A stretch of 54,815 nucleotides of DNA from a virus (lineage: Duplodnaviria; Caudoviricetes), in the IMG/VR virus record IMGVR_UViG_3300020200_000038, positions 1 to 54,815 of that record, one strand, 5' to 3'. The position numbers were made by a program, and so were the translations under genes. The notes under the pieces were generated by a model, which ran no database searches, was not told the DNA's origin, and saw only the letters and a list, made by a program, of their open reading frames with translations. This document shows, piece after piece, positions 1 to 54,815 of the stretch. Numbering within the stretch: position 1 is the first letter of the stretch; each line of letters starts with the position of its first letter.

Positions 1-131
1 GAAAGCTCGGTTGCCCAACCCCCGCTCCCGTCTGTCATTTTTAGGCGCCCAAAATATCCAGTGCCCTTGGGGGTGCCGTCGAGGCGGTACCCGTAGGGAG
101 CATGTTCTGTTACAAGACGGTTAATGGGCAT
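1..131 (-). CDS. 5' part of a virion/ejection-type gene running off the left edge (MPINRLVTEHAPYGYRLDGTPKGTGYFGRLKMTDGSGGWATEL...)
   Basis: ATG at 131 preceded by AAGAGA, just after the stop of the 1354-aa gene; frame open to position 1; not in the supplied ORF track. Confidence 0.7.
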   Translation of the reverse strand, partial: MPINRLVTEHAPYGYRLDGTPKGTGYFGRLKMTDGSGGWATEL

Positions 132-144
132 TCTATTTTCTCTT

Positions 145-3100
145 CTATTCTATATGCTCCAGTTGGTATAGTTGATCAATTATCTTAGCTGCATTGCGCT
201 CTGCTGGTGTAGGTTGATAAGGCTGATCCCCGAAATAATAGTCATTGTTATTCTGCCACCATCCTGGCTCGAACCTCGACCGCCATTGGTTAAGGGTATA
301 AGTACTGTTTTCTCTACTCTTATCGAGACGCTTTTTATACAGCTCCCCAATAGTCTGCGATTCGTGCCACCTGGTGCGCGCCCGTGGATGGATAATACCA
401 TTTCGTTTTTCGTCGACCAGTGCCTGGTCGATGGCTAGTGCCTGGTCGATGGCTTCAGTTATTAGCTCAACCGTACCTGGTGGAGTATTATACCGAATGG
501 GTCTTAGATAAGCGTCTATTGCATCGGCACTCTGGAATTCATTAGGATTCGTATGATGGATCCTGATGCCAGGCAGCCCGCTGTTACTGCTGTTATCGAG
601 ACGCTGTATGAGTCTGGATTCATTCTGCGGATCGATTGCCCACTGTACAGAGGCATCGCGGTCCGCCACGAGGCTCCGGCGGGCCGCCTCCGGCGTAGTG
701 AGATCTAAGTTATCACTATCTTGAATATTAATACTCGGTATGAGAGCAGTATCTAAGAAGAATTGATCTCTATCTTCTGGATCTACTTGTTTTAATATAT
801 TTTCAAAAAGAGCTAAAACCGCCTTATCAACTTGTTCGTTGTCTCCAAGAGCTGAAACCGCGTCTGCAGCCTGGGCGTCACTGATGGGTGATGCCCACTT
901 CAGAAACTTCCCAATCCTATCAGTGACCGATTCAATAATCCCTTGTCCACGTTCTTCCCGTTCTTCTTCATTTGTTATTCCATAGTCAACACTTCGTGCA
1001 ACTGCAGCGTTGCGTGGGGTGTTTGGTCCCCTACTCAACAGGAGTTCGTTCATACGAACCATATCACGTAGAACCTGTGGCTTCGATATGTATTTAGAGA
1101 AAGCACGCCCAGTCATATACACAGCACCGGTGATTACTAAGCCAGTGACACCCCAGTCCGGACCAGCAACCAAGGTCGACCCACCGTGGCCGACCAGATG
1201 GAAACCGGTCATGTATGAGGTGGCCGCTCTCACGCTAATCCCGCTAAGCATAACTCTACGCATTAAGAAGCCACTAACATCACTAGGTATATTTTTATAT
1301 ACAAGTTCACCAGTCTCAAGGAGATACTCTAGATCCTTTACCGTTACCTTTGACCCGGATGACTGTAGCATGTACTCTAGAAAGTTCCGGTTGTTGCTAC
1401 CCGCTCCTGTAGCTAAATTTACACTGGGGTCTAGTCCAAAGGCTTTTCTTACGGCGGCGGGGTTTAGAGTAAATACTTTCTTACCAGCCAGATGAGTGTC
1501 AGTCAGTGTAGGGCTTATGATCTTCTCGAAGAAAGCTCTAGTGGTATTTCGCATTATGCGTTGCTGTATTGTAGCAACAGTAGTCGTAGTATCCACAGCA
1601 TTCTGCACCCACTTATTTAGACCGATTGATGTACCATCATCTAATTTGTTAGCTTGTTCCATAAGCCATGTTCTGTCATTCGTACTTAAATGTAGGTCAT
1701 ATAGAGCTTGCTCGTGTTGTAATGCGTTCGCGTATTGTAACTCCACGTCCGCCTTCGATATAAATTGGCCTTTGTCGTTTGAGGCTTTTTGTATACCCAA
1801 TATAACGTCAGAATTGGGTTGACTGTTAGCTAACTTACGTAGGTCATCTGCAGTAATTGCCCTCTCGACAGATCCGACATCAACCGTCTGAAAGTTTCGC
1901 CACGCTGGTTGTGATTCGAAGTCGATTTCCAGCTGGTTACCGTTGATCTTTCGCACTTGACCGTAGCCGAACCTCTCATGGAACACGCGGCTATCCACCG
2001 CGAGTGGCTGTTTGGTAAAATAGTTAGTTAATCTGGCGCCTATACCGGGAGATACTATACCAAGACTTTGGCCGGTTTTTAACATAACATGCTTTATGTT
2101 TTTAAAGATTTCCGGTGACCCAGCAATAGCAGCAAAGGCTTGTAGCCGGGTTAGATCGAAATGGCCTTTATTTAACAGACTGTCCAGCCAAGTGTCGGGA
2201 TGTAAAAGGGATGATACGTCAAGCTGTTGGTGGGATTTTAGCCAATCGCCCAGATCATCTCCGAACATACTGCCACCAAATCCGGAAGGATAATTTTGGA
2301 CAAGCTTTTCAAGCGGGCCTTCAAATATAGCCTTACCTTGAGCATAAAAAGTATTAGCATCGGCTAATGCCTGTGCTGCCAGAAGGAGCTGTTCCTGTAC
2401 CGAAAGGGCCTTCTTGCCGCCGACCATATAATGCCTAATATTTTTTACCACAGTTGGCATGGGGCGGTCTGATGCACGTATAGCGCTGTCCATAAAACTA
2501 TTTATCGCAGTACGCACGGATTGTTTAAGCTTATAAAGCTCCATATACTCCGGACTTCCATACTGAATCTTTTTCCCTAGTTGGTCGGAAGCGTTAAATA
2601 CGTCATTAATTTCGTTTTGTAATTTCCGTACTTCTATGAAGGTTAATTTCCTAAGCTTACCTGTATTAGGATCGGGTATGATCTTTTTCAACCAGGGCTC
2701 TAGCCATTTTGTGTACGTATCAGGTTTAGCATCCTGCAGGGCTTTAAGTTCTTTATTAATAGCTCCAGTAGGGATTACTTCCTGATCTTTAAGTGCTTTG
2801 TGATTAGCTAGATCCCAAAATCTCTTATATTTGAATGCAGCGGTCTGATGGAATGCTTTCATACCATCTGATATGTTTTGGCTCAGAGCAAGAGTGAGCA
2901 TACCTAGATCTAGATCTGGAGATATATTTTTTAACAGATCTACAGTCTCCTGTCCTACCTGTTGGACAGCTTTTTCATAGGAGTCTCGCATGGGAGCGGA
3001 AAGAATAGGTACCAGGCCAGCTATCTTTCTCCAGTATTTGGGAATCCAGGAATTAGTAGCCATTGTATTAAGCTCAACATTAGTAGCCTCAGCAAGACGG

Positions 3101-4209
3101 ACGACATGCTCAACATCCTTTGGATCGGTACCTATGGTGAGTAGAACTCTATTAAGAAACAGTCGGCCACCCGCGCCGAAACTCCATAATACTACAGCAG
3201 TACCCGCACCATATAGCGTTTCGTTTGCTGCGGTATTTGCGAGAGTTTGTATTTCGGCGCGTATTTCTTGTCCTAGCTGGTTATACCAAGCTACTGCTTT
3301 TGGATCATTGTAATCGATCTCCATTTCACTCCAGTCGTTATACATGTTTTCAAGACCTTTAAGATGCTTCTCGAACCACAGAACGTTATCATGAACTGCT
3401 CTACCGCCCACTGCACCTAAAACATCTCGCGAGAGATCTGGTATAATCCGCCACACACCCCTGGAGCTACCACCATGCCACACTTTCCACAAATGGTTTC
3501 GGACAGCATTACTACCAGCTGTCGCCATCTTAGAAATCCAAACTATCGGAAAGATTTCGTCCATCATCTTTCCGATAGGTTGACCTGCTTCGTACGCCCA
3601 GCCCATCGCCCTGGTCGCGGGCAACGGGCTCTTCGAGGCGGTGCGGGCGGCGGCGTCGATGGCTAGTTTCATCGCCGAGGCGGTAGGTGGGGGTTTAAGT
3701 GGAAACATTATATGGGCAAGCCCGGCTCCTCCCATCTGCGCCAACTCGGCCGAACTGAATAATGGATCCCCCGAGTTCTTTCTGGGCAGTTCCATCATCC
3801 TTATTACTGCTTCGACGTGTTCGAGATTCATATTAAAAGGGTCTATTCCCTCTTTCTGCGCAATCTCCACTGCCCAGTTGGAGTTACTAGTTTCATCCGA
3901 AGATAATGGGATTTGTGCCCATGGGGTCAGTTGAGAGGAATAGAGTTGAAAAAGGGCCAGAACGAAATCGTTAGGAGTTTTACCCAATTTTCTCAGACGG
4001 TGAACGAGGTCGGTCGATGTCATGTTCTCGCTCTCGCTCTTGCGGGTACGGTGCTCAGTCGCGGCACCCCCAACTTTAGCTATGGTTGTTGCCCTCGCTG
4101 TGAGCATGTCGTCCGGCTTGCGCGGGGTATCCGAGGTATCTACTGGTGGGGTATCCGGGGTATCTACTGGTGGGTTATACTTGTTCCACGTCTCCACTAT
4201 GTCAATCAT
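145..4209 (-). CDS. large internal virion / DNA ejection protein (1354 aa)
   Basis: Long ORF downstream of the tail genes, where podophage ejection proteins lie; Ala/Gly-rich hydrophobic segments. Confidence 0.65.
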   Translation of the reverse strand: MIDIVETWNKYNPPVDTPDTPPVDTSDTPRKPDDMLTARATTIAKVGGAATEHRTRKSESENMTSTDLVHRLRKLGKTPNDFVLALFQLYSSQLTPWAQIPLSSDETSNSNWAVEIAQKEGIDPFNMNLEHVEAVIRMMELPRKNSGDPLFSSAELAQMGGAGLAHIMFPLKPPPTASAMKLAIDAAARTASKSPLPATRAMGWAYEAGQPIGKMMDEIFPIVWISKMATAGSNAVRNHLWKVWHGGSSRGVWRIIPDLSRDVLGAVGGRAVHDNVLWFEKHLKGLENMYNDWSEMEIDYNDPKAVAWYNQLGQEIRAEIQTLANTAANETLYGAGTAVVLWSFGAGGRLFLNRVLLTIGTDPKDVEHVVRLAEATNVELNTMATNSWIPKYWRKIAGLVPILSAPMRDSYEKAVQQVGQETVDLLKNISPDLDLGMLTLALSQNISDGMKAFHQTAAFKYKRFWDLANHKALKDQEVIPTGAINKELKALQDAKPDTYTKWLEPWLKKIIPDPNTGKLRKLTFIEVRKLQNEINDVFNASDQLGKKIQYGSPEYMELYKLKQSVRTAINSFMDSAIRASDRPMPTVVKNIRHYMVGGKKALSVQEQLLLAAQALADANTFYAQGKAIFEGPLEKLVQNYPSGFGGSMFGDDLGDWLKSHQQLDVSSLLHPDTWLDSLLNKGHFDLTRLQAFAAIAGSPEIFKNIKHVMLKTGQSLGIVSPGIGARLTNYFTKQPLAVDSRVFHERFGYGQVRKINGNQLEIDFESQPAWRNFQTVDVGSVERAITADDLRKLANSQPNSDVILGIQKASNDKGQFISKADVELQYANALQHEQALYDLHLSTNDRTWLMEQANKLDDGTSIGLNKWVQNAVDTTTTVATIQQRIMRNTTRAFFEKIISPTLTDTHLAGKKVFTLNPAAVRKAFGLDPSVNLATGAGSNNRNFLEYMLQSSGSKVTVKDLEYLLETGELVYKNIPSDVSGFLMRRVMLSGISVRAATSYMTGFHLVGHGGSTLVAGPDWGVTGLVITGAVYMTGRAFSKYISKPQVLRDMVRMNELLLSRGPNTPRNAAVARSVDYGITNEEEREERGQGIIESVTDRIGKFLKWASPISDAQAADAVSALGDNEQVDKAVLALFENILKQVDPEDRDQFFLDTALIPSINIQDSDNLDLTTPEAARRSLVADRDASVQWAIDPQNESRLIQRLDNSSNSGLPGIRIHHTNPNEFQSADAIDAYLRPIRYNTPPGTVELITEAIDQALAIDQALVDEKRNGIIHPRARTRWHESQTIGELYKKRLDKSRENSTYTLNQWRSRFEPGWWQNNNDYYFGDQPYQPTPAERNAAKIIDQLYQLEHIE
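412..453. repeat. 18-bp tandem duplication (AIDQAL x2)
   Basis: agtgcctggtcgatggct repeated. Confidence 0.8.
4123..4173. repeat. 24-bp tandem duplication (PPVDTxDT x2)
   Basis: ggggtatccgRggtatctactggt twice. Confidence 0.85.
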
Positions 4210-4246
4210 AGTACAACCTTTGCACTGAATGAATTTAAGTCTGTCA

Positions 4247-6175
4247 TTAGTTATTACCTTCCTGATTTTTTTGTATTATAGAATAAATTTCCTTCTGCAT
4301 CTTATCCCAGGTGGAAAGATTCTGTTCGTCTACAATGTATATAATATCTACTAGGGCACTTGGTGAAATGGAGTTTTCGCCGGCCATGCTTTCAATAATC
4401 TCTACTAGGAACTGTTGTGACTCGGGGGTTATACTGAATAGATCTATCGTGGTGTCCGGCATACTCGTTTGGAGATGGCTGGCAATCAACTTGATGAAGT
4501 TAGGTGGTAATATTGGAGTAAGCGCCGATAGCAACTTTTTATCCCTATCATCATTTTCGTAATTTTCCAAATTTAAATTGAATTCCCGCAAAACTCCACG
4601 CAGACCCGCCAAAGCACTCGTTTTGTCTTGGAATAAATTTACTGCAGCTCTTGCGATCCTCAATTGATCTACGTTTAGTCGTTGACCAAATTGCCGAATA
4701 TTGGCGAGAATAGAAACAATAGCATTTACCATAACCTCTGACTCAGCAATCTTCGTATTAAATTTAACGGTATAGACACCGGTATAATCCTCAATGTTTT
4801 CAATGAGATTATCCCATTCCGTAAGTTCGTGTAAGTATTCGGCTTTTGTTTTGGCGTCCATGGATTCATCATCATTCACGCCCTTACGTACCGCTTCTAT
4901 GATAGCCGTTGCTTCGTTATACTTCTCCTCGACCGATTTATTGTCATCCTCAATACCTAGCCACTCCGCTTGGAAGTTCGTACCGGGGCCCGTGAAAGTA
5001 TCCAGCAGGTTCGCAACTTGAGATACAAACACCTGAGCGGTTTTTTGAACAACTCGCGTCCACCCGGTAGGGATAGTATCGTTGTCAATACCAGCAATAA
5101 GATCATTAACAGTTGATATACCATTTAAAATAGAATCGACCATGGCTTGCTGGTTGCGCGAATACTCCGCATCCACAGGGTTTAGTTCGTCTAGAATACT
5201 AACTGGTACCTCCACGTCAAGATCTAATGGAAACGGACACAAATATGAAGCAGCATCTTTTACTCTGCTACACATCATCTGTGTCCCTTTTTCTACCTTA
5301 AAAATGGTATGCCCGTCTGGTGTATCGGCATTAAACGATGTTCTAAATGCGACAAGCTTGCTCGCATCTAATTGTCGTGGCGGTGTGCCGTATTGACTCG
5401 CAAATTGGGCTAGTTGCATGATAGCTGCTTGAGGTAGTCCCTGGTTGCGCAGGGCTAAAGCGTTGAAAAGTATCCGGAGGTTATTGGTTCCCGATCCCGC
5501 GAAGTTATTGGTTCCCGATCCCGCGAAGTTATTGGTTCCCGATCCCGTCATGGCCGCCGTTACTGCAGCCAAGTCATTAGAACTAAGGTTGCCATTCTTC
5601 CCCAGCTCCGCCATTACATCTTCAAGCATACGGAAAAACAGCTCATCATACGGATCGGACTTTCCTGTGGATTTTGGTAGCCAATTAATTTGATACTCAG
5701 CTATAGCCTGGTAGTCCCCCCGCACCAGCATCGGCCAAAGCTCTTTCTGTTGCGGTATGGGGATGGATGGCCAATTGTCAATCACGAGCTGCCGTATGTT
5801 ATTTGCCATATCGTCGGGGTTGGGGTCAAACTGGATAGCAACTCCCTCATCGTCGCCCGCCGTCGCCGTGAGCCGGTACAAGTCCCCAACAGGTATACCA
5901 TTCAGTGCTGCGTACCAGGCTACCTGCTCCCGAAATTCCCCAGGAATGTGTGAAAGTGCTGGTATATAACTCTTGGCTTTTTCTTGCAGGCCGCGCTGTT
6001 CCGTCTCCTCTTTGAACTTATTTTTCTCCTTCTCTATGATCAGTGCCGTCCGAATATCAGCAGCTTCCTCCTCAGCGGCCTGAAGCTTAGCTTGTTCTGC
6101 TGCACGCTGTTCTTCACGCTGCGTATTAGCAGCATTTAGAAAACCTGTTCCAAATCCAAGTAGAAAACTAGACAT
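4247..6175 (-). CDS. internal virion / ejection protein (642 aa)
   Basis: N-terminal FLLGFGTGF followed by a coiled coil; position in the ejection gene block. Confidence 0.6.
   Translation of the reverse strand: MSSFLLGFGTGFLNAANTQREEQRAAEQAKLQAAEEEAADIRTALIIEKEKNKFKEETEQRGLQEKAKSYIPALSHIPGEFREQVAWYAALNGIPVGDLYRLTATAGDDEGVAIQFDPNPDDMANNIRQLVIDNWPSIPIPQQKELWPMLVRGDYQAIAEYQINWLPKSTGKSDPYDELFFRMLEDVMAELGKNGNLSSNDLAAVTAAMTGSGTNNFAGSGTNNFAGSGTNNLRILFNALALRNQGLPQAAIMQLAQFASQYGTPPRQLDASKLVAFRTSFNADTPDGHTIFKVEKGTQMMCSRVKDAASYLCPFPLDLDVEVPVSILDELNPVDAEYSRNQQAMVDSILNGISTVNDLIAGIDNDTIPTGWTRVVQKTAQVFVSQVANLLDTFTGPGTNFQAEWLGIEDDNKSVEEKYNEATAIIEAVRKGVNDDESMDAKTKAEYLHELTEWDNLIENIEDYTGVYTVKFNTKIAESEVMVNAIVSILANIRQFGQRLNVDQLRIARAAVNLFQDKTSALAGLRGVLREFNLNLENYENDDRDKKLLSALTPILPPNFIKLIASHLQTSMPDTTIDLFSITPESQQFLVEIIESMAGENSISPSALVDIIYIVDEQNLSTWDKMQKEIYSIIQKNQEGNN
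5480..5547. repeat. 24-bp tandem repeat, about 2.8 copies (GSGTNNFA)
   Basis: gttattggttcccgatcccgcgaa repeated. Confidence 0.9.
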
Positions 6176-6806
6176 TTTCAGGGCGCTCCATAATACTTAG
6201 TTTTTCAGACTTTTTAGAAGGGGGCGGTACAGGGCGATAGGGTGTAGAGCTAAGAGTCATTCTAGCTCCCATAATAGCAGCCTCATTTCCACGCTTCTTC
6301 AAGCCAATTTTCATATTTTTAATATCGGCAGCCTTGCCCAGAGCAACAACCATAGCTAGAGTTGGGCGAGCCATTAATAGAGCTACATCTGGAGTCCACT
6401 TTCCTCCAGCAAAGCCTGCGAATAATACAGTTTTAGTAATAGCTTCAGCTGGTACACCGTGCTTAAGTAGTGTTAAGAGTTTTGTTATATGGGGCTTCGT
6501 TAGTAACTGACCATACGTGTAATTTAATGCTTTACGAACGTCTGTAAACTGTGGGGGATGTTCCCAAGCAGCATTACCAGGGCTATCTGTTAGTGACTGT
6601 CCAGGAATAGCTGCATTGAACTCATTAAAATTGTTGAGCTCCGGTAGATTGAGATTCTGTAGCCGATCACTATCCATTCTCTTTATACCCGGCCTTGTCC
6701 AGGGTCCAGGCTTACCAATGCGTATTACAGAAGGTTCACTACTGTGTGGCCTGTTTGTTCGGCGATGGCCACCCCCAAGAGTATTAGTTTCTGATTCGAT
6801 TAGCAT
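6168..6806 (-). CDS. conserved virion-module protein (alternative start at 6677)
   Basis: IPGQSLT...WEHPPQF motif of the kind seen in podophage structural modules. Confidence 0.6.
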   Translation of the reverse strand: MLIESETNTLGGGHRRTNRPHSSEPSVIRIGKPGPWTRPGIKRMDSDRLQNLNLPELNNFNEFNAAIPGQSLTDSPGNAAWEHPPQFTDVRKALNYTYGQLLTKPHITKLLTLLKHGVPAEAITKTVLFAGFAGGKWTPDVALLMARPTLAMVVALGKAADIKNMKIGLKKRGNEAAIMGARMTLSSTPYRPVPPPSKKSEKLSIMERPENV

Positions 6807-6879
6807 TTATACACTTCTCCCTAATGAATTCTGTATTATGTTTACCTGATGCATTGTGATTATCCATATTGATCGTCGA

Positions 6880-7233
6880 TTAATAAAGCTGTTGAGTCCT
6901 ATGTTTGTACTCATATTCTCCTGCAAGAATCGATAGTCGAGCTTTCCATTCCGCATATATTCTTTCAATATCAACTGACGGAGAAATACCTTTTTCCATT
7001 CCCCCGGTGATTGATCCTGGTTCAAACGATGCATAAAGGTTTAGTGGGATTACGGATGTGCGTAACCCTCTCCGATCCCTACGATTCATAATACTCGGAG
7101 ATTGTGACCTCTTGTCTAGGGTTGCAATACCAGCCTTGCCTATATTCTTGAAAATACTGTCCCCGTCAAAGATATCAACGACAGACTTAATCGTATCAGT
7201 TAGAAAATCAAAAGCTGTAGAGAATAATGACAT
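6880..7233 (-). CDS. hypothetical virion-module protein
   Basis: ORF in operon orientation with RBS-like GGGA. Confidence 0.55.
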   Translation of the reverse strand: MSLFSTAFDFLTDTIKSVVDIFDGDSIFKNIGKAGIATLDKRSQSPSIMNRRDRRGLRTSVIPLNLYASFEPGSITGGMEKGISPSVDIERIYAEWKARLSILAGEYEYKHRTQQLY

Positions 7234-7251
7234 GGTTATTTCCCGTTTGTG

Positions 7252-8643
7252 CTACTTACTGCCAAATAATAAATTAAAGGCAAATTGTCCAAGCATTTCG
7301 AAAAACACTTGTTTATTTTGCTTATCTAGAAAATCAAACTCAAAATCTCTTTCAATAGCTGCCATGGTAATGTTTTGGGCACGATTCTTGTTATTCTCGG
7401 ATGTCATAATAGCCCATGAAGCTTCATCCCTGAACTGTTGCCAGATATTGGCTAGTGCTTGTGTTGAAAGATTATAGAGATTTTCTACATTAGCAGCATT
7501 GGCTGCATTAACAGCGGCCGTATCAGCTGTATTGATAGCTCTACGCCAAGCAGTATTACTTTGATCAATTACTAGTTGATTTGATGTATTAAATTGCTCA
7601 CGAGTAGTAGCTAAATTACTATTAAATTGGGCTAGAGCATCAGCTTGTTGAGCATTAAATTGCGCCATACCTGTTTGCATTTGTGCGTTCTGTGTGGAGA
7701 TGGTAGATGCTAGATTTGTGAAGAATTGGTCGTGCTGTTGTTGGTTAGCAGCATTGAACTGCCTAGCAGCATTCAGTGCAGCTTGATCTGACAGAAGGGT
7801 CTGAGAGATAGCCTGCATATTGATCATGGCAGCTTGTTGGCTATTGTTAAGATTAGACACATCCATATCAAAAAACTTTTGAGCATTTAGAACAGCAGCT
7901 TGTTGTTTATTAGTAAGATTTTGTATATCCAGTTGAGCCAAAGAACTTGCTCTTAACATAGCTACTTGCTGTTTGTTAGTGAGATTGGCCAATGTCATAG
8001 TTTCGAAGAGTTTGGCATCTTGTTGTGCTATAGGGAGGGCGGCTTGCATAATAGCCATACTAACAGCTTCACCGGCCATTGTACTAGCTGATACTCCACG
8101 AGCAGCCATACTAGCTTCGGCTTCTCTAATTGCTCCAGCAGCCCATCCAGGATACTCCCCAGGAACGAAATTCATCAACTGCTCATATTGATAACGAACC
8201 AGTGAACGAGGATCAACTTCTGCTTGAACAGCTTGTCCAATACCACCAGCAGCATCAAATGCCTCTAGTGTTTGTGCTGTTTGTGCCTGAACCTTAGAAG
8301 AATCTGTCACTTGTTTTTGGGCGGCCTGCACCTGTGGTGTTTGGTCGACTACAGCACTAGCAGTATATCCCGTAGGTTGGGTTTGAAATGGTAGTTGTGC
8401 TTTTACAGCTGTTCCGGGAGATGGGGAAACTTGATATGCTAATGGATTAATAGGCTGTTGTTGCATTAATTCTTCTGGTCGGAGCTGCGTAAAGACAGGA
8501 ACCGCAGCAGTCCCAGCAGGCAGTGCTGGGGAGTTAACCAACTCGCCCATCTGATCTAATACAGATACTTTATTTGGGTTTTGATTTGGGTCTTGATTTG
8601 GGTCTTGTTGATTAATAATTGTGTTAACATTAGGAATTGTCAT
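7252..8643 (-). CDS. Gln/Asn/Ala-rich internal virion (ejection/pilot-like) protein
   Basis: Repeated QFNA/NQQQ motifs; follows the tail fibre block. Confidence 0.7.
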   Translation of the reverse strand: MTIPNVNTIINQQDPNQDPNQNPNKVSVLDQMGELVNSPALPAGTAAVPVFTQLRPEELMQQQPINPLAYQVSPSPGTAVKAQLPFQTQPTGYTASAVVDQTPQVQAAQKQVTDSSKVQAQTAQTLEAFDAAGGIGQAVQAEVDPRSLVRYQYEQLMNFVPGEYPGWAAGAIREAEASMAARGVSASTMAGEAVSMAIMQAALPIAQQDAKLFETMTLANLTNKQQVAMLRASSLAQLDIQNLTNKQQAAVLNAQKFFDMDVSNLNNSQQAAMINMQAISQTLLSDQAALNAARQFNAANQQQHDQFFTNLASTISTQNAQMQTGMAQFNAQQADALAQFNSNLATTREQFNTSNQLVIDQSNTAWRRAINTADTAAVNAANAANVENLYNLSTQALANIWQQFRDEASWAIMTSENNKNRAQNITMAAIERDFEFDFLDKQNKQVFFEMLGQFAFNLLFGSK

Positions 8644-8738
8644 TAGTTTTTATCCATTATTAATATCGTATTCCAGCACCGTCGAAACTTACGACAGCAA
8701 TGCATCCAACCCCAACGATGGTCTCAAGGGTTTTCTAC

Positions 8739-9113
8739 TTAAACTAGATCCTTTCTTACCCATGAAAGAGTTGCTTCATCCCATTGGTAATGCTCACCAT
8801 CAACAGGATAGGAAACAGGTGCATTCCAAAAACAGGTGTTTTCATCTAATATCCAGGATGCAAACGGTTTTGGAGGAATGAACGTATTACGATCCACATC
8901 GTATGTGTAACCAATCCCCGCATAATTCTTGCGGAACGGTATGCCGCCATTAGAATGAACACCACCGTGGGTATTATATGAGGTGCGCTTACATGGTTGA
9001 CCTCGGAATGCGCTATAATGCGCTTCCCAATCGATCCCTTCTTCACCTTCATTTTTGCCGACAATCACTTCAGTAACAATGCTGTTTTCATTAAGAAATG
9101 CATAATGTGCCAT
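8739..9113 (-). CDS. tail-fibre-associated small protein
   Basis: MAHYAF...TSYNT...RKNYAGIGYTYD...FIPPKPFASW...W pattern, typically found next to Gly-rich fibre genes. Confidence 0.7.
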   Translation of the reverse strand: MAHYAFLNENSIVTEVIVGKNEGEEGIDWEAHYSAFRGQPCKRTSYNTHGGVHSNGGIPFRKNYAGIGYTYDVDRNTFIPPKPFASWILDENTCFWNAPVSYPVDGEHYQWDEATLSWVRKDLV

Positions 9114-9125
9114 TATTAACTCCTG

Positions 9126-10070
9126 TTAACTCCAAGAAACATTACCTGTGCCAGCGGTGAATATGGTTATTTTAGAATTGCCAGAAGTAGATGTGGAGTA
9201 AGTCAGACCACCGCCCGGATTGGAGATGGTAAAGGTATTAGGATATTGAATGATAACCACCCCTGAACCGCCAGACCCTCCAATGCTACTGGCAACTCCT
9301 GATGCTCCACCACCGCCACCTCCGGTATTTACTGAGCCAGAACTTCCATTGCCAGTACTGGAACCATTGCCACCGCCACCAGCACCACCAAGTCCGGCGG
9401 CTGCGTTCCCCGATGTCGTATTTCCACCACCACCACCACCGCCAGCCCTGGTCACGGAAGAACCGGTAATGGATGACGCGGTGCCAGCTCCACCAACACC
9501 GCCAGAGCTTGTGGTACCGTCCGCTCCTGCTGCACTAGCACCACCTCCTCCACCACCTCCATTATTATCTCCAGAGGTAAAGCCCTTACCGCCGGCAGAT
9601 CCTTCAGCTGGAGAGTATCCGCCAGAGTTGCCTGCCCCGCCAGCGCCGTGGTCCCACGAACCGCCTCCGGAACCGCCAGAAAACCCATCATATTCTCCAG
9701 TCGGCCTGTTCGGACCTCTTCCACCACCTGACGAAGTTGTCGTCGCAAAAACAGAATTGCTACCTTGCGTACTATTAGTCCCGCCTGCCCCTACAGTAAC
9801 GACGTAATTAGTAGATGGGACTATAGATTGAGAAGTAAATGACCGGTAACCACCAGCACCACCGGCACCCATACCCCACTGTGTAAAGACGCCGTTTGTT
9901 CCACCACCACCACCACCTGCTACAACAAGGTAATCTGCGAGAAAAGAAGAAAGAGGCCAATTGCCTGCCTGTCGTGCTTTGGATTGCTCTTGCAAACCCC
10001 ACACCCCAGAAGCGCTGGTGGTGGTTGGATTGTTTGCTACTCCAATAATTCCACCATTCCAACGTACCAT
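9126..10070 (-). CDS. glycine-rich tail fibre/receptor-binding-type protein
   Basis: YLVVAGGGGGG...GGSGVVII Gly-rich domain; likely start ATG 10070 overlaps the upstream stop (TAATG). Confidence 0.7.
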   Translation of the reverse strand: MVRWNGGIIGVANNPTTTSASGVWGLQEQSKARQAGNWPLSSFLADYLVVAGGGGGGTNGVFTQWGMGAGGAGGYRSFTSQSIVPSTNYVVTVGAGGTNSTQGSNSVFATTTSSGGGRGPNRPTGEYDGFSGGSGGGSWDHGAGGAGNSGGYSPAEGSAGGKGFTSGDNNGGGGGGGASAAGADGTTSSGGVGGAGTASSITGSSVTRAGGGGGGGNTTSGNAAAGLGGAGGGGNGSSTGNGSSGSVNTGGGGGGASGVASSIGGSGGSGVVIIQYPNTFTISNPGGGLTYSTSTSGNSKITIFTAGTGNVSWS

Positions 10071-10444
10071 TAGGAGATTTCCTCGTAAGAACAAACCACC
10101 TTGAGGTCATTGGCCGCGCTAGCAGTCGCACCGATTGACTTGTTTTCTTCTAAGTAAATTGAGGTATTTTTATCAATCACCACCAAAGATGCGTCCGCAG
10201 GGACCAGCACCGTGTTGACAATTTGTGTTGCTGTGCCACTGATATTAGCCAAAGAATACAGGTTTACGGTAATTTCAGCACTATTAGTTCCATCCACATT
10301 TGAGACAATCAGCGAGTTGATCTTGAAAACCTTATTGCTTCCAGCTGTATTCTCGACCACCAAGGTGGCATTGGTCGAGGTGAGATCGGTAACCGCAGTC
10401 TTGCCCCGAATATCGGTAACATTGACGATGTTTGGGTTTGCCAT
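10070..10444 (-). CDS. tail-fibre-associated structural protein
   Basis: MANPNIVNV...SYEEIS beta-rich protein; RBS AGGAG. Confidence 0.65.
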   Translation of the reverse strand: MANPNIVNVTDIRGKTAVTDLTSTNATLVVENTAGSNKVFKINSLIVSNVDGTNSAEITVNLYSLANISGTATQIVNTVLVPADASLVVIDKNTSIYLEENKSIGATASAANDLKVVCSYEEIS

Positions 10445-10454
10445 TTAATTGCTC

Positions 10455-11729
10455 CTATCCGAAAACAAGTGACATTGCTATTGCTTTGCCAGTATTAATA
10501 CCGCCCAATGAAGAAAGGGCCGCGCTTGCAGATGTCTGCCCCGTTCCGCCGTTTGCAATTGCCAGCGCATTGGTGGGCGTTAAAGTCGTGGCTGTCAGCG
10601 CACCTGTGCTGGGGTTGAAAGTCAGTTTGGTCGATGAGACATCAAAGGTTGTTTCTGTGCCTGTAGTCAGGTCACTAAATGTAAGATAACGGGTTGCATT
10701 AGTTGTTGTATCGTTCGTAATTGTAATACCGCTTGCTGACCAGGTAGGGGCTGAAGCTCCGTTTGAAGTCAATACATACCCCGACGTTCCGGTTGAGTTT
10801 GCAAGGGCCAGGGTGCTGGTGATATTTAAAGTTGTGACCTTTGCCGAGGCCGCCGTTGTCTGACCGATGGCCACGTTATCCATGGTTGAGGCAGTTGTTG
10901 GGTTAATAGTCAGCGCACCAGCCGGAGATATTGCAACCGTTCCTGTTCCTGTTGGACTAATGCTGACCGCTGCGTTTGCAGGATTTATAGTAGTCGCAAC
11001 TTCAAGGGATAAGTTATTTCCACCACTAGATCCCCATTGCATCTGAGAAGTCCCGCTTGCATTTTGCAAAATTCCGCCTGTAGATGAAGTCGCCTTAAAT
11101 ATTGGACTACTAACTCCCGTACCATTCGCTACGACAGTAATATCCGTTATTCCAGTTAGTGAGCCTCCAGTTATAGATACAGAAGAAGCATTTTGTGTTG
11201 CTATACTTCCAAGACCTAGATTAGTACGGGCATCTGTCTGATTGCTAGCACCAGTACCACCATCAGAAACCGTAATATCTGTTATTCCAGTTACTGAACC
11301 CCCAGTTATAGATACAGAAGAAGCATTTTGTGTTGCTATACTTCCAAGACCCAAATTAGTACGAGCATCTGTCTGATTGCTGGCACCAGTACCACCATCT
11401 GCGACAGTAATATCCGTTATTCCAGTTACTGAACCCCCAGTTATGGCAACTGCATTAGCTGCTTGAGTAGCTATAGTACCAAGTCCTAATGCTGTTCTAG
11501 CATCAGCAGCAGTAATTGAACCAGTACCACCTTTAGTAATAGGTAATATACCAGTTGTACTTGTTGTAAGCGAAATTGATGCACCGCCACCTGCAGTACC
11601 ATCATGATTGTGTCCTGTAGCTGCATGCATAGAGCTGGTGATATCATTAAATTCTGCCGTAAAATGAGATGCTTGAATTGTAGCAGCAGTCACAATATCA
11701 TTTCTACTATATATATAACCTACTGGCAT
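10455..11729 (-). CDS. tail fibre protein
   Basis: N-terminal GHNHDG anchor, GGTGA...ARTNLGLG repeats, C-terminal GKAIAMSLVFG. Confidence 0.8.
   Translation of the reverse strand: MPVGYIYSRNDIVTAATIQASHFTAEFNDITSSMHAATGHNHDGTAGGGASISLTTSTTGILPITKGGTGSITAADARTALGLGTIATQAANAVAITGGSVTGITDITVADGGTGASNQTDARTNLGLGSIATQNASSVSITGGSVTGITDITVSDGGTGASNQTDARTNLGLGSIATQNASSVSITGGSLTGITDITVVANGTGVSSPIFKATSSTGGILQNASGTSQMQWGSSGGNNLSLEVATTINPANAAVSISPTGTGTVAISPAGALTINPTTASTMDNVAIGQTTAASAKVTTLNITSTLALANSTGTSGYVLTSNGASAPTWSASGITITNDTTTNATRYLTFSDLTTGTETTFDVSSTKLTFNPSTGALTATTLTPTNALAIANGGTGQTSASAALSSLGGINTGKAIAMSLVFG
11130..11445. repeat. 132-bp tandem repeats in the tail fibre gene
   Basis: ITGGSVTGITDITV...GGTGASNQTDARTNLGLGSIATQNASSVS repeated. 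Confidence 0.85.
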
Positions 11730-11732
11730 TTA

Positions 11733-13310
11733 TTATCTCCGTCCTGCAATCGCATAATCAATCACAAACCCTTGAATAGTATGTGATGAGTCAGTGGCAC
11801 TAGCTACAGAAAAATTTAAAGCTACTTCAAAACCTGAACCTACAGTATTTTTTGTTAATACAGAATTATCTTCAGTACCATAAGTTGCATTTCCATAAGT
11901 CCCTGTACCATAAACAGAATTAGAGGAAGTTTTAGTAATTGTAATATTGGCTGGTTGTATGATACCGAAAGCATTGTGGTCATATTCTAGACCAAGATTT
12001 ATGGTTGTTGTACCTTCAACTTTATAAAATATTTTTACTCTATGCAGTGTTTTTCTTATACCTGGGTCACCAAAAGTAATATCAGCAGTGCGAAATATGG
12101 AAGTAATTGCTGTATTATTAAAATTAACTCCATTTTCCTGCCGATAAACAAACCCATCAAAACCCCCATGGATTACATATTCATCTTCATTAATAAATGA
12201 TGAGTCAACTGTATGAGGTTTAATGCCTTTTAATGTTGACCATTCCCATACTAATCCGCCCTCACTTTGAGAACGAATACCACCCAAGATACCTAAAGCT
12301 TGAGTTTCAGCTTGACCGGTAGTAGGATAAAATACTCTATATTGATTTTTCTTACGAACAGCAGTAGCTACAACATTGTTAACCCCTGCTGTAGGTACCA
12401 TAGAATTAGCAGTTGATTGAATATTACGTGAGATTGAGCCTAGTTCAAAGTCATCATTTCGTTCAGTTGCGGCAAGAGTTCTGACACCATCCGGACCAAC
12501 GAACAGGATATCACCACCAACTTCAACGATACTATTAGGTGCGATACACCCAATATTTTCAGTAATAGGTAATAATTGAAAATCTAGAGTATTAGAACCG
12601 GTCAGTCTATGAATACTGTTTTCACAAAAAATAATAAGTTGATCACGAAAACGAACTAAACCAGTAATAGTATCGCCAACAACTAAAGTACCTGAATTTC
12701 CACCACTAAAAGCTGTTTCAGCAAGATTATTACACCATTTAATCTCACCGGTATTAGCTGTGTAACCAGCATAGAATATGTAATTCTTAAATTCTTCTAT
12801 ATATTTAGGATTAACTGGTGCCCCAAGACCTGCGGTAGTATTAATTAATGTATAAGTTGTGCCATCCCATCGTGCAGGAAAATCAACACCATCAACCATA
12901 ATAACACGTTTAATACCAGTCCAGTTATAGCGTACAAAATTGTATTTACTTTGAAAACTAGTACGTGGAGTGGCGCCATTAATAGCTGTACCCCAACCAG
13001 AACCAATACTGAAGAATACATCGCTATTATTAGTTCCAGAGCGCTTCTTGGCAGCAAGAACACCAGCCCCAAATACGCATACACCTAAGACTGGAGCACC
13101 TGCTTGTCCTGTAACTTCATTAAGATCGAACTTATTAAAACCACTAAGACGACGATAGCCACCGCCTAAAGCAGGCTCATAATTCTGAAGCTTAAGAGCA
13201 TGACCAGGCTTTAAACTCAAAATGTTAGAATGAGTTTGAAGACCACCTTCACAAATACCCATAAGGGGCTTAATTTTGTCGCGTTCGCCTGTTCCAGAAA
13301 GTTGAGCCAT
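11733..13310 (-). CDS. tail nozzle / tubular protein B-like (head closure)
   Basis: GGL..., GCIAPNSIVEVGGDILF motifs; beta-rich, 525 aa; follows the adaptor gene. Confidence 0.75.
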   Translation of the reverse strand: MAQLSGTGERDKIKPLMGICEGGLQTHSNILSLKPGHALKLQNYEPALGGGYRRLSGFNKFDLNEVTGQAGAPVLGVCVFGAGVLAAKKRSGTNNSDVFFSIGSGWGTAINGATPRTSFQSKYNFVRYNWTGIKRVIMVDGVDFPARWDGTTYTLINTTAGLGAPVNPKYIEEFKNYIFYAGYTANTGEIKWCNNLAETAFSGGNSGTLVVGDTITGLVRFRDQLIIFCENSIHRLTGSNTLDFQLLPITENIGCIAPNSIVEVGGDILFVGPDGVRTLAATERNDDFELGSISRNIQSTANSMVPTAGVNNVVATAVRKKNQYRVFYPTTGQAETQALGILGGIRSQSEGGLVWEWSTLKGIKPHTVDSSFINEDEYVIHGGFDGFVYRQENGVNFNNTAITSIFRTADITFGDPGIRKTLHRVKIFYKVEGTTTINLGLEYDHNAFGIIQPANITITKTSSNSVYGTGTYGNATYGTEDNSVLTKNTVGSGFEVALNFSVASATDSSHTIQGFVIDYAIAGRR

Positions 13311-14419
13311 TACATGCCACTAAAGATTAACGGTAAATGAGTTGATTTTCTAAAATATTCCCTGCCAACAATGCGATCTGATTTATTAATTAATTCAATA
13401 CGCATATGTTTTAGGTTCTTTTCATAGTTCTGATTAATTAATATAGCTCCGTCACTATTCTCACGGAATAGATATAGATAATATAAAGCACGATCTTCAA
13501 TAACATGATGAAAACGTACTGGAATTGGAGAAATATCACTATTTACAGTCATACGATCTGCTTGTTTCCAGTAAGTGTAAGTTACTAGATAATCGTCATT
13601 AGGAACTGGTGTAACACCAAAACCATCATCTTTAGTTGCAAATACAAATAGAGGTTTTGAGTATTCACTTGGTTGAGCATAAGAATCCTGGACACTATAA
13701 AGGCGATTATAGCGATCTAACTCCATATACTCTAACTTCTCTTCTTGAATTTCACGGAACACTTGAACTAAATCAACAGCTCTATTTTCATTAGCTGAAT
13801 TAAGAAAATCAATAAAGGTATTTGCAGTAGTGGCTACAAAAGTTACAGTAAAGAAATTCCATCCACCAGCATTTACAGTTCCCATGGATTTAGAAGTATA
13901 GATTTCACTTCCACCGGAAGTTGAGCCAATTCGTAAATTAATCGCTCCGTCGAAATATCGTACAATAATCCTATATGTCTGTGTTGCTACGGTAGCTATA
14001 CTTTGTTCAGCAATGCCTACACCAGCAGCCCCACCATTTAATTGTAACCTACCATTACCACTTGAGATATGAGCAATAGTACCAGTAGCAGTAGATAAGT
14101 TACTCCAGTTTGTTATATTACTAGTAAATGCACCGTTAGTTACTAGATCAGCCGGCTTTAGAAAAAAACTCTCCCAGTCAACAGAAGTATAGCCTGTAGG
14201 GAGACTATACAACCGCTGACCGGGAGTTAATGTTTGACTTCCTGATTGAACGTTAAATGGCCACTCTAATTCTGTATTATTAATATCATCTATAGCATCA
14301 AGTACTGCTCGAGTTACGTAGTCTTGTATACTGGTATTAGCACCAGCTGCTACGCTAGTAATTTGTACTTCATTAACTCTCGATAATACATTATTACACA
14401 ACTGTAAATAAGTGGCCAT
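13310..14419 (-). CDS. head-tail adaptor / tubular protein A-like with an internal beta-sandwich insert
   Basis: MATYLQLCNNVL.R.NE N-terminus and IPVRFHHVI C-terminal motif. Confidence 0.75.
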   Translation of the reverse strand: MATYLQLCNNVLSRVNEVQITSVAAGANTSIQDYVTRAVLDAIDDINNTELEWPFNVQSGSQTLTPGQRLYSLPTGYTSVDWESFFLKPADLVTNGAFTSNITNWSNLSTATGTIAHISSGNGRLQLNGGAAGVGIAEQSIATVATQTYRIIVRYFDGAINLRIGSTSGGSEIYTSKSMGTVNAGGWNFFTVTFVATTANTFIDFLNSANENRAVDLVQVFREIQEEKLEYMELDRYNRLYSVQDSYAQPSEYSKPLFVFATKDDGFGVTPVPNDDYLVTYTYWKQADRMTVNSDISPIPVRFHHVIEDRALYYLYLFRENSDGAILINQNYEKNLKHMRIELINKSDRIVGREYFRKSTHLPLIFSGM

Positions 14420-14431
14420 TTATTATCCTAA

Positions 14432-14893
14432 TTAGGTAACACGAATTGTAGTTACATTAGCAGCATCAGTTGCATCTGCTACCAGCCAATAGAAATGGGC
14501 TACACCAGTAGTACCTGGATTTGCACCAGCAAAGGTTAGCCGTGCTGTGACACCAGCAGTCGAATAACCAAACATGGTGTTGTTGGTAAGATGTCCAACA
14601 GTCGCCAGTGACTGGGCGCTAAGCCAACGAGTAGCTGAACTTGAGTCACCAACACTAACTGTAGACGAAGCTGCAAAGGCTGTGCTAATGAATACACCAG
14701 CACCTGTGCAAACACTCCCGATAGGGAATGTCATAGGATCTAGTGTATCACCGTTTACTAGTGTTACAGCTGAACCAGCAGCGGTCTTAATCTGACCGTT
14801 CTGAAGAAAAAAGCTGAAAACACGTACACCCTTAAGATTTGATGGATGCTGCCCAGCGGCAGGAGTTCCACCATTATGGACATAAGCGACCAT
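14432..14893 (-). CDS. putative capsid decoration/minor structural protein
   Basis: Beta-rich 153-aa protein directly after the major capsid gene; RBS GGAGG. Confidence 0.55.
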   Translation of the reverse strand: MVAYVHNGGTPAAGQHPSNLKGVRVFSFFLQNGQIKTAAGSAVTLVNGDTLDPMTFPIGSVCTGAGVFISTAFAASSTVSVGDSSSATRWLSAQSLATVGHLTNNTMFGYSTAGVTARLTFAGANPGTTGVAHFYWLVADATDAANVTTIRVT

Positions 14894-14905
14894 TTAAATG
14901 CCTCC

Positions 14906-15832
14906 TTATGAGAACTTGACGAATGCACCAGCTAGTGCATCACCGCGTAATGTTTTACGACCATAAAGGTGTAAACCACGTACAACGTCAGCAAAGCTGT
15001 CAGGATCGCGAATCATCTCAGTCTTTGCGATCTGAGAGGCAGTTACAGTGCTGGACATATGACCAGCAAGAACCATTGTAGTGGCATCCGTAAAGGTGCT
15101 ACTTGGGGTTTCACTATTAGGTGGTAGGTTGTTCGACATGTATGCAGTCATACCACGGATTGGTTTGTTGGTAACAAGACCATTACGTAGTGGTGACACG
15201 CTATCGCCAGTAACCTGAACTTCTATCAGTTTGCTATTTTCGTCAGCCATTTTCTCCCAGAAAGCTGGTGAGCCAACAACCCAACGACCATCAGTTGGTA
15301 CGTTGTCTTCGTCAAGTAGACGATTTAGACGGTTTAGAACAGCTAGTGGCGTAATTTGACCAGCACTGAAACCTACAGTAGTAGCAGAAGTAACAGTACC
15401 ATAGTTGTTGCCAGTAGCAATCTGAAGACGCATATATTCAAGAATTTCTTTATCAAACTGATCTTTCAAACCATAAGCAGCTGAACTAGTAGCCATGGTT
15501 TCCCAGTTGATATGGGCATGCTTTGCTTCAATGTCATCGACCTTGAATGCAAAAGCATTAGCTTTATCAACAATAAGTGAAATTTCATCATCTATTAGGT
15601 CCTGTGGTACTACGGTTTGACCACGGGCATAAGATGAAACAGCAACTGTTGGCTCGTTGATAATCTTAACAGTATCACCGAAATTCTCAATTTCGCCAGC
15701 GTAATCAGTGTTAGTGATGTCCTCAACAACTGAGGTACGACGGAAGAACTTAAGAACCTTCTTACTGTAGATTACAGGAGTAAAGTTGCCATTGGGCAGG
15801 TTGGTATAACCAGCTGAACGTGCAAAAGCCAT
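14906..15832 (-). CDS. major capsid protein (P22 coat-like, HK97 fold)
   Basis: NLPNGNF.P.IYSKKV, ITNTDY.GEI...GDTV.II, DSFAD.VRGLHLYG motifs; strong RBS. Confidence 0.9.
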   Translation of the reverse strand: MAFARSAGYTNLPNGNFTPVIYSKKVLKFFRRTSVVEDITNTDYAGEIENFGDTVKIINEPTVAVSSYARGQTVVPQDLIDDEISLIVDKANAFAFKVDDIEAKHAHINWETMATSSAAYGLKDQFDKEILEYMRLQIATGNNYGTVTSATTVGFSAGQITPLAVLNRLNRLLDEDNVPTDGRWVVGSPAFWEKMADENSKLIEVQVTGDSVSPLRNGLVTNKPIRGMTAYMSNNLPPNSETPSSTFTDATTMVLAGHMSSTVTASQIAKTEMIRDPDSFADVVRGLHLYGRKTLRGDALAGAFVKFS

Positions 15833-15849
15833 TTTATTCTCCTATAAAA

Positions 15850-16686
15850 TTAATCCCGAATTCTACCTTCTTTTCGGGCCGCGTCGATCTCGTCTTCTAG
15901 ACGGTCAAAGTCGCGTTCTGATAGACGTGCAATTTCTGCAGTGGTCCAAATCTTCTTGCCAGGCTTATCAGTCTGAGATTTCGAGCGAGGATTAACTTCA
16001 AGAGCTGCATCTGCATTCAAGCCAGCTGCCTTGCTCTTGCTCTTCACAATTCCTCTATCATTTTTGTATATATCAATAGCACGAATTGCTAACCTAGCTT
16101 TACCAGGATTGTTGTAGACCCAATCCTGTAATTCTTGATCTTGTTCTGCTGCCCAGTCGTGGAAATCGGCACTATTACTAAGCTCATCAAAATCAGGATG
16201 CAGCTTCTTAATTTCTAGGATTGCTTTGTCCACAGCTGTTTGCTGATTAACAGTCTTCAAATCCTCAATCTCTTCACGAAGATTGTCTAAATCCTTGTCC
16301 TTTTCAAGACGGGAAATAGCTTTCATCATTTTATATGCTTCAGGAAACTTATTTCTGAAATGCTGTAAATCTTCCGCAGAAGTAATTGGAGTATTTGGTA
16401 GATTGCTTGCTCTAGCAGTAGCAGTTTCTAGTTGCTTAATTCGTGTTCTTAATTCACCTACGGTTCTGTCATAATGACCTTTCAGATCGCCATAACGCTT
16501 TTTGTAGGTTTTCTCTTCGGGCTTTAGCTCTTCAACAGGTTCGTTAGCTTGAGTGGCAGCGTTTAGCTGTTCTGCCTTTGAGGTAGCTGTTTCATCTTCC
16601 TCTTCCTTAACTCGACGATAGTGTCCACGGTAAGGAAGTACCCGCTCTTCAGTCGTTACAGTAGTAGCTGTTTCTTCATTTGCCAT
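15850..16686 (-). CDS. capsid scaffolding protein
   Basis: YKKRYGDL, HPDF, C-terminal EIDAARKEGRI; directly upstream of the capsid gene. Confidence 0.85.
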   Translation of the reverse strand: MANEETATTVTTEERVLPYRGHYRRVKEEEDETATSKAEQLNAATQANEPVEELKPEEKTYKKRYGDLKGHYDRTVGELRTRIKQLETATARASNLPNTPITSAEDLQHFRNKFPEAYKMMKAISRLEKDKDLDNLREEIEDLKTVNQQTAVDKAILEIKKLHPDFDELSNSADFHDWAAEQDQELQDWVYNNPGKARLAIRAIDIYKNDRGIVKSKSKAAGLNADAALEVNPRSKSQTDKPGKKIWTTAEIARLSERDFDRLEDEIDAARKEGRIRD

Positions 16687-16701
16687 TTTTGTCTCCTTTG
16701 T

Positions 16702-16766
16702 TAGGGTCGAAAATCGAGTAGCCTATCGAGAAGACCGACCTAGGGGCTGATTGCTCAGGTGGCCTA
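16702..16766 (-). promoter_or_regulatory. two tandem RNA hairpins in the scaffold mRNA leader
   Basis: UAGG-CCAC-CUGA-GCAA-UCAG-CC-CCUA and UAGG-CUAC-UCGA-UUU-UCGA-C-CCUA immediately before the AAGGAG RBS. Confidence 0.65.
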
Positions 16767-17210
16767 AAAGATTGACTTGTCTGGTAGTTGCCTCCCACCA
16801 TTAGGCTGTGGTGGTGCTGATGTTGACCTAGCTGGTCCAACTGGCGGTGACCCGGTAATCTCACTATCTTCCGCGAAGGAATCCTCGTCAGGTCCGGTAT
16901 TCAACGTAGTCGCAACTACATCAGCTAGAATATCTATGGATGTAGGGCCTAGTGCTTCTTCTAGCTGATTTATGAATGCATCGAATATCTGTCTAATTGA
17001 CTCATATTGCGCTTCAGGTTGCAGCTGTTCAAACTTCTGTCTAATTTGTTGCGGATCTTGCTCTCCGGCAGGTTCATCAAAAGAAGGTTGTGCCTGAGCT
17101 TGTGCCATTGGTCGTTGCATTGATCGTTGCACTGGTTGCGGCATTGGTTGCTGCATTGGTTGCGGCATTGGTTGCGGCATTGGTTGCTGCATTATAGTTG
17201 GTTGTGGCAT
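16764..17210 (-). CDS. hypothetical Gln/Pro-rich protein
   Basis: AAGGAG RBS before ATG 17210, preferred over 17330; QPMP repeats. Confidence 0.65.
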   Translation of the reverse strand: MPQPTIMQQPMPQPMPQPMQQPMPQPVQRSMQRPMAQAQAQPSFDEPAGEQDPQQIRQKFEQLQPEAQYESIRQIFDAFINQLEEALGPTSIDILADVVATTLNTGPDEDSFAEDSEITGSPPVGPARSTSAPPQPNGGRQLPDKSIF

Positions 17211-17229
17211 GTTATTCTCCTTAAATTTT

Positions 17230-19122
17230 TCACCTCTGTCTGGGGTTTCTGTTAGTTGACTCCGCTCTTGGAGATCTTGACTCCGCTCTTGGAGATCTTG
17301 ACTCCGCTCTTGGAGATCTTGATGAGACATTCTTCGCCGCCGCGCCCCACGTCGGAGTATTAATATTGGGCATACCCTTACCTAAAAATAAGGTGCCATT
17401 TATTATCTTATTTCCCTCGAAGGCAGAGTCGTCTGTAGTCCCAGATTGTCGCCGTTGCCTAGGCTGAGCAACTTTCGAAATCACACCATCGATGAAGCGG
17501 CGGTAAGCATTTACCGCAACCTCGTCGAGCGCTTCTTCAGACCTTGCGTTCTGCTTTATCTGTTCTGCTCGGTGAGCATTTGAAGGAAATACTGTTTGTC
17601 TAGCATCCATACTGCTGGAAAGTACCTCTCCCCTTCTCTGCTCCGCTTTGGCTTCCCTGGGAGTGACGGCTTTGGCTTCAACCTGCTTGTTATAGGTATT
17701 CTCTTGGTGTAACGCACGAAGGGTTTGCCCAAATCGAGATGAGGGCATCTTATGTAACTCTCTTAGTTCTGCCCCAAGTCCAGATCTTAGCTGTTCATAA
17801 GATTGGCTGGATTTCGGTCCAAACTTCCGACCAAATTGTCGCCGTGATACTTTGGCTTCCTCCGCTCCAAGACTACGTAACTCGATTGGTACTGGCTGAC
17901 TAGACTGGGGCTTCGAAGGCTTGACGTCCCCTACATAAGAAGTAATTGGATTATCTTGTTCTAGTATAACTTCAATCGGCACATTATACTGGGGCTTCCC
18001 ATTATACTGGGGCTTCCCATCTTGGTGTAACGCCATACTGCTGGAAAGTACCTCTCCCCTTCTCTGCTCCGCTTTGGCTTCACGAAGGGTTTGCCCAAAT
18101 CGAGATCGAGCATCCTCCGCTCCAAGACTACGTAACTCGATTGGTACTGGCTGACTAGACTGGGGCTTCAATCGAGATCGAGCATCCTCCGCGGGGGTTC
18201 GCCCAGAGTGCATCGCCTGTACGGCCCTTACATAGTCCGTCAAATTGTTAAAACCAAGGCTCTGTGCGTATCTCGTTACAGCCTCCAAAACCCTGGCGGG
18301 ATTATCATATATGGCGCCGCTTAATCCTATTACATTACCACTGGAATCAACATTAAACCCAATAGACCCCGATACACCGAACTGTTCTCCTGATATAGTC
18401 AAACCTTTGCTGTATAAATTGTTCATATGCTTAGCCTGTGCACTACCGAGCGCATTTGCAATAAGGCCGAGTCCTGGTATGACATTCAGTAAGGTCTCAA
18501 CGAAAACACCAGGACGTGTGGCAGTCCATTGCCCAGCAACATACTGAGGATTAGTTCCCAGTACCTCGGGATTTGACAAAGCACTGACACCAGTACCTAT
18601 TAACCCTGCAATGGGGCCACCAGCACCAGCAATATGACTAACAACTGCAGCCACCGTGCCAGCTGGGGTCTTACCATATTTAGCACCTTCAATAAGATTA
18701 GACATTAAAGAGCTGTCTGAACGGGCCTGTGGTACTTCTTGGTGTAACGCACGAAGGGTTTGCCCATACCGAGCATCTGGTATGTTGGCTGCAACATCCA
18801 TTAGACGGTTACGTTCATAACCATAGTCCGAACCGCGAAATCCGTTAGGATTTTCAATGATACTAGGTGGCCTGACAGAAAGATTAGATTCTGGATCATT
18901 AGGTGATTTTGGTACAGTAGAAACTGGTGGATTACCAAATTCAAACTGAGGGGGAGCTATTATCGAGACAGGAGATCTATTCTTGTAGCGATATGCTATA
19001 CGACCATGGGCATCAATATAAGCTTCCAATTGTTTAGTAGGATCATACATATTGTATTGACTACTATATGAATTTTGAAAACCCGGCCTATTGATTATAG
19101 TTGGTGTTTCGTATGTTGCCAT
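17230..19122 (-). CDS. putative virion protein with a mosaic central/C-terminal region (630 aa)
   Basis: ORF between portal and scaffold, coupled to the upstream stop (TAATG); many internally reused peptides. Confidence 0.65.
   Translation of the reverse strand: MATYETPTIINRPGFQNSYSSQYNMYDPTKQLEAYIDAHGRIAYRYKNRSPVSIIAPPQFEFGNPPVSTVPKSPNDPESNLSVRPPSIIENPNGFRGSDYGYERNRLMDVAANIPDARYGQTLRALHQEVPQARSDSSLMSNLIEGAKYGKTPAGTVAAVVSHIAGAGGPIAGLIGTGVSALSNPEVLGTNPQYVAGQWTATRPGVFVETLLNVIPGLGLIANALGSAQAKHMNNLYSKGLTISGEQFGVSGSIGFNVDSSGNVIGLSGAIYDNPARVLEAVTRYAQSLGFNNLTDYVRAVQAMHSGRTPAEDARSRLKPQSSQPVPIELRSLGAEDARSRFGQTLREAKAEQRRGEVLSSSMALHQDGKPQYNGKPQYNVPIEVILEQDNPITSYVGDVKPSKPQSSQPVPIELRSLGAEEAKVSRRQFGRKFGPKSSQSYEQLRSGLGAELRELHKMPSSRFGQTLRALHQENTYNKQVEAKAVTPREAKAEQRRGEVLSSSMDARQTVFPSNAHRAEQIKQNARSEEALDEVAVNAYRRFIDGVISKVAQPRQRRQSGTTDDSAFEGNKIINGTLFLGKGMPNINTPTWGAAAKNVSSRSPRAESRSPRAESRSPRAESTNRNPRQR
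17256..17322. repeat. 21-bp tandem repeat x3
   Basis: ttgactccgctcttggagatc x3. Confidence 0.9.
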
Positions 19123-19319
19123 TAGTTTTTACTACCTATACTAAGAAGTTCTCGCACTAAAGCCGCTCTCCCCTGGAGTTGGAACAGAGCCTGTTCCGAT
19201 TGTGCCCCCTCCAGCCCCCGATGTATCTGCTGGAGACGCTCCTGCAACCATTCCGAGATTTTCACCCCCTGGGGGCTCTGGAGCGCTAATCGGACTTGGT
19301 GTACCAATTTGTCTTCCAT
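19122..19319 (-). CDS. small portal-proximal protein, overprinted on the portal 3' end
   Basis: LFQLQGRAALVRELL motif resembles small genes that follow podophage portals; its stop overlaps the next ATG. Confidence 0.6.
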   Translation of the reverse strand: MEDKLVHQVRLALQSPQGVKISEWLQERLQQIHRGLEGAQSEQALFQLQGRAALVRELLSIGSKN

Positions 19320-21273
19320 TCTGATTTCCCATAATTAAAGCATATATCTTAGCCTCATTGGCATCGTTAATCGTTGTTTCCGGATCAAGATCAAGTGTCG
19401 CTACAACTTCCTTGAGAACCTTGTCCCATTTAACAAATGGAGCAAGAACTGGATTAGAACCAACCTGCATTAACATCATTAGCCGCTGTGACTTGATTTC
19501 TTTTTTCATTAACGAGGCAGAACCTCGGGCATGAATATCCAGATCACCCACGATTTCTGGAAGGTCTTTATTGAACTGCATATTCCAAGCAAATAGTGAC
19601 TCACCGATAGGCTGAATGATATAGTCGTCTAGATTCTTAATTACAGTTTTAATGTTTAGTGCTGCAGCACCCATAAGCATTGACATGCCGGATGCCGTAC
19701 GAGTTGTAGAATTAATACCAGTCTGACCGTGCGAATATGAGGGAATACCAGTTTGTTCATCAGCTAACTGGCGAAATCGATCAAATACACTCATGTTCTC
19801 ATTAGTCGTATTAGGAAATTTGATACCGAATACTGCCTGCCCAGGAGCACCACCTTGACGCCTAAATTGCTTACCAGGAAAGATACGCATATCCTGACCG
19901 GGGACTAAAGCCTGCTCATCAACATCGAAAATTAAATTGCCGGAGATTTTTAGATTGTCGATGCACATACGAGCGGCACCGTTCATGATCATCTGGCTGT
20001 CGTCCATGTTTTCAGCTACACCGATACCAAAAAACCGATAGGGATTGGTCTCATACGGGGCTGAGTTATAAGGAATACGTGCTGGAGTGAATGGGTTAGC
20101 TACAAGTCGAATTAGACGCTTGCCACAAACCCAGGCATTAATTTGTATCTCATCTAGATTCGTCATTGAATTAGGAATATCAAGTCCGGCTTCTAGAGCT
20201 AAATCCTTATCTATTATGCCCCAAAATTCTAGAACTTCGAACCGGTTCGCCAGTTCATTAATATCTTCTTCGTCATGAAGTTGATCTTCGTAGCCTTGTT
20301 TGTCATACCCGGTGCCTTCTTCGATGCACATTTCTACAGCATCTTTATCAAAATAAGGACGATGCAATAGGGCGCGAAGTTGTGATGTAGTTAGCCTATG
20401 ACGTTGAATAACCCATTCAGCTTCTTCAAGATTACGAGCACTTGGATCTGGATAAAAATCCCAAATGCTGACAAATTCGAGCTTAGGAATTAGCTTATTA
20501 ATTGGCTCATAAACAGTTGCTGCTTCTGGATCTGCCATGTTCTTTGTCCATTTATGCAGAACCTTGTTGTAGTTAAATGGACCTTTTACTATTCCATGAC
20601 CAAGCATTGCCATTTCAAAACAAGTTTTACTTAGTACACGAGTGATGTTACTTTCTTCTAGCTGATCCATAATCAGCTTTTCCATGCTTTTAGCAGCGAT
20701 ACGAGCAGGTTCTATTTGAATATGCTGTGGAGTAGGTGCCGGACCTTTCTTCCACGGTAACATTGTTCCTAGCCGATTAGCTAGGCCCCCAAGGATAGAC
20801 TGTGCGGTAGCACCAGGAGCCAGATCATTACCATCGCCAGGATATCCGTAAGGATCACGGTTTGGAATACCGCCTTTGGCATTCTGGCCTGCTGCTGGAT
20901 CAACGTTTGCATATTCAGCAATACCTTCTGGAATCTTCGTTGGTTCAATAGTTAGAGGAAACCGGTCGTTGCTAAACAGTACGTCAATGATTTGACCATA
21001 AGCAGCTAAAACTTTAGTTTTAGTTATCTTGATGAAGATTTTAGATTGCTCTGAATCCTCGACAACAAAACCACCATCATAAACACCCCGATAATTACGA
21101 TAAGCTCGTAGCCATCTATCCTCATCGGTTTGGCGTTCATTGGCAGCTTCTTCGAAATATTTACGGATTGTTCCAGCTAGTGGGCTGTAAATACTTTCAT
21201 CAAGGGAAGTTTTAACTGCTATGACTGAAGAATCATCGAAAGCATCAGTTTGATCTGACTCAAAAATTGCCAT
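19141..21273 (-). CDS. portal protein
   Basis: FIKITKTKVLAAYGQI, SIWDFYPDP, FFGIGVAENM, RTASGMSMLM motifs; follows terminase. Confidence 0.9.
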   Translation of the reverse strand: MAIFESDQTDAFDDSSVIAVKTSLDESIYSPLAGTIRKYFEEAANERQTDEDRWLRAYRNYRGVYDGGFVVEDSEQSKIFIKITKTKVLAAYGQIIDVLFSNDRFPLTIEPTKIPEGIAEYANVDPAAGQNAKGGIPNRDPYGYPGDGNDLAPGATAQSILGGLANRLGTMLPWKKGPAPTPQHIQIEPARIAAKSMEKLIMDQLEESNITRVLSKTCFEMAMLGHGIVKGPFNYNKVLHKWTKNMADPEAATVYEPINKLIPKLEFVSIWDFYPDPSARNLEEAEWVIQRHRLTTSQLRALLHRPYFDKDAVEMCIEEGTGYDKQGYEDQLHDEEDINELANRFEVLEFWGIIDKDLALEAGLDIPNSMTNLDEIQINAWVCGKRLIRLVANPFTPARIPYNSAPYETNPYRFFGIGVAENMDDSQMIMNGAARMCIDNLKISGNLIFDVDEQALVPGQDMRIFPGKQFRRQGGAPGQAVFGIKFPNTTNENMSVFDRFRQLADEQTGIPSYSHGQTGINSTTRTASGMSMLMGAAALNIKTVIKNLDDYIIQPIGESLFAWNMQFNKDLPEIVGDLDIHARGSASLMKKEIKSQRLMMLMQVGSNPVLAPFVKWDKVLKEVVATLDLDPETTINDANEAKIYALIMGNQNGRQIGTPSPISAPEPPGGENLGMVAGASPADTSGAGGGTIGTGSVPTPGESGFSARTS

Positions 21274-21530
21274 TATTTAGAAAAATTCTTAGTTAATGAA
21301 TGGTCGTTTGCAAGCTTTGAAAGACCATCTTTCGTACCCTCACTTCCAATTGGGAAGGTTTCGGTATTCTGGTACTTGTCAGCTGACTTTAGAATACCTT
21401 TTGCATTCAGATAACCAGAAGAACTCTTCTTGGATGGATCACCTGAATTAAAGCTACCTTGTTTAATGCTGGTAGTTAGTGGATCTGCCATCTTGTGTTC
21501 GCCGCCCATATTACCACAATAATCTTTCAT
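21273..21530 (-). CDS. hypothetical protein
   Basis: GGAG RBS; coupled to the portal start. Confidence 0.6.
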   Translation of the reverse strand: MKDYCGNMGGEHKMADPLTTSIKQGSFNSGDPSKKSSSGYLNAKGILKSADKYQNTETFPIGSEGTKDGLSKLANDHSLTKNFSK

Positions 21531-21539
21531 ATTAATCTC

Positions 21540-23249
21540 CTAATAACCCAAAATTGGGTCTGCTGGTCGCCATGTTCTTTCAGTTATCTTACCAAAATCA
21601 GCCAATATATCAGCAGGATTTCTTGGTCTACTCATGCACCCATAGCGTAGTGCATCGTATGCATGATCTTCCGCATTTGTATCAACATCTTCTTGATTGT
21701 TCTTATCAAGTGGTAATGCAGGAAGAGTTCTTATTAAATTCCTACAAGTTGAGAATATTTGTAACGCAGGTTCGTAATTACCGTTTTTGTTAAGAATAGT
21801 TTTAGCCAAACGACGATGAATCTCTAGTTTACCATTAATACGACTGCGTGGACTCTGATCTGCTTTTGTCCATCTGCAGCCCTGTCTATTTAGAGTTTCA
21901 AAAATAGAAGGACCGCGATCACCACGCTTTGCATCAGTTGATCCATCGATGAACCCTCTCATGGGTTTTGGATCATTCTCTTCTAGTCCAAGTACGATTT
22001 CTGCAAGCTGATCTGGATTCTTGCCTTTAAAGTAAAGTTCACGATAAACGATAAGGCGTCCATCAAAATCTACAACAAACCACAACACACAACCATTACT
22101 GGAATATCCCCAATCGCAGGCTCTGAACCTTGTCCAGTTTCTAGGAATCTCGAACGGATTAATTACATGTATTGATTTGTCGAATTCAGGGAATGCAGCA
22201 TTATCGAATACATCCCAGTTTCCTTCCAGCCATTGCTGACGAAGAATATCTGGCAGTGAAGATAAAGTGATAAGATAATCTTCACTGTACATTAGATACG
22301 GATTATCTGTCAGCTTGGCTGGAATAAAACGTCGAGTTATGCTTCTTTTGCCTAACGGAGTTTCGATATCAATTACGAATGAGGTGTTAGGCGGCGCCGG
22401 ATTAATGAAAGTTTCCTTAACCCACAATGATCCAATGTTACCGGGGTTGCCGGTAGCCCGCATATAGGTAGGGATTTCCGGATCAATAGATCGTAGAGAT
22501 GATCTCAGGAAGTTCCAAACGCTGGCATCAGGATATTGCGGTAATTCATCTACGCCAATCCATGTATATGATTGGCCTTGATATCGGAGGGCGTCCTGGA
22601 GATTTTCAGCATAACCGAATTCGATTCTAGCTCCACTAGGGAATTTCCATTCCTTTTCTTGTTCTCTCCATTTCGCACCGGGGAAAGCTCTTCCATAAAG
22701 ATGTTGACTGTGGCTAATCATGTCGCGTAGTTCTGGCATTGTTCTGCGTAGAATCAAGGCACGATGTGAACGACGATCGCAATACCGTAGAGGATCTACA
22801 AGAATAGCATAGGATTTACCACCGCCTCTAGCACCACCATAAAATACTTCTTTCTCTGCTGCTGCCAGAAATTCCGTCTGTTGGGCAGTAGGTTTGAAAA
22901 TGATCTCTTGATTTTCTAGAAACTCCTTAATTGTAGGAGTTGCTCTGTCAAGAATATCCTGCTCGACTATGACTGGCTTTTGGCCAGATATAATTTGTCG
23001 AAGCGTATTTAATACTTCTTCCTTCTCTTTGCGTTTATTACGATGGGCTCGAAGGTTATTATCAACTTTTTCAAAGTTCTTCCTAATAGCCGTTTCTTTA
23101 GTACGCTGTTTATAGATAGCATCCTGACCAGAACGAACTGCTCTTTTAAGATCTACTTGGGCGATCTTATCCCCGTCAATTTGACCCCTAGCTTGAGCAG
23201 TTTCTTTCTTAGTCGAAGGGGGCGCTACATCATCAAGAAGCATCAGCAC
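21540..23249 (-). CDS. terL: terminase large subunit
   Basis: Walker A YGGARGGGKS, Walker B IGVDE, ATGNPG, nuclease DWGY and DHAYDALRY. Confidence 0.95.
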   Translation of the reverse strand: MLMLLDDVAPPSTKKETAQARGQIDGDKIAQVDLKRAVRSGQDAIYKQRTKETAIRKNFEKVDNNLRAHRNKRKEKEEVLNTLRQIISGQKPVIVEQDILDRATPTIKEFLENQEIIFKPTAQQTEFLAAAEKEVFYGGARGGGKSYAILVDPLRYCDRRSHRALILRRTMPELRDMISHSQHLYGRAFPGAKWREQEKEWKFPSGARIEFGYAENLQDALRYQGQSYTWIGVDELPQYPDASVWNFLRSSLRSIDPEIPTYMRATGNPGNIGSLWVKETFINPAPPNTSFVIDIETPLGKRSITRRFIPAKLTDNPYLMYSEDYLITLSSLPDILRQQWLEGNWDVFDNAAFPEFDKSIHVINPFEIPRNWTRFRACDWGYSSNGCVLWFVVDFDGRLIVYRELYFKGKNPDQLAEIVLGLEENDPKPMRGFIDGSTDAKRGDRGPSIFETLNRQGCRWTKADQSPRSRINGKLEIHRRLAKTILNKNGNYEPALQIFSTCRNLIRTLPALPLDKNNQEDVDTNAEDHAYDALRYGCMSRPRNPADILADFGKITERTWRPADPILGY

Positions 23250-23266
23250 CGTTATCCAAAGGCATG

Positions 23267-23533
23267 TTAGTATCCTCGTTTAAATACTTTTCTTAAACCT
23301 GGACCTGATATAGGCCGGCCAGTAACTTTAAACATCCAATCACAAACCTGTTGATATGATGAAACTTTTAGAAATTCTTTAGCCTTGGCTAGAGCTTCTA
23401 ATTCAATATCCACAGGGAGAAGTGATTTCTCATTTTGTGGATCGATACGATATCCGTAAGGGATCTGTCTTGCTTTACGTTTTATTTTTTGATGGGAGGA
23501 TAAAGATGTTTCCGACACCGCTGGCATTGACAT
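23267..23533 (-). CDS. small DNA-binding protein of the packaging module
   Basis: IPYGY...TGRPIS..GLRK pattern; lies between the terminase subunits. Confidence 0.6.
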   Translation of the reverse strand: MSMPAVSETSLSSHQKIKRKARQIPYGYRIDPQNEKSLLPVDIELEALAKAKEFLKVSSYQQVCDWMFKVTGRPISGPGLRKVFKRGY

Positions 23534-23870
23534 CTAATGTATCTTTCTTACCTACTCCGACACGATCAAGAATACTCTCGGCAGCTTCCTTACGAGCTTT
23601 AGCCCGAGCAAGAGTACCAGGTTCTACATCAGAGTCCAGATCAATCGTTTCAATGATGGCCTTAGCAGCTTTAACTGAATTGACTGCTAGCATCTGTTTG
23701 CTCAGTTCAATGATTTCATCACGGATACTACGAGTAACCTCTGATACACGGGTTTCCGGTGAATAGCCGGCTAGCTCCTTCGCTTTCTTCAGGTCACCAC
23801 CAGCTTCATCAAATAGTACAGACAGGAATAGCTTCTGATTATCAGTTAAGATTCTTGGTTGACTGGTCAT
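23475..23870 (-). CDS. terminase small subunit
   Basis: LTDNQKLFL...AKELAGYS HTH-like start, ILDRVG, C-terminal FILP. Confidence 0.75.
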   Translation of the reverse strand: MTSQPRILTDNQKLFLSVLFDEAGGDLKKAKELAGYSPETRVSEVTRSIRDEIIELSKQMLAVNSVKAAKAIIETIDLDSDVEPGTLARAKARKEAAESILDRVGVGKKDTLDVNASGVGNIFILPSKNKT

Positions 23871-24136
23871 TAGCGTTTTCCGGTTTTCTTTTCTCTTGCT
23901 TTTTTAGTACGAGCGAATGAACGATTCTTACTTTTAGTAGTAACCCGTAAGTTCTTTCGTTTATTGTTCATAGGATTTGAATCCCTATGATCCACATCCT
24001 TGCCATCACCTTTACGAACTACTCCTGTCTTCATAAGGGTTCTACGAGCCTTGTTCCTGGAAGAGCGTCGCTTGATCTGTGATGACTTACCGTGGTAGTT
24101 GACGTATTCGCGTTTATAATTTCTAGGCATTAACAA
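23870..24136 (-). CDS. HNH endonuclease (packaging-associated)
   Basis: GDGKDVDH...N...NLRV....NR motif. Confidence 0.8.
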   Translation of the reverse strand: MLMPRNYKREYVNYHGKSSQIKRRSSRNKARRTLMKTGVVRKGDGKDVDHRDSNPMNNKRKNLRVTTKSKNRSFARTKKAREKKTGKR

Positions 24137-24141
24137 CCTTT

Positions 24142-24339
24142 CTAATATTTTTTCGAAACGTTATTAGTAATAGAAGAAGATACAGAGGTAATTAAAACTT
24201 GTGGATCTATAAAAGAAAATGGTCCGGTTGGAAGATTCCAATATGGGGGTTTTTTGAAATGCTTTTCAGCTTCTTTTTTTGCATTAGTTATAAGTTTTCC
24301 ACAATTCGGACAACGTTCACATTCACAATAGTTACTCAA
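24142..24339 (-). CDS. small Cys-rich hypothetical protein
   Basis: CECERCPNCG; overlaps the upstream stop. Confidence 0.5.
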   Translation of the reverse strand: MSNYCECERCPNCGKLITNAKKEAEKHFKKPPYWNLPTGPFSFIDPQVLITSVSSSITNNVSKKY

Positions 24340-24979
24340 GGTTAAATTCCTTACAGATTTCAGACATCGGTACGATCAAAGCAATATCTGCTGATTCATA
24401 GACTCTACTATAGCCACCAAAACCAATCGTGGGACGTAAGGCATAGGCTGAAATAACCCCAACTACCTTACCATCAGTATCAAATACTGGACCGCCTGAC
24501 TGGCCCATATTAATAGTTATATCGGCTAGAAAACCCTTACCATCCTCATCCTTATAGTTTACAGCAATAACATGGCCCCAGGAGAATACCAAAGGAAACT
24601 CAAGTGGATAGCCTACGGCAATAATTTCCTCACCAAGAGTAACTTCCGAACAACGGATAGGAAGTGACGGTCCGATACTCGAAGATGTGTTTATATAGGC
24701 AAATCCAGTATCAAGATTCTCAGAAATAACTATATCGACTAGATTATGACCATTAACAATAAACTTACCGTTTTTTAGTACATGTTCAGCTGACATTACG
24801 ATTTGACGGTCATTGTAGTCAATCAGGAACCCAGTACCATGGCCGGGCTTATCTTGCTGGAATATTTTAACAATGGATTGGGGAAAGCTGTCATACTGTA
24901 GATAGGCTACGCAGGCACTGGTAAACAATACAGACAATGTAACCAGTATACTGTTCAGCACCAATCCAAGTCTATTCAT
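24332..24979 (-). CDS. trypsin-like serine protease with N-terminal signal/TM segment
   Basis: GTGF, SAEHV (His), LDTG (Asp), GQSGGP (Ser). Confidence 0.85.
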   Translation of the reverse strand: MNRLGLVLNSILVTLSVLFTSACVAYLQYDSFPQSIVKIFQQDKPGHGTGFLIDYNDRQIVMSAEHVLKNGKFIVNGHNLVDIVISENLDTGFAYINTSSSIGPSLPIRCSEVTLGEEIIAVGYPLEFPLVFSWGHVIAVNYKDEDGKGFLADITINMGQSGGPVFDTDGKVVGVISAYALRPTIGFGGYSRVYESADIALIVPMSEICKEFNLE

Positions 24980-25145
24980 CTATATAAGCCTCATTTATCC
25001 AATCTTGTTTATTTTTTTTCTTATGAGTTTTGAACTTCTGTTTCTTTATCGGTCTGGCTAATTGGAGAGCTTCAATTCGAGTTTCTAGAAAAAGTTCCTC
25101 CTCGTCCGTAAAGCGTCTTTTATCATAGTTATATGTGTGCTTCAT
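24972..25145 (-). CDS. small basic hypothetical protein (57 aa)
   Basis: Manual translation MKHTYNYDKRR...EAYIDE; overlaps the protease start. Confidence 0.5.
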   Translation of the reverse strand: MKHTYNYDKRRFTDEEELFLETRIEALQLARPIKKQKFKTHKKKNKQDWINEAYIDE

Positions 25146-25176
25146 TGGAATTTTAGAGCAACTATTCAGTTACCAT

Positions 25177-25332
25177 TTATGTAACTAAATTGATCAGCCA
25201 TATTTCTGCAGCGCTAATAAATACTGTTATGGCAACTATAATGGCCCAAAACTGAACCTTTTTCCAGTTGATTTTGTAGGCACTGAAGCTATCTGTTAGA
25301 GAAGCAATTAGTCGTATTGTTTTGTATTGCAT
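25177..25332 (-). CDS. small membrane protein (51 aa)
   Basis: Manual translation with hydrophobic FWAIIVAITVFISAA; GGTGA RBS. Confidence 0.5.
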   Translation of the reverse strand: MQYKTIRLIASLTDSFSAYKINWKKVQFWAIIVAITVFISAAEIWLINLVT

Positions 25333-25353
25333 TGCATTCACCATATATTGAGT

Positions 25354-25611
25354 TTAATCAGTTTCATATTCTTCAGAGGTTATCCAAGAGATGAGAGAGC
25401 TATTACTTTCAGTTATGATCTTTGCTATGGTTTGTGCAACGTTCCAACGTATTGTAAGCCAGTCTTTATTCATCATAGGGGTAGTTTCAGGATTTATGAA
25501 CATATCTTGATCTTCCATTACCGCATATATTTCATTAAATACATGCTTACATAAAGGTGACCATTCATTCCATTGCTTTTTGGAAACCTTATATTTATTA
25601 TCTGTATTCAT
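25354..25611 (-). CDS. hypothetical protein
   Basis: First ORF after the leftward promoter. Confidence 0.6.
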   Translation of the reverse strand: MNTDNKYKVSKKQWNEWSPLCKHVFNEIYAVMEDQDMFINPETTPMMNKDWLTIRWNVAQTIAKIITESNSSLISWITSEEYETD

Positions 25612-25644
25612 GGAGATTTTCCCATGTTTCGTGGAGACCTATAT

Positions 25645-25673
25645 AGTATAACATTAAAATATTATCTTGTCAA
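25645..25673 (-). promoter_or_regulatory. sigma70-type promoter (leftward)
   Basis: TTGACA-17bp-TATACT with an extended -10 TG. Confidence 0.8.
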
Positions 25674-25805
25674 GTAAAATCGTATATTATATTGAATTTT
25701 TTTAACTGCGGGACGAATAAAGGGGGTTTACTGGCTTTATCGGTAATATGTGTGATAAAAATGTCACACCGATATAACTAATTTAAACCCCGATGTATTT
25801 TTTTA

Positions 25806-25834
25806 TTGACAGAAACCACATTCATTGTTATACT
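25806..25834 (+). promoter_or_regulatory. sigma70-type promoter (rightward)
   Basis: TTGACA-17bp-TATACT with an extended -10 TG and an AT-rich upstream region. Confidence 0.8.
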
Positions 25835-25840
25835 AAAGAC

Positions 25841-25955
25841 ATAGTCTTTCAAATTATCACCAAGGGTGATATGTATTATATGTATGTGGTTACAATTTAG
25901 TTTCTACTATTAGTAAGGTTTTAGTCCCTGTTAGCAATAATAGGGATTTTTTTTT
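25841..25955 (+). ncRNA. candidate ~115-nt small RNA
   Basis: Bounded by a consensus promoter and an intrinsic terminator; only a 9-codon ORF inside. Confidence 0.45.
25923..25955 (+). terminator. intrinsic terminator
   Basis: AGTCCCTGTTA-GCAA-TAATAGGGATT stem-loop followed by a T-run. Confidence 0.8.
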
Positions 25956-26196
25956 ATATTCTGAATAAGACTTTCTTTATAGTATACCTTAAGGTAGGCA
26001 CTTCAGGTGCTATATGATGGACATACATGATGGTGGACCTTTAGGCTATTAAACTGTTCCCTGGGGGTATATTTCGGTATGCGGTTTAAAGTGGTTTCAA
26101 TGTCTTTTATGGGTTTTCTGGCAAGTATGTGCATATGCATTTGCAGGGGGTGGGTGGCTCCGGCAAGGGGTCGGTGGTGGTTGCTGGGACCGGTCT

Positions 26197-26451
26197 GTAT
26201 ACAGTCAATTGACGCGCCCTGTATACAGTCAATGGACGCGTCGTATACAATCACGTCCGTGGAGTTGCATTCATTGTATACATTGTATCGGTCACCCTGG
26301 CTCGCGCTGTATACAATCATGGGATCCCTGCGCTGTATACAATTGTGGGATCGGGTAAGATGGCATGCCTACCTACCATGCTCACCTTGTAAACCCAGGA
26401 CCGTATACAACCTTTTACGTGAAACCACATAACCTAACCAGACCTGTATAC
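26197..26451. repeat. cluster of eight GTATAC(A) palindromes
   Basis: GTATAC at 26197, 26221, 26243, 26276, 26309, 26335, 26403, 26446. Confidence 0.85.
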
Positions 26452-26497
26452 AACCCACCATGAACAAACTGTTACACTGTACGGTAAATTTCCTCGC

Positions 26498-26527
26498 TTG
26501 ACTTGGCGAGTGGGGTCATGGTAGAAT
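26498..26527 (+). promoter_or_regulatory. sigma70-type early promoter
   Basis: TTGACT-18bp-TAGAAT with an extended -10 TG. Confidence 0.55.
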
Positions 26528-26565
26528 TGGGATGCTAGATAGCGCACCGTTATCTAGGTAACCTA

Positions 26566-27546
26566 ATGGAGTGTATACAGATGTCGAAGATCACAAAGAA
26601 GACGACAAAGGCAACCGTTGCCGCGTTCGAAGCTACGCAGAAGCCTGCCGTTGAAGCGAAGAAGGCAGTAGCCCCAACTCCGCTTGCTGATGTCGAGAAG
26701 GCGGCAGCACTCGAAGCCGCGCACGAAGCAGTCAAATCTGCGGCTCTCGCCCTCCTGGCCACGTCGACCAAGACCGAAACCCGCAAGATTGCACTCGCAC
26801 TCGCCCTAATCGAGCTGTATACAGCTCAGGGTCGCACCACGGTGATCGAACACGAAGCCATGACCATGCTTTGCGAGATGGCCGGCGTGAGCCAAAATCG
26901 AAGGGCTGCGCGCAAGCCCGGCGCGCTGCCGGCGGCACCCGAAACATTCCGCTACTCTGCCTCTAATGCCATCCGCTACGCCCGGCTGGTGCTGGAAGCG
27001 CCAAACAGGCAGTGCACCATCTTCCGCAATGATGCCGGCGCTGTCGTTGCAATGATGCCGGGCAACGTTGCTGAGCCGCGCATTCGGTGCGGCGAAGAGT
27101 GGGTAGACAATACGAACGCGCGGGCAGTTGTGTGTCGCGCGGCAGACCTTGACCGTGTATACAGGGACACGTTCCAAGGCCACCGCCGCACCGCGAAGGC
27201 AGCCAACACGTCCGCCCGCGACCTTGGCCTTCAAGCCCTACGTCAGGTCAGTCGAAGCATGCTACTTCAGGCGTTCTTCGAAGTTGTTGCCAACTCACGC
27301 GATGAACTGGGCGACAAGGTAGTCCTGACCCCGACGCCCAAGGGTGCCTTCAGTGAGGCCGACATTGAACGCCTCGTACGGCTGCGGGACTGGCTCTGCA
27401 TGATCTTGCCACTCGACCGGGCTGACGTGTTGCAAGGCCAGCTCGCAGAGATGACAGCCCTTTGGAAACAGCGTGATGCCGATTATGAGGCGGAGTACAC
27501 GTTGCGTACTGCGCTTGAAGCGAAGCTCGCGGCCACGTCGAAGTAG
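26566..27546 (+). CDS. early protein of unknown function (probable start 26581)
   Basis: GC-rich ORF between a promoter and a terminator; Ala/Lys-rich N-terminus; GGAG before ATG 26581. Confidence 0.75.
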   Translation: MECIQMSKITKKTTKATVAAFEATQKPAVEAKKAVAPTPLADVEKAAALEAAHEAVKSAALALLATSTKTETRKIALALALIELYTAQGRTTVIEHEAMTMLCEMAGVSQNRRAARKPGALPAAPETFRYSASNAIRYARLVLEAPNRQCTIFRNDAGAVVAMMPGNVAEPRIRCGEEWVDNTNARAVVCRAADLDRVYRDTFQGHRRTAKAANTSARDLGLQALRQVSRSMLLQAFFEVVANSRDELGDKVVLTPTPKGAFSEADIERLVRLRDWLCMILPLDRADVLQGQLAEMTALWKQRDADYEAEYTLRTALEAKLAATSK

Positions 27547-27564
27547 GCCGCCCGCACTCACCCT

Positions 27565-27598
27565 TGGCGCGCGCCTACGGGCGCGCGCCACTTTTTTT
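27565..27598 (+). terminator. intrinsic terminator
   Basis: TGGCGCGCGCC-TACG-GGCGCGCGCCA 11-bp stem with a UNCG loop, then C and T7. Confidence 0.85.
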
Positions 27599-27916
27599 GC
27601 CCCGATTGTTCGATATTTGTAGAAATATGAAACAATCTTCTATCACAAATCGAACTATCATCAAATTTTATTATTTGGTTGTTGGTTGTTGGTTGTTGGT
27701 TGTTGGTTGTTGGTTGTTGGCCGAGTAGGCGACCAGACGCCAAATAAACGACATTCACCACTGGCGCGCGCCTACGAGCGCGCGCTTTTCTGCCCCGATT
27801 GTTCGATATTTCTAGAAGTATCGAATAATTTTCTATCACAATTCGATATTTCCAGAAGTATCGAATTTTATTCTATGGTTGTTGGTTGTTGGTTGTTGGT
27901 TGTTGGTTGTTGGTTG
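27565..27916. repeat. duplicated module: GC hairpin + palindrome(s) + (TTGGTTG)n
   Basis: Copy 1 about 27565-27720, copy 2 about 27762-27916. Confidence 0.85.
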
Positions 27917-27950
27917 TCGTGGCGAGACTTCCAAGTCCATACCGTCTAAT

Positions 27951-27979
27951 TTGACATAACTATTGAAATGTGCTACAAT
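27951..27979 (+). promoter_or_regulatory. sigma70-type promoter
   Basis: TTGACA-17bp-TACAAT with an extended -10 TG. Confidence 0.8.
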
Positions 27980-28006
27980 TAACATACTGGTAAATCCAAT
28001 TAACAG

Positions 28007-28738
28007 ATGGTGAATGCAATGGAGGACATGCTGATCACGGGGAAAACTGAAGAATGGCTGACAGCTAGAATGCGATCGCTAGCCAATCAGGGCTATGCGG
28101 GGGCGCAGTACACCATCGGCCTTATGTACGCCGAGAGCCGGGGTGTTCCCCAGGACTTTGTCGAGGCCGCCAAGTGGTTCCGACTGGCAGCCGAGCAGGG
28201 CTATGCGAAGGCGCAGTGCTACCTCGGCTGGATGTACTTCGTCGGCCAGGGTGTTCTTGAGGACGATGCCGATGCCGTCAAGTGGTACCGACTGGCGGCC
28301 AAGCAGGGCCTTGCGGCAGCGCAGTACAACCTCGGCAAGATGTACGACAACGGCCTGGGTGTTCCCCGAGACGATGTCGAGGCCGTGAAGTGGTACCGGC
28401 TTGCAGCCGAGCAGGGCCAACAGCGTGATGCCGATTATGAGGCTAAGATCTATTCTGCGCAGGCGCTATCTCAGTTGCGATCGCTAGCCAATCGGGGCTT
28501 TGCAGAGGCGCAGTTCAACCTCGGCTGGATGTACGCTAACGGCGAGGGTGTTCCCCGGGACGATGCCGAGGCCGCGAAGTGGTACCGTCGCGCAGCCAAG
28601 CTGGGCCATCGGCAAGCCATATACAACCAAAAGGCCACGATCCTTTCGCTCTATAGTTACTTAAATCAGTACGTCCCTGATAACGATGGAGAATGCAATG
28701 AAAACCAAAAGGCATCCTCAGCAAAAGCTGACAGCTAA
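28007..28738 (+). CDS. Sel1-like repeat protein
   Basis: Four AQYxLGxMY..G.GV..D..EA.KWYRLAA.QG repeats. Confidence 0.9.
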   Translation: MVNAMEDMLITGKTEEWLTARMRSLANQGYAGAQYTIGLMYAESRGVPQDFVEAAKWFRLAAEQGYAKAQCYLGWMYFVGQGVLEDDADAVKWYRLAAKQGLAAAQYNLGKMYDNGLGVPRDDVEAVKWYRLAAEQGQQRDADYEAKIYSAQALSQLRSLANRGFAEAQFNLGWMYANGEGVPRDDAEAAKWYRRAAKLGHRQAIYNQKATILSLYSYLNQYVPDNDGECNENQKASSAKADS

Positions 28739-28955
28739 GGCCGCGACGTGGTTACGGCGTGCGGCCAAGCAGGGCGATGCGTGGTCGCAATTTATGCTGC
28801 GATCGCTCGCCGAGCAGGGCCATGCGGAGGCGCAGTACAACCTCGGCGTTATGTACGACTACGGCGAGGGTGTTCCCGAGGACGATGCCGAGGCCATGAA
28901 ATGGTTCCGGCTGGCGGCCGAGCAGGGCCATCAGCACGCCATATGGAGAAGGTGA
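28686..28955 (+). CDS. short Sel1-like repeat protein (probable start 28698)
   Basis: One full Sel1 repeat AQYNLGVMYDYGEGVPEDDAEAMKWFRLAAEQG. Confidence 0.75.
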   Translation: MENAMKTKRHPQQKLTAKAATWLRRAAKQGDAWSQFMLRSLAEQGHAEAQYNLGVMYDYGEGVPEDDAEAMKWFRLAAEQGHQHAIWRR

Positions 28956-28958
28956 ATC

Positions 28959-29168
28959 ATGACCTATTCAAAGGATTCGCACGATCAGAGAACCGATGCT
29001 GAACGAAAGCGTTACAAGCGGAGAATGCTGCGCATGAAATATCAACGCGCCCTAGAACGCCACAGGGAATTCAGCATCCTTTATGACGCCTTGGGTTACA
29101 TCGCGGCGATCATCATTGGCTGCACCCTACCGGTGCTAGCTTGGGCAATTTTGAGGATTGCGCCATGA
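28959..29168 (+). CDS. small membrane protein
   Basis: Basic N-terminus, C-terminal TM helix, GGTGA RBS. Confidence 0.6.
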   Translation: MTYSKDSHDQRTDAERKRYKRRMLRMKYQRALERHREFSILYDALGYIAAIIIGCTLPVLAWAILRIAP

Positions 29169-29239
29169 ATAACATCCTGATCAAGAAGCTGGGCCTGCCC
29201 AACATCCGGGATCGGAACCAAACTATCACGCGAAAATTA

Positions 29240-29270
29240 TTGGTTGTTGGTTGTTGGTTGTTGGTTGTTG
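29240..29270. repeat. (TTGGTTG)4 heptamer repeat
   Basis: Same heptamer as at 27675 and 27876. Confidence 0.9.
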
Positions 29271-29289
29271 CAAAATAAAAATAGGTTTA

Positions 29290-29379
29290 GGGCGTCGGCT
29301 CTGGTGAGCGGCTCTGTCTTATAAACAGGGGCGGCAGATAACCGTAGACGGGTGGGTTCGATCCCCACGGCGCCTACCA
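29290..29379 (+). tRNA. tRNA with TAT anticodon (nominal Ile) and a long variable arm
   Basis: Acceptor GGGCGTC/GGCGCCT, A73, CCA; anticodon arm TCTGT-CTTATAA-ACAGG; V-arm GCGG/CCGT; T-arm GTGGG-TTCGATC-CCCAC. Confidence 0.85.
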
Positions 29380-29576
29380 AACCATTACAGCAGGATTGAC
29401 AATGATCATCAACAACTGCCATATATCTAGTGATTTGATACCTTTACATCCATATAGCATGACTATACTGCGGTTGTGGATTGAAGGGATTATTATGGAT
29501 TTAGAGTTTACTCGTCTATTTACGTTACCTAACTCCAGATATATAGACCTTGCATTCTGTTTGATTGGGAACTAAC

Positions 29577-29966
29577 ATGAGCAAACTTTATACCCCGACA
29601 GATACAGACAAGTCTAACCCGGCTGATCCCTTAAATGACGTCATATATCTTACATTGGGTCATGAATATTCTGATCTTATTGAAGAAGCAAATTTAGAGT
29701 ATAAACATAAGGAAGCATATCTAATTGACTATACCATACTTGTAATACTGGGTAATGCTGTACGTGATGTCACTGGTCGTTATGGTAGAAATATGATGTA
29801 CGAATTGAACCATTCATATTTTGAATCAGATGGCTATGACTATGCAAGCAACAATCACATCCAGTATATGGTTGATTTTGAAACTAAACTGGTCAGGATA
29901 TTTGAGCGGTTGAGATATAAACAAGCAACACACGAGGATTTCACAACTGAATATGTTAGCGATTAA
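29577..29966 (+). CDS. hypothetical protein
   Basis: ORF in the early region; start approximate. Confidence 0.55.
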   Translation: MSKLYTPTDTDKSNPADPLNDVIYLTLGHEYSDLIEEANLEYKHKEAYLIDYTILVILGNAVRDVTGRYGRNMMYELNHSYFESDGYDYASNNHIQYMVDFETKLVRIFERLRYKQATHEDFTTEYVSD

Positions 29967-30019
29967 AACATTCAGAGCAACATCACTAGAGTATTAACAG
30001 TTCAACAATAGGTCATAAT

Positions 30020-30208
30020 ATGAATAAAATAATTTCTTTTTTCAAGATTGGTTATAAAGATTTCTTTAATGGATTAGCTATTAATCCATATTCACATACC
30101 ACTCACAAGTTTCAACATGATGAGTGGCTTAAAGGTTGGAAAACAGCCCAAGAAGATGCATGGCGTGACTATGAGCGACAGAAAGAAGAACAAACTAGAG
30201 ATAAATGA
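30020..30208 (+). CDS. ribosome modulation factor-like small protein
   Basis: GY.....G...NPY........W..GW pattern of Rmf-like phage proteins. Confidence 0.5.
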   Translation: MNKIISFFKIGYKDFFNGLAINPYSHTTHKFQHDEWLKGWKTAQEDAWRDYERQKEEQTRDK

Positions 30209-30247
30209 TGAATTATCTAACCATAACATACGAAAATGGAGTAAAAA

Positions 30248-30574
30248 ATGCCCAAGGCTCGCACCTTACGAAGGGCGCGTGACACCCATCGGACATGGCA
30301 AGCATCGATGGAAAACCAAGAGATCATCAGTCTTGGTATGCATCGTGAACTACTTGCCAAAATTGATCGCCATGTCATGCATATCAATGCACATAAGAAG
30401 AATTATGAAATCGACGCATTTCCCCACATCAATCGTTCTCAATTCATTCGCATGGCATGTGCAAACTTCCTGGAACTACAGGATCATCTCGCCATGCTTG
30501 GGAATATGAATTCAGGTTCTACCCCTGCGACCACTCCCACTATCATCGCTGCCACCAACAACAATAAGCACTAG
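30248..30574 (+). CDS. ribbon-helix-helix-like DNA-binding protein
   Basis: IISLGM..ELLAKID...NRSQFIRMA pattern. Confidence 0.55.
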   Translation: MPKARTLRRARDTHRTWQASMENQEIISLGMHRELLAKIDRHVMHINAHKKNYEIDAFPHINRSQFIRMACANFLELQDHLAMLGNMNSGSTPATTPTIIAATNNNKH

Positions 30575-30583
30575 GAGAATAAA

Positions 30584-30934
30584 ATGTCTGCAGACAATGG
30601 CATCTACATTTTGCATACGCTGGACAATGAATATCGTGTTGCTTATCTGGCCGCTATCGATAACATGTACTGGAACAGAATCCTCCGCAAGTTCGGGCAT
30701 CAAATCACCAACAAGGGTGGGTTCACTCACTGTACTGTCCACAAAACCCAGGAAGAAGCCCTAAAGATGTCTGCCTTACTCTACGAGGACATTGTGCAGA
30801 GAGAAGGTGACCCCATGTTCGTGGAATACGGGATTCAGATCCTGGCACACCCGGATGTTGATTTTAACAGTCTTCCAACACATGACGAATACATGAAGAT
30901 AAACGATGATGACCGCATTATGCATGATATGTAG
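30584..30934 (+). CDS. conserved phage hypothetical protein
   Basis: MSADNGIYIL...YRVA...VEYGI; AGGAG RBS. Confidence 0.7.
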   Translation: MSADNGIYILHTLDNEYRVAYLAAIDNMYWNRILRKFGHQITNKGGFTHCTVHKTQEEALKMSALLYEDIVQREGDPMFVEYGIQILAHPDVDFNSLPTHDEYMKINDDDRIMHDM

Positions 30935-30944
30935 ATACTTTTCC

Positions 30945-30973
30945 TTGACATAAGAAACGATTGGTGCTATAAT
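30945..30973 (+). promoter_or_regulatory. consensus sigma70 promoter
   Basis: TTGACA-17bp-TATAAT with an extended -10 TG. Confidence 0.9.
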
Positions 30974-31007
30974 GTAATCACAATGAAAAAAGAAATGGAA
31001 AACTAAT

Positions 31008-31172
31008 ATGAAGAATATTACTGAAGATATGATTAAGGCTGCACGTAAGTATGCACAACATCCTAATAACAGATCTGATCCGTTCGCATTCAACCGTGCT
31101 CTTAGTCGTATGAAGTGGGAACTTGCTATTCCCCAGGATTATCTTGAAAAGCACGATCATGATATTGCATAG
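31008..31172 (+). CDS. small hypothetical protein (54 aa)
   Basis: Manual translation MKNITEDMIKAARKY...HDIA, directly after the promoter. Confidence 0.5.
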   Translation: MKNITEDMIKAARKYAQHPNNRSDPFAFNRALSRMKWELAIPQDYLEKHDHDIA

Positions 31173-31182
31173 AGGTAATAAT

Positions 31183-31374
31183 ATGACTGCGAGTAAAATT
31201 AGAGAATACATTCGTGCTGGCATGTTGGTTGTTCCAACAGAAGCCACACGAATTGCAAAAGTCCAATTGATTGCTGGACTTAAGGCTCAACTTAAAATGG
31301 AGAAGAAAGCTCTGAAGGAGCTTGAGAATATTATTGTTCAGGTTGCAGAAGTTGCTAAGGAGCAAGCAGCCTAA
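31183..31374 (+). CDS. small coiled-coil hypothetical protein
   Basis: GAGGT RBS before ATG 31183. Confidence 0.6.
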   Translation: MTASKIREYIRAGMLVVPTEATRIAKVQLIAGLKAQLKMEKKALKELENIIVQVAEVAKEQAA

Positions 31375-31381
31375 TGTAATA

Positions 31382-31409
31382 TTGGGGGGGAGCTTAGGTT
31401 CCCCCCCAA
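31382..31409 (+). terminator. GC hairpin (terminator or processing site)
   Basis: TTGGGGGGGAGC...GTTCCCCCCCAA; no clear U-run. Confidence 0.5.
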
Positions 31410-31426
31410 CTATTCACGAGGATTTA

Positions 31427-31693
31427 ATGATCAAATTATCTCCAAATACAGATCAAATAATGATGTTTGTAACAGATGAACAATCAGTATTTTCCTGTAT
31501 TCCAAAGAAGTTATGGAACGAGTTTATAGGAGGTTTACCTTTTTCTGCTAAAACAGTTAAGATTGTAAACAACACGTATTATTATCTCGATCATCTTGCT
31601 AGCTTATTTTTGCTTAATTATCTGAATATAAGCAAGCATAAACCCAAGGTAAAATATCATGCAACTAGCCGTTCCTACGATCCCTTTAAATAG
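31427..31693 (+). CDS. hypothetical protein
   Basis: GAGGA RBS before ATG 31427. Confidence 0.5.
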   Translation: MIKLSPNTDQIMMFVTDEQSVFSCIPKKLWNEFIGGLPFSAKTVKIVNNTYYYLDHLASLFLLNYLNISKHKPKVKYHATSRSYDPFK

Positions 31694-32297
31694 GCTGTTT
31701 TCTTCCTATGAATTGTGCCTAGTTGACAATGTGCCTGAACTAAGCAGACGCAGTAAACCGTATGTTCCTGTTGGTCAAATACCATATAGCGTGAATAATA
31801 GTCCTACTAAAATCAAAATTCGTAAGTTGAAACAGAAAGTTGGACAAGAGCATATAATTCCATTTAGCCTATGGCATGAAGTTATACTAGAACAAGATAA
31901 TCCAATTACTTCTGATGAGCTTATAACATATACACGAGAAAATGCACATCTATTCCATTCTTTTAGATCTTGGCCGCCTGTCGGCACTAGTGAATTTCCC
32001 CCAATGTCATTAAGTACCATGATTGGGATATTTAATAATGATATTATGTATAAAGAACCATATCAAACCATAAGAAAAAACTGGTTCTACAGAAAAGAAA
32101 TATTGGATACTAGATATAATATATCGGGAATTATTAGAGAAACTTTTCTAGGAACAAGTTATAAAATAAGAAGCTTGCTTATCAACTATTTTACAAGACG
32201 CTTACTCTATGGATACTCTGGCACTACCACCTCCTACTCTTGCAATATCACTAATAAGGTGACAAATGCACTACGCAGAGCTAATCTCTCGGAGTAA
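31659..32297 (+). CDS. hypothetical protein
   Basis: 212-aa ORF in the operon. Confidence 0.55.
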   Translation: MQLAVPTIPLNRLFSSYELCLVDNVPELSRRSKPYVPVGQIPYSVNNSPTKIKIRKLKQKVGQEHIIPFSLWHEVILEQDNPITSDELITYTRENAHLFHSFRSWPPVGTSEFPPMSLSTMIGIFNNDIMYKEPYQTIRKNWFYRKEILDTRYNISGIIRETFLGTSYKIRSLLINYFTRRLLYGYSGTTTSYSCNITNKVTNALRRANLSE

Positions 32298-32685
32298 CCG
32301 AACAGATCATGCTTGGTGGGCAACTGCTGTTAGCGTTGCTTTAAACAGTCCGGGAGTAGGAGGGCGTAATAAGAACACTTACCGGTTAGGATCTGTATTG
32401 ACGAATAAGCGAAGGCTTTACACCGCTAGACATAATTCATATAAAACTCATCCATTGCTTATAAAGTTTACTGATTATCCTTATCTACATGCAGAATCCG
32501 CTGCCATTTTCGCCCAGGGTATAAAAAAATGTGAGAACTTATCGTTATACACCGTGAGGTTAATGCGTAATGGTCATATAGCCCCTGCGCACCCATGTGA
32601 AGCTTGTCGTGCCATCATGAAACTGGCAGGACTTGAAAGCGCCTTCGTAAGTACTTATGAAGGTTTTGAAATGATTCTATTATAA
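32266..32685 (+). CDS. zinc-dependent cytidine deaminase-like protein
   Basis: LHAE...PCEAC motif. Confidence 0.8.
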   Translation: MHYAELISRSNRTDHAWWATAVSVALNSPGVGGRNKNTYRLGSVLTNKRRLYTARHNSYKTHPLLIKFTDYPYLHAESAAIFAQGIKKCENLSLYTVRLMRNGHIAPAHPCEACRAIMKLAGLESAFVSTYEGFEMILL

Positions 32686-32703
32686 TAGAAAAGGACTTGT
32701 ACT

Positions 32704-33204
32704 ATGGGTATGGTTATATTTGATGACGTGAAGCCAATCAGTAATGGTGATGTTATGCGTTCAGCTATTCCGGTTGGAACTGTGTTCCGTCGTAAGGATA
32801 GCAAGAAGAATATCATTCGTGCTGCTGTTGGCAACAACTCGTGCAACTATTCATTCAACCTGAATGATGAATGCATAAGTTGGTCCAGTAAGGATTATCC
32901 AGTGGATGTTCTTGGTACGTTTACCTGGAACATTACTCTCTGTCCTGACAAGCAAACACTTACTGTAGATGGAAAAGAGTGTGGAGATTGCGTGACTCGC
33001 GATGCCGTCGAAGTAGGTGAAGTCTTCCAAGGGCGAAATAGCGGACGACTTTATTTACATCTCGGCTTTGAGCAGGACGGTCGTCCTTTTTCAGTACCAC
33101 TTGATTCAAGTGGTAATCATGCCATAACTAACAATGAGGAACGTGAGGTTTTTATTGTTGGTTATGCAAAGCTTGTTGTGAATTTGCTGAAAAATGAACA
33201 GTAA
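32704..33204 (+). CDS. hypothetical protein with two similar halves
   Basis: R.AI.VG.VF...Y/FS..L pattern occurs twice. Confidence 0.65.
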   Translation: MGMVIFDDVKPISNGDVMRSAIPVGTVFRRKDSKKNIIRAAVGNNSCNYSFNLNDECISWSSKDYPVDVLGTFTWNITLCPDKQTLTVDGKECGDCVTRDAVEVGEVFQGRNSGRLYLHLGFEQDGRPFSVPLDSSGNHAITNNEEREVFIVGYAKLVVNLLKNEQ

Positions 33205-33215
33205 CTAGGTAGGTG

Positions 33216-33242
33216 TAGGGAGGAGTTTAAAGCTCCTCCCTA
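33216..33242 (+). terminator. hairpin (terminator-like)
   Basis: TAGGGAGGAG...CTCCTCCCTA. Confidence 0.5.
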
Positions 33243-33351
33243 TCTCCCATGTATTACAAGAAAATGACTCAATCTGAATTTCTCTATTGGTATCCATTCA
33301 ATAGAAATAAAGTAGTACGTTATCTCCGTTCATTAGAAACAGGTTTGTACT

Positions 33352-35283
33352 ATGTTATTATCTCTACCCAAAACTGATGTTATTGCGTGTCGTAAGCGGT
33401 TTCATGAATATCTGAGAACGAAACGAGAACGAACACCAGTCAACGAGCTGTTTATCGAAATTCTAGAGAAATTCTTCGTTCCTGAAGAAGCCCAGAAGTT
33501 ACGTGTAGAACTTAAACTGGATTCTTGCCAGATTGATAATAACTTTGCAAAGCTCTGCCGAGCCATTCTCAAGAAGTTAATAATATTAACTGCTATTTTT
33601 AAGCACAATCTCACTCTTCCTGGTCTAACCGTCAAGGAAATTGAAGGTTCACTATTTATTCGTTATCTTGATGAGAACGACGAAGTTAAAGCAGTGGTGT
33701 TTCCTAATCTAAAAATGAACTACTATGCTCTGCACGGCGGGCTACAAATTCCAACGGAGGATGCTGGGGTTATTGAAATTCTTAAAAAGATAATATCACC
33801 AGATATAATGACCTTAATTGAGAAGAATTACCTCAAGTCCGACTCCATTGAGATGCGACGATATTCGTCGTATCATAATATGATGAAATTTCTGTTCAAA
33901 ATGCAGATTACAACTGTTGGTCGTGTACTAAGTACATATAGTAACTATCAAAAAATTCATGGAGTCTCAGATGATGGGATTAGAGATATTTCATCTGGCT
34001 GGGTAGAACAATTTAAACCCCTTGTATTGAAGTTCTGTGAACTAGACGAAGACTACGTGAACATGTATAGTTCAAATGGTCCAAATAGTTGTATGACTAT
34101 TGACAAAGGCAGAAGTTGGAACTTTCTGAATAAGAACTACAAGACACATCCTACTGCTGTATTCGTAAACAGTGGTATTGTTAAAGGTGTCTATTCAACT
34201 ATTGGTAACATGGTGGTTGCTCGCACAATCACCTATTTGGATGGAACCAAAAAGGCATTTGGACGAGTCTACTCTGAACGAGATACTTGGAGGGCAGCTT
34301 TCATTATAGCTTTAGCTAAAGCTGGTTACACTCCACTTACTGAGGGTATGTTTAAGAAGCAAGCATCGTGGACAGCCAAACTCTATGAATATGAAGATAA
34401 TATCTATGCTCAGATGCCGTATTTAGATAATGCTGCTAGACATTTCTATGGCGTTCCTAATTTAAAAGATAAAACTATACGTGTATTCATGAACTACAGT
34501 AATGTCGATGATGTAACCGAAGAATTGGCTAGAGAGAATGCCGAAATTACTAATCCAATTCATAGATATGGTGGCACCGCAGATGGTATCTTTCGAGTAT
34601 CCCGTAAGGCACAATCTTGTGTCCTTTGTTCGAAAGACTTGGATCTAGATGAAGGAACTAAGTTATACAATTCTTCTGAAAGAATATGTACTAATCACAT
34701 CTATTCAGATAATAATAACACTCCCCATACTCATGACAGACGAGCTGTTGCTGTAAGATCCATAAATGGTGAAAATGTTATTAAAACTATGAATATACAA
34801 CAGATATTTCCTGATGCTGTCAGAGATTGTACAGGCAGATACTATGTTAACATTTCAACATACATTCGATGGACCGGTTGGATTATTGTAACAGAGGACA
34901 ACTACCAGTATATTCTGAAGGTTATGTTCGATAAGACTCCGGGGGTCAAGTTTTTAACAGACAAATTCTTGACTAGTCAGCGAGGACCTTTGACGTATCC
35001 TGAGATTGACTACACAAAATATCCTGGTTTTATTTGGGATAGCGAAGCATATAACATTAGATTCTGTTTCATGATCTTAGATCCTGCTGTTGAAGCTAAG
35101 ATACGGAAAGAGTATGTACTTACCAATTACCAGGACAGTCTGAGTACTATAAAATATAATCTGTTTATATTAAGCAAGCCAAAGAACAAATTCATAACAA
35201 AGAAGTTTGATATCAGTATATCATACTTCAATGATGTTAATACATTAGTTGCCGAACCACAAATACGAATGAATGCTGCCTAG
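33352..35283 (+). CDS. large phage hypothetical protein
   Basis: GPNSCM, VAR, GRVY, PYLD motifs; precedes the peptidase gene. Confidence 0.7.
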   Translation: MLLSLPKTDVIACRKRFHEYLRTKRERTPVNELFIEILEKFFVPEEAQKLRVELKLDSCQIDNNFAKLCRAILKKLIILTAIFKHNLTLPGLTVKEIEGSLFIRYLDENDEVKAVVFPNLKMNYYALHGGLQIPTEDAGVIEILKKIISPDIMTLIEKNYLKSDSIEMRRYSSYHNMMKFLFKMQITTVGRVLSTYSNYQKIHGVSDDGIRDISSGWVEQFKPLVLKFCELDEDYVNMYSSNGPNSCMTIDKGRSWNFLNKNYKTHPTAVFVNSGIVKGVYSTIGNMVVARTITYLDGTKKAFGRVYSERDTWRAAFIIALAKAGYTPLTEGMFKKQASWTAKLYEYEDNIYAQMPYLDNAARHFYGVPNLKDKTIRVFMNYSNVDDVTEELARENAEITNPIHRYGGTADGIFRVSRKAQSCVLCSKDLDLDEGTKLYNSSERICTNHIYSDNNNTPHTHDRRAVAVRSINGENVIKTMNIQQIFPDAVRDCTGRYYVNISTYIRWTGWIIVTEDNYQYILKVMFDKTPGVKFLTDKFLTSQRGPLTYPEIDYTKYPGFIWDSEAYNIRFCFMILDPAVEAKIRKEYVLTNYQDSLSTIKYNLFILSKPKNKFITKKFDISISYFNDVNTLVAEPQIRMNAA

Positions 35284-35289
35284 ACCATT

Positions 35290-36909
35290 ATGGAAAATTT
35301 GAAAATGACTGACAACTATTATAATATGTTTTGTGGCGATGGTTATATTCCTATTTCCAATCACAAAGCTATAATAACATATCCAAACCCGTATTCTGAA
35401 GATACACCATTAGAAGAAACGGCAACCATCATTGATCGGGATGGTGGGTTCATGAACCCGTTATTATACGATCTATTATCCCAGCCAACTCCGCATGGGC
35501 ATGAGGATTTAATCCATAAGTATCTTCCTACTAGCCACAAGAATGTAAATTACTGGAAGAAGGATGAGCTGGGCAATATCATTATACGTGTAGGGAATAA
35601 GAAAAATTCCAACACAATCTTTAGTTGTCATATGGATACTGCTCATCCAGTTACACAAACAGATAAGACAACACTGATATTTAAGAATGAGAAATGCCCA
35701 CTAGTAGATCGTTACCTTGTCAAAGCTAAACGTAACGGTAAGAAACCTAATACCTATACAGGCTCTGTCTTAGGTGGGGATGACAAGATCGGTGTATTCA
35801 TCTTGTCTAAGATGATTGAAAATGGCATTTCCGGTCTCTATATATTCCATATTGGAGAAGAGCGGGGATGCATCGGCTCACGCTATATTGCAGAAAAATC
35901 TAGTGATCTATTTGCTGGATACAAACGAGCTATAGCGTTTGATCGTCAAGGGTATACTGATGTTATCGCTCATCAGCGGGGCAGACGCTGTGCATCTAAA
36001 ACGTTCACTGAGGAACTAGCTAAGCAGCTATGCACACGTGGACCTAAGAAGTTGATGTTTGAAGGCGATGTACAGGGTATGTATACAGATACTGCCAACT
36101 ACACTAAATACATTCCAGAATGTAGTAATGTATCTATTGGTTATAGCAGTCAACATAGCGCGGCCGAGACGGTAGACACATTATGGGCTGAGCAGATGCT
36201 ACTTCCCTCGATCCTTAATGTTGAATGGGAGAAACTGCCAGTAAATCATGTTGTTGAAAAATCAGTTCCTACAACAGTATATTCATATCTAGGTACTTGT
36301 ATTGAGCTAGAAGATATCTTTGATCATACGCCAAGTAAGCATGAGCGTAAGCGGCTGATCAAGCAGTGGTTGATGAAATCCTCCCCTTACGAACAAAAAG
36401 AAGCAGCTACTAATGAGCTGTTTGTACTTCTGAAAAAACTGGCTAAGCTGAACCGTACGGCTAATAAGAATAACCAAAAAGAAAAGCTTCCACAACTAGA
36501 TCTACCACAAGCACCGATTGATCCTAGTTTAGGAGCTTATACTTTTATTTATGGAGCCTTGGAATTTATTGATCTTTTCAATAGTTATGAGATATTACTA
36601 TCATTCGATAATGATCATGTTTATTGTAAGGATCTGTTTGGAGAAATCAATGCCCTAGGACCGGCCGAGAATACTGAAGCTAGCCGAGAGAACGCAATTA
36701 TCATCAGTACTGTCCTGTGTAAACTATGTGCTAACTTTACCGTAAGCTTGTATGAACGTAATGTTTATGGTACATTTGATATTACTATTCAAAACGAAAT
36801 GAAAGCTCTTATTCATAATGCATTGAATTATATGAATACACATAAAATGGGAGTCTATGTAAATGCAGGTAGTAAATTTTCTGCAGCAACTGGAATTGGC
36901 ACCCGGTGA
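35290..36909 (+). CDS. M20/M28-like metallopeptidase domain protein
   Basis: HMDT, LGGDDK.G, GEERG..GS, FDR, YTDT, N.S.GY..QH motifs. Confidence 0.8.
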   Translation: MENLKMTDNYYNMFCGDGYIPISNHKAIITYPNPYSEDTPLEETATIIDRDGGFMNPLLYDLLSQPTPHGHEDLIHKYLPTSHKNVNYWKKDELGNIIIRVGNKKNSNTIFSCHMDTAHPVTQTDKTTLIFKNEKCPLVDRYLVKAKRNGKKPNTYTGSVLGGDDKIGVFILSKMIENGISGLYIFHIGEERGCIGSRYIAEKSSDLFAGYKRAIAFDRQGYTDVIAHQRGRRCASKTFTEELAKQLCTRGPKKLMFEGDVQGMYTDTANYTKYIPECSNVSIGYSSQHSAAETVDTLWAEQMLLPSILNVEWEKLPVNHVVEKSVPTTVYSYLGTCIELEDIFDHTPSKHERKRLIKQWLMKSSPYEQKEAATNELFVLLKKLAKLNRTANKNNQKEKLPQLDLPQAPIDPSLGAYTFIYGALEFIDLFNSYEILLSFDNDHVYCKDLFGEINALGPAENTEASRENAIIISTVLCKLCANFTVSLYERNVYGTFDITIQNEMKALIHNALNYMNTHKMGVYVNAGSKFSAATGIGTR

Positions 36910-37630
36910 ATCTCATAGAACTGACTGTCCATTTTGTGGACACAAGCATACTTTCTCGATATCCAATATTGATGGTAAATATCTCTGGTATTGCTATTAT
37001 GCTAATTGTCATTCATCTGGCGCTATAAATAAGTCTCTATCTCTAGACACATTGAAAGCAATCCTACACAAAAAAGATTATGACAAGACTTGTTTTGATA
37101 TTCCTGATTATTTCATTGATGCTATTAACAATGAAAGCTGTATCAAACTACTTACTCGCTTCAACTCCATAGAAGCGTATAGTCAAGACTTAGTTAGAGT
37201 AAAATACGATCCTAAACAGAATCGACTTGTATTCATAATTACTGATGAACTAAAGAATCCAGTCGATGCTGTAGGCAGAAGTTTCAACGATATTAAGCCA
37301 AAATGGTTACGTTATGGAAATGGACGTTATCCCCTGGTTGTTGGAGCTATTGATTTGGCTGTTCTAGTGGAGGACGCATTCTCCGCTTGTGCAGTCAGTC
37401 ATGTTGCTACAGGAATAGCTTTATTAGGAACCGGAGTACCGGATGAATACATTTCTATCATTTCAAATTATTCACGAATTATTATTGCACTTGACAAGGA
37501 TGCTACGACAAAAGCAATAGCTTTACAAAAAGACTTGAATTTGTACGCACCAACCTCTGTATTGCTACTAGAAAAAGATTTGAAGTACTATAATAAAGAT
37601 GCTATAAAGGTGGTACTTAGAAATGCTTGA
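36863..37630 (+). CDS. DNA primase (Zn finger + TOPRIM)
   Basis: CPFC...CYYANC; VLVED; LDKDA. Confidence 0.85.
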   Translation: MQVVNFLQQLELAPGESHRTDCPFCGHKHTFSISNIDGKYLWYCYYANCHSSGAINKSLSLDTLKAILHKKDYDKTCFDIPDYFIDAINNESCIKLLTRFNSIEAYSQDLVRVKYDPKQNRLVFIITDELKNPVDAVGRSFNDIKPKWLRYGNGRYPLVVGAIDLAVLVEDAFSACAVSHVATGIALLGTGVPDEYISIISNYSRIIIALDKDATTKAIALQKDLNLYAPTSVLLLEKDLKYYNKDAIKVVLRNA

Positions 37631-37639
37631 GAATAAATA

Positions 37640-38860
37640 ATGCTTGAAATCCAACTGTTTAAAAAATTTCTAAACTACCAATTCTATTTGGAGAACAAAC
37701 AGCATATCGCATTAGATATCTTTCCAGCTGATCTGCGTTCTTTGTATGTAGAGTTAGATAAGTTTTATAATAAATACGCCAGGGATATTAATCTAACAGA
37801 ATTTGCTCATTTCTATAAACTAGAAAATCCCACATTAACAGAAGCTAAGAGTCGGAATATTGATCGAGTATTCGATGCTATTAACAGCACGGAGAATTTA
37901 CATGATGATTTGGCTAGGGATGCTGTCCGCACTCTTGGTAAACGAGAATTTGCTAGACAAATAGCCGAGCGTGCTGTTAGAATTGCCTCTGGGCAAGAGG
38001 ATGACTTCAACAGCATCGTAACCTTATTAGAAAATTGTAATGGTGGGAATCTACTAGATACTAGATTTACCCCAGTAACTACGGATATTGATCAACTTAT
38101 TGAGTCACTGCAGTTACAAGGACGCTATACTCTGAATATCCCACAGTTACAGCAGGTTATCCCAGGCATTGGTCCTGGTAATTTGGTAATTGTATTTGCT
38201 CGCCCCGAAATCGGTAAGACTGCGTTTTGGGTCAGCTTATGTAGTGGACCTAACGGGTTTGCTGATCAGGGAGCCAGTATCCATGCTCTGATCAATGAAG
38301 AACCCGCTGTACGAACTATGATGCGAGCTATTAACTGCTATACAGGGCTTACGCTTGAAACTATTCAAGGTAATACGCAACAGACTAGAACCTTGTTCGC
38401 GCCTATTGCAAGCCGTTTGCATCTAGTAGACAGTGTAGATATGAGCATGAATCATGTTGATGATTATGTACGGCATAATCATCCAGACATTCTAGTCATA
38501 GATCAGCTGGATAAAGTACATATCGGAGGTTCATATGCACGTAGTGATGAAAAGCTAAAGGCAATTTATACTGCAACTAGAGAGATAGCCAAGCGGCATA
38601 ATTGCTTGGTTATTGCTGTGTCTCAGGCATCATATGATGCTGAAGGTAAGCGTGATTTGACGTATGCCATGTTGGATAATTCTAAGACCGGCAAGGCTGG
38701 TGAGGCTGACTTGATTATTGGTGTTGGTCATAATCCAGCTATTGATGCTGAGACTATAAGACATATTTATATCTCTAAGAATAAGATTAACGGTTGGCAT
38801 GGTGCCAGACAGGTGTTATTCAATGGGTCAATCTCAAGATATTACACTAACGAAAGTTAG
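37640..38860 (+). CDS. DnaB-like replicative helicase
   Basis: ARPEIGKT, NEE, VIDQ, VSQA, EADLIIG, KNK motifs. Confidence 0.9.
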   Translation: MLEIQLFKKFLNYQFYLENKQHIALDIFPADLRSLYVELDKFYNKYARDINLTEFAHFYKLENPTLTEAKSRNIDRVFDAINSTENLHDDLARDAVRTLGKREFARQIAERAVRIASGQEDDFNSIVTLLENCNGGNLLDTRFTPVTTDIDQLIESLQLQGRYTLNIPQLQQVIPGIGPGNLVIVFARPEIGKTAFWVSLCSGPNGFADQGASIHALINEEPAVRTMMRAINCYTGLTLETIQGNTQQTRTLFAPIASRLHLVDSVDMSMNHVDDYVRHNHPDILVIDQLDKVHIGGSYARSDEKLKAIYTATREIAKRHNCLVIAVSQASYDAEGKRDLTYAMLDNSKTGKAGEADLIIGVGHNPAIDAETIRHIYISKNKINGWHGARQVLFNGSISRYYTNES

Positions 38861-39674
38861 TAATGTTGTTGGGCATTATATAGTATTGGATGCACTGTTG
38901 TTCTTTCTTAACAAACATTCTAGATGTAAGTTTTGGATTGCCGGTGGTTTCCCATTAAACGTCTACGATAATTTCATAAAAAAAAGAATATCAAACGGTA
39001 CTACAAGTAATTTCTTATCGCATGATATTGATGTATTTTTTGATAATAAGACTGAGGCTGCAAGACTCAACAGCTTTATTAATCGACTGGATGTTATTTT
39101 TCATCGGTGTACGGCTGAAAATGACCATGTCAGAATGGATATTATATTCTCGTATATATTTGGTAATAATGGTTGTTTATGTATGACAATGTATAAAACA
39201 TTAAATGCTTATAATTTTTATCTTAGAGTTCCAGCCTTTAATGTTAAACTTTACCATAACGATCATGTAATATCTCTTATTAAGACATTTACAACAGATA
39301 ATCCAGAAAATCTTATCAAGCGATTTGACTTTACTGTCTGTCAGTTCTATATAGATAAATATGGTGATTTATACGGTTCTCCAGAGGGGATGCAAGACTG
39401 GAATGACAAGAAGCTTTGTTTATCAAGCTATGGTCCGCATCCAACATTTATATCCAGAGTAAATAAATATAAACACAGATATAAACTTACTTTAGATGAA
39501 ACTCTTGCTAAAGCCTATGGGGCAGCTAAGGTACGGATGCATGTAGATCCGGAGATGAATAATGAAATTGTTGAATTCCAAGATGAAAATGATTATGGAG
39601 AAATATTAACAGGAGGCATGATCAATGAAGAAGAAAAAGCAGCAAGTGCCGAGCAAGTTCCCAATCAATCTTAG
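38799..39674 (+). CDS. nucleotidyltransferase-fold protein (CCA/poly(A) polymerase head-like)
   Basis: IAGG...DIDVFF...FDFTVCQ...R..KY; start uncertain. Confidence 0.7.
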   Translation: MVPDRCYSMGQSQDITLTKVSNVVGHYIVLDALLFFLNKHSRCKFWIAGGFPLNVYDNFIKKRISNGTTSNFLSHDIDVFFDNKTEAARLNSFINRLDVIFHRCTAENDHVRMDIIFSYIFGNNGCLCMTMYKTLNAYNFYLRVPAFNVKLYHNDHVISLIKTFTTDNPENLIKRFDFTVCQFYIDKYGDLYGSPEGMQDWNDKKLCLSSYGPHPTFISRVNKYKHRYKLTLDETLAKAYGAAKVRMHVDPEMNNEIVEFQDENDYGEILTGGMINEEEKAASAEQVPNQS

Positions 39675-40218
39675 CATACAAAACTGTAAGATTGCTTTAG
39701 TAGGGGAAGCTCCAGGACAACTAGAAGAAGAACTTAATGAACCATTCGTTGGTCGTGCTGGTAAGTTGCTTAATAGGCTTCTGAAAGATGCCACCATTGA
39801 TAGAGACGAGTGTTACATAACTAACGTGTTTAAGGAGCGACCAGAGAATAACAAAATTGATAAGTTCTTTATATCCCGTCGTCAACTGGTTGTTGAAAAT
39901 GAAGATCTACATACTTATGGTACTCCATTTAAAACATTTTATTTAGACAAACAGTACAATAAGTATCTAACTATGTTACATCGAGAATTAACTGAAATTA
40001 ATCCTGCTGTTATCATCGCATTAGGAGCCATCCCATTATGGGCTTTTACCGGACGGTCTGATATATCAACAGCACGAGGAATTAGTTTATTGTGGAATAA
40101 CATCCCATTGATCGCAACATTTCATCCTGCATATTTACTGCATGGGAATATGGGGCATAAAGATAAAGTAGTTGCTGATCTAGGAATGGCTAAATCGGTG
40201 GCTAATGGTACTAAGTGA
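39625..40218 (+). CDS. uracil-DNA glycosylase (family 4-like)
   Basis: VGEAPG..E...EPFVG.AG, YITNV, ALG, TFHPAYLL. Confidence 0.85.
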   Translation: MKKKKQQVPSKFPINLSIQNCKIALVGEAPGQLEEELNEPFVGRAGKLLNRLLKDATIDRDECYITNVFKERPENNKIDKFFISRRQLVVENEDLHTYGTPFKTFYLDKQYNKYLTMLHRELTEINPAVIIALGAIPLWAFTGRSDISTARGISLLWNNIPLIATFHPAYLLHGNMGHKDKVVADLGMAKSVANGTK

Positions 40219-42272
40219 TGCAGACAGTAATTGACTGTGAGACCAGCTATCAGGTAGTCGACGGGAAGAAAGATCCCTCCCCGTTTAATAATAAGAATAA
40301 ACTAGTCTCTTTGGGTTATAACACTTCGACCGGTAAATCCAACTACCTGTTCTTTGCTCATAATCAACTTTCAGATATACCATTAAAACAAAATTTTAAT
40401 GAATTACAAATCATCTTGGATCAGACCACACTTCTGATTGGTCACAATATTAAGTTTGATCTAGAATGGCTCTTGGAGTGTGGGTTTAAATACTCTGGCT
40501 TATTATGGGACACTATGGTGTGCGAGTATGTATTTGCTCGTGGACTCAAACCTAGTTTTAATCTTAATAATGTAGCCAAAACGTATGGGTTTGAGGGTAA
40601 AGATAAAAATATTGAAGAATATCTACGCCAGAACATATCGTTCGAGGATATTCCGCCCACTATTATTGAAACGTATGGGCGTCAAGATGTTAGCCAAACC
40701 GGTAAAATATTCCTACAACAAGAAGAACGCCTGAGCAAAGAAGACAATATCTTAAAGCCCACAGTTCACATGTCGATGGACTTTATTTGGCCATTGATTG
40801 CCATGGAACGTAATGGCATTAAGATTGACACGAATATTCTCAAAGCTTTAGAACAGCAATATACCATTGAATACAATGAGATAGAGGCTAATCTTAAGAA
40901 AATTATTCAGCAGGTGATGGGGGCTACCCCGATCAATTTGAATAGTCCTGAACAACTATCTTTATTAATATACTCTCGTAAGGTAAAAGATAAGGCCAAG
41001 TGGCGAGAGACATTTAACATAGGAAGTGAACTCAGAGGATCAATAGTAAAGTCTAAGTATAAGACAAAAATGGATAATTTGAATTTTATTAAAGTAGTAC
41101 GTGAACAGACGGAGGTTGTCTACAAAACTGAAGCTGTACATTGTACCACATGTAACGGACTAGGGTTCTTTTACAAGATTAAGAAGGATGGGAACCCCTT
41201 CAAAAAATCGACCGTCTGTAGGGCCTGCGGGGGCCGTGGGTTCACGTATAAGAGTCTTCCTATGGTAGCTGGCCTTAAAGCTGTTCCTGCGTCCTACGAG
41301 GATACAGCGGACGGTGGGTTTGTTACTGACGGATATACTTTAAGTATACTGAAAAATAGAGTGACAACTAAGGCTGCTGCTGTTATTGATCTGCTGATCC
41401 GAAGAAATAAATTAAGCACGTATCTAGACACATTTATTAGGGCTTTAAGTAAAGTAGACAATAGCAGTATTCTGCATCCCAGCTTCATGCAGTGTGCTAC
41501 AGCCACAGGTCGGCTTTCATCCAGAAATCCAAACTTCCAGAACCAACCTAGAGGGGATAAGTTCCCATTAAGGAAGGTTGTAGTGTCCAGGTTTGACGGT
41601 GGCCATATCTTAGAAGGAGATTATTCACAGCTTGAGTTTAGGGTTGCTGCAGAACTTTCTGACTGCAAGGTAGCCTATCAGGATATTGTAGATGGGGTTG
41701 ACATACATGCCCAAACAGCTAATATACTAGGATGTTCCAGGCAGGATGCTAAACCTGATACGTTCAAACCTTTATATGGCGGACAGACTGGAACAGATAA
41801 GCAACAAGCATATTATTCTTTCTTTTTAAAAAAGTATTCGGGTATTTCGGCATATCATGTTAAATTACAGAATGAGGCAGTAACGAATAAAGTAATTCGA
41901 ATACCTACCGGAAGGGAATACGCATTTCCTAATGCACAGTGGATGCGAAATGGTTCGGCTACATTCGCAACAAAAATAAAGAACTATCCGGTACAAGGAT
42001 TTGCTACCGGAGATATTGTCCCTATATCATCAATACTTATTTATAAGCTTATGATTGAAAAGAAAGTTAAGTCACTGTTAATAAACGAAGTACATGATTC
42101 TAATATTGCTGATGTATTTCCTGGTGAAGAACAAGTTATGATTGAGATCTTTACTCAAGGAATGCTTGGAGTTAAAGAAGAACTTGTTAGACGGTATAAC
42201 TATAAACTTACTGTTCCACTATCTATTGAATTAAAGATAGGGGAGAATTGGCTGGAATTAAAGAAATTATGA
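40215..42272 (+). CDS. family A DNA polymerase with 3'-5' exonuclease and DnaJ-like Zn-finger insert
   Basis: DCET, GHNIKFD; CTTCNGLG and CRACGGRG; TGRLSS, DYSQLEFR, R..AK..TF..LYG, VHDS. Confidence 0.95.
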   Translation: MMQTVIDCETSYQVVDGKKDPSPFNNKNKLVSLGYNTSTGKSNYLFFAHNQLSDIPLKQNFNELQIILDQTTLLIGHNIKFDLEWLLECGFKYSGLLWDTMVCEYVFARGLKPSFNLNNVAKTYGFEGKDKNIEEYLRQNISFEDIPPTIIETYGRQDVSQTGKIFLQQEERLSKEDNILKPTVHMSMDFIWPLIAMERNGIKIDTNILKALEQQYTIEYNEIEANLKKIIQQVMGATPINLNSPEQLSLLIYSRKVKDKAKWRETFNIGSELRGSIVKSKYKTKMDNLNFIKVVREQTEVVYKTEAVHCTTCNGLGFFYKIKKDGNPFKKSTVCRACGGRGFTYKSLPMVAGLKAVPASYEDTADGGFVTDGYTLSILKNRVTTKAAAVIDLLIRRNKLSTYLDTFIRALSKVDNSSILHPSFMQCATATGRLSSRNPNFQNQPRGDKFPLRKVVVSRFDGGHILEGDYSQLEFRVAAELSDCKVAYQDIVDGVDIHAQTANILGCSRQDAKPDTFKPLYGGQTGTDKQQAYYSFFLKKYSGISAYHVKLQNEAVTNKVIRIPTGREYAFPNAQWMRNGSATFATKIKNYPVQGFATGDIVPISSILIYKLMIEKKVKSLLINEVHDSNIADVFPGEEQVMIEIFTQGMLGVKEELVRRYNYKLTVPLSIELKIGENWLELKKL

Positions 42273-42535
42273 GTGAAGATTTTAAAAACTTAAATATAGT
42301 TGATAAATTTGAAGAAGATTGTACAATAAACCATGAGTTTATTCGATGTGAATCATTGCTTAAATATTTGTTAGATGATTATCAAGCATTATATAATACT
42401 AAGAATATGCCTAAGTATTTATATATATCTGAACTATTTGAATTACAAAGCATATTGATGTATTTATGTATGGTGAATTATCCAAATATTAAAATTAAAA
42501 AACATAAAAATAGGACATTTATGAATGATCGGTAA
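42269..42535 (+). CDS. hypothetical protein (AT-rich)
   Basis: ATG overlapping the polymerase stop. Confidence 0.45.
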   Translation: MSEDFKNLNIVDKFEEDCTINHEFIRCESLLKYLLDDYQALYNTKNMPKYLYISELFELQSILMYLCMVNYPNIKIKKHKNRTFMNDR

Positions 42536-42658
42536 TATATTTAGTGGTATCGTGATTACCTTGGTATTATTATATATACTGGGGACTGAAGCAGTGTTCC
42601 AGTTGTTGTATTAATATCACACCGTTTAACAAAAATGCATGTGGCAGGTAGATTTTAC

Positions 42659-42687
42659 TTGACTTTTCGGAAAATACATAATACAAC
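42659..42687 (+). promoter_or_regulatory. possible sigma70 promoter
   Basis: TTGACT-17bp-TACAAC before the SSB gene. Confidence 0.4.
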
Positions 42688-42714
42688 TCTATCAACTAAG
42701 GAGAAATATAATCT

Positions 42715-43563
42715 ATGACTCAAACACAAATGCTATCAAATGAAGAGATTATGGCTCTGTCAGGCCAAAAAACCAGCACAGAGGGTTTGTTCCGTATCCG
42801 TATCAATACGGAACTGGAGGATGATGCCAAGAACCGCCTGCCAGTAGGCACTTTCGTGCTCCCCAATCCAGCTGATCGAGTCTCTGTAGTCTATGCTGAC
42901 TCGGTCAGTATTCGTCCATTTGTTCGGGGATTCTGGTATGGTGTGTACAATGCCAAGAACAACCGATATGATCCACGTACCACAATCGTTTCGAATCTAA
43001 GTGAAGAAATGCCAGACACATCTGGTAACATTCGTTGTGGTAAGGTTGATAAGAGTAAACTGAATGAACTCACCGAAGCTGAAAAGCTTAAGCAGAAACA
43101 GATTCGTTGCTACATCAATCTGTATGGTCTAGTCTCAGCCAATGCCAAGACCAAGGATGGTACAAATGTTGCCGTAACTAATGTTCCTGTATTCATCCGT
43201 GGAAGCGGCAGTAGCTTTATGCCGCTGAGTGAGGCTGTTGATGTGTTCACCAAGCAACGTAAGCCTATGTTGAGTTACAATATCAAGCTTACGACTAAGC
43301 GTGAGAAGAAAGGGGGAAATACCTATTATGTTATCATTGCTGAAGCACAGACTAACAACGATCCAATCCCATTATCTCCGGATGCTGTTGAGCAGCTGAA
43401 TGTTTTCAGGAAGATCATTGACGATGAGAACAAAACTATCATGAATATCAACACTAAGTTTCGTATAGGCAATATTGCCAAGACAGTCACGGATATTGCA
43501 GATACACATGAATTGGCAGATGATCTAAATGATCGCCTTGCTGTCGCTGTAGACTTCGCTTAA
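42715..43563 (+). CDS. putative single-stranded DNA-binding protein
   Basis: Strong AAGGAG RBS, position after the polymerase, acidic C-terminal region with terminal aromatic residue. Confidence 0.6.
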   Translation: MTQTQMLSNEEIMALSGQKTSTEGLFRIRINTELEDDAKNRLPVGTFVLPNPADRVSVVYADSVSIRPFVRGFWYGVYNAKNNRYDPRTTIVSNLSEEMPDTSGNIRCGKVDKSKLNELTEAEKLKQKQIRCYINLYGLVSANAKTKDGTNVAVTNVPVFIRGSGSSFMPLSEAVDVFTKQRKPMLSYNIKLTTKREKKGGNTYYVIIAEAQTNNDPIPLSPDAVEQLNVFRKIIDDENKTIMNINTKFRIGNIAKTVTDIADTHELADDLNDRLAVAVDFA

Positions 43564-43644
43564 TTATGATCGGGTCTCATCAGCTTTAGGCTCGCCCGAA
43601 TATCAACCTAAGTAGAGATGACGGTTGACTTTTAAAGGAATACT

Positions 43645-43872
43645 ATGAGTGAAATTAATAGTTCTTTATTCCAAGATAACCAAGGTTGGTATTTTTGGAA
43701 TGATGATTGGACAGAATACTTCGGTCCATTTTTAAGTAGAGAAGAAGCACAGGATGCATTTTACGCATATTGTAGGTGGATAGATGACTCATCAACTCTT
43801 AATAAGAATGGAGGATTTTCTATATCAGACGGCGATAGGACCCGTTGGTATACCCGAGAAAATTTTAATTGA
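43645..43872 (+). CDS. conserved phage hypothetical protein
   Basis: GWYFW......GPF.S.EEA motif; AAGGA RBS. Confidence 0.65.
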   Translation: MSEINSSLFQDNQGWYFWNDDWTEYFGPFLSREEAQDAFYAYCRWIDDSSTLNKNGGFSISDGDRTRWYTRENFN

Positions 43873-44683
43873 AGCTTTTGGTGCAGCTTGCAGTAAAGCT
43901 TTAGAAAAGCAGTTCTCGCCCAAGAAGCCGTTCACTATCCGCATGTCCAATATCGGCATGCCGATGTGTCAGTTAAAGATGGAGCGAGACGGGAATCGTA
44001 AGTTAGATCAGAGCTACACCCAGCCTCTTGTTTTTCTGTATGGAGATTTGCTTGAAGCAGCATTAATCACTATTATGAAGATGGCTGGTGTTAATATCAC
44101 CCACGAACAAAAAAAAGTTACCTTGAATGTAGGTGGGATCTCTCTAGAAGGAACTTTAGACATTGTTATTGAAGACCCAGGCTTGTATGGTGTATGGGAT
44201 ATCAAAACAGCATCTGATTTCTCATTCAACAATAAATTTGGGTTAGGGTTTGATACTCTAGTAAAAAATGATCCATTTGGATATATTCTCCAGGGTGCAC
44301 TGTATGGTGCAGCTTCTGGTATTCCTTTTAGAGGATGGATTGTTATTAACAAAGAGAATGGTCAGCTAAAGGTATTAGAAGTTCCTGATAATTTTCAGAA
44401 TATGATTCCTGAATTAATACAGGAAGTAGATGCACGAATTAGAAGGCTTACATCAAAAGAGAAGTTTTATAGAGAATTTGAAGATGTGGCTGAAATGTTT
44501 CGGAAGAAACCAACTGGCAATCGTAAACTAGATACTACATGTTCATATTGTATACATAAATGGGCCTGTTGGGTAAACGTAGTTTATATGCCAAGACAGT
44601 GTGGCGATAGCCTAAATGCCCCATGGGCATGGTATACGCATGTAGAAAGTAAGAATGATGCAGACACAATCGAGGAAGGCTAA
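43784..44683 (+). CDS. PD-(D/E)XK (Cas4-like) exonuclease
   Basis: RMSNIG..C, G.LD, WDIKTAS, Q..LY, C.YC.....C. Confidence 0.85.
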   Translation: MTHQLLIRMEDFLYQTAIGPVGIPEKILIEAFGAACSKALEKQFSPKKPFTIRMSNIGMPMCQLKMERDGNRKLDQSYTQPLVFLYGDLLEAALITIMKMAGVNITHEQKKVTLNVGGISLEGTLDIVIEDPGLYGVWDIKTASDFSFNNKFGLGFDTLVKNDPFGYILQGALYGAASGIPFRGWIVINKENGQLKVLEVPDNFQNMIPELIQEVDARIRRLTSKEKFYREFEDVAEMFRKKPTGNRKLDTTCSYCIHKWACWVNVVYMPRQCGDSLNAPWAWYTHVESKNDADTIEEG

Positions 44684-45023
44684 AGGTAGGCGATTACAGA
44701 ATTGGGTTGTAGATAAACTAAAAGCATATTTCAATTATGCTGATGGAGACATACGATCAGCTATAATGGGAGAAACAGGATCGGATATTAAACTAACACC
44801 AGAGGCTTTACAAACATTCAATTTTGATATAGAATGTAAAAATCAAGAAGGTTTTAACAATGTATATAAAGCTTTTGAACAATCAAGATTACGGACTTGC
44901 AATTCTACCAAGGAAGCATTGCTAATACTGAAAATGAATAACCGAAAGCCCCTAGCTGTACTAGATGCAAATCTGTTTTTTAAGTTCGCATCTAGGGAAT
45001 TATCAACCATTAAGGATGATTAG
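44655..45023 (+). CDS. Holliday junction resolvase-like endonuclease
   Basis: KAKGRRLQ, MGE.G.DI, IECKNQE. Confidence 0.8.
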   Translation: MMQTQSRKAKGRRLQNWVVDKLKAYFNYADGDIRSAIMGETGSDIKLTPEALQTFNFDIECKNQEGFNNVYKAFEQSRLRTCNSTKEALLILKMNNRKPLAVLDANLFFKFASRELSTIKDD

Positions 45024-45327
45024 AATGACTCGCATGATTCAACAAACGATTAGTCTTTATACGGATGAAGTAGCGCTTATCATTAGACCTGGGAAAACTC
45101 CGGGAGCTTTTAGTTGTGCAGTTTATAATGAAACTAAGGAGGATGATACACTATTCAAGTTTGCTGTAGGTTTAGCTGATCTATTATTACATTCACCCGG
45201 TGAAGTTCATGCATTAGGTGAGAAAGAGTTGCTGCGTTCAGCTAAGGAAACTATGGATAAGAATCCGGCTGGTAACCCGGATGAACTACTAATTGTACAA
45301 GAGGAACCAATTAAGGATGGCGCGTAA
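45024..45327 (+). CDS. hypothetical protein
   Basis: ORF in the operon; start approximate. Confidence 0.55.
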
Positions 45328-46102
45328 TCATTTAGTCATAGGTGATCCACATGCTAAACCTGGAGTTTCTAATGAGCGATTTACTTGGCTGGGCAAATTC
45401 ATAGTAGAGAAGAAACCTGAGATTATAGTGTGTATGGGTGACATGGCTGATATGGAAAGCTTGTCATCTTATGATCGCGGCAAGAAAGACTTTGAAGGTA
45501 GGCGCTATCAGAATGATATAGCAGCTGTTCAAGATGCACTTGCTAAGATTCAACAACCGATGGATGATTATAATGCAGTACGTAAACGCAATAAGGAAAA
45601 ACAATATAAACCCAAGAAGTACATGATTGTTGGTAATCATGAGGAAAGAATAGATCGGGCTATTCAGCTTCATCCAGAATTAGAAGGTACATTTTCTATA
45701 GAGGATTTAGATTATGAGCGTTATGGCTGGCATGTGCAGCCTTACCGATGTGCATTGGAACTGGATGGTATTTATTATTGCCATTACTTTCCTACTGGCG
45801 TGTCTGGGGAACCTATATCTGGGGTCAATGTCGCTCAAGGACTATTGGGCAAGAACATGGTCTCTTGTGTTGTGGGTCATAATCACATATTTGATTATGC
45901 TAGTCGTTCTAGTCCAGGTGGAAGACGAATGCACGCGCTATCTGTTGGATGTTATTTCGAACACACTGATAAGTTTGCAACAGCTATTGAACATCTTTGG
46001 TGGCGTGGCTTAGTTTATTTAAAAGGTGTTTGTGATGGAGACTTTGATGTCAATACCTACAGATACAAATCCCTTAAAGAGCGTTATGGAAATGTGGCTT
46101 GA
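45317..46102 (+). CDS. calcineurin-like metallophosphoesterase
   Basis: GDPH, GDMAD, GNHE, H, GHNH motifs. Confidence 0.85.
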   Translation: MARNHLVIGDPHAKPGVSNERFTWLGKFIVEKKPEIIVCMGDMADMESLSSYDRGKKDFEGRRYQNDIAAVQDALAKIQQPMDDYNAVRKRNKEKQYKPKKYMIVGNHEERIDRAIQLHPELEGTFSIEDLDYERYGWHVQPYRCALELDGIYYCHYFPTGVSGEPISGVNVAQGLLGKNMVSCVVGHNHIFDYASRSSPGGRRMHALSVGCYFEHTDKFATAIEHLWWRGLVYLKGVCDGDFDVNTYRYKSLKERYGNVA

Positions 46103-46466
46103 TGGTTATATTGCTAGTATAGGTCTTATGCGGGAGTATGCGGTGGAGAAAGGAGTCAAGTTTGATAATGATAAATTACGTTGGGATCTATTGCCACGTG
46201 ATGCTCTAGAAGAACTAGTCAAGGTTTATACTTTAGGAGCTAAGAAGTATGGAGATAATAACTACTTGAACGGTATGGACTGGTCTCGTATCATAGGAGC
46301 ACTTGAACGTCATTTAACTGCATTCATTAAGGGGGAAACACATGATAAGGAAGATGGGCAACATCATTTAGCCTCAGTAGTCTGGAATGCATTAACACTG
46401 CTGACTTATGATCTTCGTAAGATCCCTAATGATAATATTCGTATCCCACCAGGAATTGTGGAATGA
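46092..46466 (+). CDS. dATP/dGTP diphosphohydrolase-like (DUF5664-type) protein
   Basis: K.D..K.RWDLLP...GAKKYG..N...G...RH...E..D.E.G.HHLA...WN; start uncertain. Confidence 0.75.
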   Translation: MWLDGYIASIGLMREYAVEKGVKFDNDKLRWDLLPRDALEELVKVYTLGAKKYGDNNYLNGMDWSRIIGALERHLTAFIKGETHDKEDGQHHLASVVWNALTLLTYDLRKIPNDNIRIPPGIVE

Positions 46467-46933
46467 GAAAAGTATATCTAGCTGGTCCTATTACAGGGAC
46501 AACCTATAAAAAATGTGTAGATTGGCGTAATACCGTTACTACAGAGCTGCTGAATCGTGGAATCAATGCGGTATCGCCTATGCGTGGCAAGGAAAATATG
46601 TGTAAGTTTAAGGGCATTATTGAGAATGATCTTAAAACTGACGATATTAATCGCACCCCTGCCGGTATCACAACACGGGATCATTTTGATATCTGTAATG
46701 CTGATATCATTTTTATGTATATGCCTGCTGATCAACCACTATCGCTAGGTACAGCAATTGAATTGGGTTGGGCCGACATGCTAGACAAGCCTGTTGTACT
46801 TGTCAGCGATAGTCCAGCTGTGACCAATCATCCCATGGTTGATAACATCGTGGGTTGGAAAGTCAAGACCTTAGAGGAAGGTATCAAGGTTGTATATGAG
46901 ATGCTGCAACCCTACATTAAACATGGAAAGTAA
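46463..46933 (+). CDS. nucleoside 2-deoxyribosyltransferase/hydrolase-like protein
   Basis: VYLAGPI...WR...D..DI...D...GT..ELGWA....KPV. Confidence 0.8.
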   Translation: MRKVYLAGPITGTTYKKCVDWRNTVTTELLNRGINAVSPMRGKENMCKFKGIIENDLKTDDINRTPAGITTRDHFDICNADIIFMYMPADQPLSLGTAIELGWADMLDKPVVLVSDSPAVTNHPMVDNIVGWKVKTLEEGIKVVYEMLQPYIKHGK

Positions 46934-47282
46934 TTTAATGAACACATCTGTAACAAATTTTATACAAGCTTTTAATCAACTAGCCCAGGATATCACTACT
47001 CAGTGTAAGGCCAAGGGCTTTGCTGACAATTGGAATGATGGAGAGAAGATCGCTTTGATGCATTGTGAGCTATCAGAGGCTCTGGAAGAACTACGTCGTA
47101 ACAATCAGGAGCTATCTGAGAAGCTTAATGGTGAGGTTACCAAGTTCACCGAAGAGCTTGCCGATACAATCATTCGAATTATGGATTTCGCTGGTCATTA
47201 TAATCTGAACTTAGGTAAGGCTATTGTCATGAAGCATGATTACAACAGTAAACGGCCATATCGGCACAGCAAGAGGTTTTAA
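46924..47282 (+). CDS. MazG-like nucleotide pyrophosphohydrolase
   Basis: ALMH.ELSEALE...EELAD..IR..D...K..YN..R.YRH. Confidence 0.8.
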
Positions 47283-47503
47283 TGGCCTATTCTGAACTAC
47301 ACACAAAGAAAGGCTACCGGCTTGGTAATTACTATACGTTGTGGCGTAGTACTATGAATAGGCGTGATATTTTTATAATTGAGAATGGTAGCCGTAAGAA
47401 TATTGCCAGGTGCTATACTTGGGATGAAGCAAATTACATAATGGACGCATTAGAAGTATATAAAAAGATAGAAAAGGAAATCGATGCCGAAGTTTCGAAG
47501 TGA
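47282..47503 (+). CDS. hypothetical protein
   Basis: Translationally coupled small ORF. Confidence 0.5.
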   Translation: MAYSELHTKKGYRLGNYYTLWRSTMNRRDIFIIENGSRKNIARCYTWDEANYIMDALEVYKKIEKEIDAEVSK

Positions 47504-49166
47504 TCAAAATCCAATGTTCCGGAACAAGTTCTCCGAGGATATTTTTATTCAAAAGTATCGCCACGATGGTTGTGAAACTTGGGCGGAATTAGCTAAAACT
47601 CTAGTCGATGATGTGTGTCAAGATCATATGCCTAAAGATGAGAAGGATCAGCTTAAGCAATACATTACTAACTTAGCATTTATTCCTGGAGGGAGGTATC
47701 TTTACTATGCTGGACGAAAGAAAAAGTTCTTCAATAATTGCTATTTACTTTCTGCGTTGGATGACTCTCGTGAAGATTGGGCTGAGCTTTCTCGTAAGGC
47801 TGAGCTGTGTCTGTCTACTGGGGGTGGCATTGGTGCTGATTATTCTATCTATCGCGCTAGTGGGAATCTTCTACACGGTACTGGCGGGATTGCTAGCGGT
47901 CCTATTCCCAAGATGCGTATGGTTAATGAAATTGGACGAGCTATTATTCAAGGGGGTTCACGGCGTTCTGCTATTTATGCGTCGCTTAATTGGAGACATG
48001 GAGATGTGGACCAGTTCCTTCTTGCTAAAGACTGGCATAACACGCCAGTAGCTGGTACAGACAAGACTATTGCTGATCTAAAGTTCGCTGACTTTAATTA
48101 CAATGCGCCATTGGATATGACTAATATATCGATCAATTATGATAACCGGTGGTTGTTTAATTACTGGGAAACAAATGACTACGGAGAAATATTCCTTCGG
48201 AATTGTCGACAAGCTCTTTCTACCGGAGAGCCGGGATTTAGTTTCAATTTCTTTGACAAAGAAAACGAAACACTTAGAAACGCATGTACAGAGGTTACAA
48301 GTCGGGATGATTCTGATGTTTGTAATCTTGGCAGCGTTAATTTCGCTGCAATTGATTCACTATCTCATCTGAGGGCTGTTATTGAGCTAGCTACAAAGTT
48401 TCTTATATGTGGTCTATTACGTGCTGACCTGCCGTATAACAAGGTGTATGAAGTTCGTAGTAAGAACAGTCGTATTGGCCTGGGTGTTATGGGTTTACAC
48501 GAATGGTTGATTAAACGTAATAAGCGGTATGAAGTAGATGAAGAACTTAAGAATTGGTTTGAAATTTATCGTGGGATTAGTGATTCTACAGCTATCAATT
48601 TTAGTAGGACCCTTTCTCTCAATATCCCTGTAGCACGACGGGCTATTGCACCGACTGGTACTATCGGTATTCTTGCAGGTACTACTACTGGCATTGAGCC
48701 TCTATTTGCTACAGCCTATAAGAGACGATATTTAAAAGGTACCAAGTGGAATTACCAGTTTGTAGTAGACAGTATTGCTCAAGACATGGTGGAGCTGTAT
48801 GCGGTCAACCCCGATAATATTGAGAATGCTCTTTCGCTATCGAAAGATTATGAGAGACGGATTAAATTCCAAGCTGATGTTCAAGATTATGTAGATATGG
48901 CAATATCTTCGACTATTAATATCCCTGCTTTTGGTACTGAGCTTAATAATGTCGATACTGTTAGTAATTTTGCTCGTGTGCTTGCTCGTTATGCCCCTAG
49001 ACTGCGTGGCTTTACGGTTTATCCAGATGGAAGTCGGGGAGGACAGCCTCTTGTCCCGGTTGCATATACAGAGGCATTAAGTAAAATCGGAGAGACTTTC
49101 GAGGAAGTAATAGCTATCAATGATATCTGTGATATCAGTGGTAGAGGCGGGAGTTGCGGTGTGTAA
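47484..49166 (+). CDS. nrdJ: ribonucleotide reductase, probably class II (B12-dependent)
   Basis: PGGR, NNC, GG.RRSA, GEPG, NACTE, CNLGS, APTGT, AISST.N, C-terminal C...C; no small-subunit gene seen. Confidence 0.85.
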   Translation: MPKFRSDQNPMFRNKFSEDIFIQKYRHDGCETWAELAKTLVDDVCQDHMPKDEKDQLKQYITNLAFIPGGRYLYYAGRKKKFFNNCYLLSALDDSREDWAELSRKAELCLSTGGGIGADYSIYRASGNLLHGTGGIASGPIPKMRMVNEIGRAIIQGGSRRSAIYASLNWRHGDVDQFLLAKDWHNTPVAGTDKTIADLKFADFNYNAPLDMTNISINYDNRWLFNYWETNDYGEIFLRNCRQALSTGEPGFSFNFFDKENETLRNACTEVTSRDDSDVCNLGSVNFAAIDSLSHLRAVIELATKFLICGLLRADLPYNKVYEVRSKNSRIGLGVMGLHEWLIKRNKRYEVDEELKNWFEIYRGISDSTAINFSRTLSLNIPVARRAIAPTGTIGILAGTTTGIEPLFATAYKRRYLKGTKWNYQFVVDSIAQDMVELYAVNPDNIENALSLSKDYERRIKFQADVQDYVDMAISSTINIPAFGTELNNVDTVSNFARVLARYAPRLRGFTVYPDGSRGGQPLVPVAYTEALSKIGETFEEVIAINDICDISGRGGSCGV

Positions 49167-49384
49167 TGGAAGCTAATCTTCTGACGTTTACAGTTACACT
49201 ACAGCAGGATGGCGAGTTACGATCTAATCTAGTTTATATTGATCCTAAGACGCTGGTCACTACACTAGATGAATTGAATCCAGAATACCCTAACACACAT
49301 ATTCTAGCCGCCATCCTGCGCAACTATATACGTGAGTTAGAATACATACAAAAGTACATTGATAAATTAATCGGTACGTTATGA
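49166..49384 (+). CDS. hypothetical protein
   Basis: TAATG coupling to the RNR gene. Confidence 0.55.
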   Translation: MEANLLTFTVTLQQDGELRSNLVYIDPKTLVTTLDELNPEYPNTHILAAILRNYIRELEYIQKYIDKLIGTL

Positions 49385-49430
49385 AGAACTTAACTCAATT
49401 AATAAATGCTCTGGAAGGAGAAGAAGATCA

Positions 49431-49964
49431 GTGACTTGGGAACAATATCTACTTAATCTAGCTGTAACTGTCTCCATGAAAAGTGAGGATCCTAGGACCG
49501 CTGTGGGTGCAGTGATCTACAACCCCTCTGACTACAGCATTGTTTCTACCGGTTATAACGGGTTTCCTCGTGGAGTAACTGCAGTTAAAACAGAACGATT
49601 TACCAAGTCTAATAAGCATCTGTTTTTTGAACATGCAGAACGTAATGCTATCTATACTGCTGCCCGTTATGGACATAGATTGGATGATTGCTATATGTTT
49701 GGGTTGTGGTTTCCTTGTCCAGATTGTGCTAGAGCTATTGTTCAGGTTGGTATTAAGAAGTTTGGGTTCTCGAACTGGTGGCTTGAGAAAGCATTTGGCG
49801 CAACAACACCACTACTGACACTAGGCATGGATACTAACAGTGTTGCTGAGACTTGCATTAATTCAGTAGCTGGTGATATACTACGAGAAGGTGGGGTTGA
49901 ACTTATTGTATCTAACGTCGAACCGGTGCCACTTGTTGGTCGTTGTGATACTAAGGAGTTTTAA
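49431..49964 (+). CDS. dCMP deaminase
   Basis: S.D....VGAVI, GYNG, HAERNAI, PCPDCAR. Confidence 0.9.
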   Translation: MTWEQYLLNLAVTVSMKSEDPRTAVGAVIYNPSDYSIVSTGYNGFPRGVTAVKTERFTKSNKHLFFEHAERNAIYTAARYGHRLDDCYMFGLWFPCPDCARAIVQVGIKKFGFSNWWLEKAFGATTPLLTLGMDTNSVAETCINSVAGDILREGGVELIVSNVEPVPLVGRCDTKEF

Positions 49965-49966
49965 GT

Positions 49967-50006
49967 AAAAAAAAAGTCCCCATAGCTTGTACGGCATATG
50001 AGGACT
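49967..50006 (-). terminator. intrinsic terminator for the minus-strand (late) transcript
   Basis: Minus strand AGTCCTCATA...TATGGGGACT followed by a T-run. Confidence 0.65.
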
Positions 50007-50042
50007 ATGTATTGAATGCAGGATTTTTAAGAAAGCTGATAG

Positions 50043-50375
50043 ATGAATAAAAAAACAACCGAGTATCTGATGAAGGATATGATGTATTCCTATTATGTTG
50101 TTGAGGCAGGCCGTGTAGCGGCTCTTAATCAGGGTTCAAGCGGGACTGTTTTTGTTAATGTACCAACTCAGGTAATTGTACGAGTTACTAATCAAGTTGA
50201 GTACTTTAATACTCAGTCATATCTTGACTGTGAGGTTATGCGTCGAGATAAGACTAATCGTATTGTGTGGGAGCGTACTTTCCTTAATCTGAATCACGTT
50301 TACAACATTTCACCAACTGAGGATCCTGAAGCTCCTGCTCCACTATTATCAAGCTCACAAAATTGTGAGTTCTAA
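50043..50375 (+). CDS. hypothetical protein
   Basis: 110-aa ORF coupled to the next gene. Confidence 0.6.
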   Translation: MNKKTTEYLMKDMMYSYYVVEAGRVAALNQGSSGTVFVNVPTQVIVRVTNQVEYFNTQSYLDCEVMRRDKTNRIVWERTFLNLNHVYNISPTEDPEAPAPLLSSSQNCEF

Positions 50376-50671
50376 TGAAACCGCGTGATTTTAAGCATCT
50401 ATTTGTAGGTGATGTTGTAGTTATTAAATGGTTTGATGCGCACTCTGATGCTGGGTGGCGTGACTTTATATCAATAGGAGGATATCAATACATATGCGAA
50501 ACTGTGGGATTTGTAATGGAGTGCGCAGAACACTATTTAGTCTTGGCGCAGAGCTTGGGATACGAGAATTACAACGAAAATCGGTATCAGATAAACAGGG
50601 CAGCCGATCTTATGAACATCCCTTATGTCAACATTTTAGATTTAAAGATCATAAGAAAGATAAATGGCTAA
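50375..50671 (+). CDS. conserved phage hypothetical protein
   Basis: V.I.W.DA....GW.......C.TVG......LAQS motif. Confidence 0.65.
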   Translation: MKPRDFKHLFVGDVVVIKWFDAHSDAGWRDFISIGGYQYICETVGFVMECAEHYLVLAQSLGYENYNENRYQINRAADLMNIPYVNILDLKIIRKING

Positions 50672-50708
50672 GGAGATTGTATTATGGCAATAAGGTCAAG
50701 GAATTAAA

Positions 50709-51176
50709 TTAATGAACATGCGTATTCCACTTTTCCAGGAATTTCTCTGGGGTACCTTTACCAAGATGGGTGTTGTAATACTTTTTCCAATAGTTGGCTA
50801 AATCAATAATATTGTTACCGTCAGGTAATGGCTCGGCTACTCTGAAATAGTGTATTCGAGCCATTGCTGTTGCCAAGTATAGGTTGCCGACCATAGCATC
50901 TGGCTGTGCTGGTTTCTCACCGGAGAACTGGCTAACGATGTTACGGAGAAGTGGCTTGTATTGGATAAAGTTGATAGTAATATCCTTGAACGTAGCAGGT
51001 TCCATTTGATAGATACCTAGAGCTGGGCCATCGTTCTGGATAAGATATTTACCCATGTCACTTTCGACAGCGGCAGTGCCTATAAGTAAATTGACTGCAG
51101 CTTTTGTATTAAACTGTGGTCCTATATTTGTTAGAGTAGGTATGATTACGTGATCACGTAAATGTGTCCAGAGCAT
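50709..51176 (-). CDS. lysozyme-like endolysin
   Basis: GTAAVES, GPALGIYQMEPAT, YWKKYYNT..GKGT; adjacent to the holin gene. Confidence 0.75.
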   Translation of the reverse strand: MLWTHLRDHVIIPTLTNIGPQFNTKAAVNLLIGTAAVESDMGKYLIQNDGPALGIYQMEPATFKDITINFIQYKPLLRNIVSQFSGEKPAQPDAMVGNLYLATAMARIHYFRVAEPLPDGNNIIDLANYWKKYYNTHLGKGTPEKFLEKWNTHVH

Positions 51177-51187
51177 TGGGCATTTTC

Positions 51188-51610
51188 CTATTTACCAGTT
51201 GTTCCTTTCCATTTCTCGAAGGTGCGTCCACCTGTGTAACCTAGATAACCAGCACCAAACAGCCACCACATGGCTTCTGGAATTGCAGCCAGCATATTGG
51301 AAGCACCATTGGCTGCGACTGAAACTTCTGTCGCCAAGCCAAAGGCACTAGAGATACCGCCTACAAAGCACAGAACAATGATGCTATACATAAGATAAAG
51401 AAATGTTGGTCTGGCCCTACTAGTCCATGGGTCTGTGCTTTTTGCTTCTGCAGTAATAGCTCCCATGGCTAACTCTAACTCTTTGAATTCGCCTTGTTGC
51501 TGTAGTTCTAAAAGTTTTAATTTTGCTTGTTCCTTAGCGACAGGATCAGGAATAACCTTATCAATGATCTTGAAGATCGGTCCTGCAATCAGTTCTACGA
51601 TTCCTAACAT
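51188..51610 (-). CDS. holin (3TM / GTA-holin-like)
   Basis: IDKVIPD, EA.S..W..RARP, TM segments, GY.G.RT.EK. Confidence 0.75.
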   Translation of the reverse strand: MLGIVELIAGPIFKIIDKVIPDPVAKEQAKLKLLELQQQGEFKELELAMGAITAEAKSTDPWTSRARPTFLYLMYSIIVLCFVGGISSAFGLATEVSVAANGASNMLAAIPEAMWWLFGAGYLGYTGGRTFEKWKGTTGK

Positions 51611-51611
51611 G

Positions 51612-52046
51612 TTATGGTGCCTTATTGAATATGTTGAAGCCAGCTTCTAATGCTCCTAGGGTACCGCCTATTAGTATGCCGATAACGCCTATGCCTTTAG
51701 CTACGCCTTTGGTTAGTTGAGACTCCCGCTTTAGTTTTTCTACATCATTGCGGGTTGTTAAAAAGTCAGCTAGGGTATCCTTGGTTATTAATTGTAAGCT
51801 ACTTATATGCTCCACTTGGTATAGTTGTAGGGTTTTAAGTTGTGCCCCTAGCTCTCTACCTAGCTCAGCAATCTGCGTCTGTAGCCTCTCATCTGACTTG
51901 TTTAGGGCCGAATGAATGGCTGCATGGTCAATACGATTCATCTGAACATGAGCTTCGGCAGTGTCTTTAATTGATCGTATTTCTGTTTCAACTGTTGCCA
52001 TACGTTCCCGTAAGGCGATATCAATCAATTGTGGAGACTCATCCAT
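51612..52046 (-). CDS. coiled-coil protein with C-terminal TM (lysis module)
   Basis: Heptad pattern plus GIGVIGILIGG. Confidence 0.6.
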   Translation of the reverse strand: MDESPQLIDIALRERMATVETEIRSIKDTAEAHVQMNRIDHAAIHSALNKSDERLQTQIAELGRELGAQLKTLQLYQVEHISSLQLITKDTLADFLTTRNDVEKLKRESQLTKGVAKGIGVIGILIGGTLGALEAGFNIFNKAP

Positions 52047-54815
52047 TATCTTGGGCCTTTACGTTCCGTAAATCAATTTGCCACCAGGAGTTATTATCAT
52101 CATCCACTACTAGCTTTGCGCCATAGTTTTGTTTGACATATGTTCCAATATCCTCGCCGCGATTGTATAGTCTAGAATATGACAGGCTACCCGGGTGTTC
52201 TTTTTGATAATCTTGGAGAACAGCCTGATACCGTGGATTGAGTGTCCGAGAAATCTTTTTTGTGCTTAGCGCTTTGATAATATCCGTATATTCTTGACTG
52301 AGGGGATTATCCAGTTGCGTGAATACGGCGATCATTTCAGAGCTAACTTTTTCCGACTGTGAGATTAAGTTATCTCTGAATTTATTCATGTTGTGTCTAA
52401 TCTTCGTCGGATTTCTTGTCCTCTGGAGCTGACCAGGTAGGGGCTTGGACCTTTTCTTACTTACCAGTAGACGAGCATGCTGGAACGATTCGATATCACT
52501 CTGTGACGGACTGTTCCAGCGTACCAGGTTGTCAATCTCTTCCTCCAGAATTTGTCTTCGTACTGTAGCATCAGGTACATCCTTTAAGCGCGCAAGAAAC
52601 AGCGGGATCCTGAGGATGTTGAGCATGTCGTCCGTCTTGCTGTGCCGAAAAAACTCTCCCGGCCTTGATCGTATTTCTGTTTCAGGCCAGGTTGTCAATC
52701 TCTCCCTCCAGAATTTGTCTTTTAGCTCGCCATAGTTTTGTTTGACATATGTTCCAATATCCTCTTGGTAGGTCAGCAGGTCGTCTTTAAGAGGCCAATT
52801 GTCCGAAATAAGATTCAAGGTCTTCATCAGTTGCGAGGCCGGCGGTATTGCAGTCTGATACAATCCGGCATAGTCATACAGTATGCGCTTGAGCTGGTCG
52901 AAGGGGATAATAAACTTAAGATTGTCAGGTATTAGGTCGCTTATAATACTATCTACAACAGCGCTTTTTATTTTTTCAAGAGGCCAGTTGTCCGAAATCT
53001 TTCGTGGCACTATTTGGTTAAAATTCTCTAGCTTGGCTGTCGTAGTTGGTGTTGGAAAGTGTATAAATTCAACACCATCTATTATTCCTTTTTTGATTTC
53101 GGCATTCACGAAGAATTGCCACCAGTTATCTTTCAACATCAAGAATGGTTGAAGCGTTCCAGCTGGGTATACCATTTTTAAGGAATGAGAAAGACTATAA
53201 TATAACTCGCTAAGTCCTTGGGCTTGGATTTGGGTGTTGTATTGATTTTTCCAATGGGCAGTTGTCTCAATATACCTCAAAGAATCCAGAAACCTCGGAA
53301 AATCGGATAATTCGCCTTCATACCCAAGTATTTTTATCAATTTATGTATGTTCTCTAGATAATCGCTTTGAATCTCTAGTACATATCGCTTGCTGCCAAC
53401 CCCACTCGTTGTATTATATGCCAGCTTAATATTGAAGTCTATTTCGGCCTGACTTACTAGGTCCCCTGATTTCATTGTAGCAGATTTTTCAGTAAGTAAG
53501 TTGTATAATTTCCCTGCAGCGGCTACGTATTTACTGTGGAGTCCAGACAGGTTGTCGGCATCAATTGTACGAGTATGTGCTAGATAATTAGTGAAATCCT
53601 TTGCAAAATGCTCTGATGTGAAGTCTATTCCAGGAATTTGATATATATTAGTTTGTGGATTGCCAAGTACATATGTCAAAACCTGATCTTGATTTAATAG
53701 ATTGCCGATGCGAGTAGTAGGATCCCGGGGAATACTCGCGTCACTGGGGTGATTACTAAGGTGAGTAAATGTTGCTAATGCTAGTTGAGACTTCCGTGCT
53801 TCTCCATATCGAAGAATAGATTCCATTTTAGGGTCGTTTTGCTCAGCAGCGATAGCCTGCTCAATAGGCAAGCGTTGCCGGGTTGCCGCTAGTTCTGGAG
53901 AAACAAAAAATTCTTTTCCTGTTCTGCTTGAAAACGCACGTGGAGAGTCTGCTGTGGATTTTCCCCCCGGTTTGGGGGCTATATTGCTTACTCGGAACGA
54001 CTCGACTTGATCAGCAGGAACATCGATGTACGTTAATATCCCGTTCGGGTACTCATGGTCGAGATACCACTGTGCTTCTGCGCGGTCATCAGTAAACCAA
54101 CGCCCCGTCGCCGCAAGCGTGTTTTTGTAATTGTCAGACTCTGTAATCCATGCAGCGATAGACTGCTTTGGAGCATCGGGATTTTCCTCCGCCCGATACA
54201 ATCGAACAGTTTTCGGGGTAGCAGCATTGCCTACTCGGAACGACTCGACAAGCGCCTCAAATGCACGCTTGGTAGCAGCTTCTGTCAAGTTATCCCGCAC
54301 TAGTTCTTTTAGGTAATCAAAGTTTTCAAGTATTTTTATACTATTGTCTAATGTTTTTAAATCTTCTTGTAGCATGTCGTAAGTCTTTACGGTAGTGCTG
54401 GCCGGCGCTCCGGCGCGTTCGGCGATACTAGTGAATTGCCCATAAGGCTGTCCAGTCGAATCGAGCAGTTTCCGAGTGGTGTAATTGCCATTTATAGGAT
54501 TAACTATAAAGTTAAAAAACGTATTGCCAATATTAGCTGTATCGGAAACAAGGTTGTTTTTCCTAAGTTGGTTATAAAGCTCCTTGAATTCTTCGGGTTT
54601 GACGGTGCTGGTGTACTCGAGGGTTAGCTCGGCTCTATCCCTTGGAAAATGGAGTTCTTGGTTGATGCGCTCAATGATCGAGTCGTTTGATTCTTGAGAC
54701 TGTGGTGCGGGTACTGCTGTAGTATTATGGAGTTTAGACGCGGGTGGCCGAAATACCCGCACCATATAGCGTTTCGTTTGCTGCGGTTCAAGGTTTTCAG
54801 GATTTAAGATCCTTA
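52039..54815 (-). CDS. large polyvalent-type internal virion protein, 5'-truncated at the window edge
   Basis: Frame stays open from 54765 to the right edge; contains an ART-like segment and HF...YLAHTR...LEIQSD...FPT motifs. Confidence 0.7.
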   Translation of the reverse strand, partial: RILNPENLEPQQTKRYMVRVFRPPASKLHNTTAVPAPQSQESNDSIIERINQELHFPRDRAELTLEYTSTVKPEEFKELYNQLRKNNLVSDTANIGNTFFNFIVNPINGNYTTRKLLDSTGQPYGQFTSIAERAGAPASTTVKTYDMLQEDLKTLDNSIKILENFDYLKELVRDNLTEAATKRAFEALVESFRVGNAATPKTVRLYRAEENPDAPKQSIAAWITESDNYKNTLAATGRWFTDDRAEAQWYLDHEYPNGILTYIDVPADQVESFRVSNIAPKPGGKSTADSPRAFSSRTGKEFFVSPELAATRQRLPIEQAIAAEQNDPKMESILRYGEARKSQLALATFTHLSNHPSDASIPRDPTTRIGNLLNQDQVLTYVLGNPQTNIYQIPGIDFTSEHFAKDFTNYLAHTRTIDADNLSGLHSKYVAAAGKLYNLLTEKSATMKSGDLVSQAEIDFNIKLAYNTTSGVGSKRYVLEIQSDYLENIHKLIKILGYEGELSDFPRFLDSLRYIETTAHWKNQYNTQIQAQGLSELYYSLSHSLKMVYPAGTLQPFLMLKDNWWQFFVNAEIKKGIIDGVEFIHFPTPTTTAKLENFNQIVPRKISDNWPLEKIKSAVVDSIISDLIPDNLKFIIPFDQLKRILYDYAGLYQTAIPPASQLMKTLNLISDNWPLKDDLLTYQEDIGTYVKQNYGELKDKFWRERLTTWPETEIRSRPGEFFRHSKTDDMLNILRIPLFLARLKDVPDATVRRQILEEEIDNLVRWNSPSQSDIESFQHARLLVSKKRSKPLPGQLQRTRNPTKIRHNMNKFRDNLISQSEKVSSEMIAVFTQLDNPLSQEYTDIIKALSTKKISRTLNPRYQAVLQDYQKEHPGSLSYSRLYNRGEDIGTYVKQNYGAKLVVDDDNNSWWQIDLRNVKAQDNG

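Follow-up and report, generated by a model that had tools for sequence, protein, structure and literature searches.

The window, by which we mean the whole 54,815-nt stretch of DNA from a lake phage that was analysed, contains three large and poorly conserved genes, encoding proteins of 1354, 1737 and 630 aa. The 1354-aa gene occupies positions 145–4209 and the 630-aa gene positions 17230–19122, where it adjoins the portal gene. The 1737-aa gene is divided between the two ends of the contig. Its C-terminal 924 codons are at 52039–54815 (minus strand), where the window stops inside the gene, and comparison with P0001, a 1737-aa protein encoded by a separate 32,759-bp contig, placed the N-terminal 43 codons (MPINRLVTEH...) at 1–131 (minus strand), leaving approximately 2.3 kb absent between the contig ends. 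P0001 was identical to the window's protein at every one of the 908 residues compared and, though it covers the missing 2.3 kb, contained no Pfam family at E≤0.01. The contig break within this gene was not itself traced to a repeat. Genes found for replication and recombination are ordinary, and include a primase, a DnaB-like helicase, a UDG-family ORF and PolA; genes for a PD-(D/E)XK/Cas4-like nuclease, a RusA-like resolvase and a metallophosphoesterase are also present.

Homologues of gp56 and gp54 of phage HTVC033P lie upstream of the 1354-aa gene, and in HTVC033P the corresponding position is occupied by gp52 (1393 aa). Neither the 1354-aa gene nor a 642-aa gene gave a sequence match, and both may be candidates for podovirus internal virion proteins (IVPs) by synteny with HTVC033P only. 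Residues approximately 180–306 of the part of the 1737-aa protein encoded in the window matched 210 proteins (E≤0.001). In 14 long proteins sharing this domain that were scanned, ART-PolyVal was found in three, LPD39 in two and LPD38 in one, and the 1737-aa gene may, through this one shared domain, encode a candidate polyvalent protein. PHROGs and Pfam searches returned no match for the 1354-, 642-, 630-, 908-, 326- and 212-aa proteins.

A sequence-only reading of this DNA had proposed that genes throughout the genome carry tracts matching other sites in the same genome. Self-comparison of the whole window gave 79 exact matches of at least 16 bp and 49 of at least 20 bp before array masking, and 20 order-3 Markov shuffles gave 0–5 matches of at least 16 bp, with the longest at 15–20 bp. 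Part of the raw excess is due to ordinary periodic repeats, namely the 108-bp units of a Sel1 gene, a 135-bp repeat in a tail-fibre gene, 7-bp intergenic tandems and in-frame tandems of 18–24 bp. Ten tandem or periodic arrays were masked before the final count, which left 13 exact matches of at least 20 bp versus 0.0 on average across 30 shuffles; 12-mers in the masked window were at expectation (150 versus 148). When one or two mismatches were tolerated, about 20 dispersed pairs were found. These patches are 20–57 nt long with cores that are 95–100 % identical, sequences differ from pair to pair, and families reach three copies at most. The edges are sharp, identity in the flanks being 4–19 of 45 nt per side, which is about random, and blastp between partner proteins found similarity in the patch alone. 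This excludes both diverged paralogy and gene conversion that depends on flanking homology. The matches are real, non-random and crisp.

All six pairs quoted in the earlier reading were present. Five are simple, namely 151–174/51804–51827 (23 of 24 nt identical), 3090–3119/52613–52642 (inverted, 30/30), 17938–17974/31877–31913 (inverted, 37/37), 27467–27491/28419–28443 (25/25) and 51971–51990/52665–52684 (20/20), while 3163–3234/54703–54787 proved to be a compound of an inverted 49-bp copy with two mismatches and an exact direct copy of 34 bp, with 11 nt common to the two. The description 'genome-wide' was wrong, because 31 of the 40 patch copies are in the three large genes, which make up 15.8 % of the window. 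The copies include four patchworks, each spanning 50–190 bp and combining 2–6 donors, and both orientations occur. Partners are no more than 1.1 kb apart in 12 of 20 pairs (counted from coordinates), and three pairs are 14–25 kb apart. Perfect in-frame tandem duplications of 18–24 bp are found in the same genes as the patches.

The 1354-aa gene contains two of the patchworks. In patchwork A (3090–3234, minus strand), 3090–3126 is an inverted copy of 52606–52642, 3163–3211 an inverted copy of 54703–54751, and 3201–3234 a direct copy of 54754–54787. Patchwork B (4069–4121, minus strand) is made up of 4069–4092, matching 6343–6366 in inverted orientation with one mismatch, and 4101–4121, which matches 52620–52640 directly and 3092–3112 in inverted orientation. 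The partner at 6343–6366 (minus strand) is in a 212-aa gene (6168–6806) that is the homologue of HTVC033P gp54. At 2715–2737 (minus strand) is an exact 23-bp copy, in the same sense and frame (LQDAKPDTY versus RQDAKPDTF), of a motif at 41741–41763 (plus strand) in the gene for a family-A DNA polymerase (40215–42272). The motif is conserved in the HTVC033P polymerase (SRQDAKxxTFKPLYGG) and the polymerase copy is likely to be the donor; the earlier statement that no such tract touches the polymerase gene was therefore incorrect. At the C-terminus of the 1354-aa protein, a 24-bp patch with one mismatch (151–174, minus strand) is in the same frame as its partner at 51804–51827 (minus strand) in a 144-aa gene (51612–52046), and the peptides are QLYQLEHI and QLYQVEHI. 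The 144-aa gene also holds an exact 20-bp patch at 51971–51990 (minus strand), in frame with 52665–52684. A strain variant with one residue changed preserves the two patch peptides of the 144-aa protein, among them the copy at 51804–51827.

In the 1737-aa gene, the patchwork at 52606–52764 (minus strand), which P0001 encodes unchanged, has donors from four places, namely 3090–3126 (inverted), 51971–51990, 52524–52558 and 52119–52155, and the gaps between patches are 22, 2 and 6 nt. The segment at 52119–52155 (minus strand) is the exact 37-bp partner of 52728–52764 in the same frame (EDIGTYVKQNYG). The segment at 52524–52558 (minus strand) is the 35-bp partner of 52687–52721 with one mismatch, and the spacing of 163 nt means that the copy is read in a different frame. 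Further along, the 21-bp pair 52789–52809/52978–52998 (minus strand, one mismatch) is in the same frame and encodes ISDNWPL. A 24-bp copy at 53983–54006 (minus strand) is located in the sole conserved domain of the protein, where it encodes VESFRVSN (family consensus AEKYRVSN). It is the probable donor of an in-frame copy encoding VESFRVGN (54226–54249), which is abutted by KRAFEAL (54250–54270), the two together forming 54226–54270 (minus strand). KRAFEAL repeats at residues 544–550 of the full protein, in the stretch outside the window, where at least one further patch would therefore be expected.

The patch at 54703–54787 (minus strand) is a fold-back, consisting of a direct copy of 3201–3234 and an inverted copy of 3163–3211 separated by 2 nt. 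The two copies derive from one contiguous 72-nt donor stretch, and their shared 11 nt generate an 11-bp inverted repeat (54703–54713 with 54754–54764) around a 40-nt spacer. A direct and an inverted copy sharing 11 nt is a signature of strand switching, and requires DNA synthesis rather than cutting and joining. The idea that 54765 is a start codon masked by the fold-back hairpin was dropped, as the ORF runs on upstream in P0001.

The patch-rich core of the 630-aa gene lies at 17607–18192 (minus strand). Positions 18000–18192 are completely tiled by copies of 17982–18002, 17702–17715, 17607–17655 (49 bp), 17715–17740, 18170–18192 and 17858–17914 (57 bp), with junction overlaps of 1, 1, 1, 9, 8 and 0 nt. 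This tract and the four-donor patchwork at 52606–52764 agree with the patchworks that had been described in the 630-aa and >908-aa genes. The 39-nt unit 17702–17740 is interrupted in the 18000–18192 copy by an exact 48-nt in-frame insert, and a third copy of the 37-nt unit 17702–17738 is found at 18737–18773 (minus strand), with two mismatches and in the same frame. Disorder-promoting residues make up 68 % of the patch-rich core of the 630-aa protein, in which motifs repeat two or three times. A 41-bp patch with one mismatch at 17934–17974 (minus strand) is common to a 212-aa early gene (31659–32297), where the partner copy at 31877–31917 (plus strand) is in the same sense and frame and the shared peptide is EVILEQDNPITS. 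The GC content of the patch (0.27) is closer to that of the 212-aa gene (0.35) than to that of the 630-aa gene (0.47), making the 212-aa gene, whose protein is present on three contigs, the probable donor.

Two further pairs are in other genes. An exact 24-bp patch at 6875–6898 (minus strand) extends over the stop codon of a 117-aa gene, and is in the same sense as its partner at 39064–39087 (plus strand) in a 291-aa gene (38799–39674) with a weak PHROG match to nucleotidyltransferases. An exact 25-bp patch at 27467–27491 (plus strand) in a 326-aa gene is in the same frame (QRDADYEA) as the copy at 28419–28443 (plus strand) in the Sel1-repeat gene (28007–28738).

Both sense and frame are kept in 14 of 21 pairs (p about 5e-7 versus 1/6), the 21 pairs not all being independent since they include two three-copy families; of the others, four are antisense and three frame-shifted. 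Use in the same frame, in a shifted frame and in antisense without stop codons was therefore correctly recognised in the sequence-only reading. Most patches are stop-free in 4–6 of the 6 frames, and the frame bias thus exceeds what a stop-codon filter explains. This suggests either strong selection on the peptides or something else acting. For pairs that join different genes, 6 of 11 were counted as in frame. Three events are polarisable, all from constrained to plastic sequence, and they involve the polymerase motif, the conserved-domain motif and the AT-rich patch.

Related phages did not show a comparable density of matches. Exact matches of at least 20 bp located at least 1.5 kb apart numbered 11 in the window versus 2 in HTVC033P, 0 in HMO-2011 and 1 in MW202701, and inverted matches of at least 20 bp numbered 5 in the window and 0 in each of the three phages. 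Such matches were few or absent in these three near-whole relatives, and likewise in about 38 partial loci. The best portal identity to any relative was 58 %, and relatives at this distance (≤58 % portal identity) yielded neither an ancestral nor a patch-free allele. No relative of the 630-aa protein was found in viral_contigs, and none of the 1354-aa protein in viral_contigs or metagenome_contigs; word-based homologue searches were empty for both, and there were 0 exact matches to the 37-bp patch in viral_contigs. These negatives cover the collections searched and are not evidence that relatives do not exist. In a tblastn search of 13 window proteins against 83 loci, only the 212-aa and 463-aa proteins found matches, and the top Protein Atlas score for the 630-aa protein (0.77) was under the useful range.

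Logan contigs of lake-water runs were compared with positions 1–20000 of the window, among the contig pieces listed, and the partner copies in 31877–54815 were checked indirectly, by where contigs broke, by the fold-back joint and through P0001. Among the pieces listed, patches were spanned by contigs of X4, X5 and X6, which are runs from other samples. An X6 contig (3091–3520) spans patchwork A, where contigs of run X1 break at 3205–3211, and another (18661–19043) spans the third copy of the 37-nt unit. Patchwork B is spanned by an X1 contig (3205–5509), the patch at 6875–6898 by X1 and X5 contigs, and the patch at 151–174 by contigs of X1 and X5 that begin at 52. X4 and X5 each contributed one contig in which the opposite-strand joint 3163/3201 of the fold-back is rebuilt. 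The sequence-only reading had made the reality of the junctions depend on independent reads, and independent contigs span patches. Six of eight X1 contig breaks coincide with exact repeats of at least 31 bp; such repeats break short-read assemblies and could pass for chimeras. One fixed arrangement, with three base differences and three one-base indels in 20 kb, was found across contigs of four runs, and no alternative joints or forms were found at patch sites among their listed contigs, in which rare variants are dropped.

That the patches are products of chimeric assembly, of multiple displacement amplification (MDA) or of a pipeline error is, on this evidence, extremely improbable. The fold-back at 54703–54787, with only 28 nt between it and the end of the contig, looks like an inverted MDA chimera, and the contig is broken within a gene, but assemblies from other samples reproduce both the patches and the fold-back joint, a separate contig encodes the same 1737-aa protein, and neither intact ORFs nor a strong frame bias is expected of artefacts. 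MDA chimeras are long-armed, and a patch would need two switches inside 20–57 nt. Scarcely easier to credit is a role at the RNA level, in which complementarities of 37 and 49 nt would pair the 1354-aa and 1737-aa mRNAs and regulate their translation or stability. The two genes are adjacent on the same strand and the complementarity is 35/37 and 47/49 nt, but the supposed start region of the downstream gene lies inside the coding sequence of the 1737-aa ORF, only the four antisense pairs of the 21 would be accounted for, and no RNA run containing the phage was found.

The patches might also be shared peptide modules, functional short linear motifs of 7–19 residues that bind, for example, a common virion or host partner and persist or spread by selection, with the duplication mechanism secondary. 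The retention of sense and frame in patches that are mostly stop-free in 4–6 of the 6 frames, its extension to 6 of 11 cross-gene pairs, the recurrence of motifs in the disorder-prone 630-aa core and the preservation of the 144-aa peptides in a strain variant all fit this proposal. We nevertheless think it unlikely, as the antisense and frame-shifted pairs encode unrelated peptides, a motif from the catalytic region of a polymerase has no obvious use in a virion protein, and nucleotide identity of 95–100 % with no synonymous drift fits recent copying over long-kept motifs. Programmed diversification, with a phage-encoded activity dedicated to writing templated patches into host-facing genes, would agree with the concentration of copies in three large genes of virion or injected type, with their scarcity in relatives and with the presence of conserved genes among the donors and plastic genes as recipients. 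It is improbable given that no boundary motif was seen by eye at the patch edges and every pair is a different sequence, that the arrangement is fixed in the contigs of four runs and a second assembly, that the replication and recombination gene set is ordinary, and that reverse transcriptase is missing: a six-frame search of the record with PF00078 gave 0 matches at E≤1, with the control positive in 4 of 14 genomes, and P0001 contains no Pfam family. A diversity-generating retroelement (DGR) was rejected on this last result, on the lack of a single TR/VR pair, and on mismatch composition, only 4 of the 13 mismatches across the 10 imperfect pairs involving A, and here the earlier reading had been right. 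A mobile miniature (MITE-like) element was rejected because each pair has its own sequence in at most three copies, with no shared boundary motif by eye. Segmental gene conversion of the cassette type was likewise rejected, since flanks are at random identity and blastp finds the patch only.

We lean towards the patches being scars of serial, microhomology-mediated template switching in replication or repair, filtered by selection. A growing 3′ end would leave its template during replication or replication-coupled break repair, and pair through microhomology of a few bases with another site of the genome, on the same or the opposite strand. There it would copy 20–57 nt before switching again, sometimes several times at one site. 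Selection would retain outcomes with an open frame, mainly those in the frame of the donor, and survivors would accumulate in the 1354-, 1737- and 630-aa genes. Three junctions between abutting patches have overlaps of 9, 8 and 11 nt, and the rest have overlaps of 0–1 nt or gaps of 2–22 nt; these values are read between abutting patches, true junctions requiring an ancestral allele, which was not found. The three longer overlaps would fit microhomology-primed switching. Against switching that is local to a fork are the three pairs 14–25 kb apart, a distance that is far for it. The enzymology and timing of the switching, and selection rather than mechanism as the cause of the frame bias, are what we infer. 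As a mutational process together with selection explains the pattern, no dedicated machine is required. Template switching, which the sequence-only reading had offered as a mechanism, is the best one here, while the 'system' that it envisaged, building new peptide sequence in host-facing proteins, outruns the evidence, and no dedicated enzyme was found.

As a source of mutation, template switching is already known, and several established processes resemble the proposed one in part. Microhomology-mediated break-induced replication (MMBIR) and fork stalling and template switching (FoSTeS), described mainly from large-rearrangement breakpoints in eukaryotes and Escherichia coli, share with it multiple short templated segments at one site, direct and inverted orientations, mostly near donors and, at some junctions, what may be microhomology. 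They differ in that the outcome here is about 20 fixed insertions or duplications, small and in frame, within phage coding sequence, and no large rearrangement. Polymerase theta end joining gives templated insertions, and short template switch mutations create inverted repeats. Templated tracts of 10–60 nt, snap-back or strand-switch geometry and the hairpin-forming inverted repeat of the fold-back recall these, as does the presence of a family-A polymerase gene in the phage, but donors here can be 5–25 kb away and no Pol-theta-type helicase–polymerase fusion was seen. The pilE/pilS, vlsE and VSG mosaics arise by segmental gene conversion from homologous silent cassettes with conserved flanks. 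There too, mosaic coding sequence is put together from short stretches that occur at other genomic sites, but in this phage the flanks are unrelated (4–19 of 45 nt) and functional genes with no relation to the recipients act as donors. DGRs likewise allow a phage to put templated sequence into virion or host-interaction genes, and the difference lies in the approximately 20 unrelated donor–recipient pairs, the missing reverse transcriptase and the lack of adenine-specific changes.

Large podovirus IVPs are notoriously hard to recognise by sequence similarity, and IVP-C diverges especially rapidly (PMC4819975). The recipient genes appear to be at IVP-C/D-type positions, and one shares a domain with ART-PolyVal, LPD38 or LPD39 proteins, giving a likeness to IVPs and polyvalent proteins. 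The accessible sections of PMC4819975 and PMC5512222 do not describe intragenomic templated micro-patches as a source of divergence. In the literature searched, which covered few subscription journals, no phage was described with about 20 fixed, mostly in-frame, intragenomic templated patches in large orphan virion genes. Should the template-switching reading be right, it would be a natural instance of MMBIR-like synthesis shaping proteins, and would offer a concrete origin, open to testing, for the extreme divergence seen in internal virion and polyvalent proteins of podoviruses. We raise tentatively, as a possibility that may well prove wrong, that replication or repair in this phage lineage is unusually switch-prone and generates new coding sequence, by stitching segments of 20–57 nt from the phage's genes, for the most part in frame, into proteins that are packaged and probably ejected into the host. 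If so, arms-race proteins would derive partly from intragenomic copy-and-paste rather than from point mutation or horizontal exchange. This would also provide a path to rapid viral protein innovation that is free of reverse transcriptase, and a mechanistic reason for internal virion and polyvalent proteins turning orphan.

Self-comparison of the window detected 79 exact matches of at least 16 bp, 49 of which were of at least 20 bp, compared with 0–5 matches of at least 16 bp in each of 20 order-3 Markov shuffles. All six match pairs quoted in the sequence-only reading were found in the sequence. Part of the excess was made up of ordinary periodic repeats, namely the Sel1 units (108-bp period), a 135-bp repeat within a tail-fibre gene, intergenic 7-bp tandems and perfect in-frame tandems of 18–24 bp. 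When ten periodic arrays were masked and the count was repeated against 30 shuffles, 13 exact matches of at least 20 bp remained versus 0.0 in the shuffles, and 12-mers were at expectation (150 versus 148). About 20 dispersed pairs were found once 1–2 mismatches were permitted. The edges of these patches were sharp, with a core identity of 95–100% and agreement at 4–19 positions in the 45 nt flanking each side, and no similarity outside the patch was found when the proteins of the patch-bearing genes were compared. Perfect or near-perfect tandem duplications of 18–24 bp, in frame, were also seen in the large structural genes that bear the dispersed patches (419–454, 4124–4178, 5480–5547, 17256–17322 and 17982–18020).

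Although the patches had been described as genome-wide, 31 of the 40 copies fall in three genes accounting for only 15.8% of the window (binomial p about 1e-17), and at least one of these genes is involved in 18 of 20 pairs. The 1354-aa gene (145–4209) is found in the syntenic position of gp52 (1393 aa) of Pelagibacter phage HTVC033P, with homologues of HTVC033P gp56 and gp54 upstream. It thus appears to occupy the position of the large podovirus internal virion proteins, a class assignment that rests on synteny. Passages of one source (PMC4819975) describe such proteins as very hard to recognise from sequence and as hosting domains that act in the cytoplasm. The 630-aa gene adjoins the portal gene, and relatives of its product were not detected in homologue searches. 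The third gene encodes a 1737-aa protein with one conserved domain of about 125 residues (53850–54230, residues about 180–306 of the 908-aa part encoded at the right end). This domain matched no Pfam model and is common to 210 proteins of 90 to 5690 aa at E≤0.001, some of which carry ART-PolyVal, LPD38, LPD39, SLT or helicase domains. When 14 long examples were scanned, ART-PolyVal was found in three, LPD39 in two and LPD38 in one; the putative assignment of the 1737-aa gene to the polyvalent class rests on the single shared domain. The remaining copies are in the 144-aa gene, two 212-aa genes, the end of the 117-aa gene and the 291-aa, 326-aa, Sel1 and DNA polymerase genes, the single copy in the last contradicting the earlier statement that the polymerase had none.

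The portal protein shares 55.6% identity with that of HTVC033P and 49.5% with that of Puniceispirillum phage HMO-2011, and on this basis the label HMO-2011-type holds. Portal relatives are encoded by 149 IMG/VR stretches, and this search found no close sequenced relative, the top identity being 58% among the 80 listed. At least ten lake-water metagenome runs (2018) contain 22–99% of the words sampled from window 145–9000. The window is an entire IMG/VR record (54,815 bp) of the linear class, for which CheckV estimates 100% completeness. The right-end ORF (52039–54815, minus strand) is the C-terminal part of P0001, the 1737-aa protein as encoded on a separate contig of 32,759 bp (100% identity over 908 residues), and the N-terminus of P0001 is encoded at window 131..1, minus strand. 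Both contig ends therefore interrupt a single gene, of which about 2.3 kb, or roughly 770 codons, is absent from the record despite the completeness estimate; the true genome size is probably about 57.1 kb. The occurrence of KRAFEAL at P0001 residues 544–550 as well as 995–1001 suggests a possible further patch in the missing segment, which is known only as protein. Alternative sequence contexts were seen near the N-terminus of this gene: contigs from two lake-water runs (X1 and X4) match from position 21 onward, preceded by 236 other letters, and another contig departs from the window after position 86.

GC content rises to 0.53–0.59 at 26000–29000, against 0.42 for the window as a whole. This high-GC island, which includes the 326-aa gene (0.60) and the Sel1-repeat gene (0.58), may have been recently acquired from a GC-richer source. 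The intergenic region 27558–27917 contains 1.8 copies of a 193-bp unit, each terminating in a perfect (TTGGTTG)n of about six units, and a third such tandem is found at 29240–29270; these repeats may be iteron-like or regulatory. A trypsin-like peptidase ORF (24332–24979) and an ORF of 539 aa that matches a PHROG labelled 'peptidase' (35290–36909) are located in the early and middle regions.

The window includes 11 exact matches of at least 20 bp separated by at least 1.5 kb and five inverted matches of at least 20 bp. HTVC033P, HMO-2011 and MW202701, each examined over its first 50 kb, had two, none and one of the former, respectively, and no inverted matches; what they contain instead is low-complexity glycine-rich sequence, paralogues or domains repeated periodically. 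In about 38 partial loci (9–22 kb), 0–2 such matches were counted. Tandem duplications of 18–24 bp with a match of 95% or better were also somewhat commoner in the window than in relatives. A literature search, covering few subscription journals, found no description of a phage with this patch pattern.

Patches are concatenated at four sites. In the 630-aa gene, 18000–18192 consists entirely of copies from six other places in that gene, with successive pieces overlapping by 1, 1, 1, 9, 8 and 0 nt. A 39-nt unit that is unbroken at 17702–17740 and again at 18737–18773 is interrupted within this patchwork by 48 nt (16 codons) copied exactly from 17607–17655. The patchwork at 52606–52764 has four pieces from four source places, separated by 22, 2 and 6 nt, while 3090–3234 has three pieces and 4069–4121 two. 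At 54703–54787, a direct copy of 3201–3234 is followed after 2 nt by an inverted copy of 3163–3211, both tracing to the same 72 contiguous nt of the 1354-aa gene and having 11 nt (3201–3211) in common. This fold-back geometry is not a product of cut-and-join; a growing strand changing template strand gives it.

Logan contigs from the possible source sample (X1) and from three other samples (X4, X5 and X6) were aligned to window 1–20000 in a comparison at contig level. Six of the eight breaks in X1 contigs were at exact repeats of at least 31 bp (3205–3211, 5509–5518, 11196–11322, 17285–17293, 17608 and 18140), sites at which breaks are expected of an assembly graph with k=31 if the reads contain both contexts of each repeat. 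Patches shorter than 31 bp were traversed by single contigs without differences. For example, single contigs spanned 151–174 and 6875–6898 in X1 and X5, 2715–2737, 3090–3126 and 4069–4121 in X1, 18170–18192 in X4 and 18737–18773 in X6. Beyond X1, patches were reproduced in X4, X5 and X6, and the fold-back form of 54703–54787 was recovered as an 'opposite strands' joint (3163/3201) in one contig each of X4 and X5. An X6 contig (3091–3520) has the 1354-aa gene's form of 3163–3234, the patchwork at 52606–52764 is encoded unaltered by P0001 from the other assembly, and a strain variant of the 144-aa protein retains both patch peptides. Contigs, P0001, strain variant and reading-frame statistics together rule out, for practical purposes, a chimera of assembly or amplification. 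At about 9330–9930, within a glycine-rich, collagen-like gene (9126–10094), all four runs showed a summed contig depth 3–10 times higher, together with numerous loose ends and alternative joints; the cause is either repeats of variable length or contigs from other organisms that cross-map here.

The copies were in the same sense and frame in 14 of 21 pairs, in the same sense only in three and antisense in four. With 1/6 as the expected share, p is about 5e-7, although two three-copy families make the pairs less than fully independent. In most patches 4–6 of the six frames lack stops, so stop-codon avoidance fails to explain the bias. We interpret the bias as selection acting on the peptide that was inserted, and it is the least well explained feature.

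The proposal that a dedicated diversification system writes the patches found no positive support. Their arrangement was identical in contigs of the four runs and in the second assembly, with three base differences and three one-base insertions or deletions across 20 kb, and at patch sites the contigs of window 1–20000 contained no alternative joints, although contigs hide rare variants. The sequence-only reading had rightly set the pattern apart from a diversity-generating retroelement: searches of the record and of P0001 detected no reverse transcriptase, adenine was involved in just 4 of the 13 mismatches, and the pairs are numerous and unrelated. The unrelated flanks led us to reject cassette conversion, and the lack of a recurring sequence family to reject a mobile element. 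The replication genes form an ordinary set, with a primase, DnaB-like helicase, UDG-family ORF, family-A polymerase, PD-(D/E)XK/Cas4-like nuclease, RusA-like resolvase and metallophosphoesterase. The UDG-superfamily ORF (197 aa, 39625–40218) is directly upstream of the polymerase gene with a 4-nt overlap, and the polymerase has a DnaJ CXXCXGXG-type insertion.

On balance, we favour serial microhomology-mediated template switching in replication or replication-coupled repair, followed by selection. The growing strand would switch template repeatedly via microhomology, and selection would act afterwards on the products. We take the process to work like microhomology-mediated break-induced replication, fork stalling and template switching or templated-insertion repair. 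Three events could be polarised. The polymerase is the likely donor of a 23-bp patch common to it and the 1354-aa gene, since RQDAKPDTF is within a polymerase stretch conserved in HTVC033P (SRQDAKxxTFKPLYGG). In the 1737-aa protein, VESFRVSN is inside the conserved domain (family consensus AEKYRVSN) and the copy VESFRVGN is just upstream. At 0.27, the GC content of the 41-bp patch that occurs in both the 630-aa gene and a 212-aa gene is nearer to that of the latter (0.35) than to that of the former (0.47). All three polarised events would run from a constrained to a plastic context.

Follow-up and report, generated by a model that had tools for sequence, protein, structure and literature searches.

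The host gene and the patchwork within it

The window analysed here is the whole of IMG/VR record IMGVR_UViG_3300020200_000038, a stretch of 54,815 nt. An ORF near its right-hand end, read at first as 908 aa, covers only the C-terminal end of a gene for 1737 aa. The ends of the record interrupt this gene, and the part encoding residues 44-813 (∼2.3 kb) is absent (Table 1). P0001 is the separately assembled 1737-aa form. We propose that this is a very large, virion-type gene of an uncultured lake phage that tolerates insertions.

Relatives of the host gene were sought with several search tools. HMMER against 1.84 billion representatives returned a single full-length match, to the same gene in a different assembly; the remaining 209 matches cover only residues ∼180-306, and no homologue of the zone 1 part (see below) was found. 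The protein carries a domain of ∼115 aa that is shared with phage proteins of 2000-3700 aa and with small stand-alone proteins. The P0001 cluster has a single member, and Pfam and PHROG gave zero matches for the host gene, P0001 or the conserved domain. In its great size, its multiple parts and its place among virion genes the protein may be likened to the polyvalent or large injected virion proteins of phages (PMC5512222), a likeness that concerns the host gene rather than the patchwork. The name 'ART-PolyVal', considered for the conserved domain, is absent from PMC5512222 and was not adopted. For the 908-aa reading, no relatives were found in IMG/VR by peptide patterns, in JGI metagenome contigs, or by a word-indexed protein search restricted to near lengths; zero matches came from tblastn against 147 viral loci with the 908-, 1354-, 144-, 642- and 630-aa proteins as queries, and the 144-aa neighbour protein matches only itself. 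A 41-nt junction-spanning pattern had 0 matches in viral contigs and 0 in metagenome contigs (searches from which near-identical records may be excluded), GenBank phages gave one irrelevant 75-bp match only, and no allele or homologue lacking zone 1 was found in the databases and contigs examined. The top Atlas score was 0.89, with a PARP family in 16% of one cluster, which is a lead only. An AlphaFold2 model of residues 520-908, made with no alignment, was uninformative (mean pLDDT 36.5).

Table 1. Positions of the host gene, patchwork zones, tracts and partner sites in the window (rc, reverse complement).
Feature	Position	Strand	Description
Host gene, C-terminal part	52039..54813	-	924 codons = residues 814-1737 of P0001; runs off record end
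Host gene, start	3..131	-	First 43 codons of 1737-aa gene
Patchwork zone 1	52606..52809	-	Codons 653-720 of 908-aa reading; 68 codons, 204 bp, ISDNWPL...MLNILRI
Tract 1	52606-52642		Inverted match to 3090-3126, 35/37; antisense relative to donor gene
Gap between tracts 1 and 2	52643..52664		22 bp; covered by shorter matches overlapping neighbours
Tract 2	52665-52684		Direct, = 51971-51990, 20/20; frame as in 144-aa gene (ETEIRS)
Tract 3	52687-52721		Direct, = 52524-52558, 34/35; offset 163 bp; frame shifted
Tract 4	52728-52764		Direct, = 52119-52155, 37/37; same frame (EDIGTYVKQNYG)
Tract 5	52786-52809		Direct, = 52975-52998, 22/24; same frame (ISDNWPL)
Tract 1 partner	3090..3126		Within 1354-aa ORFan gene (145-4209, minus strand)
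Tract 2 partner	51971..51990		Within 144-aa ORFan gene adjoining holin
Tract 3 partner	52524..52558		Same gene as zone 1
Tract 4 partner	52119..52155		Same gene as zone 1, close to its 3′ end
Tract 5 partner	52975..52998		Same gene as zone 1
Patchwork zone 2	18020..18192		In 630-aa gene; six tracts that adjoin or overlap each other (14, 49, 26, 23, 57, 23 bp), all 100%
Patchwork zone 3	54703..54787		54703-54751 = rc 3163-3211 (47/49); AA; 54754-54787 = 3201-3234 (34/34)
Polymerase-tract copy	2715..2737		In 1354-aa gene; 23 bp = DNA polymerase 41741-41763, QDAKPDT in both

The initial annotation had described a coding stretch composed largely of copies from elsewhere in the genome with its reading frame left open, and the tract pairs, which were all verified (5/5, positions and identities alike), support that description. 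Two of them extend further than first reported, since tract 1 contains a perfect core (52613-52642 = rc 3090-3119, 30/30) and tract 5 the previously listed match of 52789-52809 to 52978-52998 (20/21). A repeat search re-found the four direct pairs, and BLAST against the record re-found all except the pair offset by 163 bp. The peptide readings given for the tracts (SKTDDMLNIL, ETEIRS, QILEEEIDNL becoming KFWRERLTTW, EDIGTYVKQNYG and ISDNWPL) are also correct. All five tracts are matched elsewhere in the same genome at 92-100% identity, four of them directly at a distance of 52-700 bp and one in inverted orientation in the upstream 1354-aa gene, ∼7.7 kb away when the missing 2.3 kb is counted; positions 4101-4121 are a third, direct relative of tract 1 (20/21).

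The tracts are separated by joints of 22, 2, 6 and 24 bp. At the three best-defined junctions, where the 2-, 6- and 24-bp joints have no assigned template, no microhomology is seen. The 22-bp joint can be tiled by short matches (52635-52648 = rc 47261-47274, 14 bp; 52648-52660 = 14163-14175, 13 bp; 52658-52667 = 6688-6697, 10 bp) that overlap by 8, 1, 3 and 3 bp; with ∼0.9 matches of at least 13 bp expected per 540 bp, the tiling is no more than suggestive. Copies and partners are identical at 148 of 153 positions, and the ∼3% divergence would indicate that the event was not very recent or that synthesis was error-prone. The 18-bp flanks on either side of each tract show no similarity beyond chance. 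Exact or near-exact copies with abrupt borders and unlike flanks point to recent copying rather than old duplication, and the unlike flanks, together with one tract being out of frame and another antisense, rule out diverged intragenic protein repeats. A CRISPR-like array was likewise ruled out, as the separators are of 22, 2, 6 and 24 bp and mutually unrelated.

Sequence support and the frequency of copied tracts

Support for the sequence of zone 1 was assessed on independently built contigs from lake-water runs rather than on raw reads. X1 record 2 (spanning 52126-52757) and X1 record 3 (52735-53863) each have 0 differences from the window, as do X3 records 11 and 12, X5 records 18 (52528-52697) and 19 (52749-53033), and X6 record 27 (52365-52639). 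Two of the four runs are not flagged as possible sources of the record. The initial annotation had raised both sequence support and depth: the contigs agree and depth over zone 1 is flat (9.8-14.6 in X1, save for the doubling expected at the 37-bp repeat), whereas the two junctions flanking that repeat are not bridged with at least 31 letters on both sides, and the order there rests on the original assembly and on read-through by P0001, which differs by 2 substitutions elsewhere and runs straight through the zone. Two contig joints, 'goes back 609' in X3 and '54751 to 52606' in X1, follow from the repeats themselves, with low cover as a further cause in X3, and are not counted as variants. Runs X7-X11, with small shares of the words, count neither for nor against.

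The record is nevertheless imperfect, being broken inside zone 1's own gene with ∼2.3 kb missing, and contigs break at the 37-bp repeat, as might be expected if zone 1 had arisen from chimeric molecules during library preparation or from misassembly. Set against this are the agreement of independent contigs from four runs across the tracts, the lack of a depth anomaly and the passage of P0001, from another assembly, through the whole zone, which leave such an origin with hardly any probability. Given the matching contigs and P0001, zone 1 is not an assembly artefact.

Chance is excluded as the origin of the copied tracts, because 30 second-order Markov simulations of the window yielded almost no recurrent 18-mers (mean 0.03, maximum 1) and zero recurrent 20-mers, as against 389 and 332, respectively, observed across the window. 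Five of ∼24 tract copies fall within 204 bp (P ∼4e-5 under random placement). The window holds 17 dispersed exact pairs of at least 18 bp in 54.8 kb, 3 of them in Sel1 repeats; 36 other viral loci together hold 27 such pairs in 670 kb, with zero in 22 loci. The pairs in the five control loci inspected belong to families of palindromic motifs or are local duplications. Such copies are thus unusually frequent in this genome.

Further zones, direction of copying and reading frame

Zone 1 is not the single local oddity that it was first taken to be. At least two further patchwork zones are present in the window (Table 1), making it one case of a genome-wide pattern. In zone 2 a 39-bp unit (17702-17740), intact at 17702 and 18737, is split at 18033 by a 49-bp copy of 17607-17655 with a net gain of 48 bp, and neighbouring tracts overlap by 1, 1, 9 and 8 bp; the interrupted unit and the overlaps demonstrate insertion, nesting and microhomology. 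Zone 3 derives from one contiguous 72-bp stretch, read in each of the two orientations; its two tracts share 11 bp of that source and meet at a 2-bp joint. Such double use of one source is the signature of a strand switch, and sets the direction of copying from the 1354-aa gene to the 1737-aa gene.

The inverted matches of tract 1 and zone 3 could in principle pair within a late polycistronic transcript as processing or regulatory duplexes, for 52606-52642/3090-3126 (35/37) and 54703-54751/3163-3211 (47/49) lie in co-directional minus-strand neighbour genes. A function at the RNA level would account for only one of the five tracts of zone 1, however, the other four being direct and unable to pair, and Rfam matched none; we regard it as very improbable.

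Polarity can be read directly where one member of a pair lies in a conserved gene. The peptide QDAKPDT of the phage polymerase aligns with the Klenow segment RRSAKAINFGLIYG, which we take to be catalytic motif B. For the tail protein, 39 tblastn rows cover the site, and in 16 of these QDYVTR aligns to K[ND][FY][VIT]N[RK]. In both testable pairs (2/2) the copy in the conserved gene, polymerase or tail protein, is ancestral and the copy in an ORFan gene derived. We infer that zone 1 was a recipient rather than a donor, because its copies are clustered and its partners dispersed, because two zones have visible polarity, and because two pairs have an ancestral conserved-gene partner.

The opposite polarity would make the 204-bp stretch old and the template for the five partner sites. 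No outgroup for zone 1 was found, and all five partner sites lie within ORFan genes, which would be in keeping with this polarity. It would, however, need five independent exports from 204 bp in place of one complex import. Moreover, the source of zone 3 is contiguous in the 1354-aa gene and rearranged in the 1737-aa gene, and an ORFan gene is the recipient in 2/2 testable pairs. Export from zone 1 accordingly seems improbable; with five clustered copies and dispersed partners, one complex event, or one hot spot, is the more parsimonious explanation.

Of the 9 intragenic pairs, 8 retain the reading frame of the donor (P ∼0.001), as do 5 of 11 intergenic pairs (P ∼0.025) and 3 of the 5 tracts of zone 1. 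The intergenic bias is fragile, falling to 3/9 once pair 27467/28419, which may be paralogous, and pair 4101/52620, which is not independent, are set aside. Tract 4, as read from the sequence, has no stop in any of the three sense frames, and stop-codon avoidance does not account for the frame bias. Retention of frame beyond the expectation for blind mutation would mean that protein-level selection or some other mechanism must be added.

One form that such selection could take is the reuse of short functional peptide modules, such as binding or assembly motifs of scaffold-like or ejected virion proteins, spread by recombination, in which case zone 1 would be a cluster of kept motifs and not a by-product of repair. 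The native frame of most intragenic and some intergenic pairs fits this, as does the finding that each of the six zone 2 tracts keeps the donor frame, even one whose donor gene lies on the opposite strand (EVILEQDNPITS). On the other hand, two of the five zone 1 tracts, both zone 3 tracts and the tail-gene copy are read antisense or in another frame, the intergenic bias is fragile, and a shared function is implausible for seven residues of a polymerase catalytic motif inside a virion protein. Since a copying mechanism would still be required, we consider module reuse unlikely as the explanation of zone 1.

A candidate mechanism and its known counterparts

Zone 1 was probably formed by serial template switching, or by a templated insertion of the "filler-DNA" type, and retained by virtue of being in frame. 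The event would start during replication or break repair within a large, insertion-tolerant virion-type gene, where a 3′ end would be extended in several short bouts, each copying 20-37 bp of ectopic template. Four of the templates would have been on the same strand within 52-700 bp and the fifth would have been the opposite strand of the upstream 1354-aa gene. The product, which adds exactly 68 codons and no stop, could have been kept. As zone 1 is one of at least three such zones, the process would have recurred in this phage lineage. No stand-out candidate enzyme was found in the phage, whose primase, DnaB-type helicase, A-family polymerase and Cas4-like nuclease all look ordinary. It is conceivable, if somewhat doubtful, that the lineage has active error-prone template switching, perhaps of the A-family polymerase replisome, which repeatedly writes snippets of 20-60 bp from its own genes into large ORFan virion genes. 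The patchworks would then capture new protein in the making from reused pieces of coding sequence, and proteins would be growing, and ORFan genes evolving, by a route not yet described for phages.

Quasi-palindrome-templated mutations, which likewise involve local copying in replication, occur in T4 and E. coli. Short template-switch mutations (PMC5453318) resemble the present case in local copying off the complementary or the same strand during replication, and zone 3 fits them well; these events are typically single and local and replace sequence, whereas zone 1 has five tracts, one of them from kilobases away. Microhomology-mediated break-induced replication/fork-stalling and template switching (MMBIR/FoSTeS) and templated insertions, described in eukaryotic genomes (PMC2621351 and PMC8421209), share with the patchworks serial short tracts, nearby templates in either orientation, overlaps (1-9 bp in zone 2) and a switch of strand (zone 3). 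The present tracts differ in lying in phage coding sequence, with products fixed and in frame, and in that the main zone 1 junctions have small unassigned joints instead of microhomology. Filler DNA at repaired double-strand breaks and polymerase-theta end joining (PMC2567098, PMC8654963 and PMC9121065) are similar in giving a patchwork of short templated pieces joined through 1-2 untemplated bases, although the enzymology is eukaryotic and the phage's only counterpart here is its own A-family polymerase. At title and abstract level, no description of such patchworks in phage coding genes was found in the literature.

Mosaic regions assembled from donor segments, as here, are also produced by the segmental gene conversion of antigenic variation and by diversity-generating retroelements, and the tract sizes resemble those of segmental conversion. 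Zone 1 might on these grounds be a variable cassette subject to programmed diversification, the more so as it is pieced together from short segments of donor origin and lies in a large virion protein that could come up against host defences. In contrast to such loci, silent cassettes and a reverse transcriptase were not seen here, and the contigs examined did not vary. Contigs from four runs and P0001 carry the same consensus (though rare variants can go unseen in contigs), the donors, which lie in long open reading frames, are working genes, and no reverse transcriptase, recombinase or integrase was recognised among the 37 window ORFs scanned. A retroelement is further opposed by the five different donors and by adenine being present in neither of the two single-base mismatches for which bases were displayed (0/2). 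Programmed diversification is therefore a most unlikely source of zone 1.

Phages carry many ORFan genes of poorly understood origin; here at least three zones are built of short copies of other genes, a tail gene has supplied one copy and the catalytic motif of a polymerase another, and the direction of copying is readable in several cases. If serial template switching of this kind is general, it would offer a concrete and testable mechanism for the growth and diversification of large virion and ejected proteins, and a natural case, in a prokaryotic virus, of the templated-insertion mutagenesis for which eukaryotes have been the main subject of study. Such tracts also carry a warning for sequence analysis, in that they break short-word assemblies, and the present record is labelled complete though it is cut inside the 1737-aa gene.

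A patchwork of copied tracts within a long ORF

The five tract pairs that the initial annotation had described near the right end of the window were all checked and re-found with other search methods. Tract 1 (numbering by rising coordinate) proved longer than first noted, at 37 bp (35/37), as did tract 5, at 24 bp (22/24). The patchwork, zone 1, is bounded by the outer ends of tracts 1 and 5; it measures 204 bp and occupies codons 653-720 of the 908-aa reading as whole codons, with both edges on codon boundaries. Second-order Markov simulation (30 runs) produced a mean of 0.03 recurrent 18-mers and 0 recurrent 20-mers, and the probability of 5 of ~24 tract copies falling within 204 bp was ~4e-5; a chance origin of the copies is excluded. 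Of the five tracts, three are read in the donor frame, one in a shifted frame and one in antisense. The best-defined junctions are without microhomology, and a 22-bp gap is tiled, with small overlaps, by 14-, 13- and 10-mer matches of a size only marginally beyond chance.

Neither unsupported junctions nor a coverage anomaly at the stretch, the two signs named beforehand as speaking against the patchwork, was found. Independently built contigs from four lake-water sequencing runs, two of them possible sources of the record and the other two belonging to separate samples and studies from the same year, covered zone 1 with 0 differences (X1 records 2 and 3; X3 records 11 and 12; X5 records 18 and 19; X6 record 27), and contig depth in the four runs showed no local anomaly. 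The contigs end at the 37-bp repeat (tract 4), as expected from short-word assembly, and its two flanking junctions were not bridged with 31 letters on each side; two sources back the tract order across the repeat, namely the original assembly and a 1737-aa protein, P0001, encoded on another contig (32,759 bp). P0001 reads straight through zone 1 and differs from the window protein at two residues, both elsewhere.

The verified pairs uphold the core of the original claim, that the stretch is largely built from copied tracts; the best explanation, held with moderate confidence, is that a templated patchwork was inserted and kept in frame, the insertion itself being deduced. The anatomy matches templated insertion by serial template switching, as in MMBIR/FoSTeS, short template switches and filler DNA, although those were described in eukaryotes and this is a phage genome. 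A full-text literature search, at listing and abstract level, turned up no account of patchworks like these in the coding genes of phages. A diversity-generating retroelement, cassette conversion, a CRISPR-like array and diverged protein repeats were each tested, and none fitted.

The host gene and the record

The window is an entire IMG/VR virus record (54,815 bp, from lake-water metagenomes), labelled linear and 100% complete. Its genes are arranged as in a podovirus whose replisome is T7-like. A scan of the 37 larger window ORFs detected no reverse transcriptase, integrase or transposase.

Features of the window and zones of copied tracts
Feature	Position	Strand	Remark
Fibre	10455-11729	minus	
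Tail protein	11733-13310	minus	
Tail protein	13310-14419	minus	
Major head protein	14906-15832	minus	
Zone 2	18020-18192		630-aa ORFan gene, between portal and head genes
Portal	19141-21273	minus	
Terminase	21540-23249	minus	
A-family DNA polymerase	39625-42272	plus	
Primase, DnaB-type helicase, Cas4-like nuclease, ribonucleotide reductase		plus	
phrog_3108 protein	50709-51176		near right end
Three-helix holin	51188-51610		near right end
Long ORF carrying zone 1	52039-54813	minus	
Zone 3	54703-54787		same gene as zone 1

The 908-aa reading corresponds to P0001 residues 830-1737, and residues 1-43 are encoded on the minus strand at 3-131, 13 bp past the stop codon that ends the 1354-aa gene. 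Both window ends are thus parts of one 1737-aa gene, of which residues 44-813 (~2.3 kb) are absent from the record; therefore, despite its label, the record is a genome, circular or permuted, that was opened within this gene and has an assembly gap. One X1 contig extends ~308 bp past the window's end.

Searches of Pfam and PHROG assigned the host gene to no family. All but one of 210 HMMER matches are confined to residues ~180-306, a domain of ~115 aa shared with phage proteins 2000-3700 aa long and with stand-alone proteins of 110-190 aa; none of the 210 aligns a homologue with the patchwork stretch. The neighbouring 144-aa gene is likewise an orphan. Depth over the 367 bp encoding the conserved domain (53855-54221) was 5-10 times that of the flanks in all four runs, and contigs there showed 4-8 differing positions and abrupt divergence on both sides; this module is therefore common to a more abundant entity of the same lake, at ~98% identity. 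One copy of an 18-bp repeat (VESFRV) is found at 53989-54006, and a second, at 54232-54249, is just outside the module. Since contigs have loose ends at 52963 in X1, X3 and X5, and the peptide NTIYNS occurs at P0001 residues 696-701, the missing gene part must hold an inverted copy (~19 bp) of 52945-52963.

Direction and extent of copying

Polarity could be tested in two pairs. The polymerase (41741-41763) has a 23-bp tract encoding QDAKPDT in common with the 1354-aa gene (2715-2737), where the tract keeps the sense and frame of the polymerase although this virion-type gene lies on the other strand. The polymerase QDAKPDT aligns with the Klenow segment RRSAKAINFGLIYG, which we take to be catalytic motif B. 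An 18-bp tract is common to a tail gene (14309-14326, QDYVTR) and, in antisense, the 630-aa gene; QDYVTR aligns to K[ND][FY][VIT]N[RK] in 16 of the 39 tblastn rows spanning the site, and in most of the remaining rows a comparable motif is shifted by four residues. Judged by these alignments, the conserved gene is ancestral and the ORFan gene the recipient in both pairs. By analogy with them and with the other zones, and from its clustering, zone 1 would also be a recipient.

The copying pattern is genome-wide rather than confined to zone 1. Counting exact matches of at least 18 bp, the window has 17 dispersed pairs (7 inverted; 3 belonging to Sel1 repeats), compared with 27 in 670 kb of 36 other viral loci, each of 15 kb or more, 22 of which had none; pairs in five inspected control loci were palindromic motif families or local duplications. 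Six tracts of 14-57 bp, each 100% identical to its partner and in the donor frame, tile the whole of zone 2, with adjacent tracts overlapping by 1, 1, 9 and 8 bp. A 39-bp unit, intact at 17702 and 18737 (18737-18773), is split in zone 2 by a 49-bp copy of 17607-17655, for a net gain of 48 bp; this is a nested insertion. Nearby lies a 41-bp tract (40/41) from a plus-strand 212-aa gene. Zone 3 consists of the reverse complement of 3163-3211 (47/49), two bases, and 3201-3234 (34/34): both strands of one contiguous 72-bp source in the 1354-aa gene served as template, and the two copies share 11 bp of it.

The donor frame is kept in 8/9 intragenic pairs (P ~0.001) and 5/11 intergenic pairs (P ~0.025), the latter becoming 3/9 without one pair that may be paralogous and another that is not independent. 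Copies thus keep the donor frame too often. Stop avoidance alone is insufficient to explain this bias, and therefore either peptide-level selection or some feature of the mechanism may account for it.

Because the 1354-aa and 1737-aa genes lie side by side in the same orientation, 3090-3126/52606-52642 (35/37) and 3163-3211/54703-54751 (47/49) would be complementary within one late transcript and could form duplexes.

Other repeats and compositional features

A 24-bp inverted copy (6875-6898) of a tract from a nucleotidyltransferase-like gene (39064-39087) gives a 117-aa ORF (6880-7233) its last codons and stop codon. The region 27558-29270 has a GC content of 51%, against 37-47% in the rest of the window. 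It contains the Sel1-repeat gene (28007-28738), a 193-bp repeat, the window's only three HIP1 octamers (expected 0.35) and three perfect arrays of the heptamer TGGTTGT (27675-27720, 27876-27917 and 29240-29270). This region may be host-derived, with a weak lead towards a cyanobacterial host. The 630-aa and 188-aa ORFs overlap by ~100 nt (17230-17330). The shared stretch spans a perfect tandem repeat (21 bp x 3.2) that encodes SRSPRAE in one ORF and QDLQERS in the other; a frameshift site or a wrongly placed start codon may account for the overlap.
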